This document shows, in pieces, positions 1 through 64,000 of a stretch of DNA of 64,000 nucleotides. How positions within the stretch are numbered: the first letter of the stretch is position 1; every line of letters starts with the position of its first letter. Position numbers and translations under genes: made by a program. This DNA is from a virus. A model generated the notes under the pieces. The model ran no database searches, had not been told where the DNA came from, and worked only from the letters and a program-made list of their open reading frames with translations. Where the stretch lies: positions 1 to 64,000 of the IMG/VR virus record IMGVR_UViG_3300045391_004184; one strand, written 5' to 3'.

Positions 1-243
1 GGTGCTTATTTTGTCAAATCATTAATTCTACAACCAACGCTTGTTGAAGCTGCAATTTTGTTAATTTTGGGCGGAGTCGCCGGATTTTTTGAATATAAAT
101 CAAATGATAAGAAAATTTTGGACTTAAATGAACGTCTTAATAATCAACAAAAATCATTAGATGAAAAACAAAAAGAAATTGATTCAATTAAAAATTCTAT
201 CATGGGTATCAAATTAAGTGGTGGAATGAGGGCAATGAAATAA
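1..243 (+). CDS. hypothetical membrane/coiled-coil protein, 5' partial (open to window edge); positional holin-like candidate
   Basis: Frame 1 has no stop from base 1 into ORF 58..243. Hydrophobic AAILLILGGVAGFF is followed by a charged coiled-coil tail. Lies directly upstream of the terminase genes. Confidence 0.45.
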   Translation, partial: GAYFVKSLILQPTLVEAAILLILGGVAGFFEYKSNDKKILDLNERLNNQQKSLDEKQKEIDSIKNSIMGIKLSGGMRAMK

Positions 244-662
244 TGTCTGATTCAAAACTCACAGTCATTCAAAAAACTCCAGAAGAAATGATGGAGTATA
301 TAGATGCCCAACAAAAAGTTTTAACTCAATTGAATAAAAAAATTCAAAAAGTTGAAAACGAAAATATTCAATTAAAAATTCAATTAGAAAAAAAATCTCC
401 AATGGTTGTTGAGAAAAAAAATAACGCGTTTGCTGTGAGTGATGAAGAATCAATTGCGAGAGAACAATTATATTTACTAAGACAAGTTTCTATGGAACGT
501 GAATTATCTTATGAAGAATGTAAGAAGGTTGATACTTATACAAAGATTCTACTTTCTTTGAAAGCAAAAGAAATTCCATATGATCAACAAAAATATGATG
601 AAATGACTCCAGAAGAATTAGAAAAATTGGTTGAAAATGGAACAAATGGACAAAACAAATAA
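243..662 (+). CDS. hypothetical coiled-coil protein; positional candidate for terminase small subunit
   Basis: 139 aa. TAATG junction with the upstream ORF. Heptad-rich. Precedes and overlaps terL. No motif recognised. Confidence 0.5.
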   Translation: MSDSKLTVIQKTPEEMMEYIDAQQKVLTQLNKKIQKVENENIQLKIQLEKKSPMVVEKKNNAFAVSDEESIAREQLYLLRQVSMERELSYEECKKVDTYTKILLSLKAKEIPYDQQKYDEMTPEELEKLVENGTNGQNK

Positions 663-2103
663 TCCACAGATCGAAGCTCTTTGGAAGAAAGCGCATTTAA
701 GATACAAATTAGATGTAACTCAAAAAGAGTTGTACAATGCATTTTATACCAATAAATTTAAAATTCAAACATGGCTTCTTGCTCGCCGTTCTGGTAAAAC
801 ATTTTGTCTTTTAGTATTAGCAATTGAACAGTGTTTAAAAAAACCAAACAGTATTGTTAAATTTCTTTCTCCAACAAAACTTCAGGTCCGAAATAACGTA
901 AGACCTAATATAAGAAAGATCTTGGAAGATTGCCCAGAATATTTAAGACCAGAATTTAAAGAAAAAGATTATACATATTACTTCCCAAATGGATCTGAGA
1001 TACAACTTGCAGGAACAGATGCGGGACATGCCGAAAAATTAAGAGGGGGCGACTCTGATTTATTTTTTGTTGACGAGGCCGGTAGCTGTAGTGATTTAGA
1101 AAATATTATTAAAGATATTCTTCTCCCCACAACACTTACGACTAGAGGTCGTGGGATATTAGCATCAACCCCTCCTAAAACATTTGATCATGATTTTATT
1201 AAATATATTGAAGAATCTGAAATGAGAGGTTCATTAATTAAAAAAACAATTGATGATAATCCTCGTTTGACAGAAGAACATAAAAAAGAATTATTTGATG
1301 AATTAGGCGGATCAAATACGGAAGCTGCAAGACGAGAACTTTATTGTGAAATTATAAAAGATTCTACAACTTCTGTTATTCCAGAATTTACCCCGGAACT
1401 TGAAAAAGAAATTGTTCAGGAATGGAAAACTCCACCTTACTATGATTGTTATGTTGGAATGGATTTAGGTTTTAAAGATTTAACCGCTCTTGTATTTGGT
1501 TATTATGATTTTAAAGCCGGTAAATTAATTATACAAGATGAGTTAGTATATAATTTCCAAGAAAAAGATAAAAACTTAGAGGATCTTTCTAAAAAAATAA
1601 TTGAAAAAGAAAAAGAACTTTGGACAAATCCTTTAACTTATGAAGTAAAAAAACCCGCTCTAAGAGTCAGTGATATTGATTATATTGTTTTAAATGAAAT
1701 TTCTAAACACAGTAACAAAGAAGTTGTTTTTCAAATAGCAAATAAATATGACAATGAGTCTTCAATTAATTCTTTGCGACTAATGGTCGGTAATAAAAAA
1801 ATTATTATTAACCCTAAATGTGTAAATTTAATTAGACATTTAAGAAATGCTAAATGGCATAAATCAAAAAAGATTTTTGATAGGAGTCCTGATGATGGAC
1901 ATTATGATTGCGTAGAGGCTTTAAAATATTTGGTAAAAAATATTAATTATAAAAAAAATCCGTACCCATCTAATTATGAAATAAATATGGGGGATCTCTT
2001 TGTTAGAAATAAAGATAATTATGATAAACAAAGTGGAACTTCTGTAATTGATACCTATAAAAAAATCTTTAATATTAAACCGATGAATAAGAGGAAATGG
2101 TAA
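631..2103 (+). CDS. terL: terminase large subunit
   Basis: Walker A-like ARRSGKT, Walker B-like DLFFVDEAG, ILASTPP coupling-like motif, C-terminal RNaseH-like nuclease acidic motifs (VGMDLG, DDGHYDCVEALKY). 490 aa, followed by a portal-sized gene. Confidence 0.9.
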   Translation: MKMEQMDKTNNPQIEALWKKAHLRYKLDVTQKELYNAFYTNKFKIQTWLLARRSGKTFCLLVLAIEQCLKKPNSIVKFLSPTKLQVRNNVRPNIRKILEDCPEYLRPEFKEKDYTYYFPNGSEIQLAGTDAGHAEKLRGGDSDLFFVDEAGSCSDLENIIKDILLPTTLTTRGRGILASTPPKTFDHDFIKYIEESEMRGSLIKKTIDDNPRLTEEHKKELFDELGGSNTEAARRELYCEIIKDSTTSVIPEFTPELEKEIVQEWKTPPYYDCYVGMDLGFKDLTALVFGYYDFKAGKLIIQDELVYNFQEKDKNLEDLSKKIIEKEKELWTNPLTYEVKKPALRVSDIDYIVLNEISKHSNKEVVFQIANKYDNESSINSLRLMVGNKKIIINPKCVNLIRHLRNAKWHKSKKIFDRSPDDGHYDCVEALKYLVKNINYKKNPYPSNYEINMGDLFVRNKDNYDKQSGTSVIDTYKKIFNIKPMNKRKW

Positions 2104-4172
2104 TGTCAGATAAAAGTGCCTTTAAATCACCAGATGAAATATATTTTGCGAACAAAGAGGCGTCCGAATGTGCTTCAACCTTATTAGTTAGAGCAGATAG
2201 TTTTTATAACGCTCTTACTTCTAATCAATATGTAGAGAAACTATATAATATGTGGAGAGCCTATCACGGAGCCTACGCTGATTATCTAGGTTCTGGACAT
2301 AGAGTTGTTTTTACTGGAGAACAGGGAGAACTTGTAAATATCCCCATTAACCATTTTAGAAACCTTGCACAACATATCCTTGCGATGATTACAGCTAATA
2401 GACCTGTTATGGAAACTAGAGCTATTAATACAGATTATAAATCATACGCTCAAACAATCTTAGCCAATGGCGTTTTAGACTATTATATGAGGGAAAAGGG
2501 GCTTGAAGATGCTATTAAAAAGGCCTGCGAACTATCTATTGTATTAGGTGCAGGTTTTATTAAACTTGCATGGAATGCCACAGGTGGAGATGTTTATGAA
2601 GTTGACCCTGATACTCAAGAACCTATTTATGAAGGTGAACTTGAGTTTCAAAATTTAACTCCTCTTGATGTTGTATTTGACGGCACAAAGGAAAATTACC
2701 AGGAAAATGAATGGGTTCTATGTCGAACATTTAAAAATCGCTATGACCTTATTGCAAAGTATCCTGATTTAAAAGATAAAATTCTCGCAGTTCCAAGCAA
2801 GATGCAAAGTAACATTTATCGCTTGGCTGTATGGTCTAATGATGATACCGATGATATTCCTGTTTATGAGTTCTACCATAAATCAACAGAAGCGGTCCCA
2901 GAAGGAAGATACATGCAATTTCTTTCTGCAGAAGCAACGTTGATTGATACAAAAATGCCCTATCGCAATATGCCAGTTTTCCGAGTGGCTCCTTCAGATA
3001 TTTTAGGAACTCCTTATGGATATTCTCCAATGTTTGACGTTTTCCCCATTCAAGAGGGAATTAATTCTCTTTATGGAACAATTATGACAAACCAAAATGC
3101 ATTTGGTGTTCAGAATATTTATGTTCCAAGAGGAGCAGATATTGCCGTTGGAGGTCTTTCCGGCGGACTAAATCTTATTGAAGCAAATGCAAAACCAGAA
3201 CCTATCAATCTCACTCAAACTCCTCCTGAAGTATTTAAATTCTTAGACATGCTTATTCAGGCTTCAGAAACTATTTCTGGAGTTAATAGTGTTGTAAGAG
3301 GAAATCCAGAAGCTTCTTTAAAATCTGGAACAGCTTTAGCACTTGTTCAATCACAAGCTTTACAATTTATTTCCGGTCTTCAACAATCTTATGTAAAACT
3401 TATTGAGAATGTTGGAACATCTTTAATTAATATTTTAAAAGATTTTTCTAAAACTCCAAAGCTTATTAAATTAGTTGGAAAAAATAATCGCCCACTAATG
3501 AAAGAATTTACTGGAGATAAAATTGCGGACATTAATCGCGTTGTTGTAGATATGGGAAATCCATTATCAAAAACAATTGCCGGTCGTGTACAAATGGCTG
3601 AGCAGATGATGCAAATGAAAATTATTAAAGATCCAATGCAATATATTCAAGTAATGAATACTGGAAGACTTGAAGCTATCTATGAAGGGGATCAAGCTGA
3701 ATTATTACTTATTAAATCTGAAAATGAACAAATGCTTGACGGAGAAGTTCCACTTGTAAGTCCTTTAGATCAACATTCTTTACATATTCAAGAACATCGT
3801 GCTGTTATTGCCGATCCTGATTTGAGAAAAAATCCAAGTCTTGTGAAAACAACTATGGATCATATTGAAGCTCATATGAATGCTTTAAGAAATACTGATC
3901 CCGCACTTTTACAAATGATTGGTGAACAACCTCAAGGTCCTGTTGGAGGGTCTCCCGCATCTCCCGATCAACAACAACCTCCACAAGGAGCATTACAAGG
4001 AAGTCCTATGGGTCCTGAAATGTCTCCACAAGCTGGACAAATTTCTGCTGGACAAGACATTACTGGCCCTGGAATCCAAAATATCGGAATTCCTCAACCT
4101 GCACAAGTTCCAGCAAATTTATTACCAAATCCTGCGCTTCAAGAACAGGCAATGGGGAATGTGAAACAATAA
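2097..4172 (+). CDS. portal protein (probable)
   Basis: 691-aa ORF overlapping the terL stop. Size and position are typical of a portal. Q/P/G-rich C-terminal tail. No motif-level proof. Confidence 0.7.
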   Translation: MVMSDKSAFKSPDEIYFANKEASECASTLLVRADSFYNALTSNQYVEKLYNMWRAYHGAYADYLGSGHRVVFTGEQGELVNIPINHFRNLAQHILAMITANRPVMETRAINTDYKSYAQTILANGVLDYYMREKGLEDAIKKACELSIVLGAGFIKLAWNATGGDVYEVDPDTQEPIYEGELEFQNLTPLDVVFDGTKENYQENEWVLCRTFKNRYDLIAKYPDLKDKILAVPSKMQSNIYRLAVWSNDDTDDIPVYEFYHKSTEAVPEGRYMQFLSAEATLIDTKMPYRNMPVFRVAPSDILGTPYGYSPMFDVFPIQEGINSLYGTIMTNQNAFGVQNIYVPRGADIAVGGLSGGLNLIEANAKPEPINLTQTPPEVFKFLDMLIQASETISGVNSVVRGNPEASLKSGTALALVQSQALQFISGLQQSYVKLIENVGTSLINILKDFSKTPKLIKLVGKNNRPLMKEFTGDKIADINRVVVDMGNPLSKTIAGRVQMAEQMMQMKIIKDPMQYIQVMNTGRLEAIYEGDQAELLLIKSENEQMLDGEVPLVSPLDQHSLHIQEHRAVIADPDLRKNPSLVKTTMDHIEAHMNALRNTDPALLQMIGEQPQGPVGGSPASPDQQQPPQGALQGSPMGPEMSPQAGQISAGQDITGPGIQNIGIPQPAQVPANLLPNPALQEQAMGNVKQ

Positions 4173-4173
4173 A

Positions 4174-4566
4174 ATGGCAAGACCTCAACCTTCAGATTTA
4201 TCAGCAGAGCAAGTTCTTCAAGGAGCATTTGATGATGCTATTGGAAGTCTAAGAGTTGTTGCAGATTTATCTTCGGATATTGAAACTGTCCCTAATAAAT
4301 TTTCAATAACAGATCATAGTGTTCATTTGGGAGTAAATAGCGTTAAGATTTTAGATGCAAATCTGAATCGAAGTTTTTTATTTATTCAAAATACAAGTAG
4401 AAATCCAATTTGGTTAGATTTTAATCAACACGCTTCGGCTGGATTTCCAAGTATGCAATTAAATGCTGGAGCAATTTTAATAATGGAAAGTAATTCAATA
4501 ACAATTGATAGCATATACGCTATCGCTAACACAACTAATGTACCATTGGTTGTAAAAGAAGGATAA
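4174..4566 (+). CDS. virion-associated beta-rich protein, module family A (short form: N-module + C-module)
   Basis: N-terminal LSAEQVLQGAFDDAIGSLRVVADL matches the N-terminus of 5454..6962. C-terminal NRSFLFIQNTSRNPIWLDFN matches the C-termini of 4571..5314 and 5454..6962. Confidence 0.65.
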   Translation: MARPQPSDLSAEQVLQGAFDDAIGSLRVVADLSSDIETVPNKFSITDHSVHLGVNSVKILDANLNRSFLFIQNTSRNPIWLDFNQHASAGFPSMQLNAGAILIMESNSITIDSIYAIANTTNVPLVVKEG

Positions 4567-4570
4567 CAAA

Positions 4571-5314
4571 ATGGCAATTACAAATGGTGGACAAATACTA
4601 GATGCGGACAATAATCCGATAACTAGTCAAACTAACGGGACTCAACAAGCAATGGATGTTGGTGTAAATGTTGCCGGGGTACAAGTAGATCCCAGAGTTA
4701 TTAGACCATTAACTCCGGGAAGTGACTCTTTAAATGTTCAAGATATTACTGGAACAGTTTCATTACCCACTGGCGCAGCGACTTCAGCAAAACAAGATAC
4801 AGGCAATACTTCATTATCTTCAATAGATGGTAAAATTGTTACTGTTGATACCGGAAATGTGACCGTTGTTTCATCGGCACTTCCATCAGGAGCGGCAACC
4901 AGTGCCAAACAAGACACTGGAAATACGTCTCTAGCTAGTATTGATGGAAAACTTAATTCTTTAGGTCAAAAGGCAATGACAGCTTCAACCCCTGTTGTTA
5001 TCGCTTCTGATCAATCAGCAATAAACGTTGTTACAACTATTCCTAAAGGCGGATTAACAGATGCTTCTGGAACAGTAGGAACTTCTTCCGCATCCCTTCT
5101 TGCCGCAAATCCAAGTAGAAAATATTTATTAATTCAAAATGTCGGTACTGGAAATTTGTGGATTAACTTTGGGACAACTGCAACAGCAAGTCAACCAAGT
5201 ATAAAATTAACTGCAAATTCATCTTTTACAATGGAAGCCAATTATATCTCAACTGATCAAATTTTTGGCATTTCTGATAAAGCTGGAAATGCTTATGTAA
5301 TAAAACATGCGTAA
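4571..5314 (+). CDS. virion-associated fibre-like protein, module family A (repeat + C-module)
   Basis: Two 22-aa repeats GAATSAKQDTGNTSL(S/A)SIDGK(I/L) at 4772..4837 and 4889..4954. C-terminal LLAANPSRKYLLIQNVGTGNLWINFG module. Confidence 0.7.
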   Translation: MAITNGGQILDADNNPITSQTNGTQQAMDVGVNVAGVQVDPRVIRPLTPGSDSLNVQDITGTVSLPTGAATSAKQDTGNTSLSSIDGKIVTVDTGNVTVVSSALPSGAATSAKQDTGNTSLASIDGKLNSLGQKAMTASTPVVIASDQSAINVVTTIPKGGLTDASGTVGTSSASLLAANPSRKYLLIQNVGTGNLWINFGTTATASQPSIKLTANSSFTMEANYISTDQIFGISDKAGNAYVIKHA

Positions 5315-5316
5315 TT

Positions 5317-5472
5317 ATGGCTTATATTAAGTTTAAAGATCCTAAAGAGCCTTCAATTAAAAGTATGAAGCCTATAGGAAAAAAATGGAGAACAAGATTT
5401 TATATTCTTTTAGCAATTTTTATAATTGAACAAGGATATTTAATTTATAAATTATGTCAGTTTCAGAATTAG
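5317..5472 (+). CDS. possible small single-TM protein (51 aa)
   Basis: ATG at 5317 fills the 5315..5453 gap. Translation MAYIKFKDPKEPS...FYILLAIFIIEQGYLIY. Below the ORF-track cutoff. No other support. Confidence 0.3.
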   Translation: MAYIKFKDPKEPSIKSMKPIGKKWRTRFYILLAIFIIEQGYLIYKLCQFQN

Positions 5473-6962
5473 ATTTTCAGCAGATAATTCAGAGAGCGTT
5501 TGATAGTACTAGCGACCGTTTAAAAGTCGATGCTGAACTTTCGGCATCTATTATTGCCCCTCCCGGACTTGAAGTCTCCATTAATTCTACTGATGATAAT
5601 ATTGCAATTAGAAATTCTAATAATACAAATGAATTATTAATTAATTCTGATGGTTCTATTAATGTAAATATTAGTGGAAGTGGAACTAGTGATGTTAATT
5701 TAATTCAAGTTGGTGGAATTAATGTATCAACTAATAATGGTATTGCAGATAGCGGATCACAAAGAGTAGTAATTGCAGAAGATAATCTACCATTTCCTGT
5801 AAACGCAGTTCAAAGCGGTGGATGGACTGTTACTTTAGGCACGGGCGCAAATGTTATTGGTGAAGTAATTCAACATCAAGGAGTTAATTATCCTTGGGGA
5901 ATTCAAGGAACAGTAACCGCAAATATTGGAACAACCGGAGGATTAGCACTAGATAGTTCTCTTTCCACAATTAATACAACATTGGGATCTCCTTTTCAAG
6001 CTGGTGGTTCTATTGGAAATACTTCATTTGGTGCGTCTCAAACTGGAACATGGAATGTTGGTAGAACTTGGGACTTAGATTTTTCCACTGATCAAGTTGA
6101 TGTAAGTGGATCTTCTGTTTCTGTTAGTAATTTTCCCTCTTCATTTTCTGTCACACAAGGAACTTCTCCGTGGATCGTTTCAGGAACTGTTACTGCTAAT
6201 GCCGGAACTAATTTAAATACATCGGCATTAAATTTAGAATCAACACAAAGTGCATTCAAAACCGCAAATCATAATGATTTAACAACGATTAATACAACTT
6301 TAGGGACTCCGGCACAAGAACATATAACAGCTTTAAGTCCGAGTTCTGTTAGATTGTCTGATGGTGCTAGTTTTTATACCGCTTTTAAATCTGGCGATTC
6401 TATCGGTAACACAACTTTTGCTGTTACACAAAGTACTAGTCCCTGGGTCACATCTTTTTCAGCACCTCAGCATGTTATATTAGATTCAGGAACTTTAACT
6501 TCTATCACAAATGTTGTTCACATTGATGATAATAGTGGTTCTTTAACAGTAGATAATAATGGAACTTTTGCTGTACAATCCACTCAAAGTGGAAATTGGT
6601 CAGTTAGATTACAAGATGGTTCTGGAACTGGAATTACATCTACTTTATTTAATTCTCAGCAATCTTTAGATGTTCGCCCGGTAACAGGATTTTCTTCTGC
6701 ATCAAATACTAGAGTTTCGGTTGCCGCTAGTAGTGTTCAGTTATTGGCAGCGAATGCCTCTAGAAAATATGCTTATATAATGAACCAATCAGGGAATGTC
6801 ATGTTTTTAAAATTTGGAGCAACTGCTGTTGCAAATCAGGGGATTAGACTGGCAAATAATGCAATTTATGAAATTAATCAATCTAATTTATGGACTGGAA
6901 CAATAAATGCTATATCTAGTTCCGCGACAGCTTCAAGTTTGGATATTTTTGAGGGCACATAA
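5454..6962 (+). CDS. virion-associated fibre-like protein, module family A (long form)
   Basis: N-terminal ELDFQQIIQRAFDSTSDRLKVDAEL module. Repeated motifs of type F(A/S)V(T/Q)Q..S.W.V. C-terminal LLAANASRKYAYIMNQSGNVMFLKFG module. Confidence 0.75.
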   Translation: MSVSELDFQQIIQRAFDSTSDRLKVDAELSASIIAPPGLEVSINSTDDNIAIRNSNNTNELLINSDGSINVNISGSGTSDVNLIQVGGINVSTNNGIADSGSQRVVIAEDNLPFPVNAVQSGGWTVTLGTGANVIGEVIQHQGVNYPWGIQGTVTANIGTTGGLALDSSLSTINTTLGSPFQAGGSIGNTSFGASQTGTWNVGRTWDLDFSTDQVDVSGSSVSVSNFPSSFSVTQGTSPWIVSGTVTANAGTNLNTSALNLESTQSAFKTANHNDLTTINTTLGTPAQEHITALSPSSVRLSDGASFYTAFKSGDSIGNTTFAVTQSTSPWVTSFSAPQHVILDSGTLTSITNVVHIDDNSGSLTVDNNGTFAVQSTQSGNWSVRLQDGSGTGITSTLFNSQQSLDVRPVTGFSSASNTRVSVAASSVQLLAANASRKYAYIMNQSGNVMFLKFGATAVANQGIRLANNAIYEINQSNLWTGTINAISSSATASSLDIFEGT

Positions 6963-7309
6963 TGAGTTATTTTGAATCATCAAATAGTTTAAATTTTATT
7001 ATTAAAACTGATACTTTTACGACAACCGGAAATGGAACAACTTATGATTTTTCTAAAGATCCTAAAAGTAAATTTAGTATTCAAGTTTCAACTACCGGAA
7101 GCGTTTTAGCGTGGGGTATTACTTTACAGGGAAGTTTAGATGGAACTAATTTTACAGATATTTTAAATCATACCCATATAATAGGTAATAATAAAATTGT
7201 TTTTTCTGGGAATAGTTTTACCCCCTGTCTTTATTTTAGAACCGTTTGCACAACTTTAAATTTAGGAACAGGAACAAACATTATAGCAACAATTTTAGCA
7301 ATTAGTTAA
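6962..7309 (+). CDS. virion-associated protein, module family B
   Basis: ITLQGSLDGTNFTDIL matches VEFQGSFDGTNFTAITF in the next gene. ATAATG junction with the upstream gene. Confidence 0.6.
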   Translation: MSYFESSNSLNFIIKTDTFTTTGNGTTYDFSKDPKSKFSIQVSTTGSVLAWGITLQGSLDGTNFTDILNHTHIIGNNKIVFSGNSFTPCLYFRTVCTTLNLGTGTNIIATILAIS

Positions 7310-7319
7310 GGATTATAGT

Positions 7320-7916
7320 ATGTCAGTTAGCCCAATAGTCGATTATTTAGATATTTCAACAACGGATCTTGGTGAAAATATTAATGATAATGTTGAAATT
7401 AGTAATGATGGTGGATATTCAACAATTGCTTTATCTTTGACAATTCCAACCGGCGCTACGGTTGAGTTTCAAGGATCTTTTGATGGAACTAATTTTACAG
7501 CAATAACTTTTAGATCAGTTTCAACTAATGAATATGTTCAAAATAGTACTACATCTGGAATTTTTTTAGGATCAATAATTGGAACAAAATTATTTAGAGT
7601 AATAACAACAAGTGGAGGGTCTGCCCCGGGTTCTATTTCAGCTAGATTAAATAAAAATGTTGCAATTCTTGAAGGAATTGAACATGGTGATCCAAATTCA
7701 TCAACAAATTCTTTAGAAACAAATAGAGCTAAATTAATGGTTGCTGACGATTTAGTAAAATCCTTTACATGGTCAGATTTTGGTACATCAACCCAAAGAG
7801 TCGCAACAATGATCCTAGATTCATCATCATTAGGAATAACTGCAACGGGAACTTTTAATTATACATTAGTTAGTGGAGCTTATAGATTAGATAATATAAC
7901 TTGGGTGGTAACATAA
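7320..7916 (+). CDS. virion-associated protein, module family B
   Basis: Shares the QGS(L/F)DGTNFT motif with 6962..7309. 198 aa. Confidence 0.65.
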   Translation: MSVSPIVDYLDISTTDLGENINDNVEISNDGGYSTIALSLTIPTGATVEFQGSFDGTNFTAITFRSVSTNEYVQNSTTSGIFLGSIIGTKLFRVITTSGGSAPGSISARLNKNVAILEGIEHGDPNSSTNSLETNRAKLMVADDLVKSFTWSDFGTSTQRVATMILDSSSLGITATGTFNYTLVSGAYRLDNITWVVT

Positions 7917-8776
7917 TGGCTGTTGTAATGGCTCTTAGAGCAAATTCATTAAATGCTTATTTTTCCACTGGTCCCAATGTTGGAATTCCTTCAGATACAA
8001 CAAGAGTCGCCTCTTCGGCTAATTCCGATAGTAATAATTTATCTGGTGGACTTATTGATTTAACTACAACTAATTCTAAGTTTTTAGAATTTGTAGGCTG
8101 GGGGAATAGCGGAGAATCCAGAGCTTTTTCTGTATTATGTAGAATAAAATCTAATTATACAGGAAATCCCGCTTCAAATAATCTTTTATTTCAATTGGGT
8201 TTAGGAAGAAATGGCGTTGGACCATATTTCGAGGTTTGGCATTCCACTTCATCGGTCCTAACGGCTTTCTGCCGAAATGAGGCCGCTTCAACTATATTAA
8301 GTTCGGCAAATTTAGGAACAGCATCATTAACCGCTAATACGTATTATGATATTGTAATAACATTTACCGGAACAAATTCCGCATCAGGAGCAAAAGGATA
8401 TCTTGACGCCGTAAATACCGGATCAGCAACTGCTTCTGGTTCTTTAACTTCTAGTTGGAAGTCTTCTTATTTTAATCCAATAATGATTGGTTGCGGACAA
8501 GATGTTGTTACTTCAAATTTTAAATTAGATGAGTTTGTAATTTTTGATACGGCAATTGATCCTACCAGTGTCCAATTAGTTTCGGGCACTGGGTCTTTAA
8601 ATGGAGCATCAAGAACATCATTAGTTAATGCATCTAATATTGATAAAACAGTATTCACCGATCCTTTGATCGCGAATGTAAAAAATGGAACTACATATAC
8701 TTTTCAGGGATCAAGTCAAACGGGAACATTAGTAACCGGTGGATTATTTAGAAATCCCAATTTGGATGGAACATGA
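7916..8776 (+). CDS. LamG/concanavalin-A-like lectin domain protein
   Basis: Start moved to the ATG at 7916 (TAATG overlap). C-terminal half ends with the LamG-type signature FKLDEFVIFDTAIDP, preceded by YYDIVITF...GYLDAV. Confidence 0.6.
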   Translation: MAVVMALRANSLNAYFSTGPNVGIPSDTTRVASSANSDSNNLSGGLIDLTTTNSKFLEFVGWGNSGESRAFSVLCRIKSNYTGNPASNNLLFQLGLGRNGVGPYFEVWHSTSSVLTAFCRNEAASTILSSANLGTASLTANTYYDIVITFTGTNSASGAKGYLDAVNTGSATASGSLTSSWKSSYFNPIMIGCGQDVVTSNFKLDEFVIFDTAIDPTSVQLVSGTGSLNGASRTSLVNASNIDKTVFTDPLIANVKNGTTYTFQGSSQTGTLVTGGLFRNPNLDGT

Positions 8777-9498
8777 AACTACAAAGATTAGCAGGTGCAA
8801 CATCTAATATATTACAAATATTTATTGCTGATAGTTCTAGCACAACTGGTGCGGGTCTGACTGGACTTTCTTCAGGATCTTCGGGACTAACAGCTTATTA
8901 CCATAGAGATACAGACACTACAGCTACAGTAATTTCATTAACTAGTATGACTGTTGGTACTTTTACATCTTCAGGATTTGCTCAAATAGACAGTACAAAT
9001 ATGCCAGGCTGGTATCAATTTTGTCCACCAAATGCAGCTTTTGCCTCTGGAGCTAAAAGTGTAGCTTTTCATTTAAAAGGTGCTACAAATATGGCCCCTC
9101 TACCAATAGAAGTACAATTAACTGCATATGATCCAGATAATGCAACAACTTTAGGTCTTACAAATTTGGATGCTAAAGTTTCGGATGTAAAAACAAAAAC
9201 TGATTTCTTACCAAGCGCTACCGCCGGAACGGCTGGTGGAGTATTTATAGCAGGAACAAACGCTGCCACTACTATTACAACCGCTTTAACAACAACTTTT
9301 ACGGGAAATCTTACTGGATCAGTAGGAAGTGTCACAGGATTAACTGCATCTAATCTTGATGTTGCAGTTTCCTCTCGCGTTTCAACGACTCACTTTGATA
9401 CTATTTTAGGAACTCCAGCTTCTTCTGTTAGTGATGATATAGCAAATGTTCCAAATTCAACCTTAAATACTTTAATACCCTTTTTGCCAGAAGATTAA
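8773..9498 (+). CDS. virion-associated S/T/G-rich protein
   Basis: 241 aa. ATGA overlap with the upstream gene. Low-complexity T/S/G composition typical of fibre or decoration proteins. Confidence 0.6.
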   Translation: MKLQRLAGATSNILQIFIADSSSTTGAGLTGLSSGSSGLTAYYHRDTDTTATVISLTSMTVGTFTSSGFAQIDSTNMPGWYQFCPPNAAFASGAKSVAFHLKGATNMAPLPIEVQLTAYDPDNATTLGLTNLDAKVSDVKTKTDFLPSATAGTAGGVFIAGTNAATTITTALTTTFTGNLTGSVGSVTGLTASNLDVAVSSRVSTTHFDTILGTPASSVSDDIANVPNSTLNTLIPFLPED

Positions 9499-9510
9499 CA
9501 ACTATATAAT
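9495..9510 (+). promoter_or_regulatory. conserved intergenic motif copy 1 (TTAACAACTATATAAT), putative phage promoter
   Basis: One of seven plus-strand intergenic copies of AACAACTATA. Overlaps the upstream TAA stop and abuts the ATG at 9511. Confidence 0.4.
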
Positions 9511-9726
9511 ATGAGTAGTTATAATACATTTAAATCACTAAAAGCTGATACAAAAGAAACCTATTCAGATAATAAAAAGAAGAAAAATCGTTTTAAAAGA
9601 ACAAAGAAAATGCTTCAACCTCCCGGAAAAGCTACAGCAGAATTAGAAGCGTCAAAAGATCCAATGGGTTTTTTGGAAAGAAATAAAAATATGAGTATAC
9701 GCGGATTGAAGGGCGTGGCCTTCTAG
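9511..9726 (+). CDS. small basic protein, RF(K/E)RTKK family
   Basis: KKNRFKRTKKML is shared with 19548..19721 (KKNRFKRTMKKL) and 20703..20975 (LLRFERTKRVL). Confidence 0.45.
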   Translation: MSSYNTFKSLKADTKETYSDNKKKKNRFKRTKKMLQPPGKATAELEASKDPMGFLERNKNMSIRGLKGVAF

Positions 9727-9735
9727 AGGAGAAAT

Positions 9736-10179
9736 ATGCCAATTAGTAGTATTAAAGAATTAAGAGACCAAATTAAAGCGAAAAGACCAGATTGGGATGA
9801 TGCTAAAATCGATGAAGCAACAAAGGCTATTTATATGAAAAATCCTGGGATTGTAAAATCGGAATTTAGTTTTAGTGATCCTGAGCTTCAAAAACAATAT
9901 GAAGGTTTAAAACCTGGCCAATCAATGATGGGCACTTCAACGATGCCTGTTGCACAAAATGATCAAATTGACCGTTCCCCGTCCTCAATTCCTCCTTCCT
10001 CACCAATTTCTCCAACACCAATTCAACCGCAAATGCAAGATGATGCTAAAAAACAGGCAATTCAAAAAATAATGTATCCTTCTCTTTCAAAACAAATTAC
10101 TCCTGATTCAAAAAATAGTATTGATGAAGATAAAATTAATCCTTTTTTAAAGGGTTTAAATTCGGGTCGAGATCAATAA
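9736..10179 (+). CDS. hypothetical P/S-rich protein
   Basis: 147 aa. GGAG-type RBS (agaggagaaatATG). Pro/Ser-rich centre. Confidence 0.6.
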   Translation: MPISSIKELRDQIKAKRPDWDDAKIDEATKAIYMKNPGIVKSEFSFSDPELQKQYEGLKPGQSMMGTSTMPVAQNDQIDRSPSSIPPSSPISPTPIQPQMQDDAKKQAIQKIMYPSLSKQITPDSKNSIDEDKINPFLKGLNSGRDQ

Positions 10180-10182
10180 TAA

Positions 10183-10755
10183 ATGGATTATAAAAAATTT
10201 CTCAGAACAATAGCTCAAATTGAAAGTTCTGGGGGAAAAAATACTAAACATAAAGAAGTAGAATCTGGAATTCAGGCTGGATCTTCTGCGTATGGTAAGT
10301 ATGGTCTTATGCCCAATACTATTAGAGAACTTGCTAATAGTGAATATGGCGATCATTTGCCTTCTCAATTAAGAGAAATGTCAGATGAAGAACTTAAAGG
10401 TGAATTAATTAGACATCCTGAATTAGAAGAAGTGGCGGCCAAAGCTTTATATAATAAAATCACTTCTAAAGGCATTACAGATCCTCGTGAAGAGGCATAT
10501 ATGTGGAATGCCGGACATAATTTAACTCAAGATCAATTGGCCCAGAGAGATATCGCAAGTTATCCTTATGTTCAAAAGTTTTTACAAGAATCAAAAGATC
10601 CAGATCTTGAAAAACAGCTAATGATTGAAGATGCTTCTAAAAATGCACGTCAAGATTTCAAAAGAGTATCAAATCTTTATGATCAACAAAGAGAAGAACC
10701 TGAAATTCCCTTTGAAGATGAGGATGAAGATACAAAAGTTGCTCAAAAAAACTAA
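10183..10755 (+). CDS. lytic transglycosylase (SLT-like), probably virion-associated
   Basis: IAQIESSGG (catalytic Glu context) followed by SSAYGKYGLMPNT, resembling the SLT E-S ... A.G.MQ pattern. Lies in the structural arm. Confidence 0.6.
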   Translation: MDYKKFLRTIAQIESSGGKNTKHKEVESGIQAGSSAYGKYGLMPNTIRELANSEYGDHLPSQLREMSDEELKGELIRHPELEEVAAKALYNKITSKGITDPREEAYMWNAGHNLTQDQLAQRDIASYPYVQKFLQESKDPDLEKQLMIEDASKNARQDFKRVSNLYDQQREEPEIPFEDEDEDTKVAQKN

Positions 10756-10756
10756 A

Positions 10757-10770
10757 TTTAACAACTATAT
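10757..10770 (+). promoter_or_regulatory. conserved intergenic motif copy 2 (TTTAACAACTATAT), putative phage promoter
   Basis: Two nt after the stop of 10183..10755 and 73 nt upstream of the scaffold gene ATG. Confidence 0.45.
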
Positions 10771-10774
10771 TTAA

Positions 10775-10800
10775 AGGGTTATCTCATTTTGAGACACCCT
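10775..10800 (+). other. stem-loop in the scaffold-gene leader
   Basis: AGGGT-ta-TCTC-atttt-GAGA-c-ACCCT: 9 paired bases. Not followed by a T-run. Confidence 0.4.
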
Positions 10801-10843
10801 CACTTAATCTACCCCATGATGGGATGTTTTACAGGAGAAATAT

Positions 10844-11833
10844 ATGGCCGACCAGGTTCAAAACACGGCACCCGCTGCCCAACAAACTCAAAATACTACT
10901 CAACAATCCACAGAAACCACACAATCTAGTGATAATTCATTAGAAACATCTGGAAATACTTCTGCGGGTGAACAAGTTCAGGAATTAGCTGAAACTCTTA
11001 ATGATCCTAATGCTTCTAAAGCTGAAAAAGCTCAAGCTAAAAAAGAATTAAAGAAATTAAAGCTAAAAATTGATGGAAGAGAAAAAGAAATCTCATTTGA
11101 TCCAAATGATGATGAATATTTGACTCGTCAATTTCAAATGGCCGAAATGGGCCAAAAAAGAGCGCAAGAAAAGGCTGTTCTTGAAAAAGAAGTTATGCGT
11201 TTTATTGAAGATTTGAAAAAAAATCCCAAAAAAGCTCTTTCTGATCCTGCTATCGGTCTTGATTTAAAAGAATTAGCTCGACAAGTTATTGAAGAAGAGA
11301 TTGAAAATTCAAAAAAATCTCCTGAGCAAATTGAAAAAGAAAAACTTGAATTAGAATTAAAAAATATTAAAGAACAATATGAAAAGGAAAAAGAAGAAGC
11401 TCGTCAACGTGATTTTGAACGTCTAAAAGAGCAAGAATATGAGAGATATGATATTTTAATGTCTCAAGCTCTTGAAAAAACCGATCTTCCTAAGAGTCCT
11501 TATATTGTTAAGAAAATAGCTGATTATATGCTTTTAGGTCTTGAGGCCGGAAAAGATGTAACACCTGAAGATGTTCTTCCTCTTGTAAGAGAAGAGATGC
11601 AAGAAGACTTAAAACAAATGTTTTCTGTAATGCCCGATGAAGTGGTTCAAAAAATCGTCGGTAAGGATGTTATTACTCGTATTCGCAAAAACGATGTTGC
11701 TAAAATTAAAAAAGCTAATACCACTCAAGCGACTAAACAAGCTATTAAAAATGCAATTACTGATAATAAAGATAAAGGCTCTAAAAAGGGCGAAAAGAAA
11801 CAATTAACTTTTAAAGATTTCTTTAAAGTGTAA
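10844..11833 (+). CDS. scaffolding protein (probable)
   Basis: 329 aa, highly charged K/E-rich coiled coil with a Q/T-rich N-terminus. Lies upstream of the major capsid gene. Confidence 0.6.
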   Translation: MADQVQNTAPAAQQTQNTTQQSTETTQSSDNSLETSGNTSAGEQVQELAETLNDPNASKAEKAQAKKELKKLKLKIDGREKEISFDPNDDEYLTRQFQMAEMGQKRAQEKAVLEKEVMRFIEDLKKNPKKALSDPAIGLDLKELARQVIEEEIENSKKSPEQIEKEKLELELKNIKEQYEKEKEEARQRDFERLKEQEYERYDILMSQALEKTDLPKSPYIVKKIADYMLLGLEAGKDVTPEDVLPLVREEMQEDLKQMFSVMPDEVVQKIVGKDVITRIRKNDVAKIKKANTTQATKQAIKNAITDNKDKGSKKGEKKQLTFKDFFKV

Positions 11834-11857
11834 GCGTTTCTATAATTTTTTAGAAGG

Positions 11858-11872
11858 CTCAACAACTATATA
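11858..11872 (+). promoter_or_regulatory. conserved intergenic motif copy 3 (CTCAACAACTATATA), putative phage promoter
   Basis: Core AACAACTATA at 11861..11870. Heads a leader of about 170 nt before the capsid operon. Confidence 0.45.
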
Positions 11873-12043
11873 CACAATTTAATAAGCGTTAAAATCTTAA
11901 CCCTTATGACTTTCCGTAACCTGGTAGACAGAGCGTAAATATCTCCGAGGCTTAAAGAGTTGGCGTTTATGAGTGAAGACAAGCGACTTAACTGTTTGTC
12001 ATTTGTTTGTAAACAATAATTTTTTGATAAAGGAGACTATTTA

Positions 12044-12496
12044 ATGTCTACATATAATTCAAAAGACTCTTTGGTTCTCGATAGACAACTAAAGGTTCAA
12101 AGATTGGTTATTCCTTTTAAGATTGTAGGTTCTGCTACTTCCGCTAACGTCGTTATTTCATGCGACGAGCCCAGTATCATGTTCCTTGCAACTGAAGGTG
12201 TTGACCAAATCACAGACGCTCTTGCTGATGGCGAGACCGCTTCCTACACCCAATCACCCGACGATTCAGACGGCAAATTTAATATCTTCGTAAAAGTAGG
12301 CGAAGAAGTTGAAAAAATTTGTCAGTCCAGAGTTAGCAACCGTACAACTGGAGTTCAGTCACCCTCTTTCTTAGGAGATGCTGATGGACTTTCCAGTGAC
12401 AAAAACATGATGATTTCAGTCGATTCTGCAGACAATATTGCTAGTTCTAGCACTTTTGAATACTGCCTCGAACTTGAATACATCGTTCAAGATTAA
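12044..12496 (+). CDS. hypothetical capsid-operon protein (decoration or accessory candidate)
   Basis: AAGGAG RBS. 150 aa. Shares the capsid gene's G/C-richer codon usage. Directly precedes the major capsid gene. Confidence 0.65.
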   Translation: MSTYNSKDSLVLDRQLKVQRLVIPFKIVGSATSANVVISCDEPSIMFLATEGVDQITDALADGETASYTQSPDDSDGKFNIFVKVGEEVEKICQSRVSNRTTGVQSPSFLGDADGLSSDKNMMISVDSADNIASSSTFEYCLELEYIVQD

Positions 12497-12512
12497 AAAA
12501 GGAGAATAAAAA

Positions 12513-13760
12513 ATGGCAACCTCAAATACATTTGGTACTCCTGATAACTCAGTCGGTACTTTAAACGGTTTCTTTAAAGAGACCTACGCATCTAAATTAG
12601 AAGAATTAATTCCAGATGGCGTGAAATTAATGAACAAAATTAAATTTATGTCCAAAGACAAACAACCTGGTAACTTATATCACCAGCCAGTTATCTTAGG
12701 ACTCGAGCATGGTGTTACCTTTGCTGCTAGCGATGAAGATGCATTTAATCTTTTAGCTCCTGTAGCTGGTCAAATCCGTGATGCTCAAGTTCGTGGTAAT
12801 CCTGTTGTTCTAAGATCAGTACTTGGTTACGCTGCCGCTAGCCGCGCTGCTCTTGGTGGACAAGCCGCTTTCATGGATGCAACCAAATTCTTAGTTGCAA
12901 ACATGCTTAGATCTATGGCTAAAAAACTTGAGATCGAAATGATCTATGGTCAAGTTGGTTACGGAACAATCAGTTCCGCAGCTTCCGCTCCTACCTATAC
13001 CATCACCACTGCAGAGTGGGCTCCTGGTATCTGGGCTGGCGCTGAAGGTATGCCAATTGAAATCAGAGATTCAAACGGAGTTCTTCGTGGTGGAGCAACA
13101 GTTCAATCTGTTGATATGTCACTTAGAACCATTACATTAAATGCAATTATTCCAGGTGTTTCATCTACTGATGTTATCTGGCATAAAGGTGCTTATGGTA
13201 ATGAATTCCCTGGAATCCATAAGATTCTTTCAATTAGTTCTGGTACATTGTTTAATATTGATGTTGGTACTTATAATCTTTTCCGTGGAAATAGTTATTC
13301 CGCTTCTTCAGGCGCTTTAAGCTTCACTAAGTTAAATCTTGCTGTAGCTCGTGCTGTTGAAAAAGGTTTAGATGGGAAAGTTCTTGCTCTTGTTAATCCT
13401 CGTGGATGGGCAAATCTTCTTTCCGACCAAGCGGCTCTACGCAAATATGATCAATCATATAAGCGCGATGTTGCTGAAAACGGAATGGAATCAATTAGAT
13501 TTTACTCTCAAAATGGTGAGATCGAAATTGAACCCTCTATTTATGTTAAGGAAGGTTATGCTTACATAATCTCTCTTGATGAGTGGATGAGAGTTGGATC
13601 AACAGATATGACCTTTAAGCGTCCTGGTCAAGGCGAAGAATTTTTCCGCGACCTTGAAAACGCCGCTGGTTATGAATTACGTCTATATAGCGATCAAGCC
13701 ATATTCTGCATGGCCCCAGGTCGTAACGTACTCGTTAATAACATCGTTAACCAACAATAG
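12513..13760 (+). CDS. major capsid protein
   Basis: 415 aa. AAGGAG RBS. Codon usage of a highly expressed gene. Follows the scaffold-like gene and is followed by a strong intrinsic terminator. Confidence 0.8.
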   Translation: MATSNTFGTPDNSVGTLNGFFKETYASKLEELIPDGVKLMNKIKFMSKDKQPGNLYHQPVILGLEHGVTFAASDEDAFNLLAPVAGQIRDAQVRGNPVVLRSVLGYAAASRAALGGQAAFMDATKFLVANMLRSMAKKLEIEMIYGQVGYGTISSAASAPTYTITTAEWAPGIWAGAEGMPIEIRDSNGVLRGGATVQSVDMSLRTITLNAIIPGVSSTDVIWHKGAYGNEFPGIHKILSISSGTLFNIDVGTYNLFRGNSYSASSGALSFTKLNLAVARAVEKGLDGKVLALVNPRGWANLLSDQAALRKYDQSYKRDVAENGMESIRFYSQNGEIEIEPSIYVKEGYAYIISLDEWMRVGSTDMTFKRPGQGEEFFRDLENAAGYELRLYSDQAIFCMAPGRNVLVNNIVNQQ

Positions 13761-13775
13761 TTTAAATAACTATAT
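13761..13775 (+). promoter_or_regulatory. conserved intergenic motif copy 4, variant (TTTAAATAACTATAT)
   Basis: C to T variant of the core. Lies between the capsid stop codon and the terminator stem, so a promoter role is doubtful here. Confidence 0.3.
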
Positions 13776-13808
13776 GAAAGGACTGGAGAAATCTGGTCCT
13801 TTCTTTTT
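13776..13808 (+). terminator. rho-independent terminator after the major capsid gene
   Basis: GAAAGGACTGGA-GAAA-TCTGGTCCTTTC: 12-bp stem including two G-T pairs, GAAA tetraloop, then TTTTT. Confidence 0.8.
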
Positions 13809-13865
13809 ATATAATTCATGCAAAAAACTACTAAAGTTTTCTAAGATAATACCGATAAGAATAAT

Positions 13866-15383
13866 ATGAGAAAAACTTGTGCTAATTGTAATAATGAATA
13901 TAATTTAGATCATTTTAATAAACACAGTGGTACTGTAGATAAATTAAGAACATACTGTAGGGATTGCGGTGCTAAAAAGAAGAAACTAAAAAGAGAAATG
14001 AATCCAAAATCTTTTTCCGTTTCCGTCGAAAAAAAAGAATGCCGAACTTGTAAAATAACAAAACCTTCAAATAGATTTACAAAAGATCGTCATAATCCTG
14101 ATGGACTTTGCACACAATGCAAGGATTGTCGTTCAAATAATACCAAAAAATACTATTTAATTAAAAAAGAAGCTATTAAACAAAATACCAGACAATATTA
14201 TCAAAAAAATAAAGATACCATACGTATTAAACGTAGAGTATATAGAAAAAATAGAGAAAAAACTGATATATTCTATAAATTAAAAAGAAGACTTAGAAAT
14301 AGACTTTATTATGCTCTTAAAAAAACAAGTTGGAAAAAAGACACACATTTTTCTCAATATATTGGTTGTTCTTTGGAGGAACTTAAAAAACATATAGAGA
14401 CCCAATTTAAATCGGGTATGAATTGGGATAATCACGGTCTTGTTTGGGATTTAGATCATTATATTCCTCTTAGCAGCGCGAAAACTGAAAAACAGATATA
14501 TGATCTTTCACATTATACAAATTTACGTCCAGAATTTAAAGAATATAATAGAAATGTTAAAAGAGATAAACTCCCTTCTAATATCTGCTGGCAAAAACTT
14601 CAAAGAGACAGACTTTTACAAGAGGATATAAAAAATGGCTGTCCTACAGACGTTAAAGCTTCTGAATTTGTTTTAGCGTATGAAAAGATAACAGAAGAAC
14701 ATAGAAAATTCATCGAACGCTATGAATGGCTAGGTACTTGTGGTTTTGGGGTGAGATATGTGTTTACAGCGCGTTTTAATGGCCTTTTAGGGGGCGTTGT
14801 AATGGTCGCAGAACCAAATGGCTATCAATTTGATAAGAAATTAGAAGCTCTTATTCAAAGAGGCGCTTGTGCAAGTTGGACCCCTAAAAATTTAGGTTCT
14901 CGTCTTGTAATGTTCGCTTGTCGATGGATGAAAGATAATACGAGTAAAAGAATATTTGTTGCTTATAGTGATCCTGAAGCTGGAGAAATAGGAACCATTT
15001 ATCAGGCTTGTAATTTTGATTATTTAGGACAAACTTTTGGCGCTGATTGTTATTATGAATTATCGGATGGAAATTTTGTCACACAAAGATATTTTACAAG
15101 AACCTCTTCTATGAAAAAATGGGCAAAAGCTTTAAATATTGAATGGCAAAAAGAATGGTCAAAAGAAAATGGCTTTCAAAATAGAAATAATATCCCAGAA
15201 CATATTAAACGACAATTAGATGAATATGCTAGAAAACAATATGAGCATCTTCCTAAAGTTAAAAAGACTCCTAAAGGTAAATATGTTCTTCTTTTAACTA
15301 ATAAACGTGAAAAGATTGAAAAAACCTGGAAACCCCTTCCTTATCCCAAAAGAATTATAGAAACCTCTATAACGGCAGCTTAA
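13866..15383 (+). CDS. HNH-type endonuclease-like domain fused to a Mom-like (GNAT-fold) domain
   Basis: N-terminal CxxC zinc-ribbon repeats and WDLDHYIPLS...NLRP...NRNVKRDK (HNH). C-terminal FVAYSDPEAGEIGTIYQACNFDYLGQ resembles the signature of Mom-family proteins, recalled from memory. Confidence 0.6.
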   Translation: MRKTCANCNNEYNLDHFNKHSGTVDKLRTYCRDCGAKKKKLKREMNPKSFSVSVEKKECRTCKITKPSNRFTKDRHNPDGLCTQCKDCRSNNTKKYYLIKKEAIKQNTRQYYQKNKDTIRIKRRVYRKNREKTDIFYKLKRRLRNRLYYALKKTSWKKDTHFSQYIGCSLEELKKHIETQFKSGMNWDNHGLVWDLDHYIPLSSAKTEKQIYDLSHYTNLRPEFKEYNRNVKRDKLPSNICWQKLQRDRLLQEDIKNGCPTDVKASEFVLAYEKITEEHRKFIERYEWLGTCGFGVRYVFTARFNGLLGGVVMVAEPNGYQFDKKLEALIQRGACASWTPKNLGSRLVMFACRWMKDNTSKRIFVAYSDPEAGEIGTIYQACNFDYLGQTFGADCYYELSDGNFVTQRYFTRTSSMKKWAKALNIEWQKEWSKENGFQNRNNIPEHIKRQLDEYARKQYEHLPKVKKTPKGKYVLLLTNKREKIEKTWKPLPYPKRIIETSITAA

Positions 15384-15397
15384 AATATTCCTATCAC

Positions 15398-15412
15398 TTT
15401 AACAACTATAAT
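15398..15412 (+). promoter_or_regulatory. conserved intergenic motif copy 5 (TTTAACAACTATAAT), putative phage promoter
   Basis: 15 nt after the stop of 13866..15383 and 38 nt upstream of the ATG at 15449. Confidence 0.45.
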
Positions 15413-15448
15413 ATATTAACTTATTATCGTTTTTAAAGGATTTCCAGC

Positions 15449-15925
15449 ATGAAAATTAACATTCAGGGCACAATAATTGATTTCCCTGAAAGCGGCGACC
15501 CTGCCAATTGGGCACCTCCTATAGATCAATTTGCTGCATCCGTTGAGGAAGCGTTTAACGCGGTTTTAGGACCATTTGACGTTTCTCCTCAAGTCTTTGT
15601 AATGACCTCAAATGCTAATGCCAATGTTGATCTTCCAAATTTAGCTTTTCCCACTTCTAGCGTTCGTGCCGCTTTTATCGAATATAGTGTTTTTAGAACA
15701 ACTAATACAGATACTGGATACGAGACAGGTACTATTAATGTCGTTTATAATCCAAATAATCCAATTGGTACAAAATGGGAAATTACAAGAGAATATCAGG
15801 GCACTGATGAAATGACCTTTAATATTACAGATGTTGGACAAGTTCAATTTACAAGTTCGGCACTTTCCGGTTCCAATCATGTTGGAAAAATAACATATAC
15901 AGCAAAAGCTTTACAGAATAGTTAA
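15449..15925 (+). CDS. hypothetical virion protein
   Basis: 158 aa. First gene after motif copy 5. Precedes the fibre genes. Confidence 0.6.
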   Translation: MKINIQGTIIDFPESGDPANWAPPIDQFAASVEEAFNAVLGPFDVSPQVFVMTSNANANVDLPNLAFPTSSVRAAFIEYSVFRTTNTDTGYETGTINVVYNPNNPIGTKWEITREYQGTDEMTFNITDVGQVQFTSSALSGSNHVGKITYTAKALQNS

Positions 15926-15939
15926 TTAGGAGTTTTTAG

Positions 15940-17598
15940 GTGCTTAATATCAAAAAATTAATAAATGGTTTAAGATTGATGCCTAAAAGCTCTTCTACCA
16001 TTGATTCTGCTGGTGAAATGGAAGTTTTATCAACAGATGGTCGTTTGAGAATTAATGATGGTTCTACAACTTCTAGGGTTGTTACAGAAACTCAAGAATC
16101 TCAAGGCGCTAATAGATTACAAAATAAAGATTTAGATGATGAATCAACCGCAGTAGTTAATACAATTGATACAACTAAAAAAATTCAATTTAATGCTTCT
16201 GGAACAACAGGAACCTCAACAACCCTTTTATCTTCTCAAACTGCAAATAGAGTCCTAACTCTTCCTGATACTACAGATACATTAGCAACCGTTGGTTCTT
16301 CTCAGGTATTAACAAATAAAAAACTTGATGATTCAACAGTCTATTTTGTAGATACTGGTGATAATACAAAAGAATTTCATTTTGATGCTGCCGGAACAGC
16401 GGGCACAAAAACAACTCTTGCTGCGTCTCAAACTTCAAATAGGACTATAAATCTTCCCGATGCTTCTACAACTCTTGTGGGAACAGATACAGTAGATTCT
16501 TTAACAAATAAAGTTCTTATTGATGTTGGTAATTTAGAATTAACTGGTAATACAATTTCTTCAACAGATACAGATGGAAATATTAATTTATCTCCAAATG
16601 GAACTGGAGATGTTGTAATTGATCAAATATCTGTTTCAGAATCTTCAATTAATGATGTTAGTGGAATTACTGGAATAGTTGGTGGATCATTAACAGTCCA
16701 ATCGGCTTCGGGACAAAATTTAAGTCTATTAGCAATTGATGCTGGAAGTGCAATAATTAGTGGCACTGATGTCCAAGTTAAAGGTACAGTTTTCACCTCT
16801 AATACAATTACAGGTGCTTCTGGTAGTACCTTTACGGTTCAAGCCGATTCTTCACAAAATTTAGCTCTCAAAGGTGGATCAGGTGGAAATGTCACCGTTC
16901 CTTCCAATCCTCTAGTTTTATCACAAAATTTAGAAACATTAAGAGCCGATGATTCTTCAACAACAGGTTCTCAAGCAACATTAAGTGCATTTACTACTGG
17001 ATTTGTTAAAGTTACAAATAATTCTCTTTCTTCACTTTCCGCAATACCCGCAGGTGCTGACGGTCAACAATTAATTCTTTCGAATGAAACTGGAAATAGT
17101 TTTATTATTAATAATGAAGATACTGGTGTTACAGCGGCTAATAGAATTTTAACAGGAACTGGTGCCCTTATTACTGTTAATAATAATTCATCTATTAGTT
17201 TGATTTATGATACTGGTAATTCAAGATGGAAAGTTTTTGGTGGAGCGGGCGGTGGAGCAGTTCCAACAACTTTTGGCTCTCGTTTATCTCCTAAAAATAT
17301 CACAGCCGGAACTGGTTTAGCGGCTAGTGCCAGTAATATGAGCACAACCGCAACTGAGCAATTGATTTTTGTTCAAGGAAACGGTGGACCAGTAACTATT
17401 ACCGCATCTCCAGCGATTCAGGCGGGAACTCAAGTTGGTCAAAAAATGATTCTAATCGGAAGATCCGATTCTAATACTGTAACAATTAATAATTCTACAG
17501 CACAAGTTGAACTTAATGGAAATGTAACATTAGGGTGGGGAGATTCCATTTCATTAATTTACGATGGAACGTGTTGGACAGAATTGGGGCGTTCATAA
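15940..17598 (+). CDS. tail fibre-like protein
   Basis: GTG start behind an AGGAG RBS. Two units of about 50 aa (F.A.GT.GT.TTL..SQT.NR...LPD...TL......LTNK), then a G/S/T-rich beta-type sequence. Confidence 0.7.
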   Translation: MLNIKKLINGLRLMPKSSSTIDSAGEMEVLSTDGRLRINDGSTTSRVVTETQESQGANRLQNKDLDDESTAVVNTIDTTKKIQFNASGTTGTSTTLLSSQTANRVLTLPDTTDTLATVGSSQVLTNKKLDDSTVYFVDTGDNTKEFHFDAAGTAGTKTTLAASQTSNRTINLPDASTTLVGTDTVDSLTNKVLIDVGNLELTGNTISSTDTDGNINLSPNGTGDVVIDQISVSESSINDVSGITGIVGGSLTVQSASGQNLSLLAIDAGSAIISGTDVQVKGTVFTSNTITGASGSTFTVQADSSQNLALKGGSGGNVTVPSNPLVLSQNLETLRADDSSTTGSQATLSAFTTGFVKVTNNSLSSLSAIPAGADGQQLILSNETGNSFIINNEDTGVTAANRILTGTGALITVNNNSSISLIYDTGNSRWKVFGGAGGGAVPTTFGSRLSPKNITAGTGLAASASNMSTTATEQLIFVQGNGGPVTITASPAIQAGTQVGQKMILIGRSDSNTVTINNSTAQVELNGNVTLGWGDSISLIYDGTCWTELGRS

Positions 17599-19544
17599 TG
17601 GCTAATAATTCAAATAGAGCATTAACTGCACAAATGATTGATGGCATCAGTTCCTTTAGGAATTATATCACAAACGCTTATGCCAGAGAAAATATTAATG
17701 GATGGGCGGTATATGCAAATGCTGCACAAAGTACCCCTGTTGATGGCACCGGAGGAAGTCCCACATTAACTTTGGGTGTAAATATTTCTTCTCCATTAAG
17801 ATTTGAATCCGATTTTAAAATTACAAAAGGGTCCTCTAATTTACAAGGTGAAGGTGTAAGTTACGATTTTACTATAGATACTGCAGATAAAAATAAAAAT
17901 ATTGGTATTTGTTTTGATTATTCTGGAAGTGCTAATTTTGTAACAGGAACAAATAGCGATCTTCAAGTATTCATGTATGATGTTACAAATGCACAATTAA
18001 TTCCTTTACAAAGAAACGCTCTATTAGTTAATAATAGTAAATTTGTTGCAACTTTTCAATCATCCACTTCAACTTCATATAGATTAATAATGCATGTTGC
18101 AACTACAAATGCTAATGCTTGGACATTTAATTTTACAAGTGTTACTGTTGGAGTCGCTGATACTCTTTTTGGAACAAATGCTTTCGGTGCAATTATAACA
18201 GATGAACAATCATATACACCAACTTTTACTGGATGGGGAACAGCAACTAATATAAGTTTCTTTTACAGAAGAGTCGGCGATAATATACATATTAGAGGAA
18301 AATTTACTTCCGGAACAACAACTGCAACTGAAGCCAGAGTTAGTTTACCAAATGGACTTCTTTCTGACGCAACAAAAGTAGCTTCTATTAGAGAAGCTGG
18401 ATTAATGGTTATTGATAATACTTCTTCTGCTGCACCAAATATTGCAACATCTTTAATTGAAAGTAATGTTGGTTATTTAACTTTTGGCTATAGAGATGGA
18501 TCTTCTGCTGGATTAACAAAACAGAATGGTAATGGATTTGCTAATTCAACTAATTATTCATTAGAAGCAATTCTTCCTATTTCTCAATGGACTTCAGAAA
18601 CCGCCATTGCTAATTCTGGAATTCTTGTAATGTCTCAGATTTTAGCAAGTGGGACAAGGGTTACTTCTACTCCAGCAGCTTTGGGGGAATATAGATCAAG
18701 ATATAAATCTGGGGGATCTTTAACGGATGTTGCTCCCACGGCCCCCCCTTCAGCATCAGATGGGTTATTAATTTATGGAAATGTTCCAGGAAATACTTCT
18801 AGTGGAACTTCAGGACAAATAACTGTTTATGATATTTTTGTTGGAAAAAATAAATCTGTTAAACCACAATATTATCAAAGTTCAGGAAGAACAGGCGTAG
18901 TAACTACTGATTTTTTCTTTACTTCTGGAATTGATGAAGGTATTTTATATTCATATGATCCAACAACTGGCGTCGCGACTATTGACGGTAATTATTTCAC
19001 ATCCTCCGGAAATACAACTAGATACGCAGGACAAATTCCCGCGACGGCTGGTAATGTAGTCTCTTCACTTTATTTCGATCTAATAGTTGCTGATAATGAA
19101 TTTCAAATTCAATTACAGGGTCAAGAAAATCAAGTTAGAGTTTATACTGGAAATGGTTTTGGATCTACAAATACTAAAATAGTTCGTTTTTCAAATATTC
19201 AAAAAAATGTTGGAACTGCCATAACATATGCGGATAGTTCAACTCTTGGTGGATCATTTACAATAAATGAAGCTGGAGTTTATTCAATTAGTTGCGGAAT
19301 TAGATCAAATTCTTCATCAACATATGTTGGAGTAACTTTAAATTCAACGGCATTAACTACAGATGTTTGGAATTCTGCAAATAACAATTTTAGATTATGT
19401 TTATCCGATACCCCCGGTGCCGGATTTTCGACAGCTTGTTCAGCAACAGTTTATTGTCAGCCTGGTGATGTTTTAAGAGTACATGGAGATGGTGCTTCTG
19501 GAGTAAATGATCAATTTACTTGGGCAACCATTTGTAAGAGTTAA
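17598..19544 (+). CDS. tail fibre / receptor-binding-like protein
   Basis: Start set at the ATG at 17598 (TAATG overlap), protein MANNSNRAL... 648 aa, S/T/G/N-rich. Confidence 0.65.
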   Translation: MANNSNRALTAQMIDGISSFRNYITNAYARENINGWAVYANAAQSTPVDGTGGSPTLTLGVNISSPLRFESDFKITKGSSNLQGEGVSYDFTIDTADKNKNIGICFDYSGSANFVTGTNSDLQVFMYDVTNAQLIPLQRNALLVNNSKFVATFQSSTSTSYRLIMHVATTNANAWTFNFTSVTVGVADTLFGTNAFGAIITDEQSYTPTFTGWGTATNISFFYRRVGDNIHIRGKFTSGTTTATEARVSLPNGLLSDATKVASIREAGLMVIDNTSSAAPNIATSLIESNVGYLTFGYRDGSSAGLTKQNGNGFANSTNYSLEAILPISQWTSETAIANSGILVMSQILASGTRVTSTPAALGEYRSRYKSGGSLTDVAPTAPPSASDGLLIYGNVPGNTSSGTSGQITVYDIFVGKNKSVKPQYYQSSGRTGVVTTDFFFTSGIDEGILYSYDPTTGVATIDGNYFTSSGNTTRYAGQIPATAGNVVSSLYFDLIVADNEFQIQLQGQENQVRVYTGNGFGSTNTKIVRFSNIQKNVGTAITYADSSTLGGSFTINEAGVYSISCGIRSNSSSTYVGVTLNSTALTTDVWNSANNNFRLCLSDTPGAGFSTACSATVYCQPGDVLRVHGDGASGVNDQFTWATICKS

Positions 19545-19547
19545 TTT

Positions 19548-19721
19548 ATGCCTTATGTAAGTGATAAACAAAGAAAATATTTTAATTGGGCAGCCGCTCA
19601 CGGAAAAATGGCCCAAAGTATGGTCGATGAATATAATGAAGCTAGTAAAGGTAAAAAATTACCTGAAAAAGTTAATAAGAAAAATAGATTTAAACGAACA
19701 ATGAAAAAATTGGAGAAATAA
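19548..19721 (+). CDS. small basic protein, RF(K/E)RTKK family (57 aa)
   Basis: Not in the ORF track. MPYVSDKQRKYFNWAAAHGK...KKNRFKRTMKKLEK. Fills the 19545..19721 gap exactly. Confidence 0.5.
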   Translation: MPYVSDKQRKYFNWAAAHGKMAQSMVDEYNEASKGKKLPEKVNKKNRFKRTMKKLEK

Positions 19722-20699
19722 ATGGCATTACAGGAAAGAACCAAAGAATTATTATTAGGGGCAATGGGCGATATTGAATCAACTGATGATTTAATAAACC
19801 ATATTGATGAACAAGGGTCTGGTGATATAAAAAGTGATGGATCTGTTGAATTCGCCGCCGATCAGAGTATGGGTGGAAATAAATTAACAGATTTAGCAAC
19901 CCCGACTTCAGATTTTGATGCGGCTACAAAAAAATATGTAGATGATAATTCTGGTGGAGGTGGATCTCCTGGTGGAATGAATACACAAATTCAATATAAT
20001 AGTAGTGGTTCATTTGCAGGTTCTTCGTCTTTAACTTGGGATCAAACAAATAAGATTTTAACCTCAGATTTAATTGCATTAGATCCAACATATTCTTCTC
20101 GTTTTTGGGGATCTGGTGCTCATAATATTGTTTTGAATGACAATGGGACAGGATCGGACGCATTAGTTATTGCAACAAAAGATCAAGATTCTGTTTCTTC
20201 TGCTCCTATTGCAATTGTTACTGGAAGTATTGATTCTGGTGCACAAAATCCTGGAACATTAAATCTTTTTGCTGGAAGTACTGATGGATCGGGTATAGGC
20301 GGACTTGCTATATTACAAGGAGGAGAAGCTAATACCGGAAATGGCGGATCGGTTCAAATTAATGCCGGGGGCACTCTTACAGGAAGTTTTGGTGGAGTCA
20401 TTTTTGTTAATGGCGGAAATGCATATTCTGGAACTGGTACGGGCGGAGGAATTCAAATTACAGGAGGAAGTTCCAATGGCGCTGCTGGTGGAGATATTAC
20501 ACTTCTTGGTGGCACGGGCGCTACAACTCAAGGTAAAATTATTTTAGAGGGTTTATTTATCGAAGTTGAAAGCCCATTCTCAATGAGTCAAATATCTACT
20601 CCTTCTAATCCAACTTCAGGATATAATAAGCTTTATTTTAAATCTGATGGAAAATTATATAGATTAAATTCTTCTGGCGTAGAAACTTTAATAGGATAA
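19722..20699 (+). CDS. tail fibre-like glycine-rich protein
   Basis: KLTDLATPTSDFDAATKKYVDD, a common fibre N-terminal motif. Gly-rich repeats. C-terminal GYNKLYFKSDGKLYRLNSSG. Confidence 0.65.
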   Translation: MALQERTKELLLGAMGDIESTDDLINHIDEQGSGDIKSDGSVEFAADQSMGGNKLTDLATPTSDFDAATKKYVDDNSGGGGSPGGMNTQIQYNSSGSFAGSSSLTWDQTNKILTSDLIALDPTYSSRFWGSGAHNIVLNDNGTGSDALVIATKDQDSVSSAPIAIVTGSIDSGAQNPGTLNLFAGSTDGSGIGGLAILQGGEANTGNGGSVQINAGGTLTGSFGGVIFVNGGNAYSGTGTGGGIQITGGSSNGAAGGDITLLGGTGATTQGKIILEGLFIEVESPFSMSQISTPSNPTSGYNKLYFKSDGKLYRLNSSGVETLIG

Positions 20700-20702
20700 T
20701 AT

Positions 20703-20975
20703 ATGGCTTTTAAATCTTCTGGTGCACGTAAAGCATTTTTTGAACATCTAAAAGAAAAAGGAACATATACTAAACCTGTTTCACAAAGTTCTTCATCTTC
20801 TAGTGTTCCCAGTACTCCAAGTTTACAAGTTCCCAAAGAACCATCAATGGGACCTATTAAATTTGAAACAATTAAACCAATAGATGTTTCAGCGATTGCT
20901 CCAGATGGAAAAAAACCATTATCACCTCAAAAGCTCCTAAGATTTGAAAGAACCAAAAGAGTTTTAAAAGGATAA
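20703..20975 (+). CDS. small protein, RF(K/E)RTKK family
   Basis: N-terminal SSGARKAFFEHLKEKG resembles SDKQRKYFNWAAAHGK of 19548..19721. C-terminal LLRFERTKRVLKG. Confidence 0.5.
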   Translation: MAFKSSGARKAFFEHLKEKGTYTKPVSQSSSSSSVPSTPSLQVPKEPSMGPIKFETIKPIDVSAIAPDGKKPLSPQKLLRFERTKRVLKG

Positions 20976-20978
20976 GGA

Positions 20979-20992
20979 TTTAACAACTATAA
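20979..20992 (+). promoter_or_regulatory. conserved intergenic motif copy 6 (TTTAACAACTATAA), putative phage promoter
   Basis: Only 3 nt separate the motif from the ATG at 20996. Confidence 0.4.
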
Positions 20993-20995
20993 GGT

Positions 20996-21484
20996 ATGGC
21001 TAAAAACGATCAGAAAGCAAATTTAGACAGCTACGAAATGCAAAATAGACTATTTGATGCCGAACACGATGCCCAAAGGGTTGTTTTAGTAACAGGATCT
21101 GACATTAAAGTTGAAGTTGATAATGGACAATTATTAACAGAAATGACTTCGGCCAATGATAAAATTGTTAAATATTTAGATGAATTAGTTAAAGAAAGTC
21201 GAAAAGAAGAACCAACAGTTTTGCCACAAGTTGTAATGGTTCCTAAAGTAGAAATTAAAGAAATAGAAAAACCCGTATATATTACGGAAACAAAAATTGT
21301 GGAAGTTGAAAAAAGAGTAGAAGTTCCAGTTTATAAAACAATTGAAGTTCCTATTATTACAGAACGAATTGTTAAAATTAATGAGGGATCTCCTTTAACA
21401 ACTCAAAAATTTAATCAAATAATTAGAATTATCCAAACCTTAGTGATGTTTGGTGTATTAATTGTACAAATGCTTAAAAAGTAG
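20996..21484 (+). CDS. tail-anchored membrane protein with family-A N-module
   Basis: MQNRLFDAEHDAQRVVLV resembles the N-module of 4174 and 5454. V/E/K/P-rich repeats. C-terminal TM segment IIQTLVMFGVLIVQML. Confidence 0.55.
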   Translation: MAKNDQKANLDSYEMQNRLFDAEHDAQRVVLVTGSDIKVEVDNGQLLTEMTSANDKIVKYLDELVKESRKEEPTVLPQVVMVPKVEIKEIEKPVYITETKIVEVEKRVEVPVYKTIEVPIITERIVKINEGSPLTTQKFNQIIRIIQTLVMFGVLIVQMLKK

Positions 21485-21498
21485 AAAGGAAAAATACT

Positions 21499-21729
21499 AT
21501 GGCATATCTTGTAATTGAAATTAATTCGGATTTGAGCATCGGAGACCTTAATAGTAAGTGTCAAAGTGCTACAAAAGCTCGCGAGGCAGTAGAAGGTTGT
21601 AGAAATCTTTTAGATGCAGTTCTTGCTGGAGCCGTTGATGCAACTGTAAAAGTTGTTTCAAAGGATGCGGCCACGACTATTAACACTTCAGGCACTGGTT
21701 CTGAAAGTGAAACTTACGATTTAAAATAA
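21499..21729 (+). CDS. hypothetical small protein
   Basis: 76 aa with an RBS-like aaaggaaaaa upstream. Confidence 0.5.
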   Translation: MAYLVIEINSDLSIGDLNSKCQSATKAREAVEGCRNLLDAVLAGAVDATVKVVSKDAATTINTSGTGSESETYDLK

Positions 21730-21747
21730 AGAAGGAGAATAAATAAA

Positions 21748-22188
21748 ATGTTGCACGAAAAATTAATGAAAGCTCTTAAAGATAAGAAAAAAGATCTTTC
21801 TGATGATGAAAAAGACGCAAAAATGGATGTTGTTAAGGATTTAAGACAATCTGCAATGGATTCTATGAAAGGTCGTTTAGACGGTCTTAAAAAAGTATCT
21901 GTTATGTCAGATAGTAGCAAAGGTCTTGAGGAAGGTCTTAATAAAGCTCAAGATATTATCTCTAATGCGGCCGAACATAAAGATAAAGACGATGATGCAA
22001 TGGAAGAATCTGAAAGCCATTTGCCCGGTCAAGACGGTGAACCTGAACATAATGATGAAGGCCCCGCTCATGAATCTATGGAATCTGATGAAGAAGAATC
22101 AGAAGAACATCCAGAAGAAATGAATCATGAAGATTTAATGAAACACATCGAGGAACTTCAAGCTCTTGCTGCAAAGATGAAGAAGTAA
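21748..22188 (+). CDS. highly acidic protein
   Basis: AAGGAG RBS. C-terminal half is dominated by D/E (ESMESDEEESEEHPEEMNHED). Confidence 0.6.
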   Translation: MLHEKLMKALKDKKKDLSDDEKDAKMDVVKDLRQSAMDSMKGRLDGLKKVSVMSDSSKGLEEGLNKAQDIISNAAEHKDKDDDAMEESESHLPGQDGEPEHNDEGPAHESMESDEEESEEHPEEMNHEDLMKHIEELQALAAKMKK

Positions 22189-22223
22189 TTTAGATCTTCT
22201 TAAAAACTTTAAGGAGTTTTGGA

Positions 22224-22979
22224 TTGATATCTTTAAAACAATGTTCTAAATGTTTGGAAAATAAACAATTAGATCAATTTCATAAACAAAAAAGTACTAA
22301 AGATGGATTTCAATGTTATTGTAAATCTTGTAAAACTTTAATACTTAAGGAATATAAAATTAAAAGATTATCTAAAAAAATAGATATTCTTAAAAAGGAA
22401 TGTTTCGATTGTTATAAAATTTTAGATATTAAAATGTTTAATTTTAATCCTTTGGGGGCAGATGGACATGAAAAAAGATGCAAAAGCTGCCAATCTTTCT
22501 ATTCAAAACAATATAGAAAAAATAATATTGAAAAATTAAAAGAAAAAAAGAAAAAATATTATTTAAAAAATAAAGAATATATTAAGAAAAAAGTTAAAAA
22601 CTATGTTAAAGAAAATCGAGATAAAGTTAGAAAAATTTCTTTAAAAATATATCATAGAAGATATAATACTGATTTGCATTTTAATTTAATTACAAAATTA
22701 AGAAGTAGATTAAATTCTGCTTTAAAAAATAAAAAATGGAAAAAAAATTCCAAATTTTCTCAATATATAGGATGTTCTCTAGAGGATTTAAAACTTCATT
22801 TAGAAAAACAATTTCAACCAGGAATGTCCTGGAAAAATCGCAAGGAATGGCATATAGACCATATAATTCCATTAAGTTCTGCTAAAAACGAACAAGAATT
22901 ATATAAATTGTGTCATTATACAAATTTACAACCTTTATGGGCAATAGATAATATTAAAAAAGGTAATAAGGTGGCATAA
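22224..22979 (+). CDS. HNH-type endonuclease (free-standing, homing-like)
   Basis: TTG start behind AAGGAG. CxxC repeats. WHIDHIIPLS...NLQPLWAIDNIKKGNK. Paralog of the N-terminal half of 13866..15383. Confidence 0.75.
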   Translation: MISLKQCSKCLENKQLDQFHKQKSTKDGFQCYCKSCKTLILKEYKIKRLSKKIDILKKECFDCYKILDIKMFNFNPLGADGHEKRCKSCQSFYSKQYRKNNIEKLKEKKKKYYLKNKEYIKKKVKNYVKENRDKVRKISLKIYHRRYNTDLHFNLITKLRSRLNSALKNKKWKKNSKFSQYIGCSLEDLKLHLEKQFQPGMSWKNRKEWHIDHIIPLSSAKNEQELYKLCHYTNLQPLWAIDNIKKGNKVA

Positions 22980-22980
22980 A

Positions 22981-24519
22981 ATGGCAACAACCCCATGGAT
23001 GACAACTAATGATTTGATAGAGGCCGTTAAAAGAAAAATAAGTTTTCCGACGAGTCAAGCGACTTTTACTGATCAAGATATCGTTAAGTTCGCTAATGAA
23101 GAAATGTTCATTTCGCAGGTTCCAAGTGTACTTGAATATCATGAAGAATATTTCGTATATCAAAAAACCGTTCCATTAAAAACAAACGTAAATCGTTACG
23201 CTATTCCAGATCGTGCAACGGGAATGAAGCTAAGGGATTTATTTTTTCAAGATTCCAATGGAAATCTCGTTGAAATGGTTCGTGTTAATGCCGATGATAG
23301 AGCATTTTTTCAAAGAAACGTTGGTGCTAATACTACAGTTTATAAATTTTTCCTTCAAGGAAATGATGTTGTAATAACTCCTTCTGTAACATCAGATCCT
23401 TCTGGTAGTTTGTTATTTGTATTTTTCCTTCGACCAAATCAATTGGTTGTAAATAGTCGTGCTGCTAGTATTAATGGATTTAATCAAACTATTACTGTTA
23501 ATAGTTCTCTAATCCAAGTATTAGATACTGTAAATGTTGATAATGCTCTTTTTACTGCCGTCAATACTAATGGTGGATCTATCAGCGCAATTGAATATTA
23601 TAGTAGTTTAGAAACAAAAATTACAACTTCAACTCCTCATCAATTAACTGAGGGACAAATTGTAACTATTAGTGGTTCTGATTGTGTTCCATCTATTGAT
23701 GGCGATTATGAAGTTTCAGTTTTAGATGATACAAAATTTTTAATAACAAAAGAAATAGGTGTAAATGGAAGTACGGGTTCATTTACAAGTCCTAATTTCT
23801 TTGTAATTGGTGGAACAGATGCACTAACCACAACAAATTTGACAAGTGCAATTAATCTTGTGGGCCTTGGAGATAATGGACCAATTAGCGCCACAAGTTC
23901 TACAAATGTAATTCAATTAAAATTTCAAAGCATTAAATCAACTGTTTCTACTTCAAGAACTGTTGCATTTGTAATTCCACAAAATACAATTGGAATTCAG
24001 TTTGACAATGTTCCAACAACTTTTCAAGATCCAGATACATTAGTTACAAGTCCATTATTTACCGATGGATCTAAAATTGATTTATTGCAAAGAAAACCTG
24101 GACATAGAACCTGGTGCTATGATGTACAAATTCCAGAAAATGGAATTAGTGGAAATAGTGTATTTTTTAATAAAAACTCTATTTTAATTCCTTCAATGAC
24201 CACAGGAAATTCTGATAGCAGTGTTATTTTTGAATTACCAGATTTAGAACCTGGTGATTATATGTGTTTAGCAAATGAGGCTATTATTCCTCAAATCCCC
24301 CCAGATCTTCATACAGGACTCGCAGAAAGAGCCGCCGCTAGAATTTTATCAGCAATTGGGGATTTGCAGGGCGAACAGGCTCAAATGCAAAAAATCCAGG
24401 CAATTGAAGAACGTCAAGGAAATCTTTTGGACTCCAGGGTTGATGGTTCTCCAATAAAAATAATGAATAAAATGAGTTTACTTCGTCTTGGAAAATTTGG
24501 AACTAGACGTAGATATTAA
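22981..24519 (+). CDS. tail structural protein (tubular/adaptor candidate) with one small beta-domain repeat
   Basis: 512 aa. TKITTSTPHQLTEGQIVTISGSDCVPSIDGDYEVSVLDDTKFLI (about 23611..23750) matches repeats in the next gene. Confidence 0.65.
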   Translation: MATTPWMTTNDLIEAVKRKISFPTSQATFTDQDIVKFANEEMFISQVPSVLEYHEEYFVYQKTVPLKTNVNRYAIPDRATGMKLRDLFFQDSNGNLVEMVRVNADDRAFFQRNVGANTTVYKFFLQGNDVVITPSVTSDPSGSLLFVFFLRPNQLVVNSRAASINGFNQTITVNSSLIQVLDTVNVDNALFTAVNTNGGSISAIEYYSSLETKITTSTPHQLTEGQIVTISGSDCVPSIDGDYEVSVLDDTKFLITKEIGVNGSTGSFTSPNFFVIGGTDALTTTNLTSAINLVGLGDNGPISATSSTNVIQLKFQSIKSTVSTSRTVAFVIPQNTIGIQFDNVPTTFQDPDTLVTSPLFTDGSKIDLLQRKPGHRTWCYDVQIPENGISGNSVFFNKNSILIPSMTTGNSDSSVIFELPDLEPGDYMCLANEAIIPQIPPDLHTGLAERAAARILSAIGDLQGEQAQMQKIQAIEERQGNLLDSRVDGSPIKIMNKMSLLRLGKFGTRRRY

Positions 24520-24530
24520 GGATAAATTAA

Positions 24531-27500
24531 ATGCCAAGTGTTGTAAATTTAAAAGCACAGGGATTGCAGCTTGAGCAAAATCAGCTAGAAGTTGAACCTG
24601 GTTTTATGTCAGAAGCTTCTAATGTTATTATTAGAAGAGATTCTGTTGTAGAACCTCGCCGTGGCTATAAAATTTATGGTGATTCTTTAGGCTCTTCTTC
24701 CGATAGAGCTAAACAACTTTTTACATATAAAGAAAGAATTCTAAGACATTATTCAAATAAAATTGATTTTGATAATGGTTCTGGAACCTTTACACAATTT
24801 GCCGGTAATTATTTAGAGCCGGTCACTGGTAGAAAAATAAGATCTATTGAAGCTAATAGTAATTTTTATTTTACAAGTGATGGCGGTGTTAAGAAAATTT
24901 CAGCATTAGATGCTTCACAATTTACTTCAGCTTCAGGATATATCACACAGGCTGGAGGAGTAAAAGCTCTAGACGTTGATGCTAGAATTAATTATACCCC
25001 AGGATCTTCTTCTGGTTTTCTTCCACAAGATAGTGCTGTTGCATATAGGGTCGTTTGGGGAATAAAAGATGCTAACCAAAATTTAATTCTTGGAACTCCT
25101 TCTCAGAGAGCCGAAGTTTATAACCCACTTTTAGATTTAATGATTAGAGATTTCGACAATGTTTTATTGGCATTAGATGAAGTTTCTACAAATACTAGTG
25201 CTAGTTTAATTAATGATGGGGACTATGTTTCTACTCTTAATTTACAAATCAATGCTTCTCCACAGGAATTAAGAACAAACCTAATTTCTTTGGCATCAAA
25301 AATTGATGCTGATATTCTCTATGCTTCAACAACTTCCTCTGCCCCTTTAGGACTCGGAGGTGGAAGCTCTATTTCCGTTTCTACAAATGTTGCGACTATT
25401 ACTTTTGATTCGGGAGATGCAACTGATTATTTTGTTTCTGGAAGTAGAATCAATTTAACAAATTTTTCTGGTGGGGCTTCTGTTGTTAATGGTCCACAAA
25501 CTGTCGCTAGTGTTACTTCTTCAACGGTTACATTTAATATTACAACTGCCGATTTTTCACAATCCCCAGTTACAACTGGTGATATTACTTCATATGAATA
25601 TGAATCCATTACACAACCTTCTGCTCCTGGAACCCCAACAACTGATGCCGAACTTGTTGCAATTCAAACATATTTAGAAGAAATTATAACAAGACTTCAA
25701 TCAGAACCAACTACAGGTTCCGCTCCTGTTATTAATTCTACTGTTAAAACCGAATATATTGATCCTCTTGATATTACAACTTCAGCAACGGTTATTTTAA
25801 GATTTACAGTTCCATCTGAAGTTACAACAAGTCATTTTTATCAAATTTATAGATCTGATATCGCAATAGCAACTGGTGTGGCTGTTTTAAGTACGGATGT
25901 TTTTCCTAATGATGAAATGAAACTTGTTTTTGAAGGAACTCCAACTTCAGCACAGATTTCAGCTAGAGAAATAACAGTAGAGGATATTGCTCCAGATGAA
26001 TTTAGAGGCGCAAATCTTTATACAAATCCGACCACCGGCGAAGGAATTCTACAAGCGAATGATATTCCCCCATTTTGCACAGATATTAATTATTTTAAAA
26101 ACGTAACATTTTATGCAAATACGCGCACTCGCCATAGAGAAAGTATGAATTTATTGGGCGTAGTAAATATGCTTAATGATTATGGTAGTGGTTCTAATGT
26201 TAATACATTTAATTCTGGAGATGTTGATACTTCTACAGATACAATTAGTATAACTTCTCATGGATATACTTCTGGACAATCTGTTATTTTTTCAAATAGC
26301 ACTCCTTCGGATTTACCTGGTGGACTTACTCAAGGTATTACATATTATATTTTAAATCCAACAACTAATGATTTTCAAATTTCCTTAACTGTTGATGGTT
26401 CTCCCGTTGATTTAACTTCTGGTGGTTCTGGAACACACACAGTTCAAAATCAATTACCTAAATTTATGATTTCTGATGGAGTAACTACAAATACATATAG
26501 CTTTATTGCTGGTGTTCAGCAAATTACAGAAATTCAATGTAATGCGGCTTCAACTCTTGTGGGAACAGCAAATCCTTCTTCTTACTTTCTTTTAAATTCA
26601 GGAAATGATACAAATCAGTATTATGTATGGTATAAAGTAGATAGTACTTCTTTAGATCCAAAAATTACTGGTAAAACTGGTATTGAAGTTGATGTTTTAA
26701 GTGGGGATACAGCAGATGATGTCGCCTTGAAAACTGCAAATACACTACTTTCTTATCCCGCTGACTTTTTTGCTGATGCTTCAACTGATAAAGTTGATAT
26801 TACAAACATTACTGCCGGATACACAACGGCAGCTAGTGATGGAAATACCGGATTTACTTTTTCTGTTATTCAACAAGGAAAAGGTGAAAATGCTTCTAAT
26901 AAAGAAATTCTTTTATCATCTCTCGTTTCTCCCGCAGCGGCTGTTGATCAAACTGCGAGGAGTTTAGTAAGAGTTATTAATGAAAATGCTTCAGAAATAG
27001 TTAATGCATTTTATTTATCAAATGTTAATGAAGTTCCTGGTCAAATTTTATTTGAAAAACGAACTCTTGATAATGAACCATTTTATCTTTTAGGTGAAAA
27101 TGAAATAACAGGACAATCTTTTAATCCTGATATTAGTCCCGATATTAACATTCAATCTATAGCCGTTGGAAATCCTACTATCATTACAACAAGTTCTCCT
27201 CATGGTTTAACAAATTTGGATGAAATTATTATTTCAGGATCAGATTCAACTCCTTCCATAGATGGACTTTATGTAGTAAATGTTCTTAGTTCTACCACCT
27301 TTTCAATAGAAGTTATTGTAACGGTTCCTGGAATTCAAGGAGCATTGATTAAAACTTCTTTAGCTGGTGCAGTTTCAGATAATGAATCCAGAAAGAATAG
27401 AATATATTATTCAAAACTTCAACAACCAGAAGCTGTTCCTATTTTAAATAATTTAGATGTTGGGGCTAAAGATAAAGCTATTTTAAGAATCTTTCCATTA

Positions 27501-29144
27501 AGAGATAGCCTATTTGTTTTTAAAGAAGATGGACTATTTAGAATTTCTGGAGAAGTTGCTCCTTTTAATATCGCACTATTTGATAGCAGTGCGGTAACTG
27601 TTGCTGCAGATTCTGTTGCTGTTAGTAATAATATTATTTATGCATGGACAACTCAAGGTATTGTTGGTGTTACAGAATCAGGGGTAAGAATTATTTCAAG
27701 ACCTATTGATATTGCAATTTTACCATTAAATACTCCGCAATATACTAATTTTAAAACTGCTACGTGGGGAATAGGATATGAATCGGATAATTCTTATACT
27801 GTTTATACTGTTAATAATATTAGTGACCAATATGCAACAATTGGCTATCGTTATGGAACATTAACTGGAACCTGGACAACTTTTGATAAAACCGCAACTG
27901 CTGGTATTATAAATCCAGTTGATGATCGTCAATATTTAGGCGCTGGCGATATTAATAATATTGAACAAGAAAGAAAAAACTTTAATAGAACAGATTATTC
28001 CGATAGAGAATATGTTATTCAACTAACATTAAATAACTATTTAGGAGATGAGCTACGATTTACAAGTCTGGAAAATATTGAAATTGGTGATGTATTAGTT
28101 CAAACCCAATATATATCTGTTTATGATTATAATCAATTATTACAAAAATTAGATATAGATCCAACTTTAAGTCCCCATGATTATTTATCAACATTAGAAT
28201 TAAGCGCTGGAACAAATACAAGAAATGCTTTAGATGCACTTTTAGAAAAAATCGCCAATGATCCAGGTAGAAATTCAGTTTCTGGGGCTTTATCTCCAAC
28301 TGTTTATGAAGCATATGAATCTGTTTCATCTTCTTTAACAATTAGTGATATTTCTGTTGGAAATCCTACTATCATTACAACTTCTACAAATCATAATTTA
28401 CAAACTGGTAGAGTTATTACAATTACTGGATCTGATAGTTCTCCATCTGTTAACGGAGTTCATCAAATTACAGTTCTAAGTGCTAATACTTTTTCAATTC
28501 CGACTTCAGTAATTACTGCTGGAACAACAGGTTCTGTATCAGTAAATAATGATGATTTTTTGGATATTCAGGCATCCTATAATGCAATGATCGGATCTTT
28601 AAATTCTGACGCGGGTGTTGGATTTTCAAATTATAAAAAAGTTGAAAGTACTACTTCTCAAGAAGCAATTATTTTAGATATTAATAAACAAACAAAAGTT
28701 GTAACCTTAAGTCAAACTCTTCCTTTTATTGTTGGTCCTATTACTAACTTTAAAACAATTGAAACAAATGTTACATATACTCCTATTACTTTTGGTGATC
28801 CATTAAGTTTAAAACAAATTTATGAAGCAACTTTAATGTTTGATAAAAAGATTTTTAATGGCGCCTCTTTAAGTTTTTCATCTGATTTAATTCCAAAAGC
28901 TGTAACAGTAGATTTTAGTGGAAATTCTGCCGGTATATTTGGTCTTTATGGACAATTTGGTACAGGATTTTTTGGAAAAGTATCAAGTGCGGCACCTTTT
29001 AGAACAATAGTTCCAAGAGTTATGCAGAGATGTAGATTTTTAGTTTGTAATTTTAGACACAAAGCCGCTAGAGAAAGTTATGCCTTATATGGAATAACTC
29101 TTACTGGAAGAACTGGCATTAGCTCTCGTGCCTACAGGGAATAA
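24531..29144 (+). CDS. large tail structural protein (1537 aa) with four copies of the small beta-domain repeat
   Basis: Repeats at about 25389..25548, 26235..26390, 27172..27315 and 28362..28506 (e.g. NPTIITTSSPHGLTNLDEIIISGSDSTPSIDGLYVVNVLSSTTFSI). Confidence 0.75.
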   Translation: MPSVVNLKAQGLQLEQNQLEVEPGFMSEASNVIIRRDSVVEPRRGYKIYGDSLGSSSDRAKQLFTYKERILRHYSNKIDFDNGSGTFTQFAGNYLEPVTGRKIRSIEANSNFYFTSDGGVKKISALDASQFTSASGYITQAGGVKALDVDARINYTPGSSSGFLPQDSAVAYRVVWGIKDANQNLILGTPSQRAEVYNPLLDLMIRDFDNVLLALDEVSTNTSASLINDGDYVSTLNLQINASPQELRTNLISLASKIDADILYASTTSSAPLGLGGGSSISVSTNVATITFDSGDATDYFVSGSRINLTNFSGGASVVNGPQTVASVTSSTVTFNITTADFSQSPVTTGDITSYEYESITQPSAPGTPTTDAELVAIQTYLEEIITRLQSEPTTGSAPVINSTVKTEYIDPLDITTSATVILRFTVPSEVTTSHFYQIYRSDIAIATGVAVLSTDVFPNDEMKLVFEGTPTSAQISAREITVEDIAPDEFRGANLYTNPTTGEGILQANDIPPFCTDINYFKNVTFYANTRTRHRESMNLLGVVNMLNDYGSGSNVNTFNSGDVDTSTDTISITSHGYTSGQSVIFSNSTPSDLPGGLTQGITYYILNPTTNDFQISLTVDGSPVDLTSGGSGTHTVQNQLPKFMISDGVTTNTYSFIAGVQQITEIQCNAASTLVGTANPSSYFLLNSGNDTNQYYVWYKVDSTSLDPKITGKTGIEVDVLSGDTADDVALKTANTLLSYPADFFADASTDKVDITNITAGYTTAASDGNTGFTFSVIQQGKGENASNKEILLSSLVSPAAAVDQTARSLVRVINENASEIVNAFYLSNVNEVPGQILFEKRTLDNEPFYLLGENEITGQSFNPDISPDINIQSIAVGNPTIITTSSPHGLTNLDEIIISGSDSTPSIDGLYVVNVLSSTTFSIEVIVTVPGIQGALIKTSLAGAVSDNESRKNRIYYSKLQQPEAVPILNNLDVGAKDKAILRIFPLRDSLFVFKEDGLFRISGEVAPFNIALFDSSAVTVAADSVAVSNNIIYAWTTQGIVGVTESGVRIISRPIDIAILPLNTPQYTNFKTATWGIGYESDNSYTVYTVNNISDQYATIGYRYGTLTGTWTTFDKTATAGIINPVDDRQYLGAGDINNIEQERKNFNRTDYSDREYVIQLTLNNYLGDELRFTSLENIEIGDVLVQTQYISVYDYNQLLQKLDIDPTLSPHDYLSTLELSAGTNTRNALDALLEKIANDPGRNSVSGALSPTVYEAYESVSSSLTISDISVGNPTIITTSTNHNLQTGRVITITGSDSSPSVNGVHQITVLSANTFSIPTSVITAGTTGSVSVNNDDFLDIQASYNAMIGSLNSDAGVGFSNYKKVESTTSQEAIILDINKQTKVVTLSQTLPFIVGPITNFKTIETNVTYTPITFGDPLSLKQIYEATLMFDKKIFNGASLSFSSDLIPKAVTVDFSGNSAGIFGLYGQFGTGFFGKVSSAAPFRTIVPRVMQRCRFLVCNFRHKAARESYALYGITLTGRTGISSRAYRE
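27165..27190 (+). repeat. 26-nt exact direct repeat, copy 1 (GTTGGAAATCCTACTATCATTACAAC)
   Basis: Identical to 28356..28381. Both copies start a beta-domain repeat within the 1537-aa gene. Confidence 0.9.
28356..28381 (+). repeat. 26-nt exact direct repeat, copy 2
   Basis: Identical to 27165..27190. Confidence 0.9.
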
Positions 29145-29146
29145 TA

Positions 29147-29560
29147 ATGCGTTTACCATCGTTTAAAAGATTAATTCTAGAAAGTTTCGAACAACAATAT
29201 CAAAAACTTGTTGAAGCCCTTTCTTTGTCTTTAAACTACGGAATAGAGCTTTTATATCAGGCTTTAGATAAAAATATCACTTTAAGGGACAATATTAAAT
29301 GCACTGTAAAGGATATAACGGTTAATGTTAATGCTAGCGGTAAGCCTAAAATTAGTACTACTTTTAACCTTGATACTAACGGTAAAGTTGATGGAATTAT
29401 CGTTATAAGCGCTTTAAACCAGTCTAATTCGGCTTTATACCCCTCCTCCGGCATTTTTATTAGCGGATTGCAGAGTGGGCAGACTTTTGTAGTAAATAAC
29501 GTAACAGGGCTTCAGGCGGATCAAAATTATCTATTAAGGGTAGTAGTTTTCTGCCAATGA
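29147..29560 (+). CDS. hypothetical virion protein
   Basis: 137 aa. Starts 2 nt after the stop of the 1537-aa gene. Confidence 0.6.
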   Translation: MRLPSFKRLILESFEQQYQKLVEALSLSLNYGIELLYQALDKNITLRDNIKCTVKDITVNVNASGKPKISTTFNLDTNGKVDGIIVISALNQSNSALYPSSGIFISGLQSGQTFVVNNVTGLQADQNYLLRVVVFCQ

Positions 29561-29573
29561 GAAATATAAGGGT

Positions 29574-29587
29574 TTTAACAACTATAT
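29574..29587 (+). promoter_or_regulatory. conserved intergenic motif copy 7 (TTTAACAACTATAT), putative phage promoter
   Basis: 22 nt upstream of the ATG at 29610. Heads the internal-protein gene block. Confidence 0.45.
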
Positions 29588-29609
29588 ATACTAGGAAATT
29601 AATAGAATA

Positions 29610-31226
29610 ATGGCAATATTACAAGCTCCAAATCAACCACAAAATCAAACTCAAAACAACACTATTGGGTTTAATGATTTACAACAAAATCGAAAACAGG
29701 GCGGTTCTGGATACACTAATATCCAAAGACTTGTTAGTGCAAATCAACAAAATAAGCTTGGTTCCACTATTGGTGGAGGAATTCAACAAAGTGGTCAACA
29801 AGTTCAGCAAGGTTTAAATCAAGGACAACAACAATTTAAACAACAAACTCAACAAGAAGTTGGAAGAATTACTCCTGAAGTACAAAATTTAACTCAAAAT
29901 GTTTTAGGCGGAGACGTTGCAAAAGCCGCAACGACTGATCAGGGAAAACAATTTACAAATCTATTACAAGGGCAATATTCTGGAGGTCTTTATAGAGGTC
30001 CTCAAGGTTTACAAAACGCCCAACAATTACAATCCCAAGCTCAGGATGTCTCACAACAAGCGCAAGCTATTGGTAGTGCTCAAGGTAGACAGGGATTATT
30101 ACAAAGATATGTTGGAAGTCCTACATATGGTGCTGGACAACAAAGACTTGATACTCTTTTATTGGGACAAACTGGTGCCCCACAATTAGCACAGGCTCGT
30201 AAAGGAGCTTTGGGTCTTATGACTCAGGCTAATACACAAATTTCAGGAGCACAAGCTCAAGCTCAAGAAGCTCAAAATAAATTTAATCAAGCCCTACAAC
30301 AAGGAACGGAAGCCGCGAGAAATCAATTATCGGGAATGGCAACTGGTCTTACTGGACAATTATCACAAAGAGCACAAGAAGCCACAGAACAAGAACAAAA
30401 GAATTATCAATCATTACTTGATGCCGCTAAAACTGGACAATTAACTCAACAACAAGCTGATTTATTAGGCGTTAAACAGGGTGATATTTTATATAATTTA
30501 TTTAAAGATAAACCCGAATCCCTTATTGGACAAGGAATGCAAGCTACAGCACAAAATATCGCAACTCCAGAAGAGTACGCAAGAATTCAGGCTTTACAAC
30601 AATTATCTGGAGGAAAAGCTACGGCAGATGCAAATACTGCTCTTCAGAATTACTTATCCGCAGCTAAGCCAACGGATGCTTTTGATCCAACAAAATTTGC
30701 AACAACTAATACAGGTCAAATTCAATCTCAATTACAGAACGCCGCTCAAATGTATAATACGGCCAGTGGTCAAACTCTACAGGCCCATGATGCTGAAGTT
30801 AATAACAATAGAGAAGCCGCAATGTCTGTATTTCAAAATAATGCATTTACCGGAAATCCTGAAATTTCAAAAATTATGCAGCAATATGGAATTAGTCCAG
30901 GAAGTAGCACAAATGTTGAAAATGTTCAAAATGCTGTTAATGCAACAAATGCCAGCATTTCTAATCAATTAACAGGATTACAGAATGGAACAACTCCAGT
31001 CTTAAATGCTTACGGACAAGTTGTAAGTCCAAATGATCTAAGTTATCAAGATGCTAAAAATAATATGATATATAATTTACAGCAAGCTAAACAACAATTA
31101 TCTAGGGCCGAAATTACTAATTTAAGCAATGCAGTTGCAGCAAGAAATTCCGCTTTACAAGATGTTTATAATCAATACGGTGCCGGACAAGTTGTTCAAA
31201 TTCTTCCACAAGGACAAACTTCATGA
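29610..31226 (+). CDS. Q-rich internal virion (ejection/core) protein candidate
   Basis: 538 aa. Extreme Gln/Ala/Asn content with predicted long helices. Position after the tail genes as in T7-like phages. Confidence 0.6.
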   Translation: MAILQAPNQPQNQTQNNTIGFNDLQQNRKQGGSGYTNIQRLVSANQQNKLGSTIGGGIQQSGQQVQQGLNQGQQQFKQQTQQEVGRITPEVQNLTQNVLGGDVAKAATTDQGKQFTNLLQGQYSGGLYRGPQGLQNAQQLQSQAQDVSQQAQAIGSAQGRQGLLQRYVGSPTYGAGQQRLDTLLLGQTGAPQLAQARKGALGLMTQANTQISGAQAQAQEAQNKFNQALQQGTEAARNQLSGMATGLTGQLSQRAQEATEQEQKNYQSLLDAAKTGQLTQQQADLLGVKQGDILYNLFKDKPESLIGQGMQATAQNIATPEEYARIQALQQLSGGKATADANTALQNYLSAAKPTDAFDPTKFATTNTGQIQSQLQNAAQMYNTASGQTLQAHDAEVNNNREAAMSVFQNNAFTGNPEISKIMQQYGISPGSSTNVENVQNAVNATNASISNQLTGLQNGTTPVLNAYGQVVSPNDLSYQDAKNNMIYNLQQAKQQLSRAEITNLSNAVAARNSALQDVYNQYGAGQVVQILPQGQTS

Positions 31227-31624
31227 AAATAAGAAATTATAGAAAAGAAGATTATCCTATTATTTTAAGTTGGTGGATGAATACTGAAGAAACTCTTCCA
31301 AGTGCTAATTTAATTCCTTTGGAAAGTTCTTTTATTGTTGAAAATGATGATGAAATTCCTCTTTTAGCGGTAAGTCTTTATTTAACAAATACTAATGAAA
31401 TGTGCTATGTTCAAAATTTTATTGGAAATCCCAATTTTAAAGGGCCTATTAGAAAACAAGCTGGAGAACTTCTTCAAAAGCACATAGAACAGTTTGCTAA
31501 AGAATTAAATATTAAACGTCTTATTTGTTATACATATAAAGATAAAATTAAAGATAGATATAAAGAATTAGGTTATCAACCAACATATGATAACATTACA
31601 AGTTTTGTTAAGGAGATTTTATAA
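31223..31624 (+). CDS. GNAT-like N-acetyltransferase (tentative)
   Basis: 133 aa. Starts KIRNYRKEDYPIIL and ends RYKELGYQP, a typical GNAT layout. ATGA-coupled to the neighbouring internal-protein genes. Confidence 0.4.
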   Translation: MKIRNYRKEDYPIILSWWMNTEETLPSANLIPLESSFIVENDDEIPLLAVSLYLTNTNEMCYVQNFIGNPNFKGPIRKQAGELLQKHIEQFAKELNIKRLICYTYKDKIKDRYKELGYQPTYDNITSFVKEIL

Positions 31625-32622
31625 TGGATGCAATAAAACCAGTAACTAGTGTTGTTGGTGGAATTTTAGGGGCTAACGCAGCTTCTGGCGATGCCGCAAA
31701 ATCAAGAGACGCAGCTTCAATTGCTACTAATATTCTTCAACAATTAAGAGAAGCTCCCGATGAATCAAAAGCTGTAATTTGGAATCAATATAAACAAGCT
31801 GGAATATTAACTCCAGAAATGGAACAATCCATCATTGCACAAAATCCTGAAATTGCAAAATATAAGGATCAGGCGGATGTTGTTCAAGCGCAAAGAGATG
31901 CATTAAAAACTATCGGAGATCGAGCTAGAGGTGGATTAAATGCTGAAGATAGATATGCTTTACAACAAGCATCTTCACAAGCGCAAACTGATGAAGAAGC
32001 AAAAAGACAACAAATCTTACAAAACATGCAAGCTCGTGGACAAGCGGGTGGGGGAGCAGAACTTGCTGCGCAATTAGCCGCTTCACAAAGTGGAGCACAA
32101 AATGAAGCAACAAATAGAGCCAGAGTAATGGCGCAAGCGCAATCTGCCGCTTTGCAAGCTGCTGGACAACAGGGCGCTTTGGGTACTCAAATTAGAGGTC
32201 AAGAATTTAGCGAAGCTGCTCAAAAATCTGCCGCACAAAATGAATTGGATCGTTTTAATGTTGCTAATCAAATCGCTCAACAACAAAGAAATGTTTCTGC
32301 TCAAAATCAAGCGCAAGCTGGTAATCTTAATGTAGCTCAAAATCTTCAAAATCTTAATACCGCACAAGCAAATGCTGAAATTCAAAGAGAAATGGATGCT
32401 AGAAGGCAGAAATATCTTGATGATGTTAATTTAGCAAAAACAAAAGCTGGGGCATATTCTAGTCAAGCTGGATATTTACAGGGACAAGCTGATAAAACTG
32501 CTCAAGCAACTCAAGGTTTATGGACAGGTATTGGACAAGCGGTTCCTAGCGCTTATGGTGCAATTAGTGGTTTAATGGGTAAAAAACAATCAGAACCAAC
32601 AGATGAATGGACATACGGATAA
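31624..32622 (+). CDS. Q/A-rich internal virion protein candidate
   Basis: 332 aa. Composition resembles 29610..31226 (AQLAASQSGAQNEATNRARVMAQAQSAALQAAGQQ). Confidence 0.6.
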   Translation: MDAIKPVTSVVGGILGANAASGDAAKSRDAASIATNILQQLREAPDESKAVIWNQYKQAGILTPEMEQSIIAQNPEIAKYKDQADVVQAQRDALKTIGDRARGGLNAEDRYALQQASSQAQTDEEAKRQQILQNMQARGQAGGGAELAAQLAASQSGAQNEATNRARVMAQAQSAALQAAGQQGALGTQIRGQEFSEAAQKSAAQNELDRFNVANQIAQQQRNVSAQNQAQAGNLNVAQNLQNLNTAQANAEIQREMDARRQKYLDDVNLAKTKAGAYSSQAGYLQGQADKTAQATQGLWTGIGQAVPSAYGAISGLMGKKQSEPTDEWTYG

Positions 32623-32631
32623 GGAATTATT

Positions 32632-34188
32632 ATGGCATTTGCAAATGTAGAAAATAATGATGAATTAGATACCCATCTTCAAAACTTTGAAAATCAGCAG
32701 CAATCTTCAATGCCTTCGAAAGTTCCTGTTGATTTTTCCGATGAACCAATGGTTATTGGTGGAACAAAACCTGTTCCTAAAGCTCCTTTGGGTTCTGAAG
32801 CTCAATTATCAAATGTTGAAGAAGGATCTCCTGAAGATAAAAGTTTAGAAGATAAATATCTTGCTGAAGATTTTGATGCTGGCGAAAAATCTGATAAAGT
32901 TGCTAAAAAAGCTCCAGAGAAATCAGAAGAAAAAGAAGAGCCTAATGAGGAAGATGATTCTGAAAGTGAAGAAGAAACTGCTTCTGAAGAGCCTTCTAAA
33001 GAAATAACTCCTGAAGAACAATCTTCCATCCAAAGACTTTTGTCCTCTTTAAAACCAGAAGCTTCTAAAGGAATGTCTCCAATCGAAGAAGCTCAAAAAG
33101 AAAGAGATAGACAAACTAATTTACATAATCTCGATAGGGCCGCAGCTTTAATAGGTTCTTCTATTGCAAAACAAGATCCTGAAATTATGCAGAAATTGTT
33201 GGATCGTTTTAAAGAACCAACTGATGCTGTTACAAAATTAAAAGAAAAAACCGATTATAATCAATATGATCCCAAAAGTGAAATGTCTTCTGTTATGAGG
33301 AATTATTTAACTTCTAAAGGTATTAAGATTTCTGATAACGCTTCTGCCGCAGATATTTTAAAAGTTGCTCCATATTTAGCAAAAGATGCTAGTTTACAAA
33401 ATCTTTTACAAAGAACTCTTTTGACTCAAACTGTAAAACAGCAAGAGGGTGAGAAGAATAGGGAATCTGCCGAAAAAAGAGCAGAAATGTATCAAAAAGC
33501 TCGTTTAGAACAAACAAAAGCTCTCACTGGTACACGTCAAGATATAAATATGCAGCATAGATTAGATGCTATTAACAAGGCTTTAAGAGAGGGTGGGGGT
33601 CAACCTGTTATTCAAAATAGATTGGCACTTCAGAGATCTCAAAACTTATTTTTAACAAATGGAATTGATCCAACTATTGATTCAAAGGATATTGACAAAA
33701 TTCCAGATTCTAAACTTAATAAAGTTAATAGAATTCAAGTTATGGAAAACGGCATTGAGTTAAACAGATTATTAACAGGCACTGGAATTGCTGCACAAAA
33801 TACATTAAATAAACTTGTTCCCAATAACGCATCAATGACTGCAACTCAAATGCAAGATTATATTACAAATAAATTAAATCCTGCGGATCAGGCTAAAGTT
33901 ATTAAAGCTTATTTACAAATTGGTGCTAGAGTTAGAGACCAAAATAAAGAAAATCTAAAGAAATATCAGAAACAAGTTCTTTCTGGTGCTGGGCAAGTTT
34001 TAGATTATTTCCCAGAACAAAAGAAAATGCTTTTAAATGAACATGATTTATCAATGGATGATTTAAAGGGTTCTAAAATGACTCCACAAGCTCCATCTTC
34101 TGCTCATAAACCGGGCGATATTGTTTCTTATAAAGGTAAACAATATAAAGTTGGTAATGATGGTGATACATTAGAGGAAATACAATAA
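32632..34188 (+). CDS. internal virion protein candidate with acidic N-terminal region
   Basis: 518 aa. E/D/S-rich residues about 60-130, then a helical K/Q-rich body. Confidence 0.6.
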   Translation: MAFANVENNDELDTHLQNFENQQQSSMPSKVPVDFSDEPMVIGGTKPVPKAPLGSEAQLSNVEEGSPEDKSLEDKYLAEDFDAGEKSDKVAKKAPEKSEEKEEPNEEDDSESEEETASEEPSKEITPEEQSSIQRLLSSLKPEASKGMSPIEEAQKERDRQTNLHNLDRAAALIGSSIAKQDPEIMQKLLDRFKEPTDAVTKLKEKTDYNQYDPKSEMSSVMRNYLTSKGIKISDNASAADILKVAPYLAKDASLQNLLQRTLLTQTVKQQEGEKNRESAEKRAEMYQKARLEQTKALTGTRQDINMQHRLDAINKALREGGGQPVIQNRLALQRSQNLFLTNGIDPTIDSKDIDKIPDSKLNKVNRIQVMENGIELNRLLTGTGIAAQNTLNKLVPNNASMTATQMQDYITNKLNPADQAKVIKAYLQIGARVRDQNKENLKKYQKQVLSGAGQVLDYFPEQKKMLLNEHDLSMDDLKGSKMTPQAPSSAHKPGDIVSYKGKQYKVGNDGDTLEEIQ

Positions 34189-34189
34189 A

Positions 34190-35971
34190 ATGGCCGATCT
34201 AAAGTTATCAGATTTAAATCCTGAAGATGTAAAACCTGTTGGTCCAAAACTTTCAGATATAAGTCCTGATGAAGTAAAACCTATCGCTCAAACTCAAAGT
34301 CCTCAACAATCTCCTTCTCCAGATCAATCACAGGATCAAGAACAACAAATTGGTCCTTTAAAAGCTGGGGCAATGGGTGTTATTCAGGGCGGAACTATGG
34401 GTTTTGCTGATGAAATTGAAGGTGCTTTAAAGGCTCTTGGAGAAAAGGGCGAAAAAATTATAAAGCATGAAGATACAAAAGATCTAAAAGAACTTTATAA
34501 ACAATATAGAGATCAAGCTCGTCAAAAATATAAACAGGCTCAAGAACAACAACCGGCTTCATATTTCGCAGGAAATGTTGCCGGAGGAGTGGGGACTGCA
34601 GCTCTTACTGGTGGAGCTAGTGTTGGTGGTATGGCGGCTTTGGGTGCCGTTCAAGGTTTAGGATCTTCAGAAGGAGATCTTACGGATGCCACACCTTCAG
34701 ATTTATTAAAGACCGCAAAAGATGTTGGAGTCGGTGCGGGTGTTGGGGCTTTAGGTGGATATCTTGGTGGAAAGATTGCTGGAGCATTAACTCCAGAAGC
34801 AACAGAAGCTGCTGCAGGAAGAATGGCTTCAAGTGCTGCCGGACTTTCTAAAGAAATGGCTCTTAGTAAAAAAGGCATTGATGTCGCACAAGTGGGAAAT
34901 ACCGCTCTTCAAGAAGGAGCTTCTCCTCTTATGGGTGGAGCTAAAAATATTTTAGCCAAAACTCAAGAAGCAATTGAACGAAATGAAGATAAATTAACTC
35001 CTTTATTTCAAAAAGCTCAAAATGTTATAGATGAGAAATTAACACCAGAACTAGTTGATCAAGTTGGACATATTGGAGATAAACTTGAAAATTCATTATC
35101 TTCTTATGGCGAACAAATTAGCAAACTTCCAAAAGCTGATCAAATAATGGCAAAACTTCAAGAAAGTTATAAACCTTATATTGATAAAGTTTCTTCTATT
35201 GATGGAAACTTAATGGAATTAAATAAATATAAACAGGCTTTACAACAAAGTGCTAGAGATTTGGGAGCATATAGTAAACAATTTCCAGAATTGGCTCCAG
35301 AGGCTCAACTTGTTAAAAAAATGGCCGGGGTTGTTAGAGAACATATTGAAGATCTTGCGAATAGCGCCGGTGAAAATTTTGGTTCACAAATATCTTCGGT
35401 AAATAAGAGCTTAAGTAATTTATACACTTATGAAGATGCTGCAATGAAATTAGTAGATAAAGATTCTTTAAGAAAATTTTTAGATATGAAGGATATTTCT
35501 GGAGCAGCAATTGGAACCGCAACAGGTTCCCTTCCTATCGTAGGACCGCTTCTTATTGGTAAAAAGATTGCCGAAAAAGCAACTGGAAATCCTATTGAAA
35601 GAACTGTTCAACAATTGGGGGCAAAAGCTCTTTCTGCAACTTCTAAGGCTTTACAGAGCGATATTGGAGATATTCTTATTAATAAGGGAGTTTCTAATGC
35701 TGCGGCTTCTAGTATTTCTAATCCTTGGAATATCGAAAAACTTCAAAATAAAACAAATAATTTAATTCCTTATACAATGTATAATGCTTCAGATGAATCT
35801 TTAAGGGATATTGCTGATCGTTTAAAAGAGACTAAAGAAACCTCAATGTACGGTCAAATGCTTAATGATGCTTTAGATAATAATGATAGTTTTGAGAAAA
35901 GTAAGGCGATATTTCTTATGATGGGAAATCCTCAAACTAGGAAACTTTTTGCTCCGAAAGAGGAAAAATAA
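34190..35971 (+). CDS. internal virion protein candidate with Gly-rich hydrophobic segments
   Basis: 593 aa. AGNVAGGVGTAALTGGASVGGMAALGAVQGLG and VGVGAGVGALGGYLGGKIAGAL look like membrane-insertion segments. Confidence 0.6.
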   Translation: MADLKLSDLNPEDVKPVGPKLSDISPDEVKPIAQTQSPQQSPSPDQSQDQEQQIGPLKAGAMGVIQGGTMGFADEIEGALKALGEKGEKIIKHEDTKDLKELYKQYRDQARQKYKQAQEQQPASYFAGNVAGGVGTAALTGGASVGGMAALGAVQGLGSSEGDLTDATPSDLLKTAKDVGVGAGVGALGGYLGGKIAGALTPEATEAAAGRMASSAAGLSKEMALSKKGIDVAQVGNTALQEGASPLMGGAKNILAKTQEAIERNEDKLTPLFQKAQNVIDEKLTPELVDQVGHIGDKLENSLSSYGEQISKLPKADQIMAKLQESYKPYIDKVSSIDGNLMELNKYKQALQQSARDLGAYSKQFPELAPEAQLVKKMAGVVREHIEDLANSAGENFGSQISSVNKSLSNLYTYEDAAMKLVDKDSLRKFLDMKDISGAAIGTATGSLPIVGPLLIGKKIAEKATGNPIERTVQQLGAKALSATSKALQSDIGDILINKGVSNAAASSISNPWNIEKLQNKTNNLIPYTMYNASDESLRDIADRLKETKETSMYGQMLNDALDNNDSFEKSKAIFLMMGNPQTRKLFAPKEEK

Positions 35972-36250
35972 ATGAGCGATAATGATGAAAAACTTTTAAA
36001 TAAATTAGAAAATATTGAGAGTCATCTTTCTTCAATAGATGTTACACTTGCAAAACAAGAAGTATCTTTAAGTGAACATGTTAGAAGATCAGAAACTTTA
36101 GAGGATCTTGTTTCTTATATTAGAGATGAAGAGATAGAACCCATTAAAGCTCATGTTGCTAGAGTTCAAGGGGCAATGAAAACGGTTAGCGTTTTATTGG
36201 CCGCTGTCGCTTCCATCGCCGCCGTTTTGAAATTTTTTGGTAAGCTCTGA
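35972..36250 (+). CDS. small coiled-coil protein with C-terminal TM
   Basis: 92 aa. TVSVLLAAVASIAAVLKFF. Last gene of the plus arm. Its 3' end overlaps the convergent gene 36194..36850. Confidence 0.55.
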   Translation: MSDNDEKLLNKLENIESHLSSIDVTLAKQEVSLSEHVRRSETLEDLVSYIRDEEIEPIKAHVARVQGAMKTVSVLLAAVASIAAVLKFFGKL

Positions 36251-36850
36251 TTTTAAATCAATCATTTCAATAATATCATTTTCATATTCTTCATTCACTA
36301 GCATACTTTTTGGAAGATCATCAAATAAATAGGTTTTTCCCATTGCCTTTGTTTTTGTAACAAGGCATCTGTTTCTACTATTATTCCTATCATATGAATC
36401 CTTTTGATAGGTATCCTTAATATTCTTAAATTCCTTATTAATAATCGCTAATACGGACTTTTTAAAAGCATTAACAGATTTTTTAATCTGATTCTTAGAT
36501 TTATTCTTTAAAATTGATTGTTCAATATATTTATTAAGTTTCTTTAGATATTCAACAAAATCAAGTTTTACATCAATTAAAAACTTATTCTTTTCGCTTT
36601 CTTTCTTTTTAACAGGATGTATTCTTTTTCCGCCATGATTATAATTAGCGTTTGTGTATTCTTCATTAAATCTATTTAGATAGTCTTTTTCATCATCGGT
36701 TAGGGGTCTTATAATCTGTTCGCCAGAATTTTCATCAAATACACCATTTAAGTAATTTTGATCCAATTCTTCATAACGAGATCTAAGGTTAAGATTTTGT
36801 TTGAGGCCGGGGTATTTTGTCTTTGTTCTTTTATTGTTCTTTTTCTTCAT
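36194..36850 (-). CDS. hypothetical basic protein
   Basis: 218 aa, K/N-rich. Last gene of the minus arm. Confidence 0.55.
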   Translation of the reverse strand: MKKKNNKRTKTKYPGLKQNLNLRSRYEELDQNYLNGVFDENSGEQIIRPLTDDEKDYLNRFNEEYTNANYNHGGKRIHPVKKKESEKNKFLIDVKLDFVEYLKKLNKYIEQSILKNKSKNQIKKSVNAFKKSVLAIINKEFKNIKDTYQKDSYDRNNSRNRCLVTKTKAMGKTYLFDDLPKSMLVNEEYENDIIEMIDLKSELTKKFQNGGDGSDSGQ

Positions 36851-37391
36851 TTATATTAGTTTTAAACCAGGGAGTTCCTTTCACGTTTTTATATTCAAAG
36901 TAGAATTCAAGTAGTCTATAAAATGCTTTATTATTCATTTGAAGCTTAGGTTTTTTGTTATAAAGATCAAATAAATATTTACCAGTCGTCCAATTGTTCC
37001 CCTTGGTTATATTTTGTTCTTTAAAAAATTCTTCTAGCGATTCCCTCCATTTCTTGTTCTTTAAAAATTTAGCAACTTCATATTTCTTATTAATGGGCTT
37101 TAATCTTTTTGACGCCAATTCTAATGCGGTAGAGTTTAATTTATAAAATGTTCCCCCAAGTTTTGTTCTTTTAGTGAAGAATTTGGAGAAAAACAAAAAG
37201 AATTGAAGCTCTGTTATTGGTTCTTTTGACCATCTTTTATATAAATCATAGATAATAGATGTCTTAATGTCATTAGTTCCAGGTTCTATATTGTAAAAGC
37301 TTATAAAATTAGGAACATCTGCATAATTTAGAGTCTTTTGATTTAAGATCTCTTCTTCAGACATTTGTGAATATACTTTTAATTTATTCAT
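36831..37391 (-). CDS. hypothetical protein
   Basis: 186 aa ORF coupled to its neighbours. Confidence 0.55.
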   Translation of the reverse strand: MNKLKVYSQMSEEEILNQKTLNYADVPNFISFYNIEPGTNDIKTSIIYDLYKRWSKEPITELQFFLFFSKFFTKRTKLGGTFYKLNSTALELASKRLKPINKKYEVAKFLKNKKWRESLEEFFKEQNITKGNNWTTGKYLFDLYNKKPKLQMNNKAFYRLLEFYFEYKNVKGTPWFKTNINEEKEQ

Positions 37392-37534
37392 TTTTTCCTA
37401 ATAATTTTTAAACATTTCTTACAAGTGACTTCTTTATTAAGAATAGTACAAGGAACTTCATCTCTATTTCCATAATGACCACATTCAGATGTATTAGTCC
37501 AATTAGACCTTAATTTGTGAATTTTCCTTTTCAC
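37388..37534 (-). CDS. possible small Cys-rich (zinc-ribbon-like) protein, 48 aa
   Basis: Not in the ORF track. GTGA overlap upstream and ATGA overlap downstream fill the gap exactly. Contains ECGH...VPC...CKKC. Confidence 0.4.
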   Translation of the reverse strand: MKRKIHKLRSNWTNTSECGHYGNRDEVPCTILNKEVTCKKCLKIIRKK

Positions 37535-37932
37535 TGTCTTATAGCCCCTTTCGCTAATTCAAAAGCACCAAATGTTACAAGGGCTCCTAATACAAAATAA
37601 GCAGCTTTTTCCCAATTACTAACAGTGTTCGCATCATATGCTGTTTTATATAGCTTATCATTTTGATCTGCTAACAGTTTTATCTGATCACTCTTTTTCT
37701 GGATGATCTCATCCTGGAATTGGGTTGATTTTTCAAGGCTTTCTGTAAGAAGCTGATAAGTTCTGGACTCACGTTCGGATTTGAGAAGTTCGACAGTTCG
37801 CTCTTCTTTAATGAGATAACCTGAGAACGGGGCAGGATCTTTCTCGTCCACCCAAATAGCTTTTGAATCATCTGCATATGTAATTTCTCCTATAATTAAA
37901 ATACTTAATATAATACTAATTAACTTTTTCAT
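37531..37932 (-). CDS. envelope protein with N-terminal signal/TM, coiled coil and C-terminal TM (spanin-like candidate)
   Basis: MKKLISIILSILIIGEITYA ... AAYFVLGALVTFGAFELA. Confidence 0.5.
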   Translation of the reverse strand: MKKLISIILSILIIGEITYADDSKAIWVDEKDPAPFSGYLIKEERTVELLKSERESRTYQLLTESLEKSTQFQDEIIQKKSDQIKLLADQNDKLYKTAYDANTVSNWEKAAYFVLGALVTFGAFELAKGAIRQ

Positions 37933-38170
37933 TATTTAACCTTCTAATATATTCTTCGCCTTTTTGAATACAAATAAATATAACTTTCTCTTTTAATTCT
38001 TCTGTAAGATTATCTTTATAGAGATCTAAAATAGTTTCTTTACATCCATTCGCATAGGCTAGTTTAATATTTAAATTAGCTAATACTTTTATCGTTTTAT
38101 CCAGACTATCGTCAGTTTTTGAACAACCGATCAATAGTAATGGAATAATCAATAACAATAGCTTTTTCAC
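37916..38170 (-). CDS. putative lipoprotein
   Basis: Lipobox LLLIGC after MKKLLLLIIP. Confidence 0.55.
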   Translation of the reverse strand: MKKLLLLIIPLLLIGCSKTDDSLDKTIKVLANLNIKLAYANGCKETILDLYKDNLTEELKEKVIFICIQKGEEYIRRLNNEKVN

Positions 38171-38445
38171 TTTTCACACCAATCTATATGAATCTGTTTT
38201 GCTGCTATATAATTAATGGCATTATAGCCTTGTAATTCATAATGTTTTACAATCTTTTCGGGAATAACAGCAAATTGATCATTGGGAAATTCCAAAACAC
38301 AAGAACCACTATTAACATTCTCTTCTATTAACATATCAATTCTTTCATATGTTGCTTTTTCTGATAGTCTTTTAGCTTCTTTCGCGTTCATCGCAAAAGC
38401 GGGGACGCTCATTAATAATATAATCAATACTTTCTTAAAATCCAT
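38167..38445 (-). CDS. putative secreted protein
   Basis: Signal-like MDFKKVLIILLMSVPAFAMNA. Confidence 0.5.
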   Translation of the reverse strand: MDFKKVLIILLMSVPAFAMNAKEAKRLSEKATYERIDMLIEENVNSGSCVLEFPNDQFAVIPEKIVKHYELQGYNAINYIAAKQIHIDWCEK

Positions 38446-38635
38446 ATTTATAATGACATCCTATTCTACAGTCCATTTCTTTAATTCTTTTATGTAATTC
38501 GTTTGTTTCAGGAATTAAAGTACAATAATTTAAACAATGCCTTAAATTTGAAGGAGTGCTTTTTCCTTCATTATTTATCGGTTTTACTATCAGAAGAATT
38601 GCCACCATTATTAAGCCTATTAAGAATCTCTTCAC
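38435..38635 (-). CDS. small membrane-anchored Cys-rich protein
   Basis: GTG start behind AGAGGAG. TM segment FLIGLIMVAILLIV. Four Cys residues. Overlaps the upstream gene by 65 nt. Confidence 0.45.
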   Translation of the reverse strand: MKRFLIGLIMVAILLIVKPINNEGKSTPSNLRHCLNYCTLIPETNELHKRIKEMDCRIGCHYKYGF

Positions 38636-38858
38636 GGGACAACTCCTCTTTTGAATCTTTATCTAATTCTTCTTTTGCCTGTTTCTGTGTTTCTTCCTCT
38701 TTTACCAATAAATCTTTAAATCCATTTATATCTTTTTCAAGATTATCAACTTGATTTTTTACATTAGAATTATTTTCTAATGTTTGATTTATTGATCGTT
38801 TCTTTAAGAAAAAATAACCTCCAAAAACTGCGGCCAGTAGAGCTAGTAGATAATTCAT
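38571..38858 (-). CDS. N-terminal TM + coiled-coil protein
   Basis: MNYLLALLAAVFGGYFFL followed by a charged helix. Confidence 0.5.
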   Translation of the reverse strand: MNYLLALLAAVFGGYFFLKKRSINQTLENNSNVKNQVDNLEKDINGFKDLLVKEEETQKQAKEELDKDSKEELSREEILNRLNNGGNSSDSKTDK

Positions 38859-39790
38859 TAAAGCACCATATCACTATTACTAATAATAGGGCAAACTTTA
38901 GCTTTTTGTTCTTCTGTTAGAAGTCCGGCAGCACATTGTTCTTTCAATTCTTTTAACTTATCACGCCAGTCCTTTTTTTGACCCTGATCTTCAGTCAAAG
39001 CAACTTTTTGATCAATTACAACATTTGGTAAATTTTGATGATCTTTATATAAGAAGTTAATCACTTGTTCATAGGGAACAGTCCATGCATATCCTAAATC
39101 TCCCTGTCCAGCAAATACAACTCCAATAAGTTCGTTACTAGTGTTATAAATTCCAGAACCGGAACTTCCGGGCATAATAGTTGCTGTTACAAGTACAGAT
39201 TCAAAAGATTCCACAATAGGAATTCCACCTAATAACATACAAAAAAGTGTATTCGCTGGATTCTTTAAATCATCCTCAGTACAGGCTTTTAATCCAATAA
39301 GAACATCAATATTCTGTCTTCCAGAAACATGCCCTTCGGAAATAACATTTGGCATTAATGCTGGATGACCACTAATTTTAGCATGTTCGTAAAAAACGGG
39401 ACCTCTATTAGCAATTTTTGTATGAACTCCCAAATTATCAGCAACTGTTAAAAGACAAAGATCTGATCTATCACTTTTAATATAAGAAACAACTTGATAT
39501 GCGTCGCCTTTTGTTCTTACAACTCCACCATTTTCAACAACTCCACAAACATGTTTATTTGTTAGAATAGATGTTTGATTTTGAGTGGATTCAAGAATAA
39601 TTCCTGTTCCTCCATGAGTTCCTGATCTATTTGTAATCATAACACTGGCATCACTTGGTGCGTGTTCAGTGGGGGTCGTTTTAACTTGATATATAAGGAT
39701 TCCTGCGATTAGTGCCAACATTCCTAGTGGAATTAGTGTTGGGAGGTTATTTTTGATTTTTTCTAACATTATGTTAATTTCCTTTCTCAT
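38858..39790 (-). CDS. membrane-anchored trypsin-like serine protease
   Basis: His TNKHVCGVV, Asp RSDLCLL, Ser MPGSSGSGIY, in chymotrypsin-fold order. N-terminal TM segment LPTLIPLGMLALIAGILIY. The ATG at 39769 has the better RBS. Confidence 0.7.
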   Translation of the reverse strand: MRKEINIMLEKIKNNLPTLIPLGMLALIAGILIYQVKTTPTEHAPSDASVMITNRSGTHGGTGIILESTQNQTSILTNKHVCGVVENGGVVRTKGDAYQVVSYIKSDRSDLCLLTVADNLGVHTKIANRGPVFYEHAKISGHPALMPNVISEGHVSGRQNIDVLIGLKACTEDDLKNPANTLFCMLLGGIPIVESFESVLVTATIMPGSSGSGIYNTSNELIGVVFAGQGDLGYAWTVPYEQVINFLYKDHQNLPNVVIDQKVALTEDQGQKKDWRDKLKELKEQCAAGLLTEEQKAKVCPIISNSDMVL

Positions 39791-40088
39791 TTTGAGAGTT
39801 ATCGTCTTTAGATTCTAAAATTACACCTTGTTCTTTATTTATAATGATTCTTCTATTAAAATGATCAATTCCAATACAAATTAAAAACCACGAAAGAGCA
39901 GAAACCATATCTATTCCTTCTAATAGTTTTGTAAATTTACCAATAAGTCCAATTTGAACATATAATGAACTTATGATAATAAAGGTTTTTGAATATGAAC
40001 CTCTACCTGTTTTATTATCTCTTGCTAATGGAAAGGGTATACCATTTTGATTTAATGAACTTAATAGATTTTTTAATTTTTCGAGCAT
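39774..40088 (-). CDS. two-TM small membrane protein (holin-like candidate)
   Basis: FIIISSLYVQIGLIGKF and ALSWFLICIGIDHF. First gene after the sigma70-like promoter. Confidence 0.45.
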   Translation of the reverse strand: MLEKLKNLLSSLNQNGIPFPLARDNKTGRGSYSKTFIIISSLYVQIGLIGKFTKLLEGIDMVSALSWFLICIGIDHFNRRIIINKEQGVILESKDDNSQNEKGN

Positions 40089-40105
40089 TTCTCTTCCTTA
40101 CCTAT

Positions 40106-40133
40106 ATTATCAGTATTATTAATGATTTGTCAA
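40106..40133 (-). promoter_or_regulatory. sigma70-like promoter (TTGACA-16 nt-GATAAT)
   Basis: Minus strand: TTGACA at 40133..40128 and GATAAT at 40111..40106, followed by AAGGAAGAG and the ATG at 40088. Confidence 0.4.
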
Positions 40134-40325
40134 TATTTATATTAAAATAATTTTTATAAGCATTATATGAGTTCTAGGATGTAAACATTTCTTTCAGATG
40201 CTATATATGTGAGGATTTTTCATCAAATGCACATCCTGTTGTAAATCTAAATATATAATCAAGAAGATCTTGACTATACATTTCCTTTAATAATCCAGAA
40301 AGGGTCGTTAATGATCCTGTGGGCA

Positions 40326-40550
40326 TTATATAAGCTCCAATATATAAATATTCTTATTTTTAGAATACCATTTAAATTGCAAAAGACCATTTTGTTCATC
40401 AAATCTAAAAGGATCTGTTCTTAATTTAAATGCGTGTTGTATGGCAGCTTGTTGTAAATCTTGATTAAATTTATTTTGAGCTTGTGATAGCGATGAACCA
40501 ATTGTTTGTCCAATTCCCAATCCTCCAAATATATTACCCAAAAAATTCAT
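40326..40550 (-). CDS. small protein, C-terminal ILEL family
   Basis: Ends NIYILELI. Last gene before the 238-nt gap. Confidence 0.5.
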   Translation of the reverse strand: MNFLGNIFGGLGIGQTIGSSLSQAQNKFNQDLQQAAIQHAFKLRTDPFRFDEQNGLLQFKWYSKNKNIYILELI

Positions 40551-40951
40551 TTCTTTTTCTTCCTTCTCTTAATAGCTTTTTGACCATTAGAAACTCTTTG
40601 AACATTCTCAATCGAAGTCTTTATAGAATGGCATCCTTCGCATAAAACCTGAAATTCGTGGCTTTTAACAAATAATCTATTTATAAAATCATCCCAATTT
40701 GTCCAGCCATTTTTTACATCAATTACAGGGTTTTTATGATCAAGTTCAATATCCTTATTTCCAAAGGATTGTTTGCATTCTTCACAAGTATAAAATCCTC
40801 TTTCTATTCTTTGACGAGTTTTTGCTATATTTTTAAAGGGCCATCGAAAAGTGGATCTTCTTAATGTTGCAATTACAAATGACTTTAAATACTTTTGAAA
40901 AGTATTCTCATCTTTTTCTATTGCATTGTAATCGTTCTTTTTATTAGCCAT
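40547..40951 (-). CDS. HNH endonuclease
   Basis: CEECKQ...ELDHKNPV...N...LCEGCHSIKT. Confidence 0.75.
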   Translation of the reverse strand: MANKKNDYNAIEKDENTFQKYLKSFVIATLRRSTFRWPFKNIAKTRQRIERGFYTCEECKQSFGNKDIELDHKNPVIDVKNGWTNWDDFINRLFVKSHEFQVLCEGCHSIKTSIENVQRVSNGQKAIKRRKKKK

Positions 40952-41231
40952 TTAATAGTTTGTCCATTTTATCATTAAATTCATTATTATGTTTTTGTTT
41001 TAAATAAATGTTATATTCATCTTCAGTCATCCACATATTTTTTGAGAACGAAAGAATTCTTTCATTAAAAAATTCCATTTCAACTTTATTATACATTTCA
41101 TAATATTTACCATTATATGGATGATCAAAATAAATATTAACAGTATTTCCCGCCCAATCTATATTGTGAATAATATAATCTGTTCCGGAAAGGGGGGTGA
41201 CACACAATGGATTTAGGTAAAATTTATTCAT
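40944..41231 (-). CDS. small protein, C-terminal HxxxFxxKMxxLL family
   Basis: Ends KHNNEFNDKMDKLLNG. Confidence 0.65.
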   Translation of the reverse strand: MNKFYLNPLCVTPLSGTDYIIHNIDWAGNTVNIYFDHPYNGKYYEMYNKVEMEFFNERILSFSKNMWMTEDEYNIYLKQKHNNEFNDKMDKLLNG

Positions 41232-41548
41232 TTCAATAATTCTTCCATTTTATCTCTGAAAGCCTCATTATGTAATTCTTTTTCTGTAATAACGTCAAAA
41301 TAATGAGCTTGAATCCAAATTTTCTTTTTACTATTTTCAGGTTTTAAATAATATTCTCGTGAATTAGAAAAGATTGTTTCAAGTCTTTCTTTATAAATCT
41401 CATATCTTTTATCACTTAAAAATTCAAAAGAAGAAATTGTACGTGCGCCAGAATCATTAATTTCCATTTCAAAAGGGGAAACAACCGGAATAACAGTTTT
41501 ATGAGCACAATTTGAATATACAGTTTTAATTTTACAATATTTCTTCAC
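41228..41548 (-). CDS. small protein, C-terminal HxxxFxxKMxxLL family
   Basis: Ends LHNEAFRDKMEELLK. ATGA overlaps on both sides. Confidence 0.65.
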   Translation of the reverse strand: MKKYCKIKTVYSNCAHKTVIPVVSPFEMEINDSGARTISSFEFLSDKRYEIYKERLETIFSNSREYYLKPENSKKKIWIQAHYFDVITEKELHNEAFRDKMEELLK

Positions 41549-41823
41549 TTTAAAAACTCTTCCATTTTACTTTTAAAATCCTCATTATGTTTCTTATGTG
41601 CAATAGATTCGATTTGATAAATTTGATGTTCTGTCCATTCTATAAATTCATTAAAATCACGTTTAATAAACCTAGGAGAAACTAATATTTGAAAATATTC
41701 GGTTGTTTTTTTATTATAAAAACTTAGGCGAATACTATCATAAGACATATCAAGATTAGCGCTATATAAACTAAATCCATAATAATCTCTTCCCCTAAAA
41801 TAGGTTTCTATTTGCGATGTCAT
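41545..41823 (-). CDS. small protein, C-terminal HxxxFxxKMxxLL family
   Basis: Ends KHNEDFKSKMEEFLK. Confidence 0.65.
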   Translation of the reverse strand: MTSQIETYFRGRDYYGFSLYSANLDMSYDSIRLSFYNKKTTEYFQILVSPRFIKRDFNEFIEWTEHQIYQIESIAHKKHNEDFKSKMEEFLK

Positions 41824-42146
41824 TCTTTTTTCTTTTCAGTTTCTTTAATCCATCTATCATCAAATTGAGGCTTATTTTTATACATCCAAATAGCAAACAT
41901 AAGGTTGCAAGCTGCATGTGCTAAATGGTTTATATTGGATTCAGGGTCCAAATCTTCTCCCTGATTAAACTTATAAGTGTGTCTTAAAGATGCAGAAATA
42001 AGTCTTGAAAGCTCTATTCCTTGTGCCCAATTTCCTCTGTCATATTTCTTTTTTCCAAAGTCTAATACTTTCGCAATTTCAAAAAGGGCTTCCATGGGCA
42101 AGAGATCAAGAGGCTCTTTCCCAGAATCAAATTTTTTTCCGGCCAT
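41820..42146 (-). CDS. MazG-like all-alpha NTP pyrophosphohydrolase (DUF5664 / dATP-dGTP diphosphohydrolase N-domain-like)
   Basis: FDSGKEPLDLLP...FGKKKYDRGNWAQG...LRH...GEDLDPESNINHLAHAACNLMF, pattern recalled for that family. Confidence 0.5.
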   Translation of the reverse strand: MAGKKFDSGKEPLDLLPMEALFEIAKVLDFGKKKYDRGNWAQGIELSRLISASLRHTYKFNQGEDLDPESNINHLAHAACNLMFAIWMYKNKPQFDDRWIKETEKKKE

Positions 42147-42165
42147 AATTTTGTTCCTTGTTATG

Positions 42166-42384
42166 TTAATTGTTTAGGGATGTTTCTACTTTTTCTTCTG
42201 TTAATGCAGGTTTTTTGCTTGTAAGCATTTGAAGAAGTCCGAAAACCTCTTTTGCGGGGCGTTCTGCTAAATACTTGATAACACTCTCAATTTCAGAACG
42301 TGTTAATTGAAATAAATCATTTGGGGTCTTTTCCATCGTTTTTCTCCTTTTATGTATTATGGGTACTATTTTCGTTATTGTCAA
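42166..42384 (-). CDS. hypothetical small protein
   Basis: 72-aa ORF in the operon. Confidence 0.45.
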   Translation of the reverse strand: MTITKIVPIIHKRRKTMEKTPNDLFQLTRSEIESVIKYLAERPAKEVFGLLQMLTSKKPALTEEKVETSLNN

Positions 42385-42544
42385 TGAGTTCTAATATAAA
42401 TGTTAAAGTTGTTTGTGTTTTTTTAAGACAAATAGGATCGGGATTATGATATAACTTATTGTTTTGTAAAGGAAATTCTAATTTTATCAATAATTCCTCA
42501 AAATAATCCTTCATATATTGGTCAAATGTATTTAAAACTCTCAA
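42350..42544 (-). CDS. hypothetical small protein
   Basis: 64 aa. TTG start 8 nt after a GGAG embedded in the upstream ILEL codons. Confidence 0.4.
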   Translation of the reverse strand: MRVLNTFDQYMKDYFEELLIKLEFPLQNNKLYHNPDPICLKKTQTTLTFILELIDNNENSTHNT

Positions 42545-42741
42545 ATTAGCTCCAATATAGCAATAGGTCTAGGAACTTCTCTTTTACCTGTTTTATTATT
42601 AATAATATCTAAATACATTTCATTTCCCAATAAATCATAAAAATATGTTAATCTTCTACCTTGATAATCCTTTATAGAGATTGTGGGTTTTGTTTTATCT
42701 AATATATTTGAATATTCGCTTTCACTATATATTTTTAACAT
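42541..42741 (-). CDS. small protein, C-terminal ILEL family
   Basis: Ends VPRPIAILELI. Confidence 0.5.
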   Translation of the reverse strand: MLKIYSESEYSNILDKTKPTISIKDYQGRRLTYFYDLLGNEMYLDIINNKTGKREVPRPIAILELI

Positions 42742-42911
42742 AATTCCAAAACGGGGATAATAGTTTCATGAATTGACTTCGGTATTACAACGTACACAAC
42801 ATTCTCATACAAATCCCAATGTTCGTAATAATAAGAACTTATGGGAACAGAAAGACATAATGTATTGTTATAAAAATCATCTCTTTCGTCAAATGTTTCT
42901 ATTTTTTTCAC
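42735..42911 (-). CDS. small protein, C-terminal ILEL family (58 aa)
   Basis: Not in the ORF track. GTGA overlap upstream. Ends TIIPVLELC and overlaps the next ATG. Confidence 0.4.
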   Translation of the reverse strand: MKKIETFDERDDFYNNTLCLSVPISSYYYEHWDLYENVVYVVIPKSIHETIIPVLELC

Positions 42912-43102
42912 TTTAAATCCAATATAGGAATTCGACTTCTTATATGACCATTTTTCGAAATATAATTAATTACTAATTCTTTTTGATCAAATAAATTAAA
43001 AAATTCTATTATCTCCCCTAAGTTATGATCTACAACAAAATATGATTTAGGAGGATCTTTTATAACTTTTTCCCAAAAATTTTCTTCCGTCCATTTTTTC
43101 AT
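42908..43102 (-). CDS. small protein, C-terminal ILEL family
   Basis: Ends RSRIPILDLK. Confidence 0.5.
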   Translation of the reverse strand: MKKWTEENFWEKVIKDPPKSYFVVDHNLGEIIEFFNLFDQKELVINYISKNGHIRSRIPILDLK

Positions 43103-43236
43103 ACAAGTTCCAGAATGAATATTTCTTTCTCTTCTGAAGAATGATCTTCAAAATAAAGTTTATTATTTCTTATAGGAAAATATATTCCTATCATTAATCT
43201 ATTTAAATATTCAAAGAAATCATCAGGAAATTTCAT
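43099..43236 (-). CDS. small protein, C-terminal ILEL family (45 aa)
   Basis: Not in the ORF track. ATGA overlaps on both sides. Ends KEIFILELV. Confidence 0.45.
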   Translation of the reverse strand: MKFPDDFFEYLNRLMIGIYFPIRNNKLYFEDHSSEEKEIFILELV

Positions 43237-44132
43237 TTTAAACTCTTTTTATATTCCTCTTTAAAAGCATCAATAGACTTTTGATCAGTTTCTAGCATTT
43301 CTGATCCTCCCAATAAAATTTCCCCCTCGCAATAATGTCCATTTATATGATTCTTCTTTGTTTTAAGTTTTGTAATAAGTCCTACATCCCTATTTTGTCC
43401 ATCAATAGTAAGTTTTAATCTTTTACCTTCTTTAATTTCAATAGAAAGTGCTAGGGGATACCAGATTTTTTCCCCTCCATTAGGAACTGTTTCTGTGGGT
43501 GCTCCTGGAAAAGCTGGCATATTTTTATATGCTTGATTTAACATTAAAAGTCCTACAGAATGATCACATAACATTTCTCTTGTACTTGCAATACGTTTTG
43601 CGATAATGGGGTTAAAATATCCTATGACACTTGCGTTTTTTTGTGGGCCATATTTCTTAGAAATTCTACCATCCTTATCAATTTCAAATGATTCTTTAGA
43701 AGGGGTCCCTGCTACAGAATCCCATAAAATCATAACATCCATTGGAAGTTTTCCTTTTTTAACATCTTCCACTGTTATAGAAATATCGTCATAAACATCT
43801 TCTAAAGTTGTAAGAGATTCTTCTAATATACAGTTTTCTTTAGGAATGAGTCCATGTTCTTTTAAACGGGTCTCATCAAGTTTATTTTCTGTAATAATAA
43901 GTTTGGGAAGAATTCCCTGTTTTACAGCTTCTTGTGCAACTTTTAATAATATATCAGTTTTTCCACTATCGGATAATCCATACATCATGCTAGAAAATCC
44001 TAATGGAATACCCTTTAAACCTGTTGCTTTTTGAAAAGGTTCGGGCATTGTAATATATTGTGTTGGTTTATAAATTACTTCTTCAACTTCTTCTTTTTTT
44101 AAATATGATTCTAAACTAAATGTTTTACTCAT
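43233..44132 (-). CDS. RecA-fold ATPase (recombination accessory/recombinase candidate)
   Basis: Walker A GLSDSGKT, Walker B-like VMILWDSVAG. 299 aa. Confidence 0.6.
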   Translation of the reverse strand: MSKTFSLESYLKKEEVEEVIYKPTQYITMPEPFQKATGLKGIPLGFSSMMYGLSDSGKTDILLKVAQEAVKQGILPKLIITENKLDETRLKEHGLIPKENCILEESLTTLEDVYDDISITVEDVKKGKLPMDVMILWDSVAGTPSKESFEIDKDGRISKKYGPQKNASVIGYFNPIIAKRIASTREMLCDHSVGLLMLNQAYKNMPAFPGAPTETVPNGGEKIWYPLALSIEIKEGKRLKLTIDGQNRDVGLITKLKTKKNHINGHYCEGEILLGGSEMLETDQKSIDAFKEEYKKSLK

Positions 44133-44380
44133 AATTCTCCTTTTAATACCTTTTCAACTAAACTTTGAATTAAAACTCTATTTTTCATAGAAACATTTGA
44201 AGGAACTCTTCCCCAAACTTTTCTCCAATCAATTTTAGTTTTATTTATTGGAGTAATAATATTCCAATTTCCAGGTAATTTTAATTTTTGTTCTTTATAT
44301 CCAATATCATTAAAAAAATATCCAGCACCACTAATATTATCTCCAAAACGATAAAATAATTCCAATAGTTTATTAATCAT
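44129..44380 (-). CDS. hypothetical small protein
   Basis: 83 aa, ATGA-coupled. Confidence 0.5.
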   Translation of the reverse strand: MINKLLELFYRFGDNISGAGYFFNDIGYKEQKLKLPGNWNIITPINKTKIDWRKVWGRVPSNVSMKNRVLIQSLVEKVLKGEL

Positions 44381-44700
44381 TTTAATATTTCATCCATCTT
44401 ATTATCAAACTTTAATTGTTCGTGAGCAATAATTAACTCTTTTACAAATTCTATAATTTCAAAATTTGTTGATTTATTCTCTTCATTTCCGGCGGCATAT
44501 CTTATAGGAATTAATGGTAAAGATCCTAATAGGCTATTTGGCTTTTTTTGAATATCTTTTTCAATTCCATACCCATATTCTTCAAAAACCATATCATAGT
44601 ACCGATTTCCAAATGAATCTTTCTCCGGTCTAAAGATAGCAAGTTTATTATCTTTAATAATTATTTTATATTCCTTAAATTGATATTCACGTTCTTGCAT
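44377..44700 (-). CDS. small protein, C-terminal HxxxFxxKMxxLL family
   Basis: Start moved to the ATG at 44700, 7 nt after the upstream stop. Ends HEQLKFDNKMDEILK. Confidence 0.6.
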   Translation of the reverse strand: MQEREYQFKEYKIIIKDNKLAIFRPEKDSFGNRYYDMVFEEYGYGIEKDIQKKPNSLLGSLPLIPIRYAAGNEENKSTNFEIIEFVKELIIAHEQLKFDNKMDEILK

Positions 44701-44707
44701 GTTTGTC

Positions 44708-45496
44708 CTATTTATGTAATGATTTACGTTTTTCTTTAGATAATAGATTTTGACGATTGGTTGCTTCTTTTCCACATTTTTTACAAGTATATCTTTGATA
44801 TTTACCAAAAGATGAATAATTATGACCATTTCTAGAAAATTCAGTACTTCCACAATTACAAACAAGATCTGTAGTATCAGTATATAAACTAAAATTAATA
44901 CTATTATCCCAAGGCTGTAATTTATGGTATAGTTCTTCTAATGCCAAAACATCAAATTTATTATATTCCTCCATTTCTTTCCAGGCGGCTTTATTTCCTT
45001 TTAAAACTTCCACCCATAATTTATGGCCGGGGAATTTCTTATGATCCAATTTCTTATATTTCTTACATAATTTATCAGATAGATATTCTAATTTATTGCT
45101 TGTAAAACCAAAGTTTTTTCTAGCAATTTTTACGGTATCAATTTTCTTATAAGAACTTGGCGGTTTTAAGCCATTAATAATAAATCTTGCGTTAAGTTTT
45201 TTAAGATCAAATGCATTAGAATTTTGACCAATAACAATATCACATTCATCTAATAGCTTCCAGATTTTCTTTAAAAGCTTCTTATCATCTTCAACGTTTT
45301 TAGCTTTACTTTGATCATGATAAATAAGTTCTTTTTTATCTAGCCATTTTGCACAAAAAGAAAGTACGAACCAATCTTGTTGAATTTGACTTAATCCAAT
45401 ATTTTGATCAAAAAGTGCCCAGGCGTGGGCTAAAATTGGGGCGGTCTCAATATCTAATAGTAATATTCGAGGACCTTTAGGAGCTTTTTTCTTCAT
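44708..45496 (-). CDS. DnaQ/RNaseH-fold 3'-5' exonuclease with C-terminal zinc ribbon
   Basis: LLLDIETAP (ExoI), GQNSNAFDLKKL (ExoII), YNKFDVLALEELY (ExoIII), CNCGS...CKKCG. Confidence 0.7.
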   Translation of the reverse strand: MKKKAPKGPRILLLDIETAPILAHAWALFDQNIGLSQIQQDWFVLSFCAKWLDKKELIYHDQSKAKNVEDDKKLLKKIWKLLDECDIVIGQNSNAFDLKKLNARFIINGLKPPSSYKKIDTVKIARKNFGFTSNKLEYLSDKLCKKYKKLDHKKFPGHKLWVEVLKGNKAAWKEMEEYNKFDVLALEELYHKLQPWDNSINFSLYTDTTDLVCNCGSTEFSRNGHNYSSFGKYQRYTCKKCGKEATNRQNLLSKEKRKSLHK

Positions 45497-45840
45497 CTTT
45501 TCTTCCTTCTTTTCTGGGCCATTGAAGAATTCTTATTAAAGATGTTATTCTTCTTTAACCAATAATATATTGATTTTTCTAATTTTTGAACTTGAGTTTC
45601 TGTTAAATTAATATCATATTCATCACTAAAAGCGTGTAAACATTCATGGAGATATGTACCTAATGTTTCTCTTGGAGATTGTCCATGTCTTATAACAATT
45701 TGTTTTAAATCAAAATTTGTTTCCCCTTCTTGTCTGTGATCTTTAGGAAAATTATCCGTCCACAATACCCTATATTTTGTATAAGGGCTTATTTGTATTT
45801 GAGAAGGTATGAGTTTTAACAATTTATTCCATTTCACCAT
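45493..45840 (-). CDS. small HExxH protein (putative zinc metallopeptidase-like)
   Basis: TYLHECLHAF. 115 aa. Confidence 0.4.
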   Translation of the reverse strand: MVKWNKLLKLIPSQIQISPYTKYRVLWTDNFPKDHRQEGETNFDLKQIVIRHGQSPRETLGTYLHECLHAFSDEYDINLTETQVQKLEKSIYYWLKKNNIFNKNSSMAQKRRKKR

Positions 45841-46099
45841 TTAATAATCTCTCCATCTTATTATTAAATTGTTCATTATGTAGATCCTTTTCAGATATAA
45901 AACAATCTTTCGAAAAAGTCGCAAATCTCCCTTTATTTAAATAAATTGATATTGTATTCATTTTTAAATGTTCTTCTCCTTCATACCATTTATCAAAATA
46001 AAATCTACCGTGCCAATTTTGATAAAATTTTTCCGTAATACTTGTGGGCCAAAATCGCATTTCTTCAAATACTTTTTCTTTCTTAAGTCTATATTTCAT
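45824..46099 (-). CDS. small protein, C-terminal HxxxFxxKMxxLL family
   Basis: Ends LHNEQFNNKMERLLNGEME. The next gene's ATG sits at the LLN|G junction. Confidence 0.65.
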   Translation of the reverse strand: MKYRLKKEKVFEEMRFWPTSITEKFYQNWHGRFYFDKWYEGEEHLKMNTISIYLNKGRFATFSKDCFISEKDLHNEQFNNKMERLLNGEME

Positions 46100-46311
46100 T
46101 TCTTTTCCAATAACCTTTTATTCTTATCTAAATTTCCCTTTAAAATAATATAACTATTTTCCATTTCATTTATAACATCTCTTATTAATACATACTTCTT
46201 ATAAGGTTTTAATTCCTTTAATTGTTTATATAATAATTTTGTTGCAAATTCTAATTCTTCTGTTATAATCTTTAATCTCTTTAAATTTCTATATTCATTA
46301 AGATTTATCAT
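46096..46311 (-). CDS. hypothetical coiled-coil protein
   Basis: 71 aa, coupled. Confidence 0.5.
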   Translation of the reverse strand: MINLNEYRNLKRLKIITEELEFATKLLYKQLKELKPYKKYVLIRDVINEMENSYIILKGNLDKNKRLLEKK

Positions 46312-46573
46312 TTAATAGTTTGTCCATTTTATCATTAAATTCTTCATAATGAATTTCTTTAATTTCATCTCTCTCATATAGATTATAATGTTCTTTTACT
46401 TCTTCAATACCAATTGCAGTTATTAGTGATTCAATTCCCCAATATTTTATAACATCATCAAGTTTAATGTGATTTAAAAGAGTTTGAGCATTGTATTTTC
46501 CTAGAACATCTGATGCGGAACATTCTGATATAACAAAATCAACCATTGGTTCTAGATCGGCGTATTGTCTCAT
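46298..46573 (-). CDS. small protein, C-terminal HxxxFxxKMxxLL family
   Basis: Ends IHYEEFNDKMDKLLNDKS. Confidence 0.65.
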   Translation of the reverse strand: MRQYADLEPMVDFVISECSASDVLGKYNAQTLLNHIKLDDVIKYWGIESLITAIGIEEVKEHYNLYERDEIKEIHYEEFNDKMDKLLNDKS

Positions 46574-46770
46574 TTTTTCAACCTAACCATATTCATTTCA
46601 ATTCTCATATCATCACTAAGAAATAAATTTGGTGTTTTTGTAATTTCACTTTCAATTGCAAGTAATTTGTGTAAATACACTTTCTTTTGACTAAAATAGT
46701 AACATTTAATTTTATGTTCTTTTTTTATTAACTTTTCTGGACGATCATTAAATTTATCCCAATTTTTCAT
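46570..46770 (-). CDS. hypothetical small protein
   Basis: 66 aa, ATGA-coupled. Confidence 0.5.
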   Translation of the reverse strand: MKNWDKFNDRPEKLIKKEHKIKCYYFSQKKVYLHKLLAIESEITKTPNLFLSDDMRIEMNMVRLKK

Positions 46771-47438
46771 TTCAAATCCTCTAATAAATGTTGCGACCGT
46801 TTTAACTTATAATTAATAAATGTTTCCTTTGGGATCACATTTTCAAATATTAATGCTGTTTTATATAATTTTTCCAAATAACGGTTTTTATCATAATTAC
46901 CGTCCCATTTATCCACAAGATTCAATGTCCCATCAGATTTATAATAAAAGAATGCTTTATCACCTTCATTATATTCCGAACCTTGTATTGCATCAAAAAC
47001 CTTTTGTTCATTTAATCTTTCGGGGTTTAAGACTTTCTGTGTCAAAGTTTTCTTCGTGCGCCATCTATTTATATCGGTAATATTTAAAATTTCTTTAGCA
47101 TAATTTTGATAAATTTCTAAAAAATCTGTCTTCTCTTCTATAATTGATTTAATGAGCTTTTCAATAAATTCTCTTAAAGCCGGTTCTCGTTTTCCGTCCC
47201 TTATAGAAGATCCTTTAGTTTTAATCTTTTGACCATCATACAATATATAGTTTTTAGCCTTTAATATAATAACTTTAGAAAATACCCCATCCGGTTCCCA
47301 TCTGATTTTTGAAGGGAATTGATTATTAAGTTCTTCTAGAAGTTTTTGTTGTTCTTCTGAAGAAAATGATTCGCCATTATTTTTTGCGACCATTATAGAA
47401 TCTGTATCACAATTTACAAGTTGGAAATTATAAGTCAT
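46767..47438 (-). CDS. family B DNA polymerase, C-terminal fragment (motif C + thumb)
   Basis: LVNCDTDSIMV (motif C, DTDS) 10 residues from the start. LKAKNYILY (KKRY-like). Confidence 0.8.
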   Translation of the reverse strand: MTYNFQLVNCDTDSIMVAKNNGESFSSEEQQKLLEELNNQFPSKIRWEPDGVFSKVIILKAKNYILYDGQKIKTKGSSIRDGKREPALREFIEKLIKSIIEEKTDFLEIYQNYAKEILNITDINRWRTKKTLTQKVLNPERLNEQKVFDAIQGSEYNEGDKAFFYYKSDGTLNLVDKWDGNYDKNRYLEKLYKTALIFENVIPKETFINYKLKRSQHLLEDLK

Positions 47439-47593
47439 TTTATAAGTCCTAATGCTTTTTTAAGTTTATAGGTTTCTGCAACAGTTTGTTTATGTAATGT
47501 TCCACCTTTTAAACGAGCTTCAATTATTTGTTCTTTTTTTAAAAGTTTTACTCGAATTTTATGTCTTTGACGATCTCGATCAATTTTATTCAT
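47435..47593 (-). CDS. small basic protein (52 aa) inside the polymerase split
   Basis: Not in the ORF track. MNKIDRDRQRHKIRVKLLKKEQIIEARLKGGTLHKQTVAETYKLKKALGLIK. ATGA overlaps on both sides. Confidence 0.5.
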   Translation of the reverse strand: MNKIDRDRQRHKIRVKLLKKEQIIEARLKGGTLHKQTVAETYKLKKALGLIK

Positions 47594-47805
47594 TTCAAAA
47601 AATCTTCCATCTTCTCGTTAAAGTTATTATCATGATCTTCTTTTTCAGAAGCTAAATAATCTTTAGGAATCATCCATCCTTTAATAATAACATAATTTGT
47701 CATTTCTTGATCAACTTTATAATATTCATTTTTATTAAATTCATCTTGTTCAAAATTATTTTTATAATGTCCATTAAAGATTTTAATTCTGTATCTCAAA
47801 TTCAC
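47590..47805 (-). CDS. small protein, C-terminal HxxxFxxKMxxLL family, inside the polymerase split
   Basis: Ends DHDNNFNEKMEDFLK. Overlaps the 3' end of the polymerase N-fragment by 23 nt. Confidence 0.6.
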   Translation of the reverse strand: MNLRYRIKIFNGHYKNNFEQDEFNKNEYYKVDQEMTNYVIIKGWMIPKDYLASEKEDHDNNFNEKMEDFLK

Positions 47806-49276
47806 TCCCTGTCGCCCATTTTATCGCTTGCTTTAAAATCTCTCTTCCATGTTTTGTAATTTCAGAAGCGCCAGATAAATAATTAAAATTTAAACCATTT
47901 GTTCCCATAAAACCATAGGCAGAGTTAATTCCAATTTTTTGGGACTGTTCAATATCTGTATAAAATCTTTCACCCGTTTCTTTCGCAAGTTTTTTATTCT
48001 TCAATCTTTCTTCCGTTAATATTTCAATGATTTGTAGAAAGTTTTTATTTGGATCTTTATGTTTGGGATAAATTTCGTATTGTCTGATAATTGAAGGATA
48101 AAGAGAACTAACATCCCATTTTATACAATTTGAATAAATTCCAGGTTTTCCATAAGAAATTGCGCCCTGAAACTCTTCTTTAATTTCATCAGCTTTTGGA
48201 ATAGAATGTCCATCTTGTAAATAACTTCTAATCATTAAAGAATTAATTTGCGATCCTGTTGCGGATTCTATTACACGCTGAAAACTCATAGGAACGATTT
48301 GAGTCCAATAAAATAATGAGGGGGCCATAAGATCAAATAATTTTAAAGCATCATTACTATCATCTTTACAATAATCCTTTATAAGCTTCCATTCTTTAGG
48401 ATCTTTATATTTATAACGGATTTGAGAAGCATCATAAAACGTTCTATTAGCGTCTATAAGCCCTTCTTGTTCAATGATCTTCTTAAGACCATATGATTCA
48501 TACTTTTTACTTGCTATATCGTATTTAATGGCTAAAAACATGGTGTCCACAAGTTCTCGGCCATAAATATATGCTTTCCTATAATGAATATCTTGAGTTT
48601 GATCTTTTCTAAATTTAGATTCATAAGGGTTAAATTTAATAGGACTTTTATCCATTCCTAATTCTAATTGAATACCTTCTTTATCTGCGATATATTGGAG
48701 GTAGGGAAGATCGTAATTATAAATATTGTGCCCGCAAATAATAGCTGGGTTTTTTTCTCGCACCCATTGGCACCAGGCTTCTAACATTTCTCCTTGAGAC
48801 CAATATTCATCATATGCAAATAATTTTATTTCTACTTTATCTTTATTTCTATATGTATTAGAAATTAAAAGTACTTTTGCGCTCTCGTCCATTTTTAAAC
48901 TTGTGGACTCAATATCAAATGTCAATATGGGAAGATCTTTTGGAGAAAGACCTTTATAATATGTTAGACCTTTATTTATTAGAGAATTTTCTTTTAAATC
49001 ACCGATTGTAAAAGTATCTTTTTCTTTAAGTCTTTTCTTATTGTAATAATATTCACTAATGCTTTTATATTGTTTACCATATTTAAAATGGAGGTTTCCT
49101 TTTAATTTTACCCAATCTTCTTTTTCTTTTCTGGAAGACAATATCCAATAACTATTATCAATTATAGTGGATTTAATTTCATTATTTTCTAAATGAAAGA
49201 TTTCTAATTGTCCATCTAATGGTTCTATGGACACGATTTTTTGAAAATCATTTCTTCCATATATAAGTTTATTCAT
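47783..49276 (-). CDS. family B DNA polymerase, N-terminal fragment (3'-5' exonuclease + motifs A and B)
   Basis: FDIESTS (ExoI), GHNIYNYDLPYL (ExoII), YCKDDSNDALKL (ExoIII), WDVSSLYPSII (motif A), KIGINSAYG (motif B), ITKHGR. Confidence 0.85.
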   Translation of the reverse strand: MNKLIYGRNDFQKIVSIEPLDGQLEIFHLENNEIKSTIIDNSYWILSSRKEKEDWVKLKGNLHFKYGKQYKSISEYYYNKKRLKEKDTFTIGDLKENSLINKGLTYYKGLSPKDLPILTFDIESTSLKMDESAKVLLISNTYRNKDKVEIKLFAYDEYWSQGEMLEAWCQWVREKNPAIICGHNIYNYDLPYLQYIADKEGIQLELGMDKSPIKFNPYESKFRKDQTQDIHYRKAYIYGRELVDTMFLAIKYDIASKKYESYGLKKIIEQEGLIDANRTFYDASQIRYKYKDPKEWKLIKDYCKDDSNDALKLFDLMAPSLFYWTQIVPMSFQRVIESATGSQINSLMIRSYLQDGHSIPKADEIKEEFQGAISYGKPGIYSNCIKWDVSSLYPSIIRQYEIYPKHKDPNKNFLQIIEILTEERLKNKKLAKETGERFYTDIEQSQKIGINSAYGFMGTNGLNFNYLSGASEITKHGREILKQAIKWATGSEFEIQN

Positions 49277-49577
49277 TTAAGAGTTTTTCCATTTTGTTAT
49301 TAAACTCTTTATCATGAGTTTCTTTTTGTAGTCTATTTATAAAATCTTCAAATTTTTCTTTTATTGTATAATGTTTGCCTCCAGACATTTCAATGATTGT
49401 TGTGTCTCCGTTTTTTTCCAAGGAATTAATATTATTTATATTAATGAGTTTTTCTCTTTCAATTAATTGTTGGGGATATGTTGAACCTCCATAAAAAGTT
49501 CCAAAAGATCCTATGTTTTGAGATTGAGGGATATAAGATTGAAATTCCGCAACGGTTATCTTAATATAATTATTCAT
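49269..49577 (-). CDS. small protein, C-terminal HxxxFxxKMxxLL family
   Basis: Ends THDKEFNNKMEKLLNE. Confidence 0.65.
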   Translation of the reverse strand: MNNYIKITVAEFQSYIPQSQNIGSFGTFYGGSTYPQQLIEREKLININNINSLEKNGDTTIIEMSGGKHYTIKEKFEDFINRLQKETHDKEFNNKMEKLLNE

Positions 49578-49894
49578 TTTAACAATTCATCCATCTTATT
49601 TTGAAAAGCTTTTCCGTGACTTTGATAAAATATTTCTTCTGGAGTTTCTTTTACATTCATTTCGCCCCACGATTTTGTATAAAGTGTATTGCCTTCTTTT
49701 GAAGAAGTGATTCTTAAAATTTCATCAGCTTTTATATATTCAACAAATTCCGCACTTTCAACATATGTAGTTTGAACTTGTGAATTTAAAATTGGTTGAA
49801 AAGTTGGGGATGTATTAATGGTGGCTCCAGATTGAATCCAATATCTTACATCACTTTTTTGAACTCTAGTAATTTTAATAAAATCATTATTCAA
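49574..49894 (-). CDS. small protein, C-terminal HxxxFxxKMxxLL family
   Basis: Ends SHGKAFQNKMDELLK. Confidence 0.65.
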   Translation of the reverse strand: MNNDFIKITRVQKSDVRYWIQSGATINTSPTFQPILNSQVQTTYVESAEFVEYIKADEILRITSSKEGNTLYTKSWGEMNVKETPEEIFYQSHGKAFQNKMDELLK

Positions 49895-50217
49895 TTTATG
49901 TCCTCTTTTCTTTCAGGCCCTGGAACTTGTTTTAAAATTTCCTGATACATATCACTTTCTTCTACGCAAGAAATATGTGCAACATGAACTTTTTTAATAG
50001 CCTGTTGAATTTCATCCTCTTTATTAACTTTTCCTAAATAATAATATTCTTCATCATAATCTAATAAAATACCTTCATATTGCATTGGGCTGGTTTCTAG
50101 AATTTGTTGTCCTTCTAAAGAATGCGAAAAGGATTGAACAAGATTTGTTGTAATAATAATTCTTTGGCCCACAAATGATAGAAAGAACGAATCAAGGTTT
50201 TTATCTTCTTTGGTCAT
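49891..50217 (-). CDS. hypothetical protein
   Basis: 108 aa, coupled. Confidence 0.5.
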   Translation of the reverse strand: MTKEDKNLDSFFLSFVGQRIIITTNLVQSFSHSLEGQQILETSPMQYEGILLDYDEEYYYLGKVNKEDEIQQAIKKVHVAHISCVEESDMYQEILKQVPGPERKEDIN

Positions 50218-50520
50218 TTATTTTCCTTCAAGCTGGGCGAGTGTTTCTTTAGCTACTCTATTTGTCACAGAACAATTAACGTCAGTAGCAAGCCATTTTA
50301 ATTTTTCTTTCGCAACCTCAAGCTGTGAGCGGAGGGTTTTGATTTCTTCATTAGCTAAATCTAAATGATGTTTATTCACTACTTCAAAATCTGAGCACAT
50401 ATTAGAATAGCCTTCAGGACCTTGACCTAATTCAAATAATATTCCTTGTTTCAAATCGCGATAGTCACTAAAAAATGCACGCCATATTTGAACGCCTTTA
50501 CCTTTAGCTTCGCTTGTCAT
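50218..50520 (-). CDS. hypothetical protein
   Basis: 100 aa with a C-terminal coiled coil. Confidence 0.5.
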   Translation of the reverse strand: MTSEAKGKGVQIWRAFFSDYRDLKQGILFELGQGPEGYSNMCSDFEVVNKHHLDLANEEIKTLRSQLEVAKEKLKWLATDVNCSVTNRVAKETLAQLEGK

Positions 50521-50705
50521 TTAATACCTTCTTGCTTTCTCATTTCTTTCCACATTTTTGCTATTAATTTATCCAATGCTTTTACTGTTATTGGGCTTTC
50601 TCCCTCTTCTCTTAAAACGCTTTGATAACCAGTTAGAGAAGATAAAACATCTTCCCATTCTTGAGGTTTTAATTTTAGAACTACATTCTTTTTAGGTATT
50701 GGCAT
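50517..50705 (-). CDS. hypothetical small protein
   Basis: 62 aa, ATGA-coupled. Confidence 0.45.
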   Translation of the reverse strand: MPIPKKNVVLKLKPQEWEDVLSSLTGYQSVLREEGESPITVKALDKLIAKMWKEMRKQEGIK

Positions 50706-50980
50706 TAGTCCCTCTCGCCGCGAATTTGGGATAAAGCTTTTTCTCTAATATTATTGCACACAAAAACGGGATGAATACTTGGATCACATTTTTTTAAGGC
50801 CTCTACAGCAAGGGCGAGACGTTCTTCTAGTGCCATAATTTTTAATTCATATGTATTATAGGAATTTGCAGGATGAGAATCCGCCCATTCTATACATTTT
50901 CTTGCGGTTTCATGAATCTGTTTAATGGAATGTGGATATTCTTTTTCAATGTATTGTTGTATTTCTTCTTTTCTGGTCAT
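50705..50980 (-). CDS. hypothetical protein
   Basis: 91 aa, coupled. Confidence 0.5.
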   Translation of the reverse strand: MTRKEEIQQYIEKEYPHSIKQIHETARKCIEWADSHPANSYNTYELKIMALEERLALAVEALKKCDPSIHPVFVCNNIREKALSQIRGERD

Positions 50981-51201
50981 TTAACACCTACTGGACAAAA
51001 TGTTTCATCTGCTATAACTTTAATTGGTGGTATTACAAGTTCAAAAAATATTAATCCTACAGCTAAATTATCCGCATCTAATTTATATACTAGTTTTGGA
51101 TCTTTTTCATCAAAAGCACCAACACATTTTCCATAAGAAGTTTTATCGGTACATCCCATTGCTAAAAATAACATAGAAATTAGTAAAAAGTATTTCATCA
51201 T
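50977..51201 (-). CDS. putative lipoprotein
   Basis: MMKYFLLISMLFLAMGC lipobox. Confidence 0.55.
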   Translation of the reverse strand: MMKYFLLISMLFLAMGCTDKTSYGKCVGAFDEKDPKLVYKLDADNLAVGLIFFELVIPPIKVIADETFCPVGVK

Positions 51202-51365
51202 TCTTCCTCATATTCAATAATAACTTTAACTGTTCCTTGGAATTCTCCAGAAATTCCTTTTACTAAAGGATTGAATCTTTCATCCCACATTTCTTCAATA
51301 TCTCTTGGAAGATCATAAACATCTTCAAACCCATGATATTCTTCTTTAAAAATAACTTTTTTCAT
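51198..51365 (-). CDS. small acidic protein (55 aa)
   Basis: Not in the ORF track. MKKVIFKEEYHGFEDVYDLPRDIEEMWDERFNPLVKGISGEFQGTVKVIIEYEEE. TAATG overlap upstream and ATGA overlap downstream. Confidence 0.5.
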   Translation of the reverse strand: MKKVIFKEEYHGFEDVYDLPRDIEEMWDERFNPLVKGISGEFQGTVKVIIEYEEE

Positions 51366-53290
51366 TAATTATCCCATCCCTTATCATTTTCTTCTTTTAA
51401 TTCCGCTCGCATTTGTTCTAATTGAATTTTCTCTTGAGGGGTCATTTTTCTAATTTCACCCTTTATAGGGTCCCAATGAAAATCTAATGAGAAAATTGGT
51501 CCCATTCTATTCTTTAATCCATTAACAGTGATAAATTTATCCATTCCACTTTCTGAAAGATTGGGGGAATATCCAGGTCTTGAAACTCCTAAAATTACGC
51601 TTAATGATTGTTCAATGGCAGAAGATCCTTTAGCACTTCTATATGATTTAATTTCTGAAGAAGGGTCTCCAGACATTTTTGAGGGCTGGAATAATGATAG
51701 GGCACATAAATTATGTTCAATTGCAAGTCTTCTAATATTTTGTGCTACATATGCTGATGATTGTGTGGGATCTGAATAATCGGTCATTACAAGTTCATTA
51801 TAATCAATTACAATAAATCTTACATCTTGTCCTGATTTTTCTTTTACATGCAAAATAGTATCTTCAATGTCTTTTACAGATTGTCCATTCCAGAAACAAA
51901 AATCAACAGTGGAATATTCTCTCTTTAAAATCTCTTCAAGCTTCTTTTTAAATTCTCCCTTATCGGTTTTAATAAGATCATAAATTTGTTCTTGATTATA
52001 GTTTGTATGTTTTTGTAGAAGTTTTACGCCCACTAATGCATCATACATATCATATGAGAAAAATATACATCTATGTTTTTCTTTTGCCATGTTATGCAAT
52101 ATTTGAAGGGCCAAAGAAGTTTTTCCTGCTGCTGGAGGAGCAATAAGTCCTACAGACATTCCAACAGTCATTCTAATTCTTTTATCTAATTCTTCAATAC
52201 CAGTTTTTACTGTCAATTCATCAATATTTGTAATATAATTTAATGTTCTATTAAATAATTCTCCGGCATCAATTGTTAATACTTTCTCTTCTTCCTTAAT
52301 TCCTAGTTTCTCACTAATTCTTTTAAGGAATGGATCTTCTTTAGGAGAAAATTGTCCGCCTTTCCATTCATCGCTATAAACTCTTTCGGTTTGTGCCCAT
52401 AATTCATCTTTTGAATATTCTCCCTCGCCATATTTTGCGTGGGACATTTTTAAAGCACTTTTTGCTAAATAATATGCACTGTTTCTGTCATAATTTAATG
52501 CTCTACAAGTTGCAAGAATTATAAGACAGGCGTCATTTCTTTCTCCTGGACCAAAATTTCCTTGAACAAGTGCCCATTTGGTTTTGTTCCATCCTTTGGG
52601 ACGTTTTGAAAAATCAATCTCTTCACTGGCAACTGTTTTATTTTCTTTTTTAGGAACTTCTTTTAATAGATCATCCTGTAAATCATATTTTCCATATTCA
52701 AATTTAACTTTTACACTTTCAGGATCTTTTGCCAAATCTTGAATAGAACTAATATATGCCTTTTGAAGCATTTTATAAGTGATAGGAACTTTAAAGAGAC
52801 CGCTGGTTTGATGTTTAGTTTTTGGAACCCTAATAATTCTAGAAGCATTATATAATTTAACATCTAATGTTTCAAGTCCTTTACCAAAAACTTGTGTTGC
52901 AAGTCTTTCAACGGCTTTAGGAGTAAGTTCTTTATTTAAGTTTAAAACAACATTAAATCCTTTACTACCAGAGAAATATATTTCAAGTTTATTAGGATCA
53001 ATGTTTTGAGCTTTTAAACGATCAATGAGTTTTAAAGAATCTTGACGGGCTTTTTCTAAATCACCTTTACAATCAAAGTCCCACCAAATTTTATCGGTCC
53101 TTACATCTTCAATTCCAGAAACGGTTCCAGAGGATTGAAATTGTTTTTTCTGTTCATCGGTATAGTAATATCCAGAAACATAATAATCATTATTAGAATC
53201 TTTAATATGTTCTCGGATCTTTTCAGGTTCAATGAGAATTCCTTTATCATTGAGTCCCTTTGTTAATCTTATAAATTTAGACATCTGCAT
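51365..53290 (-). CDS. AEP-type primase fused to SF4 (DnaB/gp4-like) helicase
   Basis: N-terminal: WWDFD (DxD), YFSGSKGFNV (motif II-like), RIIRVPKTKHQTSGL. C-terminal: Walker A APPAAGKTS, Walker B FIVIDYNE, and RSAKGSSAIEQSLSVILGVSRP. Confidence 0.8.
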   Translation of the reverse strand: MQMSKFIRLTKGLNDKGILIEPEKIREHIKDSNNDYYVSGYYYTDEQKKQFQSSGTVSGIEDVRTDKIWWDFDCKGDLEKARQDSLKLIDRLKAQNIDPNKLEIYFSGSKGFNVVLNLNKELTPKAVERLATQVFGKGLETLDVKLYNASRIIRVPKTKHQTSGLFKVPITYKMLQKAYISSIQDLAKDPESVKVKFEYGKYDLQDDLLKEVPKKENKTVASEEIDFSKRPKGWNKTKWALVQGNFGPGERNDACLIILATCRALNYDRNSAYYLAKSALKMSHAKYGEGEYSKDELWAQTERVYSDEWKGGQFSPKEDPFLKRISEKLGIKEEEKVLTIDAGELFNRTLNYITNIDELTVKTGIEELDKRIRMTVGMSVGLIAPPAAGKTSLALQILHNMAKEKHRCIFFSYDMYDALVGVKLLQKHTNYNQEQIYDLIKTDKGEFKKKLEEILKREYSTVDFCFWNGQSVKDIEDTILHVKEKSGQDVRFIVIDYNELVMTDYSDPTQSSAYVAQNIRRLAIEHNLCALSLFQPSKMSGDPSSEIKSYRSAKGSSAIEQSLSVILGVSRPGYSPNLSESGMDKFITVNGLKNRMGPIFSLDFHWDPIKGEIRKMTPQEKIQLEQMRAELKEENDKGWDN

Positions 53291-53317
53291 TTTAATCCTT
53301 CTATGTTAAATGTTATT

Positions 53318-53378
53318 GTGGAGTGAGGAGGAGGGAAAGGGGGAATGAAGGACGTGCAGCGGTTTCTCCCCACCCCAC
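53318..53378 (-). other. GC-rich stem-loop between genes (RNA-level element on the minus-strand transcript)
   Basis: Minus-sense GUGGGGUGGGGAG...CUCCUCACUCCAC gives 13 bp with two G-U pairs. The same positions are A-C mismatches in plus sense. No U-run follows. Confidence 0.5.
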
Positions 53379-53385
53379 AAACTTT

Positions 53386-53646
53386 TTACTCTTCTTGAAT
53401 AAGAGTTAATTCACCAACAACTGATTCTGGGACTTCTCTCTTATTGTTTGGATTCTTTCTGGGATCTAAAACAGAAATTAATCCATTAGAAATTTGAACA
53501 GGGTCCAATCCTGGACGTTCTACTCTCACTTTGGTTGTAAATTTATATTTTTCATTTGTTGCTTTTTCATTTCCAAGAATGACGTATAAACCTCCACTCT
53601 TAGTGTTTCGCATTAGTGTTCCGATTTTGATATACTTTTTAGCCAT
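53386..53646 (-). CDS. hypothetical small protein (OB-fold/ssDNA-binding is only a guess)
   Basis: Start set at the ATG at 53646 behind AGGAG. 86 aa. Confidence 0.5.
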   Translation of the reverse strand: MAKKYIKIGTLMRNTKSGGLYVILGNEKATNEKYKFTTKVRVERPGLDPVQISNGLISVLDPRKNPNNKREVPESVVGELTLIQEE

Positions 53647-54070
53647 TTTTATCTTCTCCTTCAATGGTTACATTTAATTCGGGTTCTACTTTCTTATCGG
53701 CAGATTCTCTTAAAATCTTTAGGTCATTTTCTTTTTTTGACATTTCAGCGAAACTATGAATTAGCATCACATATTTTGAGACTAATAATTTATCTCCAAT
53801 ATTAAAGGCATCTCGTTCAACTTTTCCTAATGGCTTTAAATGACCTTCTTCTAATGGATATTTCACTAATAGTTTTAATAGTCTTACTAGTCCTTTTTTA
53901 TTTAACGCATTAATATGGCGATCAAAAACAGGCCCGTAAATAGAAAACTGACCGGCATAAGTATCCAGAATATGTCCTTCTTTGGAAGCATTTTGCTCCT
54001 CCTTTTTTAACATTACCTCTTCAACTTGATCTGCTGTTGGTACAATTTGTTCTTTATTATCTTGTTCCAT
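53639..54070 (-). CDS. hypothetical protein
   Basis: Start set at the ATG at 54070 (TAATG overlap), protein MEQDNKEQ... Confidence 0.5.
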   Translation of the reverse strand: MEQDNKEQIVPTADQVEEVMLKKEEQNASKEGHILDTYAGQFSIYGPVFDRHINALNKKGLVRLLKLLVKYPLEEGHLKPLGKVERDAFNIGDKLLVSKYVMLIHSFAEMSKKENDLKILRESADKKVEPELNVTIEGEDKNG

Positions 54071-54294
54071 TAGAAACCATTCTTTCTTTTTAAATATTCT
54101 AATTGTTCCTTTTGACTCATTTGTTGTAAAGACCAATTTTCTGAACAATGTTGAATATATTTTTGTTGTTCATCTGGTGACATATTATTAGGAACAGAAA
54201 TAGTCATAGAAATCATTTTTCCAGAACAAAATACAGGTTTTTCTTCCCATTGTTTTTTTGTTTCAAATAAACTCCCAAATAACACTTTAAACAT
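54070..54294 (-). CDS. hypothetical small protein
   Basis: 74 aa. Confidence 0.45.
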   Translation of the reverse strand: MFKVLFGSLFETKKQWEEKPVFCSGKMISMTISVPNNMSPDEQQKYIQHCSENWSLQQMSQKEQLEYLKRKNGF

Positions 54295-54489
54295 TTATCT
54301 TAGCTCCGTTTCTTGTAATTCCACAGTTAAATAGTTTCCTAAATTTAAATCTACTGCAGCTTTTTGATATTTATCTGCAAAAGATTTTGCTTCTTTTTGA
54401 TCTTGAAACAATTGTTCTCTTTGTTCCAATTCATAAATGGAAGCACTGACTTGATTAATTGTTTTCCAAACTACTTTGTAAACCTTCAT
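54295..54489 (-). CDS. hypothetical small protein
   Basis: 64 aa. GAGGAAGGA RBS lies inside the upstream gene. Confidence 0.45.
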   Translation of the reverse strand: MKVYKVVWKTINQVSASIYELEQREQLFQDQKEAKSFADKYQKAAVDLNLGNYLTVELQETELR

Positions 54490-54742
54490 CTTTTCCTTCC
54501 TCTTGTTTCTTTTCCTTTAACTCTTTTTCTTTTGCCTTTTCTTCAATGGCATCCTTCATAATTTGAATCATTTGATCAACATCTGGTCTTTCAACAGTGC
54601 GAATTTTTAAATCAGTACCAGTTTTTGTTTTTGACATTCCATTTATTAATTCTCCTCTTTCCATAACTTTTTTATAACGGTTCTTAGAACCAAAAGCTTG
54701 TAAAGAGAGATCTTCAAGTTCTGTTCTTTGTTGTTTTGTCAT
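54455..54742 (-). CDS. hypothetical charged protein
   Basis: 95 aa with a K/E-rich tail. Confidence 0.5.
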   Translation of the reverse strand: MTKQQRTELEDLSLQAFGSKNRYKKVMERGELINGMSKTKTGTDLKIRTVERPDVDQMIQIMKDAIEEKAKEKELKEKKQEEGKDEGLQSSLENN

Positions 54743-54880
54743 TTACATTCCTAATCTTGAAAAAAGACCATATGCCAAAAATAATGTCACTAAAACCCAT
54801 AATTTATAATTATTAAATTGAAATTTAGTATATTTACTTAATAGTGCTCCGAAAGTAAAACCCAATACCATAGTTATCAT
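54743..54880 (-). CDS. small two-TM membrane protein (45 aa)
   Basis: Not in the ORF track. MITMVLGFTFGALLSKYTKFQFNNYKLWVLVTLFLAYGLFSRLGM. Fills the gap exactly. Confidence 0.45.
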   Translation of the reverse strand: MITMVLGFTFGALLSKYTKFQFNNYKLWVLVTLFLAYGLFSRLGM

Positions 54881-55401
54881 TAATTATTACCCCATTCACT
54901 ATCATCACCATTTTCTCCTAAAGATGATAATGGACTGGAGGTTGCTCCTGTTGTTCCAGTTTTTCTAAAAGAAGCCTTTTTAACATTGTTAGTTTTTGTT
55001 TCAGAATTTTTTCCAGAAGCAGCATTTGCGTCATCATCTTCTGCTGCCACATTTAAAAAGGATTGAAGTCCGTATCTTCTTGCATATGAAATACCGGAGC
55101 CTTCTTTTTGGGGATCATTTGCATCTTTTGCTTTAATTTCTGTTAATGATGCTAAAAATTCTCCAGATTCATGAAGAAGGACAGTTTGAACATAATTTTT
55201 ACCATTTTCAACAACTGTTGGTTGTAAAACAGTAATATTATTTGCATTTAATGCTGGAAGGACCGCTTCTCTAATAGCATTAAGATCTGCATATGAGCTT
55301 GTGAAGAATGGGTTTGAAGCGGTCTTTTTTGCGGCTCCCATTTCTTGTTGAGCTTTTAAAAGTGCGGGGGCGATTTTTGTGATTGTATCTGATTTTGTCA
55401 T
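54880..55401 (-). CDS. ERF-family single-strand annealing protein (probable)
   Basis: LLKAQQEM...NPFFTSSYADLNAIREAVLPAL...HESGE...GSGISYARRYGLQSFL, pattern recalled for ERF family proteins. Confidence 0.6.
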   Translation of the reverse strand: MTKSDTITKIAPALLKAQQEMGAAKKTASNPFFTSSYADLNAIREAVLPALNANNITVLQPTVVENGKNYVQTVLLHESGEFLASLTEIKAKDANDPQKEGSGISYARRYGLQSFLNVAAEDDDANAASGKNSETKTNNVKKASFRKTGTTGATSSPLSSLGENGDDSEWGNN

Positions 55402-55414
55402 TTATTTTCTCCTA

Positions 55415-55687
55415 TTAATATTCAAACAATTTATTAGCAACGTGAATTCTATATCTTTCTTCAATAAGATCTTTTGTATCCTGTTCTCCAATAACCTTTA
55501 ATTCTGTTTCTTTTGTTTCAAGATTAAAGTTTATTTCAACTAAATTATAATAGCCCTGATCGTTTTTGGCGATTCCTAAAGCTAAAGAATCTAGGGGCTT
55601 TCCTTCAACTTTCTTATATTCTTCCTGGGGACCATTTACTATTAGATTATCGACAGTATTTTCAACTTCTTTTCTTTTACGACCCAT
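55415..55687 (-). CDS. hypothetical protein
   Basis: Start set at the ATG at 55687 behind AAGGAG. The ORF-track start at 55750 has no RBS. Confidence 0.5.
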   Translation of the reverse strand: MGRKRKEVENTVDNLIVNGPQEEYKKVEGKPLDSLALGIAKNDQGYYNLVEINFNLETKETELKVIGEQDTKDLIEERYRIHVANKLFEY

Positions 55688-55730
55688 AATTCTCCTTATT
55701 ATATCTCTTATATAGTATGTGTTCATATTT

Positions 55731-56033
55731 TTATTTGTCAAGTAACTCATTCATTTTTATGTTAAAGTCTTTATTATGCATTTCTTTTATATTCATTACT
55801 TGTCGTTCATTAAATCCGTATGTTAACCCTTCTTCTGATATTAAATAGATATATCCAACAATATTGATATATTCTGGGGCACTATTTCTTTCATATTTCT
55901 TATTAAAAAAGAAGGTTGCATTATTCTCACTATAACGAAGTTTAAAAACTATTTTATCAATATGAAAAATAGGTTTATAATCATCTAAATCTGTTTCAAA
56001 AGGTATTTTTAAATAATATTCTTCATTATTCAT
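55731..56033 (-). CDS. small protein, C-terminal HxxxFxxKMxxLL family
   Basis: Ends MHNKDFNIKMNELLDK. Confidence 0.65.
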   Translation of the reverse strand: MNNEEYYLKIPFETDLDDYKPIFHIDKIVFKLRYSENNATFFFNKKYERNSAPEYINIVGYIYLISEEGLTYGFNERQVMNIKEMHNKDFNIKMNELLDK

Positions 56034-56352
56034 CTTTTAATAAATCTTCCATTTTAGAAGCAAATTGTTCATCATGCTTTAATTTTGCAAGTTTTTCGGG
56101 CTTTAAATTTTCAGCTTGAAAACCTTCTGTTCCAATCATTTCCCCATCTAGAAAATATGAGATTTGATTATTTTTTGTTTCAACAACTGCTGGTCCTGAA
56201 GGATTATGGAAGTACTTCATAATATGAAATTCTTTAATAAGATCTATCCCTTTTGTTGTTTGATAATTGGGACAAACTTTTACGAATTCTTCCTTAACAG
56301 TTGTTGTAATATGAGGTTGATCATTCCATTTAAAAGTAATAGTTCCGGTCAT
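56026..56352 (-). CDS. small protein, C-terminal HxxxFxxKMxxLL family
   Basis: Ends KHDEQFASKMEDLLKDE. Confidence 0.65.
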   Translation of the reverse strand: MTGTITFKWNDQPHITTTVKEEFVKVCPNYQTTKGIDLIKEFHIMKYFHNPSGPAVVETKNNQISYFLDGEMIGTEGFQAENLKPEKLAKLKHDEQFASKMEDLLKDE

Positions 56353-56675
56353 TTCTCCTCCAGTTTATTAACATTAAAATTTTTATAACAATTATAATTG
56401 TATTTATATTTAAATTCTTTAGAGCCTTCTTCGGCTATTCTAATAGCCATTGCCGCAACTTGTATTGCTTCTGCGAATACATCTTCGGCTTTTTGTTTTC
56501 CTCGGTGCTGATCTATTAAAGCTTGTGATAATTCTCCAACTTCTTCAACCAATGCTGCTAATAAATGTTCATTGGAGGGAAATTTTGTTCTAGCGAAATT
56601 TAATTCCGATTCTACACAATAAATGGTTCTTTGTAATAATGGTTTATCGAATTCCTTATTTAATAACTTTTTCAT
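56349..56675 (-). CDS. MazG-like nucleotide pyrophosphohydrolase
   Basis: LVEEVGELSQAL ... EDVFAEAIQVAAMAIRIAE (E-x2-E / helical MazG pattern). 108 aa. Confidence 0.55.
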   Translation of the reverse strand: MKKLLNKEFDKPLLQRTIYCVESELNFARTKFPSNEHLLAALVEEVGELSQALIDQHRGKQKAEDVFAEAIQVAAMAIRIAEEGSKEFKYKYNYNCYKNFNVNKLEEK

Positions 56676-56953
56676 TACTTTTCCTCTTTTAAAAAGCTAG
56701 CAAATTTTTGATTAAATTCATTATTATGTTCTTCTTTACAATCAATAATACTTTCAGAAGGTTTAGTCCATACAGATTTTTTTCCATTATTAATAAGAAT
56801 GACGTTTCCATTAATTATTTCTCCATCATATTTTTGATCCCAATAATATTTATCTTCATGGGGATGGGCGATAAAATATTCATCCGTTATTCTATTCATA
56901 TTTTTCCAATAATCTTCTTTAAAATAAACTTCTTTATTTAATTTAAATCTCAT
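56675..56953 (-). CDS. small protein, C-terminal HxxxFxxKMxxLL family
   Basis: Ends EHNNEFNQKFASFLKEEK. Confidence 0.65.
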   Translation of the reverse strand: MRFKLNKEVYFKEDYWKNMNRITDEYFIAHPHEDKYYWDQKYDGEIINGNVILINNGKKSVWTKPSESIIDCKEEHNNEFNQKFASFLKEEK

Positions 56954-57309
56954 TTTAAAAGCTCTTCCATTTTTTTACTAAAATCATGTTTATGTAATCT
57001 TTTATCAATCCATTCTTTATTGAATTCCATAGAATCATTAACTCTATCTAAATCATTAGTCTTTTTTAAGGTTTTCGCGTAGAATTTGATTTTGTATACT
57101 TTTTGTCCTTCCACAATATCTTCATATGAAAATGATTCGGTTGATTTTCCAATCGTCATCTTTCTAATTTCTTTTTTACTAATTAAACTAGCAATTAAAT
57201 CGTACATACATTCATATCCGCAGCTATTTAAAAAATAGCTATCAAGTTCTCTATGCTCTTTTTCACAATTTGTACATTTTACAGCAAACTCTAATAGAGA
57301 TTCGGACAT
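56950..57309 (-). CDS. small protein, C-terminal HxxxFxxKMxxLL family (Cys-rich N-terminus)
   Basis: Ends LHKHDFSKKMEELLK. N-terminus contains CTNCEKE...CGYEC. Confidence 0.65.
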   Translation of the reverse strand: MSESLLEFAVKCTNCEKEHRELDSYFLNSCGYECMYDLIASLISKKEIRKMTIGKSTESFSYEDIVEGQKVYKIKFYAKTLKKTNDLDRVNDSMEFNKEWIDKRLHKHDFSKKMEELLK

Positions 57310-58529
57310 TATTTTAACCCCTCAAGTGGGATTGTTTTTCCCAAATGTTTGTACTCGTGCTCTTTATTTCCGCCTTCAGAAATAATCCAAATAACGTCAC
57401 TACTTAATTTAATTTGAGAACCATTATAATAACCATCTGTTAAAATTATAGAAAGATCTGGACAAGTTTTTTTAATAAGTTCTAATGTTGGAAGGGGGTC
57501 TGTTCCTCCTGCCTGTATTTCTTGTTCCTTTAATCTTCCTTTCATTTTATATTTCTTATTATAATAAACATCTGTATGCCATAATGCTAATTGACAATTT
57601 TTACTTCCGGCTTTAAGAAATTCATCAATAATATCTAAAAACTGATTAAGTTCCTTATGTGAAATAGATCCTGAAGTATCAATATACATATTAATTCTAG
57701 GAATTCTACTTAAAGATGTTCCTGGAGCATAAGATCCATATCTTTTATTGGGTCTTTTCCATGAATGTTCTCTATCTTGTGACATTACAGTTCTTTTAAT
57801 AGCCGATCTTAAAATCTGTTTATAATTAAGTTTGGTTAAAAATTTATCCAATTCCTTTAAAAAATCTTGAACATATTCTGGCGCTTGTGAATGTCCAAAT
57901 TGAGTTTTTTCTAAAGTTCTTTGAATAAGATTTTTTGCCTCCCTTGCAAGTCTTTCTTTTTCTTCCTCTGATAATTGTTGCCATAAATGTTCATCGAGAG
58001 TTTGCGGTCCTTCTCCATTTCCTTCTTGGAATTTATCTTTATTAGCTTCTTTATTTTCTAATAACAATTGATAATAAACTTCCATGGATTTATGAATGGG
58101 AAATGGTTGTCCATTTTTTTGTTTCCATTCAGAAACATTAATACATCCTTTTGGAAGTCTTTGAACAATAGCACCATTTTTTTCCTTCTCTGGAATATAT
58201 TGATTAATGGCCATATCTGCTGCAATATTCCACATTTGACGCTCTTTCATATCAATTTCCATTTGCGTCCATCTAAAAATATGTTTATGCAACAAATGTA
58301 ATACTTCATGTTGTAATACTGCGACTCTTTCAGGTTTATCTAATTTTTCAAAAAAGTCAGTATTAAAATACATTTCGTATTTCTGGAGTTTTTCATTATA
58401 TCCAATGGCCGCCGTAGGAACAGTTCTTGTATCAAACTTAAAATTAAGTTCTTGAAGAAATGCCCCAATAAATGGTTCCAGATTTAAAACCTGATAAATC
58501 GCAGATTGTAATTGTTCTTTAATCTTCAT
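57309..58529 (-). CDS. VWA-domain protein with N-terminal putative metallopeptidase domain (DUF2201-type)
   Basis: VLQHEVLHLLHKH (HExxH), NIAADMAINQY, MIDAS-like YIDTSGSIS, GGTD. Confidence 0.75.
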   Translation of the reverse strand: MKIKEQLQSAIYQVLNLEPFIGAFLQELNFKFDTRTVPTAAIGYNEKLQKYEMYFNTDFFEKLDKPERVAVLQHEVLHLLHKHIFRWTQMEIDMKERQMWNIAADMAINQYIPEKEKNGAIVQRLPKGCINVSEWKQKNGQPFPIHKSMEVYYQLLLENKEANKDKFQEGNGEGPQTLDEHLWQQLSEEEKERLAREAKNLIQRTLEKTQFGHSQAPEYVQDFLKELDKFLTKLNYKQILRSAIKRTVMSQDREHSWKRPNKRYGSYAPGTSLSRIPRINMYIDTSGSISHKELNQFLDIIDEFLKAGSKNCQLALWHTDVYYNKKYKMKGRLKEQEIQAGGTDPLPTLELIKKTCPDLSIILTDGYYNGSQIKLSSDVIWIISEGGNKEHEYKHLGKTIPLEGLK

Positions 58530-58752
58530 ATAATTTTACCAGTAATATCCCTTCATAGTATTTAATTGAATTGTATGAGGCATTAAATTCATTATAGAAA
58601 CAGTATTGATAAGGATATTGAACAATCATTGCTGTTTTTTCCTTATAATCTATTACCGTGTAATAAGGATGGACCCTTCCGCCGTCTATTACATAAACCT
58701 CATACCTACAATCCCATTTTAATTTCGCTTTAAGAACTTTCCAGAATAACAT
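58519..58752 (-). CDS. hypothetical small protein
   Basis: 77 aa, between the VWA and MoxR genes. Confidence 0.45.
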   Translation of the reverse strand: MLFWKVLKAKLKWDCRYEVYVIDGGRVHPYYTVIDYKEKTAMIVQYPYQYCFYNEFNASYNSIKYYEGILLVKLYED

Positions 58753-59807
58753 TATTTTGCTAAAATATCTCTTAAGTATTTTCTAACTTCAGGAAAATTT
58801 CCACAAACTCTATCCAAAATTGTTCCAGCTTTTTCTTTGCGTTTAAATTCAAGCTCGGAAATTAAATGGGGTCCTTGATCTGCAGGAATTGCAAGAATTA
58901 CTTTTGCTAATAATTCATCGCTAATTTCTCCATTATCCACAATATCTTTTACGGTAATGGAAATGTGTCCCATTTTATAATTTTGGGGGTCACTGAAGGT
59001 TTTAAGTTTTGCTAGAGATTTTTTCTCTTTATCTAGTAAATCTTTATATCCTACAGGGGCTTCATCATGTTTAAATTGATAAAAAGCTTTTCCAACATTT
59101 TTTCCTAAAACACTTTCATAAATTTCAATTTCCATAATTTCAGGAATACCAGCTTTTAGAGCGGCATTTAATTTAGAAAGGGTTCTTGGAGAAATGTATT
59201 TTGAACCTGCAATAGATCCAACATCTTCTGGTGCTACATATGAAAATGTATTGGTTTCTACAAAACTAACAACAAATGAGTCCCAATCACTCGCTTTCAT
59301 ATGTTCAACAAATGATTTTTTATCATATCCAACTTTAAAGATTTCAAAACGATCTTTTAAAGCGGCGTCCATGTGATTTGTATCATATTGTTCGCCTTCA
59401 GGATTAATACATCCCACAATGATCCATCCTGGAGGTAATTCATAATTATGGACTTTTCTATCAGTCAATAATTGCATGAAAGTGTTCATTACAGAAGTGG
59501 TTCCTCTATTTGGTTCTTCTAATAATAATACTCCTTCACCTTCTGTTGGAAAAAATTCTGGCGTATGATGTTTCGTAACTTGCCTTCCTTTTACAACTTC
59601 AATAGATGGAAAACCGATCAAATCTGGAGATTCCAAATATGCTGCTCGCAAATCAATAAATGGTAAATTATTCTTTTTGCACCATTCTTGGACAATTTGA
59701 GATTTTCCAATTCCTGGAGGACCCTCAAATAGTGGGTTAAATACTAGGTTTTTTTGTCGTGCGCGTCTCGCAAGGTCCATTACATCAAAAATATTCGATG
59801 GTTTCAT
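58752..59807 (-). CDS. MoxR/AAA_5-type ATPase
   Basis: Walker A GPPGIGKSQ, Walker B VLLLEEPNRG, IIVGCINP. Confidence 0.8.
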   Translation of the reverse strand: MKPSNIFDVMDLARRARQKNLVFNPLFEGPPGIGKSQIVQEWCKKNNLPFIDLRAAYLESPDLIGFPSIEVVKGRQVTKHHTPEFFPTEGEGVLLLEEPNRGTTSVMNTFMQLLTDRKVHNYELPPGWIIVGCINPEGEQYDTNHMDAALKDRFEIFKVGYDKKSFVEHMKASDWDSFVVSFVETNTFSYVAPEDVGSIAGSKYISPRTLSKLNAALKAGIPEIMEIEIYESVLGKNVGKAFYQFKHDEAPVGYKDLLDKEKKSLAKLKTFSDPQNYKMGHISITVKDIVDNGEISDELLAKVILAIPADQGPHLISELEFKRKEKAGTILDRVCGNFPEVRKYLRDILAK

Positions 59808-59812
59808 TTCTT

Positions 59813-60040
59813 TTATTCCCCCTTTAGGAATGAGTTAAATTTGTTATTAAAATCTTTATTATGTTCTTCTTTTACACTTTTAAATCTTTCAGGATAATAT
59901 CCAGTTTCTCTATTATCATTATTTATAATAAAAACCTTCCAATTTGTTGAAAATATTACTTTATATATCTTACCTTCAGTAATAAATTTATTATCACCGG
60001 CATTAATGCAAATAACTTCTTCTCCGGCTTTAAACATCAA
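59813..60040 (-). CDS. small protein, C-terminal HxxxFxxKMxxLL family (KOW/SH3-like N-terminus)
   Basis: MMFKAGEEVICINAG... ends EHNKDFNNKFNSFLKGE. Confidence 0.65.
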   Translation of the reverse strand: MMFKAGEEVICINAGDNKFITEGKIYKVIFSTNWKVFIINNDNRETGYYPERFKSVKEEHNKDFNNKFNSFLKGE

Positions 60041-61011
60041 TAATCGCTTCCAATTCCCATTGACATTCTTTTATCTTCAAATCCTTTATGATATTCAAGA
60101 ATTTCTTTATGTAATTCTTCTATTACAACTTCAATTGTTTTATCATGAAGTTTTGAACGAACAATTATTTCTCTAATATCCGCTGGAGTAAAATCATCTG
60201 TTTTTTTAGATTGAATTAATTCCTCAGCTTTAATACTTATCGGTTCTTTTGCAAAAAACTTTAATAATTCTAATCTTTGTGATGAATTTGGACATCCGAC
60301 TTTAATTTTATCATCAAATCTTCCACGTCTGTTTACAAGATTAGATTGAAAATTATTAACATAATTCGTGGTTGCTAGGATAAATACTGGAATTTTAAAG
60401 GTTTTTTCTTGATTATCTAATAATGATAATAGAGAACTATCAGAAGGCATTCTTCTATCTTCCATTTCAACGCCTCCTATATCCTCTACAATCAATATAA
60501 GCTTTTCTGTTCCATCGTATTCAAAGGATTTAATAAAATCTTTAATTTGATGGGATTCATATTTATCGGTATGCCAGATAATTACTGTTGTTTTTCCATC
60601 TGCTACATATTTATTGGCGACCACGTTTATAGCGGTGCTTTTACCGCTTCCAGGGGGTCCATAAAGCAACATTCCTCTTTTGGGAATATCAATACCCATT
60701 TGAGGGTATAAATCTAATTTATTAAAGAAACAATCAATTTTATCGGTAATATTTTGCGTATTTACAAAAGTTTCTAGGATTTTATCGCTTACAAATGAGG
60801 TGGTTTCTAATTTTAGACCTCTGCTAGTTTTTTTAATGCTATATATTCCAGGATGAACTTTATAAGGTTCTAATTGATTTTCATCTTCAATATATTCCAA
60901 TTGGACAAATGTTCCATCAGGGGATAACGATGCATAGTCGCTTTCGTTTATTTTAAAACCTTCAGGAAGTTCGGCTAGTTTTAATTTAGAGCTTATTTTA
61001 AAGTGTCCCAT
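60037..61011 (-). CDS. classical AAA+ ATPase
   Basis: Walker A GPPGSGKST, Walker B LILIVEDIGG, sensor-1 ILATTN. Confidence 0.8.
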   Translation of the reverse strand: MGHFKISSKLKLAELPEGFKINESDYASLSPDGTFVQLEYIEDENQLEPYKVHPGIYSIKKTSRGLKLETTSFVSDKILETFVNTQNITDKIDCFFNKLDLYPQMGIDIPKRGMLLYGPPGSGKSTAINVVANKYVADGKTTVIIWHTDKYESHQIKDFIKSFEYDGTEKLILIVEDIGGVEMEDRRMPSDSSLLSLLDNQEKTFKIPVFILATTNYVNNFQSNLVNRRGRFDDKIKVGCPNSSQRLELLKFFAKEPISIKAEELIQSKKTDDFTPADIREIIVRSKLHDKTIEVVIEELHKEILEYHKGFEDKRMSMGIGSDY

Positions 61012-61271
61012 TATTCTCCCCCATTAATAATCTTATCGGCTTTTTCATAGAAAACTTTAGTATGTTCTTCTTTTTCTGAAATTAATTCACTATAATGAAA
61101 AAGCATATCGCCGTAATTCGCATTGGGGTTTTTTAAACGAACAACTTTTTTATTATTAGTATCATGAACTACTTCATAAAATTCAATAAAATTATATCCG
61201 TAATATTCATTATCTCTAATAATATGATATCTGTGTGGTAATAAATTTACTCTGTTAATTTTATATTTCAT
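61011..61271 (-). CDS. small protein, degenerate member of the C-terminal motif family
   Basis: N-terminal MKYKINRVNLLPHRYH is paralogous to 61268..61516. Ends EEHTKVFYEKADKIINGGE. Confidence 0.6.
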   Translation of the reverse strand: MKYKINRVNLLPHRYHIIRDNEYYGYNFIEFYEVVHDTNNKKVVRLKNPNANYGDMLFHYSELISEKEEHTKVFYEKADKIINGGE

Positions 61272-61516
61272 TTTAACATTTCTTCTATTTTATTATTAAA
61301 ATCTTCATTATGTTCATCTTTTTCGGATATTAATTCACTTGGTCTAAAAATCATATTATGATCAGGTCCTTCAGGACTTTTTAATGAAATTAAACCAATG
61401 TAATTACTATTATTACTTTCATAAAAAGTTTCAAAATCAAAACTAAAATATTTACCATCTAAAATATTATGTCTTCTAAAAGGTGATAAGTTTTCCCTAT
61501 TAAGCTTATATTTCAT
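61268..61516 (-). CDS. small protein, C-terminal HxxxFxxKMxxLL family
   Basis: Ends EHNEDFNNKIEEMLK. Confidence 0.65.
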   Translation of the reverse strand: MKYKLNRENLSPFRRHNILDGKYFSFDFETFYESNNSNYIGLISLKSPEGPDHNMIFRPSELISEKDEHNEDFNNKIEEMLK

Positions 61517-62411
61517 TTAAAATTCTAATATATTCCCTTTCAGTCTCTTCTAAATTTAAATTATATCTGAAATCTTCTACAACATAAGATCTTGTGTCTA
61601 ATGCTGTTAATTTTACGTCCGCATTTCTAGAAATCGCGGGAACCGCACAATGAACTCTTCCACTAATAACTTTATCGGCATTTTTCATAATTTCTAAAGT
61701 TTCTTCCCAGCTTTTTAATACTTTTGGTTCTGGAAGTCCTATTTCTACGGCCTTTAATATTTCTTCAGAAAAAGCACAATATACTTCAGGTTTATATTTC
61801 TTATAGAATTCAAGGTATTGATTATAATATTCATTAAGTTTGTTTTTATCTTTCCAATCATCTTTTGAAATGGTTTTTTGGGGATCGCACCAGATCATTA
61901 TATTATTGAATCTACTAGTTTTTTCATTATTATCATATGCAAAATATGCAGGGCATGGTAATAGTTCATTTTCAATATTTGCATTAATTAATAATTCATT
62001 TGCCAAATGATCTCTTGTAATGATTTTATGGCGCCCGAATAATTTATGCATTCCTTCAATTTCTCTTGTTCTTCTTAATATTTTACTATTAATATCTCCA
62101 AGATTCATACAGGTTCCAATTCCCATAAATAGTTTCTTAGAATCTTTATGTAATTCAAATATGTTTAATAGGTTCTTATATTTTTGGCTTTCTTGAAAAC
62201 TATCCCATAACCAGGGAGTTCCACATACTATTAATATATCATATTTATTATTTAAATACAATTCATTATTTTCCATTGGTTTATGATCATTTAAAAATAG
62301 ATAATCATGGGTATGGGTTTTAAAAGCTTTTGATAATAGATTTTTAATACCTTTAACAATTACGCCATCTGTTGGATTATTTTGATCGGCACCTATTAAT
62401 AGTATATTCAT
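61506..62411 (-). CDS. polysaccharide pyruvyl-transferase-like protein (tentative)
   Basis: ILLIGADQNNPTDGVI ... ITRDHLANELL ... VISGRVHCAVPAISRN resembles the PS_pyruv_trans layout from memory. Confidence 0.4.
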   Translation of the reverse strand: MNILLIGADQNNPTDGVIVKGIKNLLSKAFKTHTHDYLFLNDHKPMENNELYLNNKYDILIVCGTPWLWDSFQESQKYKNLLNIFELHKDSKKLFMGIGTCMNLGDINSKILRRTREIEGMHKLFGRHKIITRDHLANELLINANIENELLPCPAYFAYDNNEKTSRFNNIMIWCDPQKTISKDDWKDKNKLNEYYNQYLEFYKKYKPEVYCAFSEEILKAVEIGLPEPKVLKSWEETLEIMKNADKVISGRVHCAVPAISRNADVKLTALDTRSYVVEDFRYNLNLEETEREYIRILNEI

Positions 62412-62704
62412 TTTAAGAATTCTTCCATCTTATTATTAAAGTCTTTATCATGTATTTCTTTTTCATTCATCAAATAATCTTTATGCCAGCTTCCTAAATA
62501 TTCATTTGAATCATAAATTTCTATACAATCATAAAAATCATCACTTTTTGATCCTTTATATTCTTTTTCATATTCAATTTCAATAATTCTATTTAATTCC
62601 TTAACATAAATTTTAAATCCATTTTTTAACTTTTCATATGATGAATCTTCAGCATCAGATTTAAAAACTTTATCAATTTCTTTTTCCTTAAACATATATC
62701 TCAT
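62408..62704 (-). CDS. small protein, C-terminal HxxxFxxKMxxLL family
   Basis: Ends IHDKDFNNKMEEFLK. Confidence 0.65.
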   Translation of the reverse strand: MRYMFKEKEIDKVFKSDAEDSSYEKLKNGFKIYVKELNRIIEIEYEKEYKGSKSDDFYDCIEIYDSNEYLGSWHKDYLMNEKEIHDKDFNNKMEEFLK

Positions 62705-62955
62705 TTCAAAAAATCTTCCATTTTCTTGTTAAAAGCTTTTTCATGTAAATATTTTTCGGCAAGTTTGAATCTTTTCGCTAAACGAGTTTCCTGTTCACCA
62801 AGTTCTTTTATAATAAGATACTCCTCATTGTGACCATATATTTCAGAAACAGTGTAAACTTTATTTAATTCTAAATCATTAGCCATGAGGGCAACTAAAT
62901 TATTAATTTCGACAGATCCATCAATCATTACTTTATCACCGGCTTTAAATTTCAT
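62701..62955 (-). CDS. small protein, C-terminal HxxxFxxKMxxLL family (KOW/SH3-like N-terminus)
   Basis: MKFKAGDKVMIDG... ends LHEKAFNKKMEDFLK. Confidence 0.65.
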   Translation of the reverse strand: MKFKAGDKVMIDGSVEINNLVALMANDLELNKVYTVSEIYGHNEEYLIIKELGEQETRLAKRFKLAEKYLHEKAFNKKMEDFLK

Positions 62956-63527
62956 AATTTAATAATTGCAACCTGATCTTGTACAAAGTTTATAAGTTTC
63001 TCTGGTTTATCTTTTAAAAATTCATCAACCGCTAATTTTGCTCCAGGACAAGTGGGAGCATTATAATCATCAAATACAATAATTCCATTAGGAACTGTTC
63101 TATTATAAAAGAATTCTAACGATTCTTTAACGGATGTATAAATATCGCAATCTAAATGTACTAAACTAAATTTTTCATCTTTTATGACATCTGATGTTTC
63201 TTTAGGAAATAGTCCTTTATGAAATGATACATTCTTATGGGGTTTTAATAGTTCTTGAACATATTCTAATGAAGTGTTTTTAAAATCACCTTTTTTATGA
63301 AGATCAATACCTTTAATAGATTCTGGCATTCCTTCAAAAGTATCAAATAGATATAAATGTTTATTGGGATTATTTGATGCTAATAAAAAAGCTGTTCCGC
63401 CTTTCCATACACCGACTTCCGCAATAGATCCTGGAAGTTTTTCTGTTTGTTTGCAATATTCCACAAGTTTAAATAAACGTGGCCTGTCAACTACAGTATT
63501 ATTTGTTGCTTCTTTTGGTAAATTCAT
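62952..63527 (-). CDS. TylF/macrocin-O-methyltransferase-family SAM-dependent methyltransferase
   Basis: GSIAEVGVWKGGTAFLLA, LYLFDTFEGMPE, HLDCDIYTS, GIIVFDDYN...CPGAKLAVDEF. Confidence 0.7.
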   Translation of the reverse strand: MNLPKEATNNTVVDRPRLFKLVEYCKQTEKLPGSIAEVGVWKGGTAFLLASNNPNKHLYLFDTFEGMPESIKGIDLHKKGDFKNTSLEYVQELLKPHKNVSFHKGLFPKETSDVIKDEKFSLVHLDCDIYTSVKESLEFFYNRTVPNGIIVFDDYNAPTCPGAKLAVDEFLKDKPEKLINFVQDQVAIIKL

Positions 63528-63808
63528 TTTAATAATTGCTCCATTTTCTGTTCAAATTGTTCATCATGTATTTCTTTTAAACTTATAACAATTCTTTTGG
63601 GAATAGTTAATTTTTTAATTCCATCAACTAAAAGACAAATATGTTCTTCACTATATTTAAAGTCTTTTGACGCTTCTAGTCCTTCATAGTCATTATCATA
63701 TTTCCAATCAATACCACCAAAATGAAATCCTTTCCTGGACCATTTAATAACTGTAACACAACTTTCATATTCTTTTTCAAATAGCTCTTTATGGATTTTA
63801 TATCTCAC
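63524..63808 (-). CDS. small protein, C-terminal HxxxFxxKMxxLL family
   Basis: GTG start (GTGA overlap). Ends IHDEQFEQKMEQLLK. Confidence 0.6.
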   Translation of the reverse strand: MRYKIHKELFEKEYESCVTVIKWSRKGFHFGGIDWKYDNDYEGLEASKDFKYSEEHICLLVDGIKKLTIPKRIVISLKEIHDEQFEQKMEQLLK

Positions 63809-64000
63809 AGGATCTTTTCCAATTCATTAATATACAATTCTGGTGTTAAACTTTTAATTAAAGAATCATTTCCTAAATAAGATTTTCTATAATCATGTTC
63901 CATTATAAAATCATATCTGCTTTGAAAAAATTTTTCAGGTTCCGATTCTGGAGGAACAACTGGATAATAGTTCCATCCCATAATATTGTTTCTATAGGGC
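63805..64000 (-). CDS. hypothetical protein, 5' end outside window
   Basis: Minus-strand frame is open from the window edge to the TGA at 63807..63805. C-terminus ...SLTPELYINELEKIL. Confidence 0.45.
   Translation of the reverse strand, partial: PYRNNIMGWNYYPVVPPESEPEKFFQSRYDFIMEHDYRKSYLGNDSLIKSLTPELYINELEKIL

Follow-up and report, generated by a model that had tools for sequence, protein, structure and literature searches.

The window, a stretch of phage DNA analysed at its full length of 64,000 nucleotides (64 kb), carries directly downstream of the major capsid protein gene a complete ORF whose product joins zinc ribbons, a basic helical arm and an HNH core to a predicted Mom-family GNAT domain (Table 1). 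This two-domain arrangement had been proposed in a preliminary description of the DNA, and the Pfam, PHROG and fold matches given below agree with it. The fusion protein was 100% identical to a JGI metagenome protein encoded on an 87.6-kb contig, and its full-length homologues showed 42-72% identity. Conservation differed between the parts of the protein, with about 63% identity in the Mom half, 52% in the HNH core and about 27% in the helical arm. The AlphaFold model of the fusion protein had a pLDDT of 88.4. The possibility that a frameshift or a misassembly had fused two separate genes was rejected, as the same fusion recurs in more than 60 independent homologues. GC and GC3 content gave no sign that the fusion gene is recently foreign. 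NCBIfam returned zero matches for the fusion protein or its free-standing paralogue, PADLOC defence models gave no match, and neither an Rfam family nor a tRNA gene was found anywhere in the 64-kb window.

Table 1. Positions in the window of the fusion gene, its parts and the neighbouring features
Feature	Position	Strand	Evidence or remark
Major capsid protein gene, upstream anchor of the slot	12513..13760	+	phrog_14242 'major head protein', E 3.4e-6
Intrinsic-terminator-like hairpin and T-run after the capsid gene	13776..13809	+	12 pairs, 5 G-C, then TTTTTATATA
Fusion gene, complete ORF	13866..15383	+	ATG start, 505 aa + stop; ORF list, translation
Zinc ribbon 1 (C5, C8, C31, C34) and first basic helix	13866..14000	+	Residue conservation
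Zinc ribbon 2 (C59, C62, C85, C88), lineage-specific	14028..14135	+	Residue conservation
Lys/Arg-rich helical repeat arm, aa 86-153, K-x-Y-Y-x-x-N-K repeats	14121..14324	+	AlphaFold secondary structure, sequence
HNH (beta-beta-alpha-metal) nuclease core, aa 160-235	14343..14570	+	Motif, conservation, PHROG
HNH catalytic residue codons	D197-H198 14454-14459; N219 14520-14522; N228 14547-14549; K232 14559-14561	+	
Predicted Mom-family GNAT domain, aa 241-496, C-W-Q-K motif to P-Y-P-K-R tail	14586..15353	+	Pfam, fold match
Mom-domain residue codons	R332 14859-14861; S345 14898-14900; D369 14970-14972; Y379 15000-15002	+	
Enlarged GNAT-fold insertion, ~aa 400-465, contains W419	15063..15260	+	MAFFT vs Mu Mom; model helices
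TTAACAACTAT motif, probable phage late promoter, downstream slot boundary	15399..15409	+	Five exact copies
158-aa conserved gene, downstream anchor of the slot	15449..15925	+	tblastn in relatives
Free-standing HNH paralogue, 251 aa, homing-endonuclease type	22224..22979	+	40% identity to the N-half of the fusion

A variable slot behind the capsid gene

The fusion gene had been described as inserted right after the capsid terminator, and this placement held: the gene in front is a major head gene, it is followed by a 12-bp stem and T-run (13776-13803), and relatives exist in which the slot is empty. A hairpin followed by a T-run was present 3′ of the capsid gene in 21 of 21 related loci examined. 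At the other boundary, the five exact copies of TTAACAACTAT all lie on the + strand in intergenic positions of the structural module, and the motif also stands in front of the downstream gene where the slot of a relative is empty; it is probably a phage late promoter.

For the comparison of slot contents, 64 related loci were retrieved with the capsid protein (60-85% identical). In 14 of them (14/64) the capsid gene runs straight into the downstream gene, and thus empty sites exist. In relatives, tblastn placed the downstream gene at a distance of 106 to 3500 nt behind the capsid gene, varying with the slot occupant. Occupied slots among the 64 loci held an HNH gene only, a GIY-YIG gene only, an HNH-Mom gene, a Hef-like gene, a Mom gene with a GIY-YIG-like region, or other genes, and a Hef-like protein filled the same slot in five loci. 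Additionally, the type-B HNH-Mom gene follows, at about 100 nt, a capsid gene of an unrelated kind (phrog_752) on contigs of 148-159 kb. The slot therefore shows presence/absence polymorphism at one locus beside a conserved essential gene, and homing endonuclease genes are known to cluster by capsid and terminase genes (PMC10448857). This comparative gene order marks the slot as a hot spot of homing endonuclease genes.

The HNH half and its free-standing relatives

Residues 3-222 of the fusion protein aligned with the product of the free-standing HNH gene at 40% identity (BLASTP, E = 2e-40), which bears out the paralogy proposed earlier, and all motifs quoted for it were present, namely the CxxC pairs, W-D-L-D-H-Y-I-P-L-S-S-A-K and H-Y-T-N-L-R-P. 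The paralogue is missing at the equivalent position in a 72%-identical relative. The family to which it belongs is large, with more than 7400 homologues that are mostly 180-260 aa long and unfused.

The zinc ribbons of the preliminary description were upheld in part. Across 56 fused and 60 free-standing homologues, C5, C8, C31 and C34 of the first ribbon never varied, whereas the second (C59/C62/C85/C88) is not conserved in the fused family; the fusion protein and about half of its free-standing HNH relatives have it, and most fused homologues lack it. The region of the first ribbon showed a weak fold resemblance to the tandem zinc finger of Stc1 (PDB 2luy, E 0.027). The arm that follows contains three helical repeats of about 14 aa (K/R-Y-Y-x-x-N-K, aa 93-135), and AlphaFold placed helices at 86-114, 116-133 and 135-153 in it with pLDDT above 90.

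The residues of the nuclease core are strictly conserved. Among the 56 fused homologues, D197, H198, N219 and P222 were conserved in 100% and N228 and K232 in 98%, and the D-H...N...N motif was 98-100% conserved in fused and in free-standing homologues alike. These residues fall on an HNH scaffold in the model, where strand 194-198 ends in D197-H198, N219 precedes strand 220-224, and helix 225-233 holds N228. PHROG profiles matched the N-half as phrog_1035 'endonuclease VII' (E 2.5e-16), phrog_2340 (E 3.8e-9) and phrog_2255 'HNH' (E 1e-5); Pfam HNH gave no match for the fusion protein and one below threshold for the paralogue (E 0.013). The top PDB match of the N-half model (pLDDT 92.4) was the beta-beta-alpha-metal restriction enzyme Hpy99I, a weak match at E 0.02 in a fold search that returned nothing at E 0.001 or better, and matches of about 40 residues to the nuclease-like domain of autotaxin had an rmsd of 1.7 Å. 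The HNH assignment thus draws on the motif, the PHROG profiles and this weak fold match.

Five further positions, H195, C215, Q221, W224 and A225, were 92-100% conserved in free-standing proteins versus 21-54% in fused ones, and the fusion protein itself carries D195 and S215 where its free-standing relatives have nearly invariant H195 and C215. Because these constraints are relaxed in the fused family, the fused nuclease may be weakened or repurposed. We suggest C168-H176-H195-C215 as a candidate zinc site of the free-standing HNH proteins. A neighbour-joining tree of the 85-aa HNH cores gave poor resolution on a single origin of the fused HNH domains.

The Mom-like domain and its partners

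A profile search of the C-terminal half, proposed in the preliminary description, returned both a Pfam and a PHROG family of Mom. Pfam PF25680 'Mom' matched aa 339-432 with E 1.5e-10 and 41.6 bits against a curated cut-off of 27.1, a match that spans only profile positions 80-172 of 202, and phrog_1384 'Mom-like DNA modification protein' matched aa 280-499 with E 1.3e-18. In a Foldseek search of the PDB, the two chains of Mu Mom (8bv8_A/B) took ranks 1 and 2 (E 6e-9, TM 0.60-0.64 normalised to Mom), and generic GNATs trailed at E about 4e-4 or worse. The Mom of Salmonella phage FSL SP-031 was matched in BFVD with a TM of 0.78. By these profile and model matches, the C-terminal ~265 aa are a Mom-family GNAT domain.

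R332, S345, D369 and Y379 correspond to Mu R111, S124, D149 and Y159 and were kept in 16 of 16 sequences of an alignment including Mu Mom; a phmmer alignment to 8bv8 agrees on these equivalences. S345, D369 and Y379 were also invariant among the 56 fused homologues, with R332 conserved in at least 90% and the motif around the catalytic serine (S345) nearly invariant. According to MAFFT, the enlarged insertion of the fusion protein sits at the same place as the HTH-like insertion of Mu Mom and is longer; the AlphaFold model forms helices 408-422 and 445-459 there, and W419, the equivalent of Mu W181, was kept in 15 of 16 aligned sequences. Mutating the Mu equivalents of R332, S345, D369, Y379 and W419 abolishes or strongly lowers activity (PMC13219725; PMC7261163). 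The insertion of Mu Mom is essential, and a DNA contact has been proposed for it (Silva et al. 2026, PMC13219725).

Two other parts of the Mu active site were not kept. The essential R151 aligns with E371, in a column that is variable (E/D/S/L/R/T/K/M/A) and holds T even in the canonical Mom-like protein of locus L048. MAFFT was ambiguous in the N-terminal region that contains Mu H58/Y59, and a profile comparison through the L048 protein as an intermediate was used instead, which mapped these residues to E287/W288. The change of Y59 to W288 is conservative; that of H58 to E287 is not. Mu R151A is inactive, and H58/Y59 mutants are strongly reduced. Since neither R151 nor H58/Y59 is retained, the fusion protein may differ from Mu Mom in its donor or its chemistry. 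C241/H279/C352/C382 is suggested as a candidate site in the Mom-like domain.

Mu Mom takes its donor group from Gly-tRNA(Gly), not from an acyl-CoA, and momylation is post-replicative, occurring on duplex DNA at N6 of adenine (Silva et al. 2026). The conservation of acyl-CoA-binding residues, which had been put forward as a check of the domain, is thus an outdated test. The idea that two MazG-like genes in the window point to hypermodified DNA likewise found no support; only one small gene of the pair has a family match (PF18909, dATP/dGTP diphosphohydrolase), and with momylation being post-replicative, a link between these genes and the fusion enzyme was rejected.

The HNH-Mom fusion was conserved in more than 60 metagenomic protein clusters and was not found in any phage record of INPHARED. 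In 50,697 phage records, a tblastn search with the fusion protein detected each half only apart from the other, and megablast of 12500-16000 against the same records gave no match, so the phage has no close cultured relative there. Fusion architectures were classified with HMMs; 62 of the best 120 matches had the same HNH type and 33 of 120 a second, unrelated HNH type. In a tree of the Mom domain the fusion types form large, mostly coherent clades, and by this topology the fusion looks mostly vertically inherited within a clade, which is untypical of an actively homing gene, though compatible both with and without ongoing homing. In two loci, the HNH and Mom parts are adjacent, abutting genes.

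A search with the Mom domain alone showed an N-terminal extension of at least 150 aa in 60 of the 113 closest cluster representatives. Partner domains included DUF7487, LAGLIDADG, HNH, Vsr-like nuclease, TnsA-like nuclease, CapR, NUMOD3 and HTH. Every close relative of this Mom-like domain had a DNA-binding or nuclease module (HNH A/B/C, Vsr-like, LAGLIDADG, HTH, or a zinc ribbon alone), the branch being almost always linked to modules of the homing-endonuclease kind, and versions joining a PD-(D/E)xK nuclease to Mom were found in three relatives. Many members of the Mom subfamily have only an HTH or a zinc ribbon without a nuclease, and a stand-alone member with a C-terminal HTH_17 occurs in integrative elements of Bdellovibrionota. 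This branch of Mom is known only from metagenomes, where it comprises at least 110 clusters (50% identity) at E 1e-30 or better. As far as protein sequences can tell, nuclease and modifier recur together as a mobile cassette in uncultured phages and are not a one-off. The suggestion that an HNH-like module had been recruited for delivery was right insofar as a DNA-binding or nuclease module accompanies the modifier in close relatives; delivery is not all of it, since the catalytic core is invariant, the free-standing relatives act like mobile homing endonucleases, and the gene lies in a hot spot of such genes.

Possible roles and comparison with known systems

Taking sequence, structural model and analogy together, we lean, with slightly more than even confidence, towards reading the fusion gene as a mobile accessory cassette that combines a Mom-type adenine modifier with a DNA-binding and nuclease module derived from a homing endonuclease. 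The Mom-type GNAT (aa 241-496), predicted to be active, would most likely, as Mu Mom does, draw an aminoacyl group from a charged tRNA and attach it to N6 of adenines in double-stranded phage DNA, where the bulky adduct would block restriction enzymes. The zinc ribbon(s), basic helical arm and HNH core, which would derive from the abundant free-standing HNH family, would give DNA binding; because its catalytic core is kept, the HNH core probably also nicks or cuts DNA. The predicted cutting would account for the spread of the cassette into the slot after the capsid gene. The role of the nuclease could be homing, attack on unmodified DNA, or DNA binding only.

A different division of labour follows from the proposal of Iyer et al. 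(2021) for jumbo-phage proteins in which Mom is fused to a nuclease of the restriction-endonuclease fold, that modification shields self DNA and the nuclease attacks other DNA (PMC7824862); an acyl-CoA donor was presumed there, a view that no longer holds for Mu Mom. Applied here, it would make the protein a single-chain system with restriction-modification-like logic, in which Mom marks the phage's own adenines and HNH degrades unmodified DNA of the host or of a co-infecting phage. Such a role would be consistent with the strictly kept HNH catalytic core, with the finding that nucleases of at least two independent HNH types, as well as a Vsr-like one, occur fused to one Mom subfamily, and with the relaxed HNH constraints, which would fit a changed substrate specificity after fusion. 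However, we hold it to be unlikely. The HNH family occurs thousands of times without Mom, with a second copy in the window itself, and hence poses no general threat to unmodified phage DNA, as would be expected of site-specific homing enzymes; the LAGLIDADG, GIY-YIG-like, NUMOD3 and CapR partners are hallmarks of homing endonucleases, not of bulk degradation; and the many members with an HTH or zinc ribbon have no nuclease to degrade DNA with. The hot-spot location with its empty alleles would also fit a homing endonuclease pure and simple, whose Mom-like domain no longer modifies and only recognises DNA, perhaps by flipping an adenine, as the C-terminus of Hef-like enzymes may do. Those enzymes are widespread (423 phage records), the Hef of phage U5 is reported to be a working homing endonuclease (PMC2988022; PMC3239194), and two functionally important positions of Mu Mom are not kept in the fusion. 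This reading, which we rate as quite improbable, is at odds with the conservation of the Mom half, the best conserved part of the protein with R332, S345, D369, Y379 and W419 kept, since DNA-binding domains of homing endonucleases usually evolve fast; we argue from it that what selection maintains is the function of the Mom half. Members of the same Mom subfamily also exist without a nuclease, in phages with an HTH or zinc ribbon and in Bdellovibrionota.

The substrate, too, could be another one. GNAT substrates are not predictable from the fold (Silva et al. 2026), the positions of Mu H58 and R151 differ in the active site, and the gene adjoins a capsid gene, so that the GNAT might act on tRNA, a nucleotide or a protein such as the capsid, or on DNA with an acyl-CoA donor, with the HNH part as a passenger. 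We consider this very unlikely, as the nearest structure and profile are those of Mom and not of tRNA- or protein-acetylating GNATs, the predicted DNA-contacting insertion is retained and enlarged with its conserved Trp, and all partner domains bind or cut DNA, which points to DNA as the substrate. It may be said against the adenine-modifying cassette that we favour that a sequence-specific DNA-binding module is an odd partner for an enzyme that marks a whole genome. There is a slim chance that the module brings both activities to the same site, making the protein a homing endonuclease that immunises itself, in effect a gene drive whose immunity is epigenetic. Mom would then aminoacylate an adenine at the site on the carrier genome, which the linked nuclease could no longer cut, and unmodified alleles of co-infecting relatives would be cut and converted. 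Self-immunity of this kind would explain why one Mom subfamily is found with two to three HNH types, LAGLIDADG, Vsr-like nucleases and a GIY-YIG-like region, and why unrelated families of capsid genes have these cassettes next to them.

The chemistry of Mu Mom, the transfer of glycine from charged tRNA to DNA adenine, was solved only in 2026 (PMC13219725), and through its large metagenome-only branch the fusion gene bears on the question of how widespread and how varied this chemistry is. With two Mu-relevant positions of the active site altered, the branch may use another amino acid or make another adduct. If active, the fusion would be a compact one-gene tool for trying new DNA hypermodifications, and would allow one to study, in a concrete case, what makes DNA-modifying domains and selfish nucleases travel together. 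An answer would bear on anti-restriction, on competition between phages, and on the unexplained C-terminal domain of the common Hef-like endonucleases.

Compared with Mu Mom (8bv8), its top structural match, the fusion protein shares the GNAT fold, the equivalents of R111, S124, D149, Y159 and W181, the position of the insertion, the C-terminal P-Y-P-K tail, and a catalytic-serine loop (P-K-N-L-G-S in the fusion, P-R-N-S-E-S in Mu) in place of the CoA-pyrophosphate motif. It differs in overall sequence (~18% identity, with Pfam aligning the central 93 profile positions only), in R151 (E or variable) and H58/Y59 (E/W), in the length of the insertion (~60 aa versus ~35 in Mu), and in an extra conserved N-terminal helix starting at C-W-Q-K. 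Mu Mom is a stand-alone protein of 241 aa, whereas the fusion adds a 240-aa nuclease/DNA-binding module; no Com-like regulator was seen for the fusion gene, whose place is behind the capsid gene of an uncultured ~87-kb phage.

The preliminary description had not recognised the architecture; the class is in fact known from the fusions of Iyer et al. 2021 (PMC7824862) and from Hef-like homing endonucleases, and it is the HNH version that is undescribed in the literature searched. The fusions of Iyer et al. likewise hold a nuclease and a Mom domain in one protein, but with an REase instead of an HNH fold, in jumbo phages instead of a phage of ~87 kb, and with a different Mom subfamily. Hef-like enzymes of cultured phages (for instance Acj9, the Campylobacter CP21/CP220 group, Dickeya LIMEstone F-Lim) combine a Vsr-like (EDxHD) nuclease with a C-terminal GNAT-like domain. 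They resemble the fusion in having a homing-endonuclease-type nuclease and C-terminal Mom/GNAT-like motifs in one polypeptide, and in being free-standing genes adjoining conserved structural genes. They differ in that the nuclease is of the PD-(D/E)xK Vsr type instead of HNH and in a far more divergent GNAT-like domain (Pfam Mom only E 0.005); hhalign of the Hef-like against the fused family profiles gave no match in the GNAT-like region. Moreover, they occur in several copies per genome (up to 11), and homing has been demonstrated experimentally for U5 Hef.

The free-standing phage HNH family (phrog_1035; Flavobacterium vB_FspP_elemo, Acinetobacter YMC11/12/R2315), annotated as 'endonuclease VII / HNH endonuclease', has the same layout as the N-terminal 235 aa of the fusion, with zinc ribbon(s), a Y-Y-x-x-N-K arm and a W-x-I-D-H-x-I-P-L...N-L-x-P...N...K core, and ends after the HNH helix where the fusion continues into the Mom domain. 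Type IIG/IIL single-chain restriction-modification enzymes such as MmeI also unite nuclease and DNA modification in one polypeptide, both directed at the same DNA. They use SAM methylation and PD-(D/E)xK nucleases and serve cellular defence, and the likeness to the fusion is one of functional analogy, with no homology implied.

The HNH-Mom fusion gene and its family

The preliminary description had placed the fusion gene right after the capsid terminator, with an N-terminal half paralogous to the free-standing HNH protein of the window and a Mom-like C-terminal half. The upstream gene encodes the major head protein and is followed by a 12-bp hairpin with a T-run, and residues 3-222 align with the free-standing paralogue at 40% identity (E 2e-40), the two sharing CxxC pairs, three K-x-Y-Y-x-x-N-K helical repeats and the core W-x-(I/L)-D-H-x-I-P-L-S-S-A-K...H-Y-T-N-L-x-P. 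The C-terminal half matched Pfam PF25680 'Mom' at 41.6 bits (curated threshold 27.1), and residues 280-499 matched phrog_1384 'Mom-like DNA modification protein'. When an AlphaFold model built with 56 homologues as input (pLDDT 88.4) was searched against the PDB, phage Mu Mom (8bv8) was the top match, with E 6e-9 and a TM score of 0.60-0.64 normalised to Mom, and ordinary acetyltransferases ranked well behind. Since the reading frame is intact, and since the paralogy, the Mom profile and fold matches and the position behind capsid gene and hairpin were all recovered, the description was borne out in all essentials.

Features of the window, with positions on the whole stretch
Feature	Position	Strand	Remarks
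HNH-Mom fusion ORF	13866..15383	+	intact 505-aa reading frame
Hairpin and T-run	13776-13803		12-bp stem
Free-standing HNH paralogue	22224-22979	+	GC 21.4%, very low against 32% for the window
TTAACAACTAT, five exact copies	9495, 10758, 15399, 20980, 29575	+	all intergenic, just upstream of structural genes
TTAACAACTAT, one-mismatch copy	11859
Third small HNH protein, unrelated	40547-40951	-	134 aa; Pfam HNH E 0.0018, below threshold; replication module
MazG-like gene	41820-42146	-	108 aa; PF18909, E 5e-33
Gene earlier called MazG-like	56349-56675	-	no Pfam match
Family-B DNA polymerase, apparently split	46767-47438, 47783-49276	-	parts ~340 nt apart, break just before D-T-D-S motif

The HNH-Mom fusion is a conserved family and no accident. 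An identical protein was found on an 87.6-kb contig in a large protein collection, along with dozens of full-length homologues of 42-72% identity. According to an HMM-based classification of N-termini among the best 120 matches, 62 carried the HNH type of the window protein (type A), 33 a second, classical HNH (type B; V-D-H-I-V-P-L...N-L-Q, usually with an extra HTH), and 25 other N-termini (a short zinc ribbon only, an HTH or something else). These types form three large clades in a tree of the Mom-like domain, with a minimum of 11 changes, and HNH-less forms nest within the type A clade. In two related loci (L004 and L006), the HNH part is encoded separately, by a gene abutting or overlapping a shorter Mom-like gene. 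No INPHARED phage record contained the fused arrangement.

A search through 1.84 billion cluster representatives with just the Mom-like domain identified 769 proteins at E ≤1e-3 and 110 at E ≤1e-30; of the best 113, 60 were extended at the N-terminus by 150 residues or more, and 18 by 400 or more. A Pfam scan of 39 large unclassified members found Mom in all 39, together with DUF7487 (11), LAGLIDADG (2, plus one LAGLIDADG_3), HNH, HNH_5, Vsr-type REase, TnsA-like nuclease, CapR, NUMOD3, many HTH types and a treble-clef zinc finger, a partner set that is essentially the toolkit of homing endonucleases. Stand-alone Mom-like proteins of 389-414 aa were located on chromosomes of Bdellovibrionota MAGs (L080 3965-5185, L091 4133-5302, L082 3962-5206), and many Bacteriovoracaceae and Bdellovibrio MAGs carry this form. 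The L080 protein has a C-terminal HTH_17, and the neighbours in L080 and L091 include an FtsK/SpoIIIE-type ATPase, two tyrosine recombinases and a protein that matches Replic_Relax/HxlR weakly, below threshold, a setting that looks like an integrative mobile element.

A variable slot behind the capsid gene

Related viral contigs (64) were retrieved via their capsid proteins, which are 60-85% identical, and the content of the slot was read as whatever separates the capsid gene from the conserved downstream gene for a 158-aa protein. The slot was empty in 14 of the 64 loci, leaving 106-178 nt between the flanking genes. Elsewhere it held a free-standing HNH gene only (e.g. L013, L023, L032, L037, L068), a GIY-YIG homing endonuclease (L010, L020, L028, L051, L057), HNH-Mom in fused or split form, a Hef-like protein of 456-479 aa (L043, L035, L044, L054, L063), a canonical Mom scoring 116 bits that ends in GIY-YIG-like sequence and matches NUMOD3 weakly (L048; L036 and L066 by tblastn), or unrelated small genes. 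In the Hef-like protein, DUF7487 and a Vsr-like nuclease are joined to a C-terminal domain showing Mom/GNAT-like motifs; its match to phrog_3339 'homing endonuclease' reaches E 5e-95. Four different slot states occurred among the relatives that share at least 75% capsid-protein identity with the window. Across the loci compared (L007-L070; window 13761-15448), the slot can also contain a gene pair: one gene for a ~280-aa protein whose N-terminus is hydrophobic and resembles a signal peptide, the other for a hydrophobic protein of only ~85 aa.

All 21 relatives inspected have their own terminator after the capsid gene. Ahead of the downstream gene, the window and several relatives, empty-slot loci among them, carry TTAACAACTAT. 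With up to one mismatch, this motif was observed 10 times in the window against 4.05 expected; its probable role is that of a phage-specific late promoter. Terminator and TTAACAACTAT together indicate that the slot is a transcriptionally insulated gap, which acts in this phage group as a hypervariable landing pad for homing endonuclease genes, in agreement with published surveys (PMC10448857). A type B HNH-Mom gene lies ~100 nt after a capsid gene of the unrelated family phrog_752, on contigs of 148-159 kb. Some slot-inserted genes have their own sigma-70-like promoter (TTGAC(T/A), 17 nt, TATAGT; L002 ~9950-10000, L020 ~2270-2310); the window's version has lost the -35 match, and the sequence just upstream, TATATAATTCATGCAAAAAAC, is common to L002.

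The free-standing paralogue is absent at the matching site of the closest relative (L002 15655-17798), where genes for 178-aa and 527-aa proteins are adjacent with no HNH between them, and it is therefore regarded as a separate mobile insertion. Of the two MazG-like genes reported previously, one was supported, by PF18909 ('dATP/dGTP diphosphohydrolase, N-terminal'), and the other was not. MazG-like enzymes of this type are used by phages altering purine nucleotide pools; no PurZ-like gene was seen among those ORFs of the window that were read. At the polymerase split, no Rfam group I intron was found at the gathering threshold.

Conservation of the HNH and Mom active sites

In phage Mu, Mom takes glycine from Gly-tRNA(Gly) and attaches it to the N6 of adenine in double-stranded DNA, after which the product rearranges on the base; R111, S124, D149 and R151 are essential, H58, Y59, Y159 and W181 are important, and an HTH-like insertion is indispensable (Silva et al. 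2026, PMC13219725). A check on the conservation of acyl-CoA-binding residues, as suggested in the preliminary description, has thus lost its relevance as a test. Mu R111, S124, D149 and Y159 correspond to R332, S345, D369 and Y379 of the window protein, each conserved in 16 of 16 aligned sequences, and W181 corresponds to W419 (15 of 16). R151 aligns with E371 in a variable column, and H58/Y59 are not kept (E287/W288). None of the 56 fused homologues deviates at S345, D369 or Y379, and at least 90% of them retain R332; a P-Y-P-K tail is common to Mu Mom and the window protein. Sequence conservation is highest in the Mom half (~63% identity), lower in the HNH core (52%) and lowest in the basic arm (27%). 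We read the Mom half as an active Mom-type enzyme, possibly with another donor or product than in Mu.

On the HNH side, D197, H198, N219 and P222 are invariant across the 56 fused proteins, N228 and K232 are 98% conserved, and the catalytic positions lie on a strand-strand-helix scaffold in predicted models. H195, C215, Q221, W224 and A225 are conserved at 92-100% in 59 free-standing relatives, whereas they reach only 21-54% in the fused family, the window protein having D195 and S215. This pattern indicates that the catalytic core is retained, but that the HNH domain is subject to different constraints once fused. The N-terminal half alone gave weak matches in structure searches, the best being Hpy99I (E 0.02), with further short matches to nuclease-like beta-beta-alpha-metal domains.

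Possible functions and known nuclease-Mom proteins

We infer the functions discussed here by comparing sequences and genomes and by predicting structures. On balance, the gene would seem to be a mobile accessory cassette selected for Mom-type DNA-adenine modification, the donor probably being a charged tRNA by analogy with Mu, joined to a DNA-binding and nuclease module that would derive from homing endonucleases with its catalytic core kept. The nuclease role is the weakest point of this best-supported reading. The module could serve homing and mobility of the cassette, which fits a hot spot with empty alleles and partner domains typical of homing endonucleases. It could also attack unmodified DNA in restriction-modification style, in keeping with a catalytic core that is strictly kept and with several nucleases having been fused independently. 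Finally, it may do little beyond DNA binding, given that some positions are relaxed and that many relatives have no nuclease. A pure homing endonuclease, using a catalytically dead Mom-like domain for recognition only, is less likely because the Mom residues are so well conserved. We also consider it improbable that the protein is a self-immunising homing endonuclease, whose fused modifier would protect the carrier's own target site.

In our literature search, no paper described an HNH-Mom fusion, and nothing beyond the Hef-like and Iyer work discussed Mom with homing endonucleases. Iyer et al. (PMC7824862) proposed a restriction-modification-like logic for Mom domains fused to nucleases of the restriction-endonuclease fold. 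Hef-like homing endonucleases of many cultured phages (423 phage records, up to 11 copies per genome) similarly combine a Vsr-like nuclease with a C-terminal domain bearing Mom/GNAT-like motifs (Y-H-I-L-G, L-S-R, G-G-x-S-K-L, W-x-D-L-R; L043 7515-8942, phage records H41-H80), to which the Pfam Mom match is weak (E 0.005). Some depositors already annotate such proteins as 'nuclease/acetyltransferase'. BFVD entries labelled 'homing endonuclease' match the Mom-like half of our model, and phage U5 Hef is cited as a working homing endonuclease (PMC2988022, PMC3239194). Of the preliminary description, the observation of an HNH module joined to a Mom-like domain holds, and the interpretation is supported in part; the architecture, then unrecognised, belongs to a known class. 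Nuclease-Mom fusions being already known, it is the HNH version that is new. It is moderately interesting, since the chemistry of Mom was solved only recently and the branch, large and uncultured, has an altered active site.

Follow-up and report, generated by a model that had tools for sequence, protein, structure and literature searches.

Poxviruses encode many paralogous ankyrin-repeat proteins whose C-terminal PRANC/F-box-like motif docks them to host Skp1. Portable terminal targeting peptides are also known from the C-terminal XB peptide of SspB (for ClpX), whose tail ends hydrophobic-hydrophobic-Lys-COOH, from the T4 capsid-targeting sequence and from the cargo-loading peptides of encapsulins. 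Here we describe a family of small proteins from the early/replication region of an uncultured phage that shows features of both. Like the poxvirus proteins it has many paralogs per viral genome, variable N-terminal domains (N-domains) and a short conserved helical C-terminal motif. In contrast, the poxvirus proteins belong to a eukaryotic virus, carry ankyrin repeats and have a known partner, whereas the N-domains of the phage family are tiny beta domains, and no sequence similarity is known between PRANC and the phage module. The peptides of SspB, T4 and encapsulins, which bring unrelated proteins to one machine, likewise are short, portable and terminal, and the SspB tail even has the same hydrophobic-hydrophobic-Lys-COOH end as the phage motif, but they are shorter than the phage module, mostly unstructured and in some cases N-terminal or cleaved.

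The family, called M here, consists of 19 minus-strand ORFs of 71–119 aa between positions 40944 and 63808 of the window (the whole analysed stretch of 64,000 nucleotides) and has the C-terminal motif H-x3-F-x2-K-M-x2-[LF]-L-K. All 19 ORFs listed in the initial annotation could be recovered at their positions on the minus strand, with the motif 0–4 residues from the stop codon. Searching all six frames of the whole 64-kb window with the motif as regular expression gave 18 strict matches and one loose match (44380), compared to 0.04 strict and 0.27 loose matches expected from shuffled sequence, and every one of the 19 is C-terminal and encoded on the minus strand. When all six-frame ORFs were scanned with an HMM of the 30-residue module, the same 19 were recovered (E 2e-12 to 4e-6), the best match outside of them having E=0.25. 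The family was not found in Pfam, PHROGs or PDB, the motif had no sequence match in PDB even at E<=10, and when 1.84 billion proteins were searched exhaustively, M turned up only in the studied phage and in a few related metagenomic contigs, which contain 24 further members. M is a protein family that is new and very narrow in its distribution, and the initial annotation was right in not recognising it, as it is present in no library searched.

Named by their left coordinates, the genes are arranged as follows from the upper end of the region. The stop codon of M63524 (63524..63808, 94 aa, GTG start, class I N-domain beginning MRYKI, motif codons 63527–63568) overlaps the ATG of a TylF-type methyltransferase gene. 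M62701 (62701..62955, 84 aa, motif 62704–62745) has a class II N-domain (MKFKAGD) and M62408 (62408..62704, 98 aa, motif 62411–62452) a class I domain, the latter gene preceding the pyruvyl-transferase gene. Two further class I members, M61268 (61268..61516, 82 aa, motif 61271–61312 with Ile in place of Met) and M61011 (61011..61271, 86 aa, degenerate motif at 61023–61064, ending KADKIINGGE), are 46% identical in their N-domains. The extension of M61011 contains the Shine-Dalgarno sequence (SD) of the AAA+ gene, GGGGGAG; the AAA+ ATPase is a candidate partner of the M proteins, yet it is also present in L021, a contig without the motif in 22 kb. Short extensions with their own GG-rich SD are also found in the KF variants M59813 (59813..60040, 74–75 aa, class II, motif 59822–59863), whose extension KGE encodes GGGGGA, and M56675 (56675..56953, 92 aa, class I, motif 56687–56728), whose extension KEEK encodes GAGGAA. 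M56950 (56950..57309, 119 aa, motif 56953–56994) has a Cys-rich N-terminal part and comes after a DUF2201 metallopeptidase-VWA gene; further along are the unclassified M56026 (56026..56352, 108 aa, motif 56035–56076, ending LLKDE) and the class I-like M55731 (55731..56033, 100 aa, motif 55737–55778, ending KMNELLDK). No M gene lies within 50218–55400, which holds a primase-helicase and an Erf SSAP, and none adjoins the RecA-like gene, so that the earlier statement that nearly every enzyme gene is bracketed by M genes was too general.

Beyond this gap follow M49574 (49574..49894, 106 aa, TTG start, N-domain possibly FlbD-like, motif 49577–49618) and M49269 (49269..49577, 102 aa, FlbD-type, motif 49275–49316), which precedes the gene for PolB fragment 1, while M47590 (47590..47805, 71 aa, GTG start, short class I, motif 47593–47634) sits between both PolB fragments. 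The remaining members are M46298 (46298..46573, 91 aa, motif 46310–46351), with an N-domain unrelated to the rest, the class I M45824 (45824..46099, 91 aa, motif 45839–45880), M44377 (44377..44700, 107 aa from the ATG at 44700, unclassified, motif 44380–44421 without the His), the weakly class I M41545 (41545..41823, 92 aa, motif 41548–41589), M41228 (41228..41548, 106 aa, GTG start, unclassified, motif 41231–41272) and the class I M40944 (40944..41231, 95 aa, motif 40950–40991), after which the HNH gene comes.

The module common to these proteins comprises about 28 aa, a short last beta-strand and a 17–18-residue amphipathic helix, and profile-profile alignment (hhalign) of class I against class II confined the homology to the last 28 columns. 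The conserved helix residues His-4, Phe0, Lys+3, Met+4, Leu+7 and Leu+8 all point to one face within a 140-degree arc, and His, Phe, Lys and Leu are nearly invariant (39–43 of 43 members). AF2 models showed a small beta domain followed by a strand (62–64) and a helix (65–81) for the class I member M61268 (pLDDT 90.4), and beta strands with a C-terminal helix (66–83) for the class II member M62701 (pLDDT 69). Instead of docking elsewhere, a conserved helix could simply pack against its own N-domain.

The N-domains are mostly beta-rich and SH3/PRC-barrel-like, one being of FlbD type and some having other folds. Residues 41–84 of M49269 match FlbD (PF06289) with 26.3 bits, above the curated Pfam cut-off of 24.7, and M59813 is a borderline case of DUF6501 (PF20111) with 23.1 bits, just under the cut-off of 23.8. 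Both matches are confined to a single N-domain and stop before the module, and neither family is matched by any of the remaining 17 members. No Pfam match was found for the N-domain of M49574, and the proposed 'KOW-like' domains have no Pfam support, the bona fide FlbD and the borderline DUF6501 domain being found instead. About ten members share one N-domain type and can be aligned from end to end, having in common an invariant Tyr and the start M[KR][YF]K[LI]; therefore the N-termini are not all unrelated. Between class I and class II no homology precedes the last 28 residues. Plain duplication and divergence suffices for this half of the family, and portability rests on the other members.

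Extended to all members, this would mean that M consists of divergent paralogs of one beta-barrel-plus-helix ancestor, in which the barrel diverged after many duplications and the helix was kept as a core or homodimerisation element, with no external partner and no real portability. Such an origin would fit the full-length alignment of ten members, the same order of beta strands, short strand and terminal helix in both modelled classes, the high pLDDT of the terminal helix (86–93) and the FlbD, DUF6501, PRC and SH3-type matches, which all suggest small beta-barrels. Nevertheless we regard it as rather unlikely, as the homology between the classes is limited to the module and a helix on very different cores should co-vary with them, whereas its key residues are near-invariant and the similarity of the module is uncorrelated with that of the N-domains (Spearman 0.07, Mantel p=0.28). 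Moreover, a 123-aa member in contig L148 (930–1301) corresponds to the full-length L021 gene 12788–13081 (46% identity, E=2e-26) plus a 20-residue motif tail, showing that its other domain exists helix-free in L021, and there are a 207-aa member in L152 and a helical 73-aa member in L123. The module is portable and is found on non-homologous N-domains.

At the DNA level the motif copies are only loosely similar, with a median identity of 63% over a 57-nt region and a longest exact match of 8 nt in the median. Codons of conserved residues follow the genome usage (Lys AAA 14 and AAG 5, Phe TTT 17 and TTC 2) and Leu+7 is encoded by five different codons. This indicates constraint at the peptide level, with synonymous sites varying according to genome codon usage, and judged by this pattern selection on the peptide maintains the module. 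From the three readings offered in the initial annotation, the portable tag holds in its testable parts (peptide constraint, the 28-residue limit of homology and the addition of the module to an L021-type domain), the recombination linker finds no support as a selected DNA element, and translational coupling has partial support, confined to the motif's last third, leaving the H-x3-F-x2-K half and the preceding strand unexplained. An alternative view would be that the repeat is primarily a nucleic-acid element, either an initiation/coupling region or a recombination linker spreading the cassettes, and that the peptide motif is a by-product of one reading frame. The motif tail indeed reads AUG-GAN, A/U-rich spacer and AUGA, and M40944 and M46298 have 34 identical nt in common although their N-domains are unrelated, a match from which, together with the missing correlation between module and N-domain similarity, exchange of the module between members is concluded to have occurred. 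However, synonymous positions are free, the strand and the invariant His and Phe that follow it are located 25–80 nt upstream of the start without nucleotide conservation, no RNA structure was found at the motif (z-scores -1.0 to +1.2), no Rfam family matches it, and the typical exact matches are too short for efficient homologous recombination.

The junctions to the downstream genes also bear on this question. Altered junctions had been described for M45824 and M46298 only, but four members (M40944, M45824, M46298 and M49269) have lost 1 nt from the A-run (TTAAAATGA to TTAAATGA), which changes the LLK end to LLN plus an extension, and M56026 has a 1-nt insertion. The ATGA stop/start overlap occurs throughout the early region, including 19 of 45 junctions behind non-member genes, and is therefore not specific to the M family. 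The Met-Glu/Asp codons of the motif (ATG-GAN) put a GGA 11–12 nt before the next start, outside the range of the genome's SD, which is GGA at 5–9 nt. Extensions with a canonical SD were found in six of ten members without ATG-GAN but in only two of 33 with it (Fisher p=0.0008, a statistic that takes in possibly orthologous, non-independent members), and since members without ATG-GAN mostly have such an extension, the motif tail is probably dual-use, serving as peptide and as downstream initiation region. The SD role of the motif GGA itself we only infer, because its spacing is unusual and non-Met residues at +4 show no preference for G-ending codons (one of nine). Non-member genes also tend toward L-E-x-K endings, and two other groups of tandem small genes from the same phage clade have last codons overlapping the downstream initiation region (Leu/Met-Glu giving GGA): the ILEL-ending family of the window, with TTG as Leu codon in three of four members and GGA 6–8 nt upstream, and the LLMEFYE-ending family of L274, with GGA 5 nt before the overlapping ATG. 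Unlike the M module, which is four times longer and constrained as peptide, these endings comprise 4–7 residues, and an SD at canonical spacing largely accounts for them. A nucleic-acid origin of the motif would gain from these endings and from the new canonical SD that accompanies the loss of AUG-GAN, but it is at odds with the GGA at 11–12 nt, and altogether we consider it improbable.

In dnaX, -1 ribosomal slippage is stimulated by an upstream SD-like element, and programmed -1 slippage on A_AAA_UGA, with the GGA 10–12 nt upstream as stimulator, would fuse the small protein to the downstream enzyme with the helix as linker. The downstream ATG of a standard junction lies in the -1 frame, an A preceding the Lys codon would permit re-pairing, and a slow UGA and the SD-like GGA are present. 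Yet the frame relation varies between the four deletions, the one insertion and other junctions with TAATG or a gap, and these indel variants argue against a conserved mechanism; a downstream stimulatory structure was not found, and ATGA overlaps in A-rich context are common behind non-member genes, making slippage very improbable.

Orthologs in related contigs were identified for M45824 (P0024 in L148, 53% identical), M44377 (L148 3375–3653, 43%) and M41228 (L123 455–814, 41% overall and 72% in the last 18 aa), together with a partial ortholog of M56026 in L108. Between orthologous members identity is 41–53%, against 60–80% in core genes, and the members are best conserved in their last 18 residues. 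Different members occupy the same loci in relatives, namely behind the VWA gene and before PolB, HNH and the 46096 homolog, and the 1-nt-deletion junction of M46298 is shared with the same-locus gene of L148, whose N-domain differs. Comparison of these loci shows M genes acting as cassettes directly upstream of resident genes; related phages gain, lose and replace these cassettes. In this they resemble the lineage-specific paralog families and accessory cassettes of mosaic phages, small fast-evolving genes between conserved genes that are swapped at gene boundaries, but differ in having 19 copies in one genome, with N-domains that do not align and a 28-residue C-terminal module that unites them, and nothing like such a family was found in PHROGs.

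In summary, we favour, with a probability of about 0.5, that M proteins are fast-turnover, lineage-specific early accessory proteins that carry a portable helix for docking or oligomerisation at the C-terminus. The conserved helix face would bind a single common partner, either a hub of the phage or one of the host, or else join M members together, so that different N-domains would gather at the same place. Each cassette would run up to the start codon of the gene behind it, and therefore its last codons, AUG-GAN and the A/U-rich Leu-Leu-Lys, may double as initiation region of that gene, as the correlation with canonical SD extensions suggests. Translation of the following gene, which mostly has no SD at the usual distance, is probably coupled to that of the M gene. 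For the phage this would mean that the helix probably links many small proteins to one common partner.

The motif H-x3-F-x2-K-M-x2-[LF]-L-K ends 19 small minus-strand ORFs of 71–119 aa (M genes, 40944–63808), placed 0–4 residues before the stop codon, and the set proposed in the initial annotation could be confirmed at all positions. Searching the whole window in six frames with a regular expression we found 18 strict matches and one loose match, all on the minus strand and all C-terminal, compared with 0.04 strict and 0.27 loose matches in shuffled sequence. An HMM of the shared module recovered exactly the same 19 proteins (E ≤ 4e-6) with the next match at E = 0.25. The neighbouring genes also agree with the earlier description in their Pfam and profile assignments and include a TylF-type methyltransferase (from Pfam), a pyruvyl transferase, a classic AAA ATPase, a MoxR ATPase, a DUF2201 metallopeptidase-VWA protein, a MazZ-like diphosphohydrolase, an RNase-H-fold exonuclease and a RecA-like protein. 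That the members bracket nearly every enzyme gene was overstated, because 50218–55400 is without a member.

No family known to the Pfam and PHROG libraries covers the module: Pfam has no family common to the members, and the best common PHROG family matches two of the 19 (E = 0.022), the rest being single weak matches. Searching PDB sequences with the motif profile we found no match at E ≤ 10. When 1.84 billion cluster representatives were searched exhaustively with an HMM, 22 matches resulted, namely the proteins of the window itself, a TPR protein as false positive and the database proteins P0006, P0007, P0016, P0018, P0021 and P0024, and word-index protein searches with full-length and C-terminal profiles found only the window proteins together with P0006 and P0007; the contig look-up for P0004 and P0021 gave none. 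The non-window proteins and a DNA-pattern scan of metagenomes led to the related contigs L123/L147, L108, L148-151, L152 and L153, whose core proteins are 46–80% identical to those of the window and which carry 24 additional members. The motif is absent from the more distant relatives L021 (primase 46% identical), L274 (PolB 64%) and L275 (PolB 59%). In 185,579 bacterial and archaeal species genomes a strict motif-plus-stop DNA pattern had no match and a looser pattern gave 120 loci, all chance or internal matches, and in IMG/VR 20 loci fitted a degenerate pattern of the motif-tail DNA, all by chance and none with the motif in frame. Among the looser-pattern matches the segment HSEEFFDKMDELLN, recurrent and internal in proteins of Flavobacteriales genomes, was judged unrelated. 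The conserved internal segment EHIHSEEFFDKMDELLNYPKVDPHGEPIP recurs in Flavobacteriales proteins (L156, L169, L182, L210 and others) and fits the motif regular expression; this match was judged coincidental, as the segment is internal in much longer ORFs with about 100 residues on each side. The segment presumably resembles DtxR/MntR-type repressors. A literature search found no description of such a family. The M family is new, and its distribution is extremely narrow.

Three readings of the motif had been proposed, a docking or degron tag, a DNA linker for recombination and a translational-coupling element. Codon choice at the conserved residues mirrors the genome-wide usage, with Lys+3 (counted from the motif Phe as 0) encoded by AAA 14/AAG 5 compared with 82/18% in the genome, Phe by TTT 17/TTC 2 and His by CAT 17/CAC 1, and Leu+7 is encoded by five different codons and is replaced by Phe, Ile or Met in some members. 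The DNA of the 57-nt motif region shows a median identity of 63% between copies and the longest exact match has a median of 8 nt, with one exceptional pair at 34 nt and one at 21 nt. RNA folding of six junctions revealed no structure and no Rfam family matches the motif region. The constraint acts on the peptide and not on the nucleotides. Recent gene conversion as the cause of the motif conservation was rejected because the DNA identity is only 63%.

In the C-terminal alignment the conservation exceeds 14 residues and covers a hydrophobic strand, [PK]-[DE]-x-Phi-Phi-[ST]-E-K-E, followed by a helix. Aligning class I (MKYK-type N-terminal domain) against class II (FKAGD-type) with hhalign, only the last 28 columns align (96% probability). 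For one member of class I (pLDDT 90.4) and one of class II (pLDDT 69) AlphaFold2 predicts the same architecture, a small beta domain followed by a strand of three residues and a terminal helix of 17–18 residues. Among 43 members the Phe is present in 43, Leu+8 in 42, His in 39, Lys+3 in 36 and Met in 34, and on a helical wheel these conserved residues all lie inside a 140-degree arc with the opposite face being variable and polar.

The N-terminal domains are of several types. About ten members have a common type that starts with M[KR][YF]K[LI] and contains an invariant Tyr as well as the segment F[DN]xxY[ED]G, and the FKAGD type is common to two members. The member at 49269–49577 has a bona fide match to the FlbD domain (PF06289, 26.3 bits at a gathering score of 24.7) in residues 41–84, ahead of the motif, with no FlbD match in the other 18 members, and the member at 59813–60040 shows a borderline match to DUF6501 (PF20111, 23.1 bits, E = 6.6e-5) under the gathering score of 23.8. 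The remaining N-domains match nothing, and the earlier label 'KOW-like' was dropped, no KOW family being among the Pfam matches of any member (E ≤ 0.1). Fold searches suggest a weak SH3/PRC-barrel resemblance (E ≥ 0.085), and comparing the class I model with PDB and BFVD by Foldseek we found no match below E = 0.085. Thus, from its N-domain types the family is partly a paralog series and partly one module on different domains.

A 123-aa protein from the related contig L148 (930–1301) matches the whole of a 97-aa protein from L021 (12788–13081; 46% identity, E = 2e-26) and then adds PNAKEQHNIKFGDKMDKLLK. Judged from sequence comparison, the same short terminal peptide is carried by non-homologous domains and is in this sense portable. 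Within the window the similarity of the module and that of the N-domain are uncorrelated (Spearman 0.07, Mantel p = 0.28), and the two genes with the best DNA match, a run of 34 identical nt that takes in the rare codons GAC and CTA, have unrelated N-domains. Comparing gene neighbourhoods, L108 has two FKxGD-type members 3' of the VWA gene where the window has two members and a MazG instead, L152 has three members (one of 207 aa) 5' of PolB compared with two in the window, and L123 has four 5' of the HNH gene compared with three. Before the homologue of the gene at 46096, L148 carries an FlbD-like member in place of M46298, the window member starting at 46298; both have the motif and the 1-nt-deleted junction in common and show no similarity upstream of the motif. 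The homology between the window and L148 as well as L123 starts at the motif, and since any two members align there a gain or loss breakpoint cannot be placed. Orthologous members are 41–53% identical, compared with 60–80% for core genes, with the tail as their best conserved part. That the N-domains are adaptors specific for the neighbouring enzyme was rejected, because the same enzyme adjoins different N-domain types in relatives. Of the proposal that the motif copies are DNA linkers for recombination, the exchange of modules between genes has stood, and the short median exact match gives no support to a selected DNA element.

Regarding translational coupling, ATGA overlaps are found throughout the early region, at 19 of 45 junctions behind non-members and at 10 of 19 behind members. 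In the LLK-to-LLN variants the A-run has lost 1 nt, with the downstream ATG unmoved. A dnaX-type −1 frameshift fusing the ORF to the downstream gene was rejected because their frame relation is not conserved, 1-nt indels shifting the frame at five of 19 junctions and three more being of other types. The Shine-Dalgarno sequence of the genome is GGA at 5–9 nt (36 of 80 genes). Behind the M genes GGA is located at 11–12 nt in 13 of 19 cases, outside this usual spacing, and the sole GGA behind members comes from the Met-Glu/Asp codons (ATG-GAN). Six of ten members without ATG-GAN have a short extension carrying GGGGGA, GAGGAA or similar at normal spacing, compared with two of 33 members keeping ATG-GAN that have an extension with a canonical Shine-Dalgarno sequence (p = 0.0008, the members not being independent). 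Where +4 is not Met, its codon seldom ends in G. From the correlation between loss of ATG-GAN and such extensions we infer a dual use of the motif tail, with coupling as the main mode of translation of the downstream genes. A coupling element would account for a portion of the motif's last third.

A second family of small minus-strand genes (40326–40550 and 42350–43102) ends in ..[IV]-L-[ED]-L-x* (NIYILELI, FILELI.., IAILELI, IPVLELC and IPILDLK), four of the genes being in tandem. In three of these four tandem genes the Leu is encoded by TTG (9% genome usage), resulting in TTGGA 6–8 nt before the next start, and the ..ILEL* ending looks imposed by the downstream Shine-Dalgarno sequence. The distant relative L274 (787–10008, PolB 64% identical), which lacks the M motif, has a different family with a short common ending, Phi-Phi-M-[ETS]-[FW]-Y-E*, found on eight small genes within 12 kb with ATGGA 5 nt before the stop-overlapping ATG (TATGAATAA). 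The ..ILEL* family and this ..LLMEFYE* family of L274 show the dual-coding principle in a purer form than the M genes.

The window looks like a tailed phage with a GC content of 27–36%. Large plus-strand ORFs from 1 to about 36 kb, with the terminase at 631–2103 (plus), are presumably the structural and packaging genes, and the early/replication region from about 36 to 64 kb is tightly packed on the minus strand. No close cultured relative of the phage was found; its PolB shows about 30% identity to Salinibacter phages and its nearest cultured terminase relative, from a phage of Silvanigrella aquatica, 29%. It sits in a large uncultured clade, in which its PolB has over 2,300 relatives (E ≤ 1e-40), and the identical phage (100% identity) was found as short contigs in four other samples. 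These contigs (L022–L026) have ends at 61053, 62499–62511 and 62704, at motif copies or no more than about 60 nt away from them, and two of the contigs end exactly at 62704. The motif repeats appear to break short-read assemblies, so that metagenomes probably under-represent such phages and contain them in fragments.

Two ORFs (47783–49276 and 46767–47438), separated by M47590 and a 52-aa ORF, encode the family B DNA polymerase in split form; L021 has the same split with a gap of just 126 nt, and other clade members possess an unsplit PolB of 710–740 aa. At 57309–59807 the MoxR-type AAA_5 ATPase adjoins the DUF2201 protein (putative metallopeptidase and VWA-like domain), of which no relatives were found in IMG/VR, and the classic AAA (PF00004) ATPase is encoded separately at 60037–61011. 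The gene at 41820–42146 has the MazZ-like dATP/dGTP diphosphohydrolase N-terminal domain (PF18909, 114 bits), and PF18909 proteins occur with base-modified (Z-genome) phages. Neither the small ORF 56349–56675, initially named MazG, nor a 115-aa protein (45493–45840) with the HExxH-like motif YLHECLHAF, conserved in L021 and L148, has a Pfam match. Cell-surface polysaccharide genes are interleaved with M genes at 61506–64000 and in L025, comprising the TylF-type methyltransferase, the pyruvyl transferase and a Glyco_transf_9 heptosyltransferase just past the window end. In the related phage L153 (5531–8169) a phosphoribosyltransferase, a NAMPT/NAPRTase and a Macro domain protein look like an NAD salvage set.

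Of the three readings the docking or degron tag is the best supported, as the terminal helix is portable, constrained as a peptide and has a one-sided conserved face; from this we infer both a binding partner and the function of the M proteins. They might form a hub-and-adaptor system, in which about 20 small adaptors with different target-binding N-domains would use one docking helix in order to bring diverse targets of the host or the phage to a single machine, a tentative model with a probability of roughly 15%. Candidate machines would be the classic AAA ATPase (60037–61011) or the MoxR ATPase/DUF2201 metallopeptidase-VWA pair (57309–59807), and the adaptor repertoire would be reshuffled between related phages. 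Such a system would be the bacterial-virus counterpart of the poxvirus ankyrin/F-box strategy, and the M family resembles viral multi-paralog families with a common terminal docking motif. The M family would also be a clean natural example of dual coding, with the last codons of a conserved peptide doubling as the downstream initiation region. Should the helix be a docking tag, one interaction surface would be served by 19 of about 65 early-region genes (roughly 5.6 kb), and a host-takeover or anti-defence strategy with a common hub, of a kind that to our knowledge has not been described for phages, would be indicated.

Follow-up and report, generated by a model that had tools for sequence, protein, structure and literature searches.

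The family B DNA polymerase (PolB) of this uncultured phage is encoded in two pieces, PolB-N and PolB-C, with the break just before motif C, and judging from its sequence the enzyme most likely works as two subunits, a case of "genes-in-pieces". The best joint explanation, which we hold with good confidence, is that two polypeptides assemble noncovalently into one PolB, that an endonuclease made the split, and that the contents of the gap between the two genes later turned over.

In the 64,000-nucleotide stretch of DNA analysed here (the window), four ORFs lie head to tail on the minus strand, at the coordinates given by the first-pass annotation. PolB-N (47783..49276, 497 aa) carries the N-terminal domain, Exo I-III, the beginning of the palm, including motif A, and the fingers with motif B, and PolB-C (46767..47438, 223 aa) carries motif C, the KxY motif, the remaining palm and the thumb. 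The exonuclease motifs were confirmed by coordinate in PolB-N as FDIE (Exo I, 48908-48919, residues 120-123), NIYNYDLPY (Exo II, 48701-48727, residues 184-192) and YCKDD (Exo III, 48359-48373, residues 302-306), as were motif A (DVSSLYPS, 48092-48115) and motif B (KIGINSAYG, 47912-47938). Motif C (DTDS, 47397-47408) stands 10 residues into PolB-C, where KxY is found as KAKNY (47247-47261). Pfam family PF03104 (DNA_pol_B_exo1) matches PolB-N (E = 1e-9), and PF00136 (DNA_pol_B) is divided between the pieces, its profile positions 125-197 falling in PolB-N (40.8 bits) and 220-344 in PolB-C (29.5 bits; cut-off, 23 bits).

The insert between the two pieces (47439-47782) measures 344 nt, as reported earlier, and is occupied by ORF71 (47590..47805) and ORF52 (47435..47593), the latter a basic orphan of 52 aa with an ATGA overlap at both ends. 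Such overlaps had been described for every junction; they are present at ORF71/ORF52 and ORF52/PolB-C, whereas PolB-N and ORF71 overlap by 23 nt, with ORF71 starting at GTG 47805 (71 aa), or by 17 nt if the start is TTG 47799, behind GGGAG (69 aa). The GGGAG and the GTG/TTG start of ORF71 lie within the region encoding the C-terminal tail of PolB-N (GSEFEIQN, 47786..47809, minus strand). No terminator-like site was found in 46000-50000, and a promoter/terminator scan gave no enrichment. The four genes follow one another on a single strand, each stop overlapping the next start, and no terminator separates them; co-transcription and translational coupling are probable.

The earlier claim that nothing is missing from the polymerase was borne out by alignment. 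Aligned with 37 intact homologues (707-745 aa, 51-56% identity), the joined PolB-N and PolB-C have no residues deleted, and the sole insertion is the 9 junction residues, GSEFEIQN plus M. PolB-N alone is 57% identical to residues 4-501 of one intact homologue, P0157, and all Exo and Pol motif residues are present and invariant in the homologue alignment. The AlphaFold (AF2) model of the joined chain has a pLDDT of 91 and a pTM of 0.82, only the junction (493-498) falls below 50, and the strand at motif C spans 503-508 and 511-515. In Foldseek, this model matched full-length PolB enzymes of 9N, KOD and Pfu (E = 5e-34; TM 0.78/0.74; ~783 columns). The joined pieces are predicted, on these models, to form a complete PolB fold with N-terminal, exonuclease, palm, fingers and thumb domains.

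The split is common among relatives. Of the 120 nearest listed homologues of the N piece, 83 break at the same loop, all of them assembled independently (JGI, ENA and Logan), and uninterrupted versions, which had been proposed as a comparison, make up the other 37. Split homologues of the two pieces share 45-74% identity, with catalytic residues invariant in both halves; residues D11, T12, D13, K62, N63 and Y64 of PolB-C are invariant in 31 split homologues. Homologues of PolB-C (n = 263) are nearly all 220-235 aa long, and the ATG of the C piece stands 9-11 residues before DTDS in 97 of the 120 listed. Both pieces thus appear to have been kept under constraint after the split. Neither near-identical DNA nor a tblastn match to PolB-C at 1e-5 was found among 50,697 phage genomes, leaving no cultured relative to work with; the nearest there are Salinibacter phages with an intact PolB at 30% identity. 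A scan of metagenome contigs for close relatives gave 3 loci only. The clade probably consists of Bacteroidota phages.

These relatives also bear on the proposal that the gene is a pseudogene in decay or a product of assembly or sequencing error, and that another polymerase replicates the phage. Frameshift errors are possible in metagenomic assemblies, and the window makes visible 64 kb of an 87.6-kb contig. However, the same architecture recurs in the 83 independently assembled relatives, the catalytic and exonuclease residues are all intact, no deletion is seen against intact enzymes, the insert consists of organised coding sequence over 344 nt and is no mere indel, and tblastn with an intact homologue finds just the two pieces in the 64-kb window. 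We consider that there is very little chance of such decay or error. The combination of a split shared by 83 of 120 homologues, invariant catalytic residues, five relatives in which stop and start overlap, and a joined chain that lacks nothing and is modelled as a full PolB gives good support to the earlier reading of two polypeptides. In such a polymerase, PolB-N would supply the exonuclease together with the motif A strand and the fingers, and PolB-C the motif C beta-hairpin with its Asp pair, KxY and the thumb. With the motif A strand and the motif C hairpin on separate chains, the palm beta-sheet and the active site would be completed across the subunit interface.

The junction itself may retain a trace of how the break arose. 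From the Asn of motif B to the Asp of motif C, the summed distance is 57 residues (451 to 508 in the joined chain), as had been counted, although PolB-N ends 46 residues after that Asn rather than 47. RB69 has the same spacing (N564 to D621 = 57), as had been stated; the closest intact relatives have 48, which leaves the window with 9 surplus residues. The long helix that follows motif B ends in KWAT, and PolB-C begins with MTYNFQLVN-CDTDS, i.e., with its own copy of the beta-strand, followed by motif C. Residues 496-501 of P0157 align both to the tail of PolB-N and to the head of PolB-C: the tail has EFEIQN, parallel to the FxIVN of intact enzymes, and the head has NFQLVN. The tail GSEFEIQN looks like a degenerate duplicate of the beta-strand preceding motif C. 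Since the N tails of most split alleles diverge past W+7 (E-E-W...), this apparent strand duplication is clear in some alleles only, that of the window among them.

The shortness of these surplus ends weighs against ligation of the halves after translation by a split intein. "Fractured genes", in which split inteins accompany an intervening endonuclease (Dassa et al. 2009, PMC2677866), are known from metagenomes and include replication enzymes with a free-standing endonuclease (PMC2677866), and relatives of the window likewise show an N half, a free-standing endonuclease and a C half on one strand. An N-intein measures about 100 aa and a C-intein about 35 aa, whereas here only 8 residues before the break and 1-2 after it do not belong to the polymerase. 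Intein halves would need far more than this, and Pfam reports no intein family in either piece. Unlike fractured genes, the window's locus has no intein halves and hence no trans-splicing, and the chance of a split intein is next to nil.

The first-pass annotation had also raised an intron, in which the 344 nt would be all or part of an unrecognised self-splicing element whose removal restores a single PolB frame, the small ORFs being intron-borne. Phage polymerase genes often contain group I introns with ORFs. Gene 43B of Aeromonas phage 25 is annotated with a group IA2 intron directly after motif B, and a notional join of WAT to TYNFQLVN in the window would give exactly the canonical spacing, 48. 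Against this, no Rfam family, group I and II models included, matches the 4 kb of 46000-50000 at E<=10, and 47420-47820 is not unusually stable when folded (z = -1.0; 18 of 100 shuffles match it). Furthermore, the region is filled by coupled ORFs, one of which, ORF71, is a clear paralogue of free-standing genes; the five relatives with overlapping stop and start have no intervening RNA; and the ATG before DTDS is retained in most listed C pieces. There remains a slight chance of an intron, and the two-polypeptide reading is preferred.

What fills the gap varies among the relatives. In L003, L005, L016, L018 and L029, the five in which stop and start overlap, it is empty. An HNH homing endonuclease gene occupies it in the closest relative (L041, 64% identity), and HNH endonuclease genes are also found there in L049, L007 and L010, whereas L025 and L038 carry GIY-YIG plus NUMOD3 genes; at least three unrelated endonuclease families are represented at this loop. 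Elsewhere the gap holds a 77-aa lipoprotein-like ORF (L046), a 113-aa ORF without known function (L019) or more than 2.5 kb of small genes (L047), and in L012/L048 the halves are apparently unlinked. Among intact forms, eleven IMG/VR relatives as well as P0187 and P0216 have long loops at the split site, with an Asn-to-Asp spacing of 69-138. In a neighbor-joining (NJ) tree, split and intact forms are interleaved, with at least 16 changes between them; the tree is crude and nearly star-like, and thus fits one origin followed by spread as well as many origins.

On this pattern, the break looks like the scar of a homing-endonuclease invasion. It lies in the surface loop that connects the helix following motif B to the strand preceding motif C, a hot spot for free-standing homing endonuclease genes in this clade. 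An endonuclease gene may first have inserted together with a short duplication of the strand-coding sequence, which would have given the N piece a new stop and the C piece a new ATG. The split allele would then have persisted and spread, and the gap would have turned over, such that the window's lineage now has ORF71 and ORF52 there and no endonuclease. Neither ORF71 nor ORF52 matches a nuclease family, and when six gap proteins of relatives were compared by tblastn against the insert and the whole window in search of an endonuclease relic, matches were at chance level only. The argument for an endonuclease origin of the window's own allele therefore comes from its relatives, given that its gap has neither an endonuclease nor similarity to theirs.

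The split could instead have come about without an endonuclease, by in-frame growth of the loop followed by a stop and a restart, with endonucleases and small ORFs arriving later. Long-loop intact forms do occur at the exact site, the starts of their loops (WATGKD/ELxxW...) resemble the tails of split alleles, and three long-tailed split forms (P0132, P0144 and P0145) adjoin long-loop intact forms in the NJ tree. For phage 25, the literature could not say whether the seg endonuclease made the split or invaded it (PMC2988022). However, the short tails in the window and in several close relatives look like a duplicated strand, and the long loops could just as well have formed by re-fusion once an endonuclease was lost. 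That three or more unrelated endonuclease families share one site also speaks against loop growth and fits cleavage-driven insertion. We regard loop growth as possible but unlikely, and an origin by endonuclease invasion as the better account.

The break most likely predates the insert that this phage now carries. Because the break is common to a large clade, and because an HNH gene occupies the gap of the closest relative, ORF71 most likely entered an existing intercistronic gap and not an intact essential gene. The earlier suggestion that the case shows genes of the C-terminal-motif family landing inside essential genes is therefore not supported in the form given. The family itself is real and ORF71 belongs to it, though it is far larger than had been implied, comprising 19 of the 65 minus-strand ORFs of the window (~29% of the phage's early proteins). 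ORF71 is a paralogue of the phage's own small early proteins ending H-x3-F-N-x-K-M-E-x-[LF]-L: its last 24 aa are 71% identical to those of the ORF at 62408-62704, and five further family members were matched by BLASTP. It has no Pfam or PHROG match and no relatives in IMG/VR, and the strict tail motif was not found in 38 related loci. Five members lie within ~4 kb around the polymerase, all on the minus strand. A tandem pair stands upstream of PolB-N (49574-49894 and 49269-49577), with the stop region of the second overlapping the PolB-N start, and another pair stands downstream of PolB-C (46298-46573 and 45824-46099). A direct repeat of 52 nt (47594-47645 and 49276-49327) has 73% identity between its copies. 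The tail was also considered as a DNA element, and a codon-level comparison gave synonymous variation, indicating conservation at the protein level. The position of the tail is fixed relative to the next start codon, and it may have a dual role as DNA and protein.

ORF52 is isolated in every comparison. Among 5.8 billion proteins it matches only its own record, a gene call on the 87,572-bp JGI contig; it has no homologues in IMG/VR, no Pfam or PHROG family match above threshold, and no paralogues in the window by Smith-Waterman comparison with shuffling. A candidate paralogy through a 37-nt repeat shared with 46705-46741 failed at the protein level.

Split family B polymerases are textbook evidence of enzyme modularity. 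The polymerase of RM378 is cut at the junction of the N-terminal and palm domains, and to our knowledge the natural splits known in phages lie either there or, in T4-like phages, in the fingers. T4-related phages of Aeromonas and Acinetobacter are described as having a split gp43 (43A/43B; Petrov et al. 2006 and 2010; PMC2988022, PMC3061061), with reported intercistronic content ranging from 2 bp to 3 kb and including a GIY-YIG-type endonuclease in phage 25 (PMC2988022, PMC3061061). By the published account, the two products in Aeromonas phage 25, gp43A and gp43B, purify together and have activity (PMC2988022). The window resembles these systems in having a phage family B replicative polymerase in two collinear cistrons with a variable gap, and its N piece is near the same size (498 aa in phage 25 versus 497). 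The first-pass comparison with T4-like phages therefore holds for the kind of split but not for its site: the gp43 break is at the fingertip, in the interval between motifs A and B (PMC3061061), whereas that of the window follows motif B and its helix, 10 residues before DTDS. In phage 25, 43A ends after DLTSLYPS and 43B begins before KILINSLYG. The window's PolB is only ~27% identical to the enzymes of T4-like cyanophages and belongs to a different lineage.

The PolB of Methanothermobacter thermautotrophicus is described as split in the palm and active as two polypeptides (Kelman et al. 1999; PMC3061061, PMC2677866), its genes lying 85 kb apart (PMC3061061, PMC2677866). As in the window, a large exonuclease/polymerase piece is accompanied by a small C-terminal piece, and the separation of the genes has a likeness in L012/L048 and L047, where the halves are apparently unlinked. 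The archaeal break is placed ~83 residues C-terminal of Pfu 467/468, roughly at Pfu 550 (PMC3061061), and the break in the window corresponds to ~KOD 527-537, immediately ahead of motif C. With the archaeal site taken from its published description, the two splits are near each other, probably on opposite sides of motif C.

A further likeness is found in nrdA of Aeromonas phage Aeh1. This gene for an essential replication-related enzyme is reported to be interrupted, within a conserved region, by mobE, which encodes a free-standing endonuclease (Friedrich et al. 2007; Crona et al. 2011, PMC3045599). The split nrdA is functional (PMC2988022), without RNA or protein splicing, and the insertion made new C- and N-terminal tails that are essential for activity of the pieces (PMC3045599). 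The window differs in the enzyme concerned and in its gap, which holds two small non-nuclease ORFs and no endonuclease gene.

A broader proposal is that the loop before motif C serves as a long-lived "landing pad" that cycles through fission, gap turnover and re-fusion, with ORF71 acting as a replisome accessory or assembly factor. We judge this distinctly unlikely. If it were true, gap genes would be co-translated with the polymerase, re-fusion would yield intact enzymes with 20-90 extra loop residues, and the ORF71 tail would be a docking peptide for a partner common to the tail-bearing early proteins.

As a probable endonuclease scar, the split belongs to a type of event already on record, at a position that has no earlier description. 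In a very large group of uncultured phages the cut goes through the catalytic palm, and most members have kept it, although motif A and motif C, whose strands bear the metal-binding aspartates, end up on different chains. Annotation pipelines and PolB marker phylogenies would mishandle such phages unless both pieces are joined. The coexistence of close forms that are intact, long-looped, in adjacent cistrons, endonuclease-bearing or unlinked constitutes a natural series, which bears on how far an active site tolerates fission, on how endonucleases reshape replication genes, and on whether fission can be reversed.

The window has a G+C content of 32% and looks like a tailed-phage genome, with a structural module (terminase large subunit, portal, tail-fibre-like protein) on the plus strand and a replication and early module (primase-helicase, clamp-loader-like ATPases) on the minus strand. 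Four minus-strand ORFs lie head to tail at the family B DNA polymerase (PolB) locus: PolB-N (47783-49276, 497 aa), ORF71 (47590-47805, GTG start), ORF52 (47435-47593) and PolB-C (46767-47438, 223 aa). PolB-N carries Exo I-III, motif A and motif B, and comprises the exonuclease domain and positions 125-197 of the Pfam DNA_pol_B profile; PolB-C covers positions 220-344, with motif C (DTDS) from residue 11, followed by KxY. These data bear out the first-pass annotation in its 344-nt insert (47439-47782), its placing of motif C 10 residues into the C piece and its summed spacing of 57 residues from the motif B Asn to the motif C Asp. The spacing it gave for RB69 gp43 (57, N564 to D621) is also correct, but 57 is not the appropriate yardstick, as the closest intact relatives have 48, and the N piece ends 46 rather than 47 residues past the motif B Asn. 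ATGA overlaps had been described at every junction; they hold for two, whereas PolB-N and ORF71 overlap by 23 nt with a GTG start, or by 17 nt if the start is TTG 47799 behind GGGAG. No terminator-like site was found in 46000-50000.

The joined PolB-N and PolB-C were aligned with 37 intact homologues of 51-56% identity. Every column filled in 80% or more of these is also filled in the joined protein, in agreement with the earlier view that nothing is missing, and the surplus consists of GSEFEIQN plus M at the junction and a single-residue insertion at residue 365. The catalytic and exonuclease residues all fall in invariant columns. In an AlphaFold2 model of the joined chain built on the same alignment (pLDDT 91.0, pTM 0.82), the only segment with pLDDT below 50 (493-498) is exactly the junction; a helix stops at residue 489 (...KWAT), and QLVNCD (residues 503-508), which belongs to the C piece, forms the canonical strand ahead of motif C. 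Comparison with known structures, proposed earlier as a check, gave Foldseek matches to the full-length archaeal enzymes 9N, KOD and Pfu (E = 5e-34, TM 0.78/0.74), and sequence alignment to archaeal structures places the break at about KOD residues 527-537, directly before the motif C strand.

The split characterises a large clade. Homologues in the protein database number 2,699 for the N piece and 263 for the C piece. Among the best 120 N-piece matches, 83 stop in this same loop and the other 37 continue through it as intact enzymes (707-745 aa), so uninterrupted versions do exist; one seemingly intact match of 527 aa was a false motif match. Similarly, 97 of the best 120 C-piece matches start 9-11 residues before DTDS, and DTD and K-N-Y are invariant across 31 aligned split C pieces. 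The 34 IMG/VR loci in which both motifs could be placed comprise 10 split polymerases, 13 intact ones with a spacing of 48 and 11 intact ones with an in-frame loop expansion (spacing 71-138). These patterns exclude both an assembly artefact and a pseudogene. No close relative was found among deposited phage genomes. Six GTDB genome contigs of 27-81 kb (L050-L055) contain C-piece relatives, five of them in metagenome-assembled genomes labelled Bacteroidota (the labels being Bacteroidia, Bacteroidetes, Bacteroidales, Flavobacterium and Flavobacteriaceae) and one in Akkermansiaceae; given that binning of phage contigs is unreliable, this is only a hint at a Bacteroidota host for the clade. Two N-piece homologues, P0180 (597 aa) and P0225 (582 aa), have an extra PF14216 domain in precomputed Pfam annotation, which suggests another module fused to the N piece of the split polymerase.

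The gap between the polymerase halves is hypervariable among relatives. Five split IMG/VR loci (L003, L005, L016, L018, L029) have no intervening sequence, and the N stop overlaps the C start, which rules out an obligatory intron. An unrecognised intron, the alternative raised by the first-pass annotation, is not supported; the region matches no intron family, and the RNA of the insert region is not unusually structured. A split intein was also rejected: unlike fractured genes with split inteins (PMC2677866), the window's break has no intein halves.

Where the gap is occupied, its contents differ widely. HNH-type endonuclease genes of 183-198 aa are located there in L007, L010, L049 and L041, the last being the window's closest relative (N piece 64% identical); they match PHROG endonuclease and HNH-endonuclease families with best E-values from 1e-9 (L010) to 5e-17, and that of L010 has an I-HmuI NUMOD-like domain. 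L025 and L038 instead contain GIY-YIG plus NUMOD3 homing endonucleases, and by BLASTP the nuclease families are mutually unrelated. Other occupants are unrelated small ORFs, such as a lipoprotein-like one of 77 aa (L046) and an uncharacterised one of 113 aa (L019). The relative whose C piece is the most similar to the window's (74% identity) is L042 (contig Ga0105347_1037711). Two ORFs upstream of its C piece, at the usual place of gap genes, is an ORF (148-489) with the domain of an RF-1/GGQ peptidyl-tRNA hydrolase (PF00472, E = 3.4e-15), and an 82-aa ORF separates the two. In L047 the N piece is followed by at least seven small genes, and no C piece turns up within 2.5 kb of it. In several relatives the gap gene, like ORF71 here, begins 14-26 nt ahead of the N stop, so that the start region of the gap occupant also encodes part of the N piece's end.

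A wider separation was observed in L012 (C piece, 260-919) and L048 (N piece, 2501-4039), where the C piece would lie on the same strand as the N piece, some 8 kb upstream, their union in one 74,890-bp contig being inferred from the metagenome (3300020049) and size only. If so, the halves would be unlinked, like those of Methanothermobacter. Small proteins downstream of PolB-N in L048 (3999-4292, 4282-4536, 5061-5351, 5804-6091) have common acidic C-terminal endings (...EVFDET, ...NSFDET, ...IFDDKD, ...DVDDD), two being 42% identical over the last 40 residues, which suggests that lineage-specific C-terminal-tail families recur among these phages.

The window has such a family of its own. As first noted, ORF71 belongs to it, but the family is much larger than described, with 19 of 65 tiled minus-strand ORFs (29%) within 36194-63808 (41228-41548, 41545-41823, 44377-44865, 55731-56033, 56026-56352, 56675-56953, 56950-57309, 59813-60040, 61011-61271, 61268-61516, 63524-63808 and eight others). 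A tail of about 18 residues, H-x3-F-x2-K-[MFI]-x2-[LFI]-[LI] followed by 0-5 residues, stands behind otherwise unlike N-terminal parts, and the stop usually overlaps the ATG of the next gene. Third codon positions vary, so the constraint acts on the tail peptide, and the tail could be a shared docking or targeting peptide. The family hardly extends beyond this phage: a profile of eight members reached just four clusters elsewhere among 1.84 billion representatives, and the motif is absent from 38 related loci. ORF71 is a genuine paralogue of the phage's small early genes: its last 24 residues are 71% identical to those of 62408-62704, and weaker similarity is seen upstream of this stretch and with five further members. 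ORF52 is an orphan: its sole match among 5.8 billion proteins is itself, and it has no paralogue within the window and no family match above threshold. Neither ORF resembles the gap endonucleases of relatives. The tail-family ORF directly upstream of PolB-N (49269-49577, minus strand) matches Pfam FlbD (PF06289; 26.3 bits against a 24.7-bit cut-off) and, weakly, PHROG 8458; a flagellar and swarming motility protein is odd in a phage early gene and the match may be due to chance. A single nuclease-like gene was noticed within the replication module, a 406-aa ORF (57309-58529, minus strand) that matches PHROG 1314 "HNH endonuclease" over its whole length (E = 5e-63) and is unrelated to the gap endonucleases of relatives.

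At the junction, compact intact enzymes have the sequence W-A-x-x-K-x-[FY]-x-[IL]-[VI]-N-x-D-T-D-S; in the window, the N piece finishes with W-A-T-G-S-E-F-E-I-Q-N-stop, and the C piece begins M-T-Y-N-F-Q-L-V-N-C-D-T-D-S. Because ...EFEIQN at the N end and ...NFQLVN at the C head both resemble it, the strand before motif C appears to be present twice, one copy degenerate and one functional; both pieces can be aligned to residues 496-501 of P0157, an intact homologue. Other short-tailed alleles are alike (GKEFEVLN... in P0126, GKDYNVQN... in P0128). The aromatic residue at W+6 is kept in 58 of the 83 split tails, with divergence after W+7, and a WATGK[DE][YF]E signature is common to split alleles and absent from intact ones. 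In a neighbor-joining tree of the bulk of the N piece, split and intact forms are interleaved with at least 16 changes. Signature and interleaving are what one would expect of a split junction that spreads through gene conversion driven by an endonuclease, its flanks being co-converted, although the tree is too poorly resolved to claim this. Long-loop intact forms (L011, L022, L023, L026, L027, L030, L032-L035, L037; P0187, P0216) have 20-90 extra residues exactly at the split loop (spacing 69-138), and may be re-fusions or precursors of the split. Since their loop start resembles that of long-tailed split forms, either fission within a grown loop or re-fusion after gap-gene loss has also happened. 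We infer from the relatives that endonuclease insertion split the window's polymerase and that the endonuclease was later lost or replaced. The earlier idea that a tail-family gene landed inside an essential gene is replaced by one in which ORF71 would have colonised a pre-existing gap associated with homing endonucleases, and would not have broken the polymerase gene.

Taken with studied precedents, anatomy and conservation make a heterodimeric PolB the best-supported reading, in keeping with the suggestion of an enzyme assembled from two polypeptides. The N subunit would contribute the exonuclease, motif A strand and fingers, and the C subunit the motif C hairpin, KxY and thumb, so that the palm sheet and two-metal site would be completed between chains; on the same grounds the four cistrons are probably co-transcribed and coupled. 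The split gp43A/43B of Aeromonas phage 25 co-purify and polymerise (PMC2988022), split NrdA of Aeh1 is active and requires its insertion-created tails for activity (PMC2988022, PMC3045599), and an artificially split Pfu polymerase shows wild-type behaviour (PMC3061061).

Natural split PolBs are already known, but not at this position. In phage RM378 the cut separates the N-terminal domain of PolB from the palm domain. T4-related gp43 is interrupted at the fingertip, after motif A and before motif B, whereas the window's break lies after motif B, on the N-terminal side of motif C, and thus away from the site that defines the T4-type split. In phage 25 (L045, NC_008208, 19087-22956), 43A ends after DLTSLYPS and 43B begins before KILINSLYG; the gene is interrupted twice, by an endonuclease gene between 43A and 43B and by an annotated group IA2 intron in 43B, where the frame breaks directly after motif B (KILINSLYGAL|). 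The palm of Methanothermobacter PolB is cut around Pfu 550, and its two genes are separated by 85 kb (PMC3061061); the break described here falls within the palm, N-terminal to motif C. The endonuclease that defines genes-in-pieces in the strict sense is absent from the window's gap and present in relatives. A search of the accessible literature found no description of this clade or split site, which is not proof of novelty, and split DNA polymerases with small unknown ORFs have been reported in OM43 phages (PMC10580990), which shows that discoveries of this kind are also coming from other uncultured or marine phages. The observation is confirmed apart from the minor points corrected above, and a specialist would see in it a tidy example with unusually many members and no great surprise; stranger is the expanded C-terminal-tail family, which merits a separate look. 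The same split across many relatives shows that a two-cistron polymerase is evidently viable in the window's lineage.
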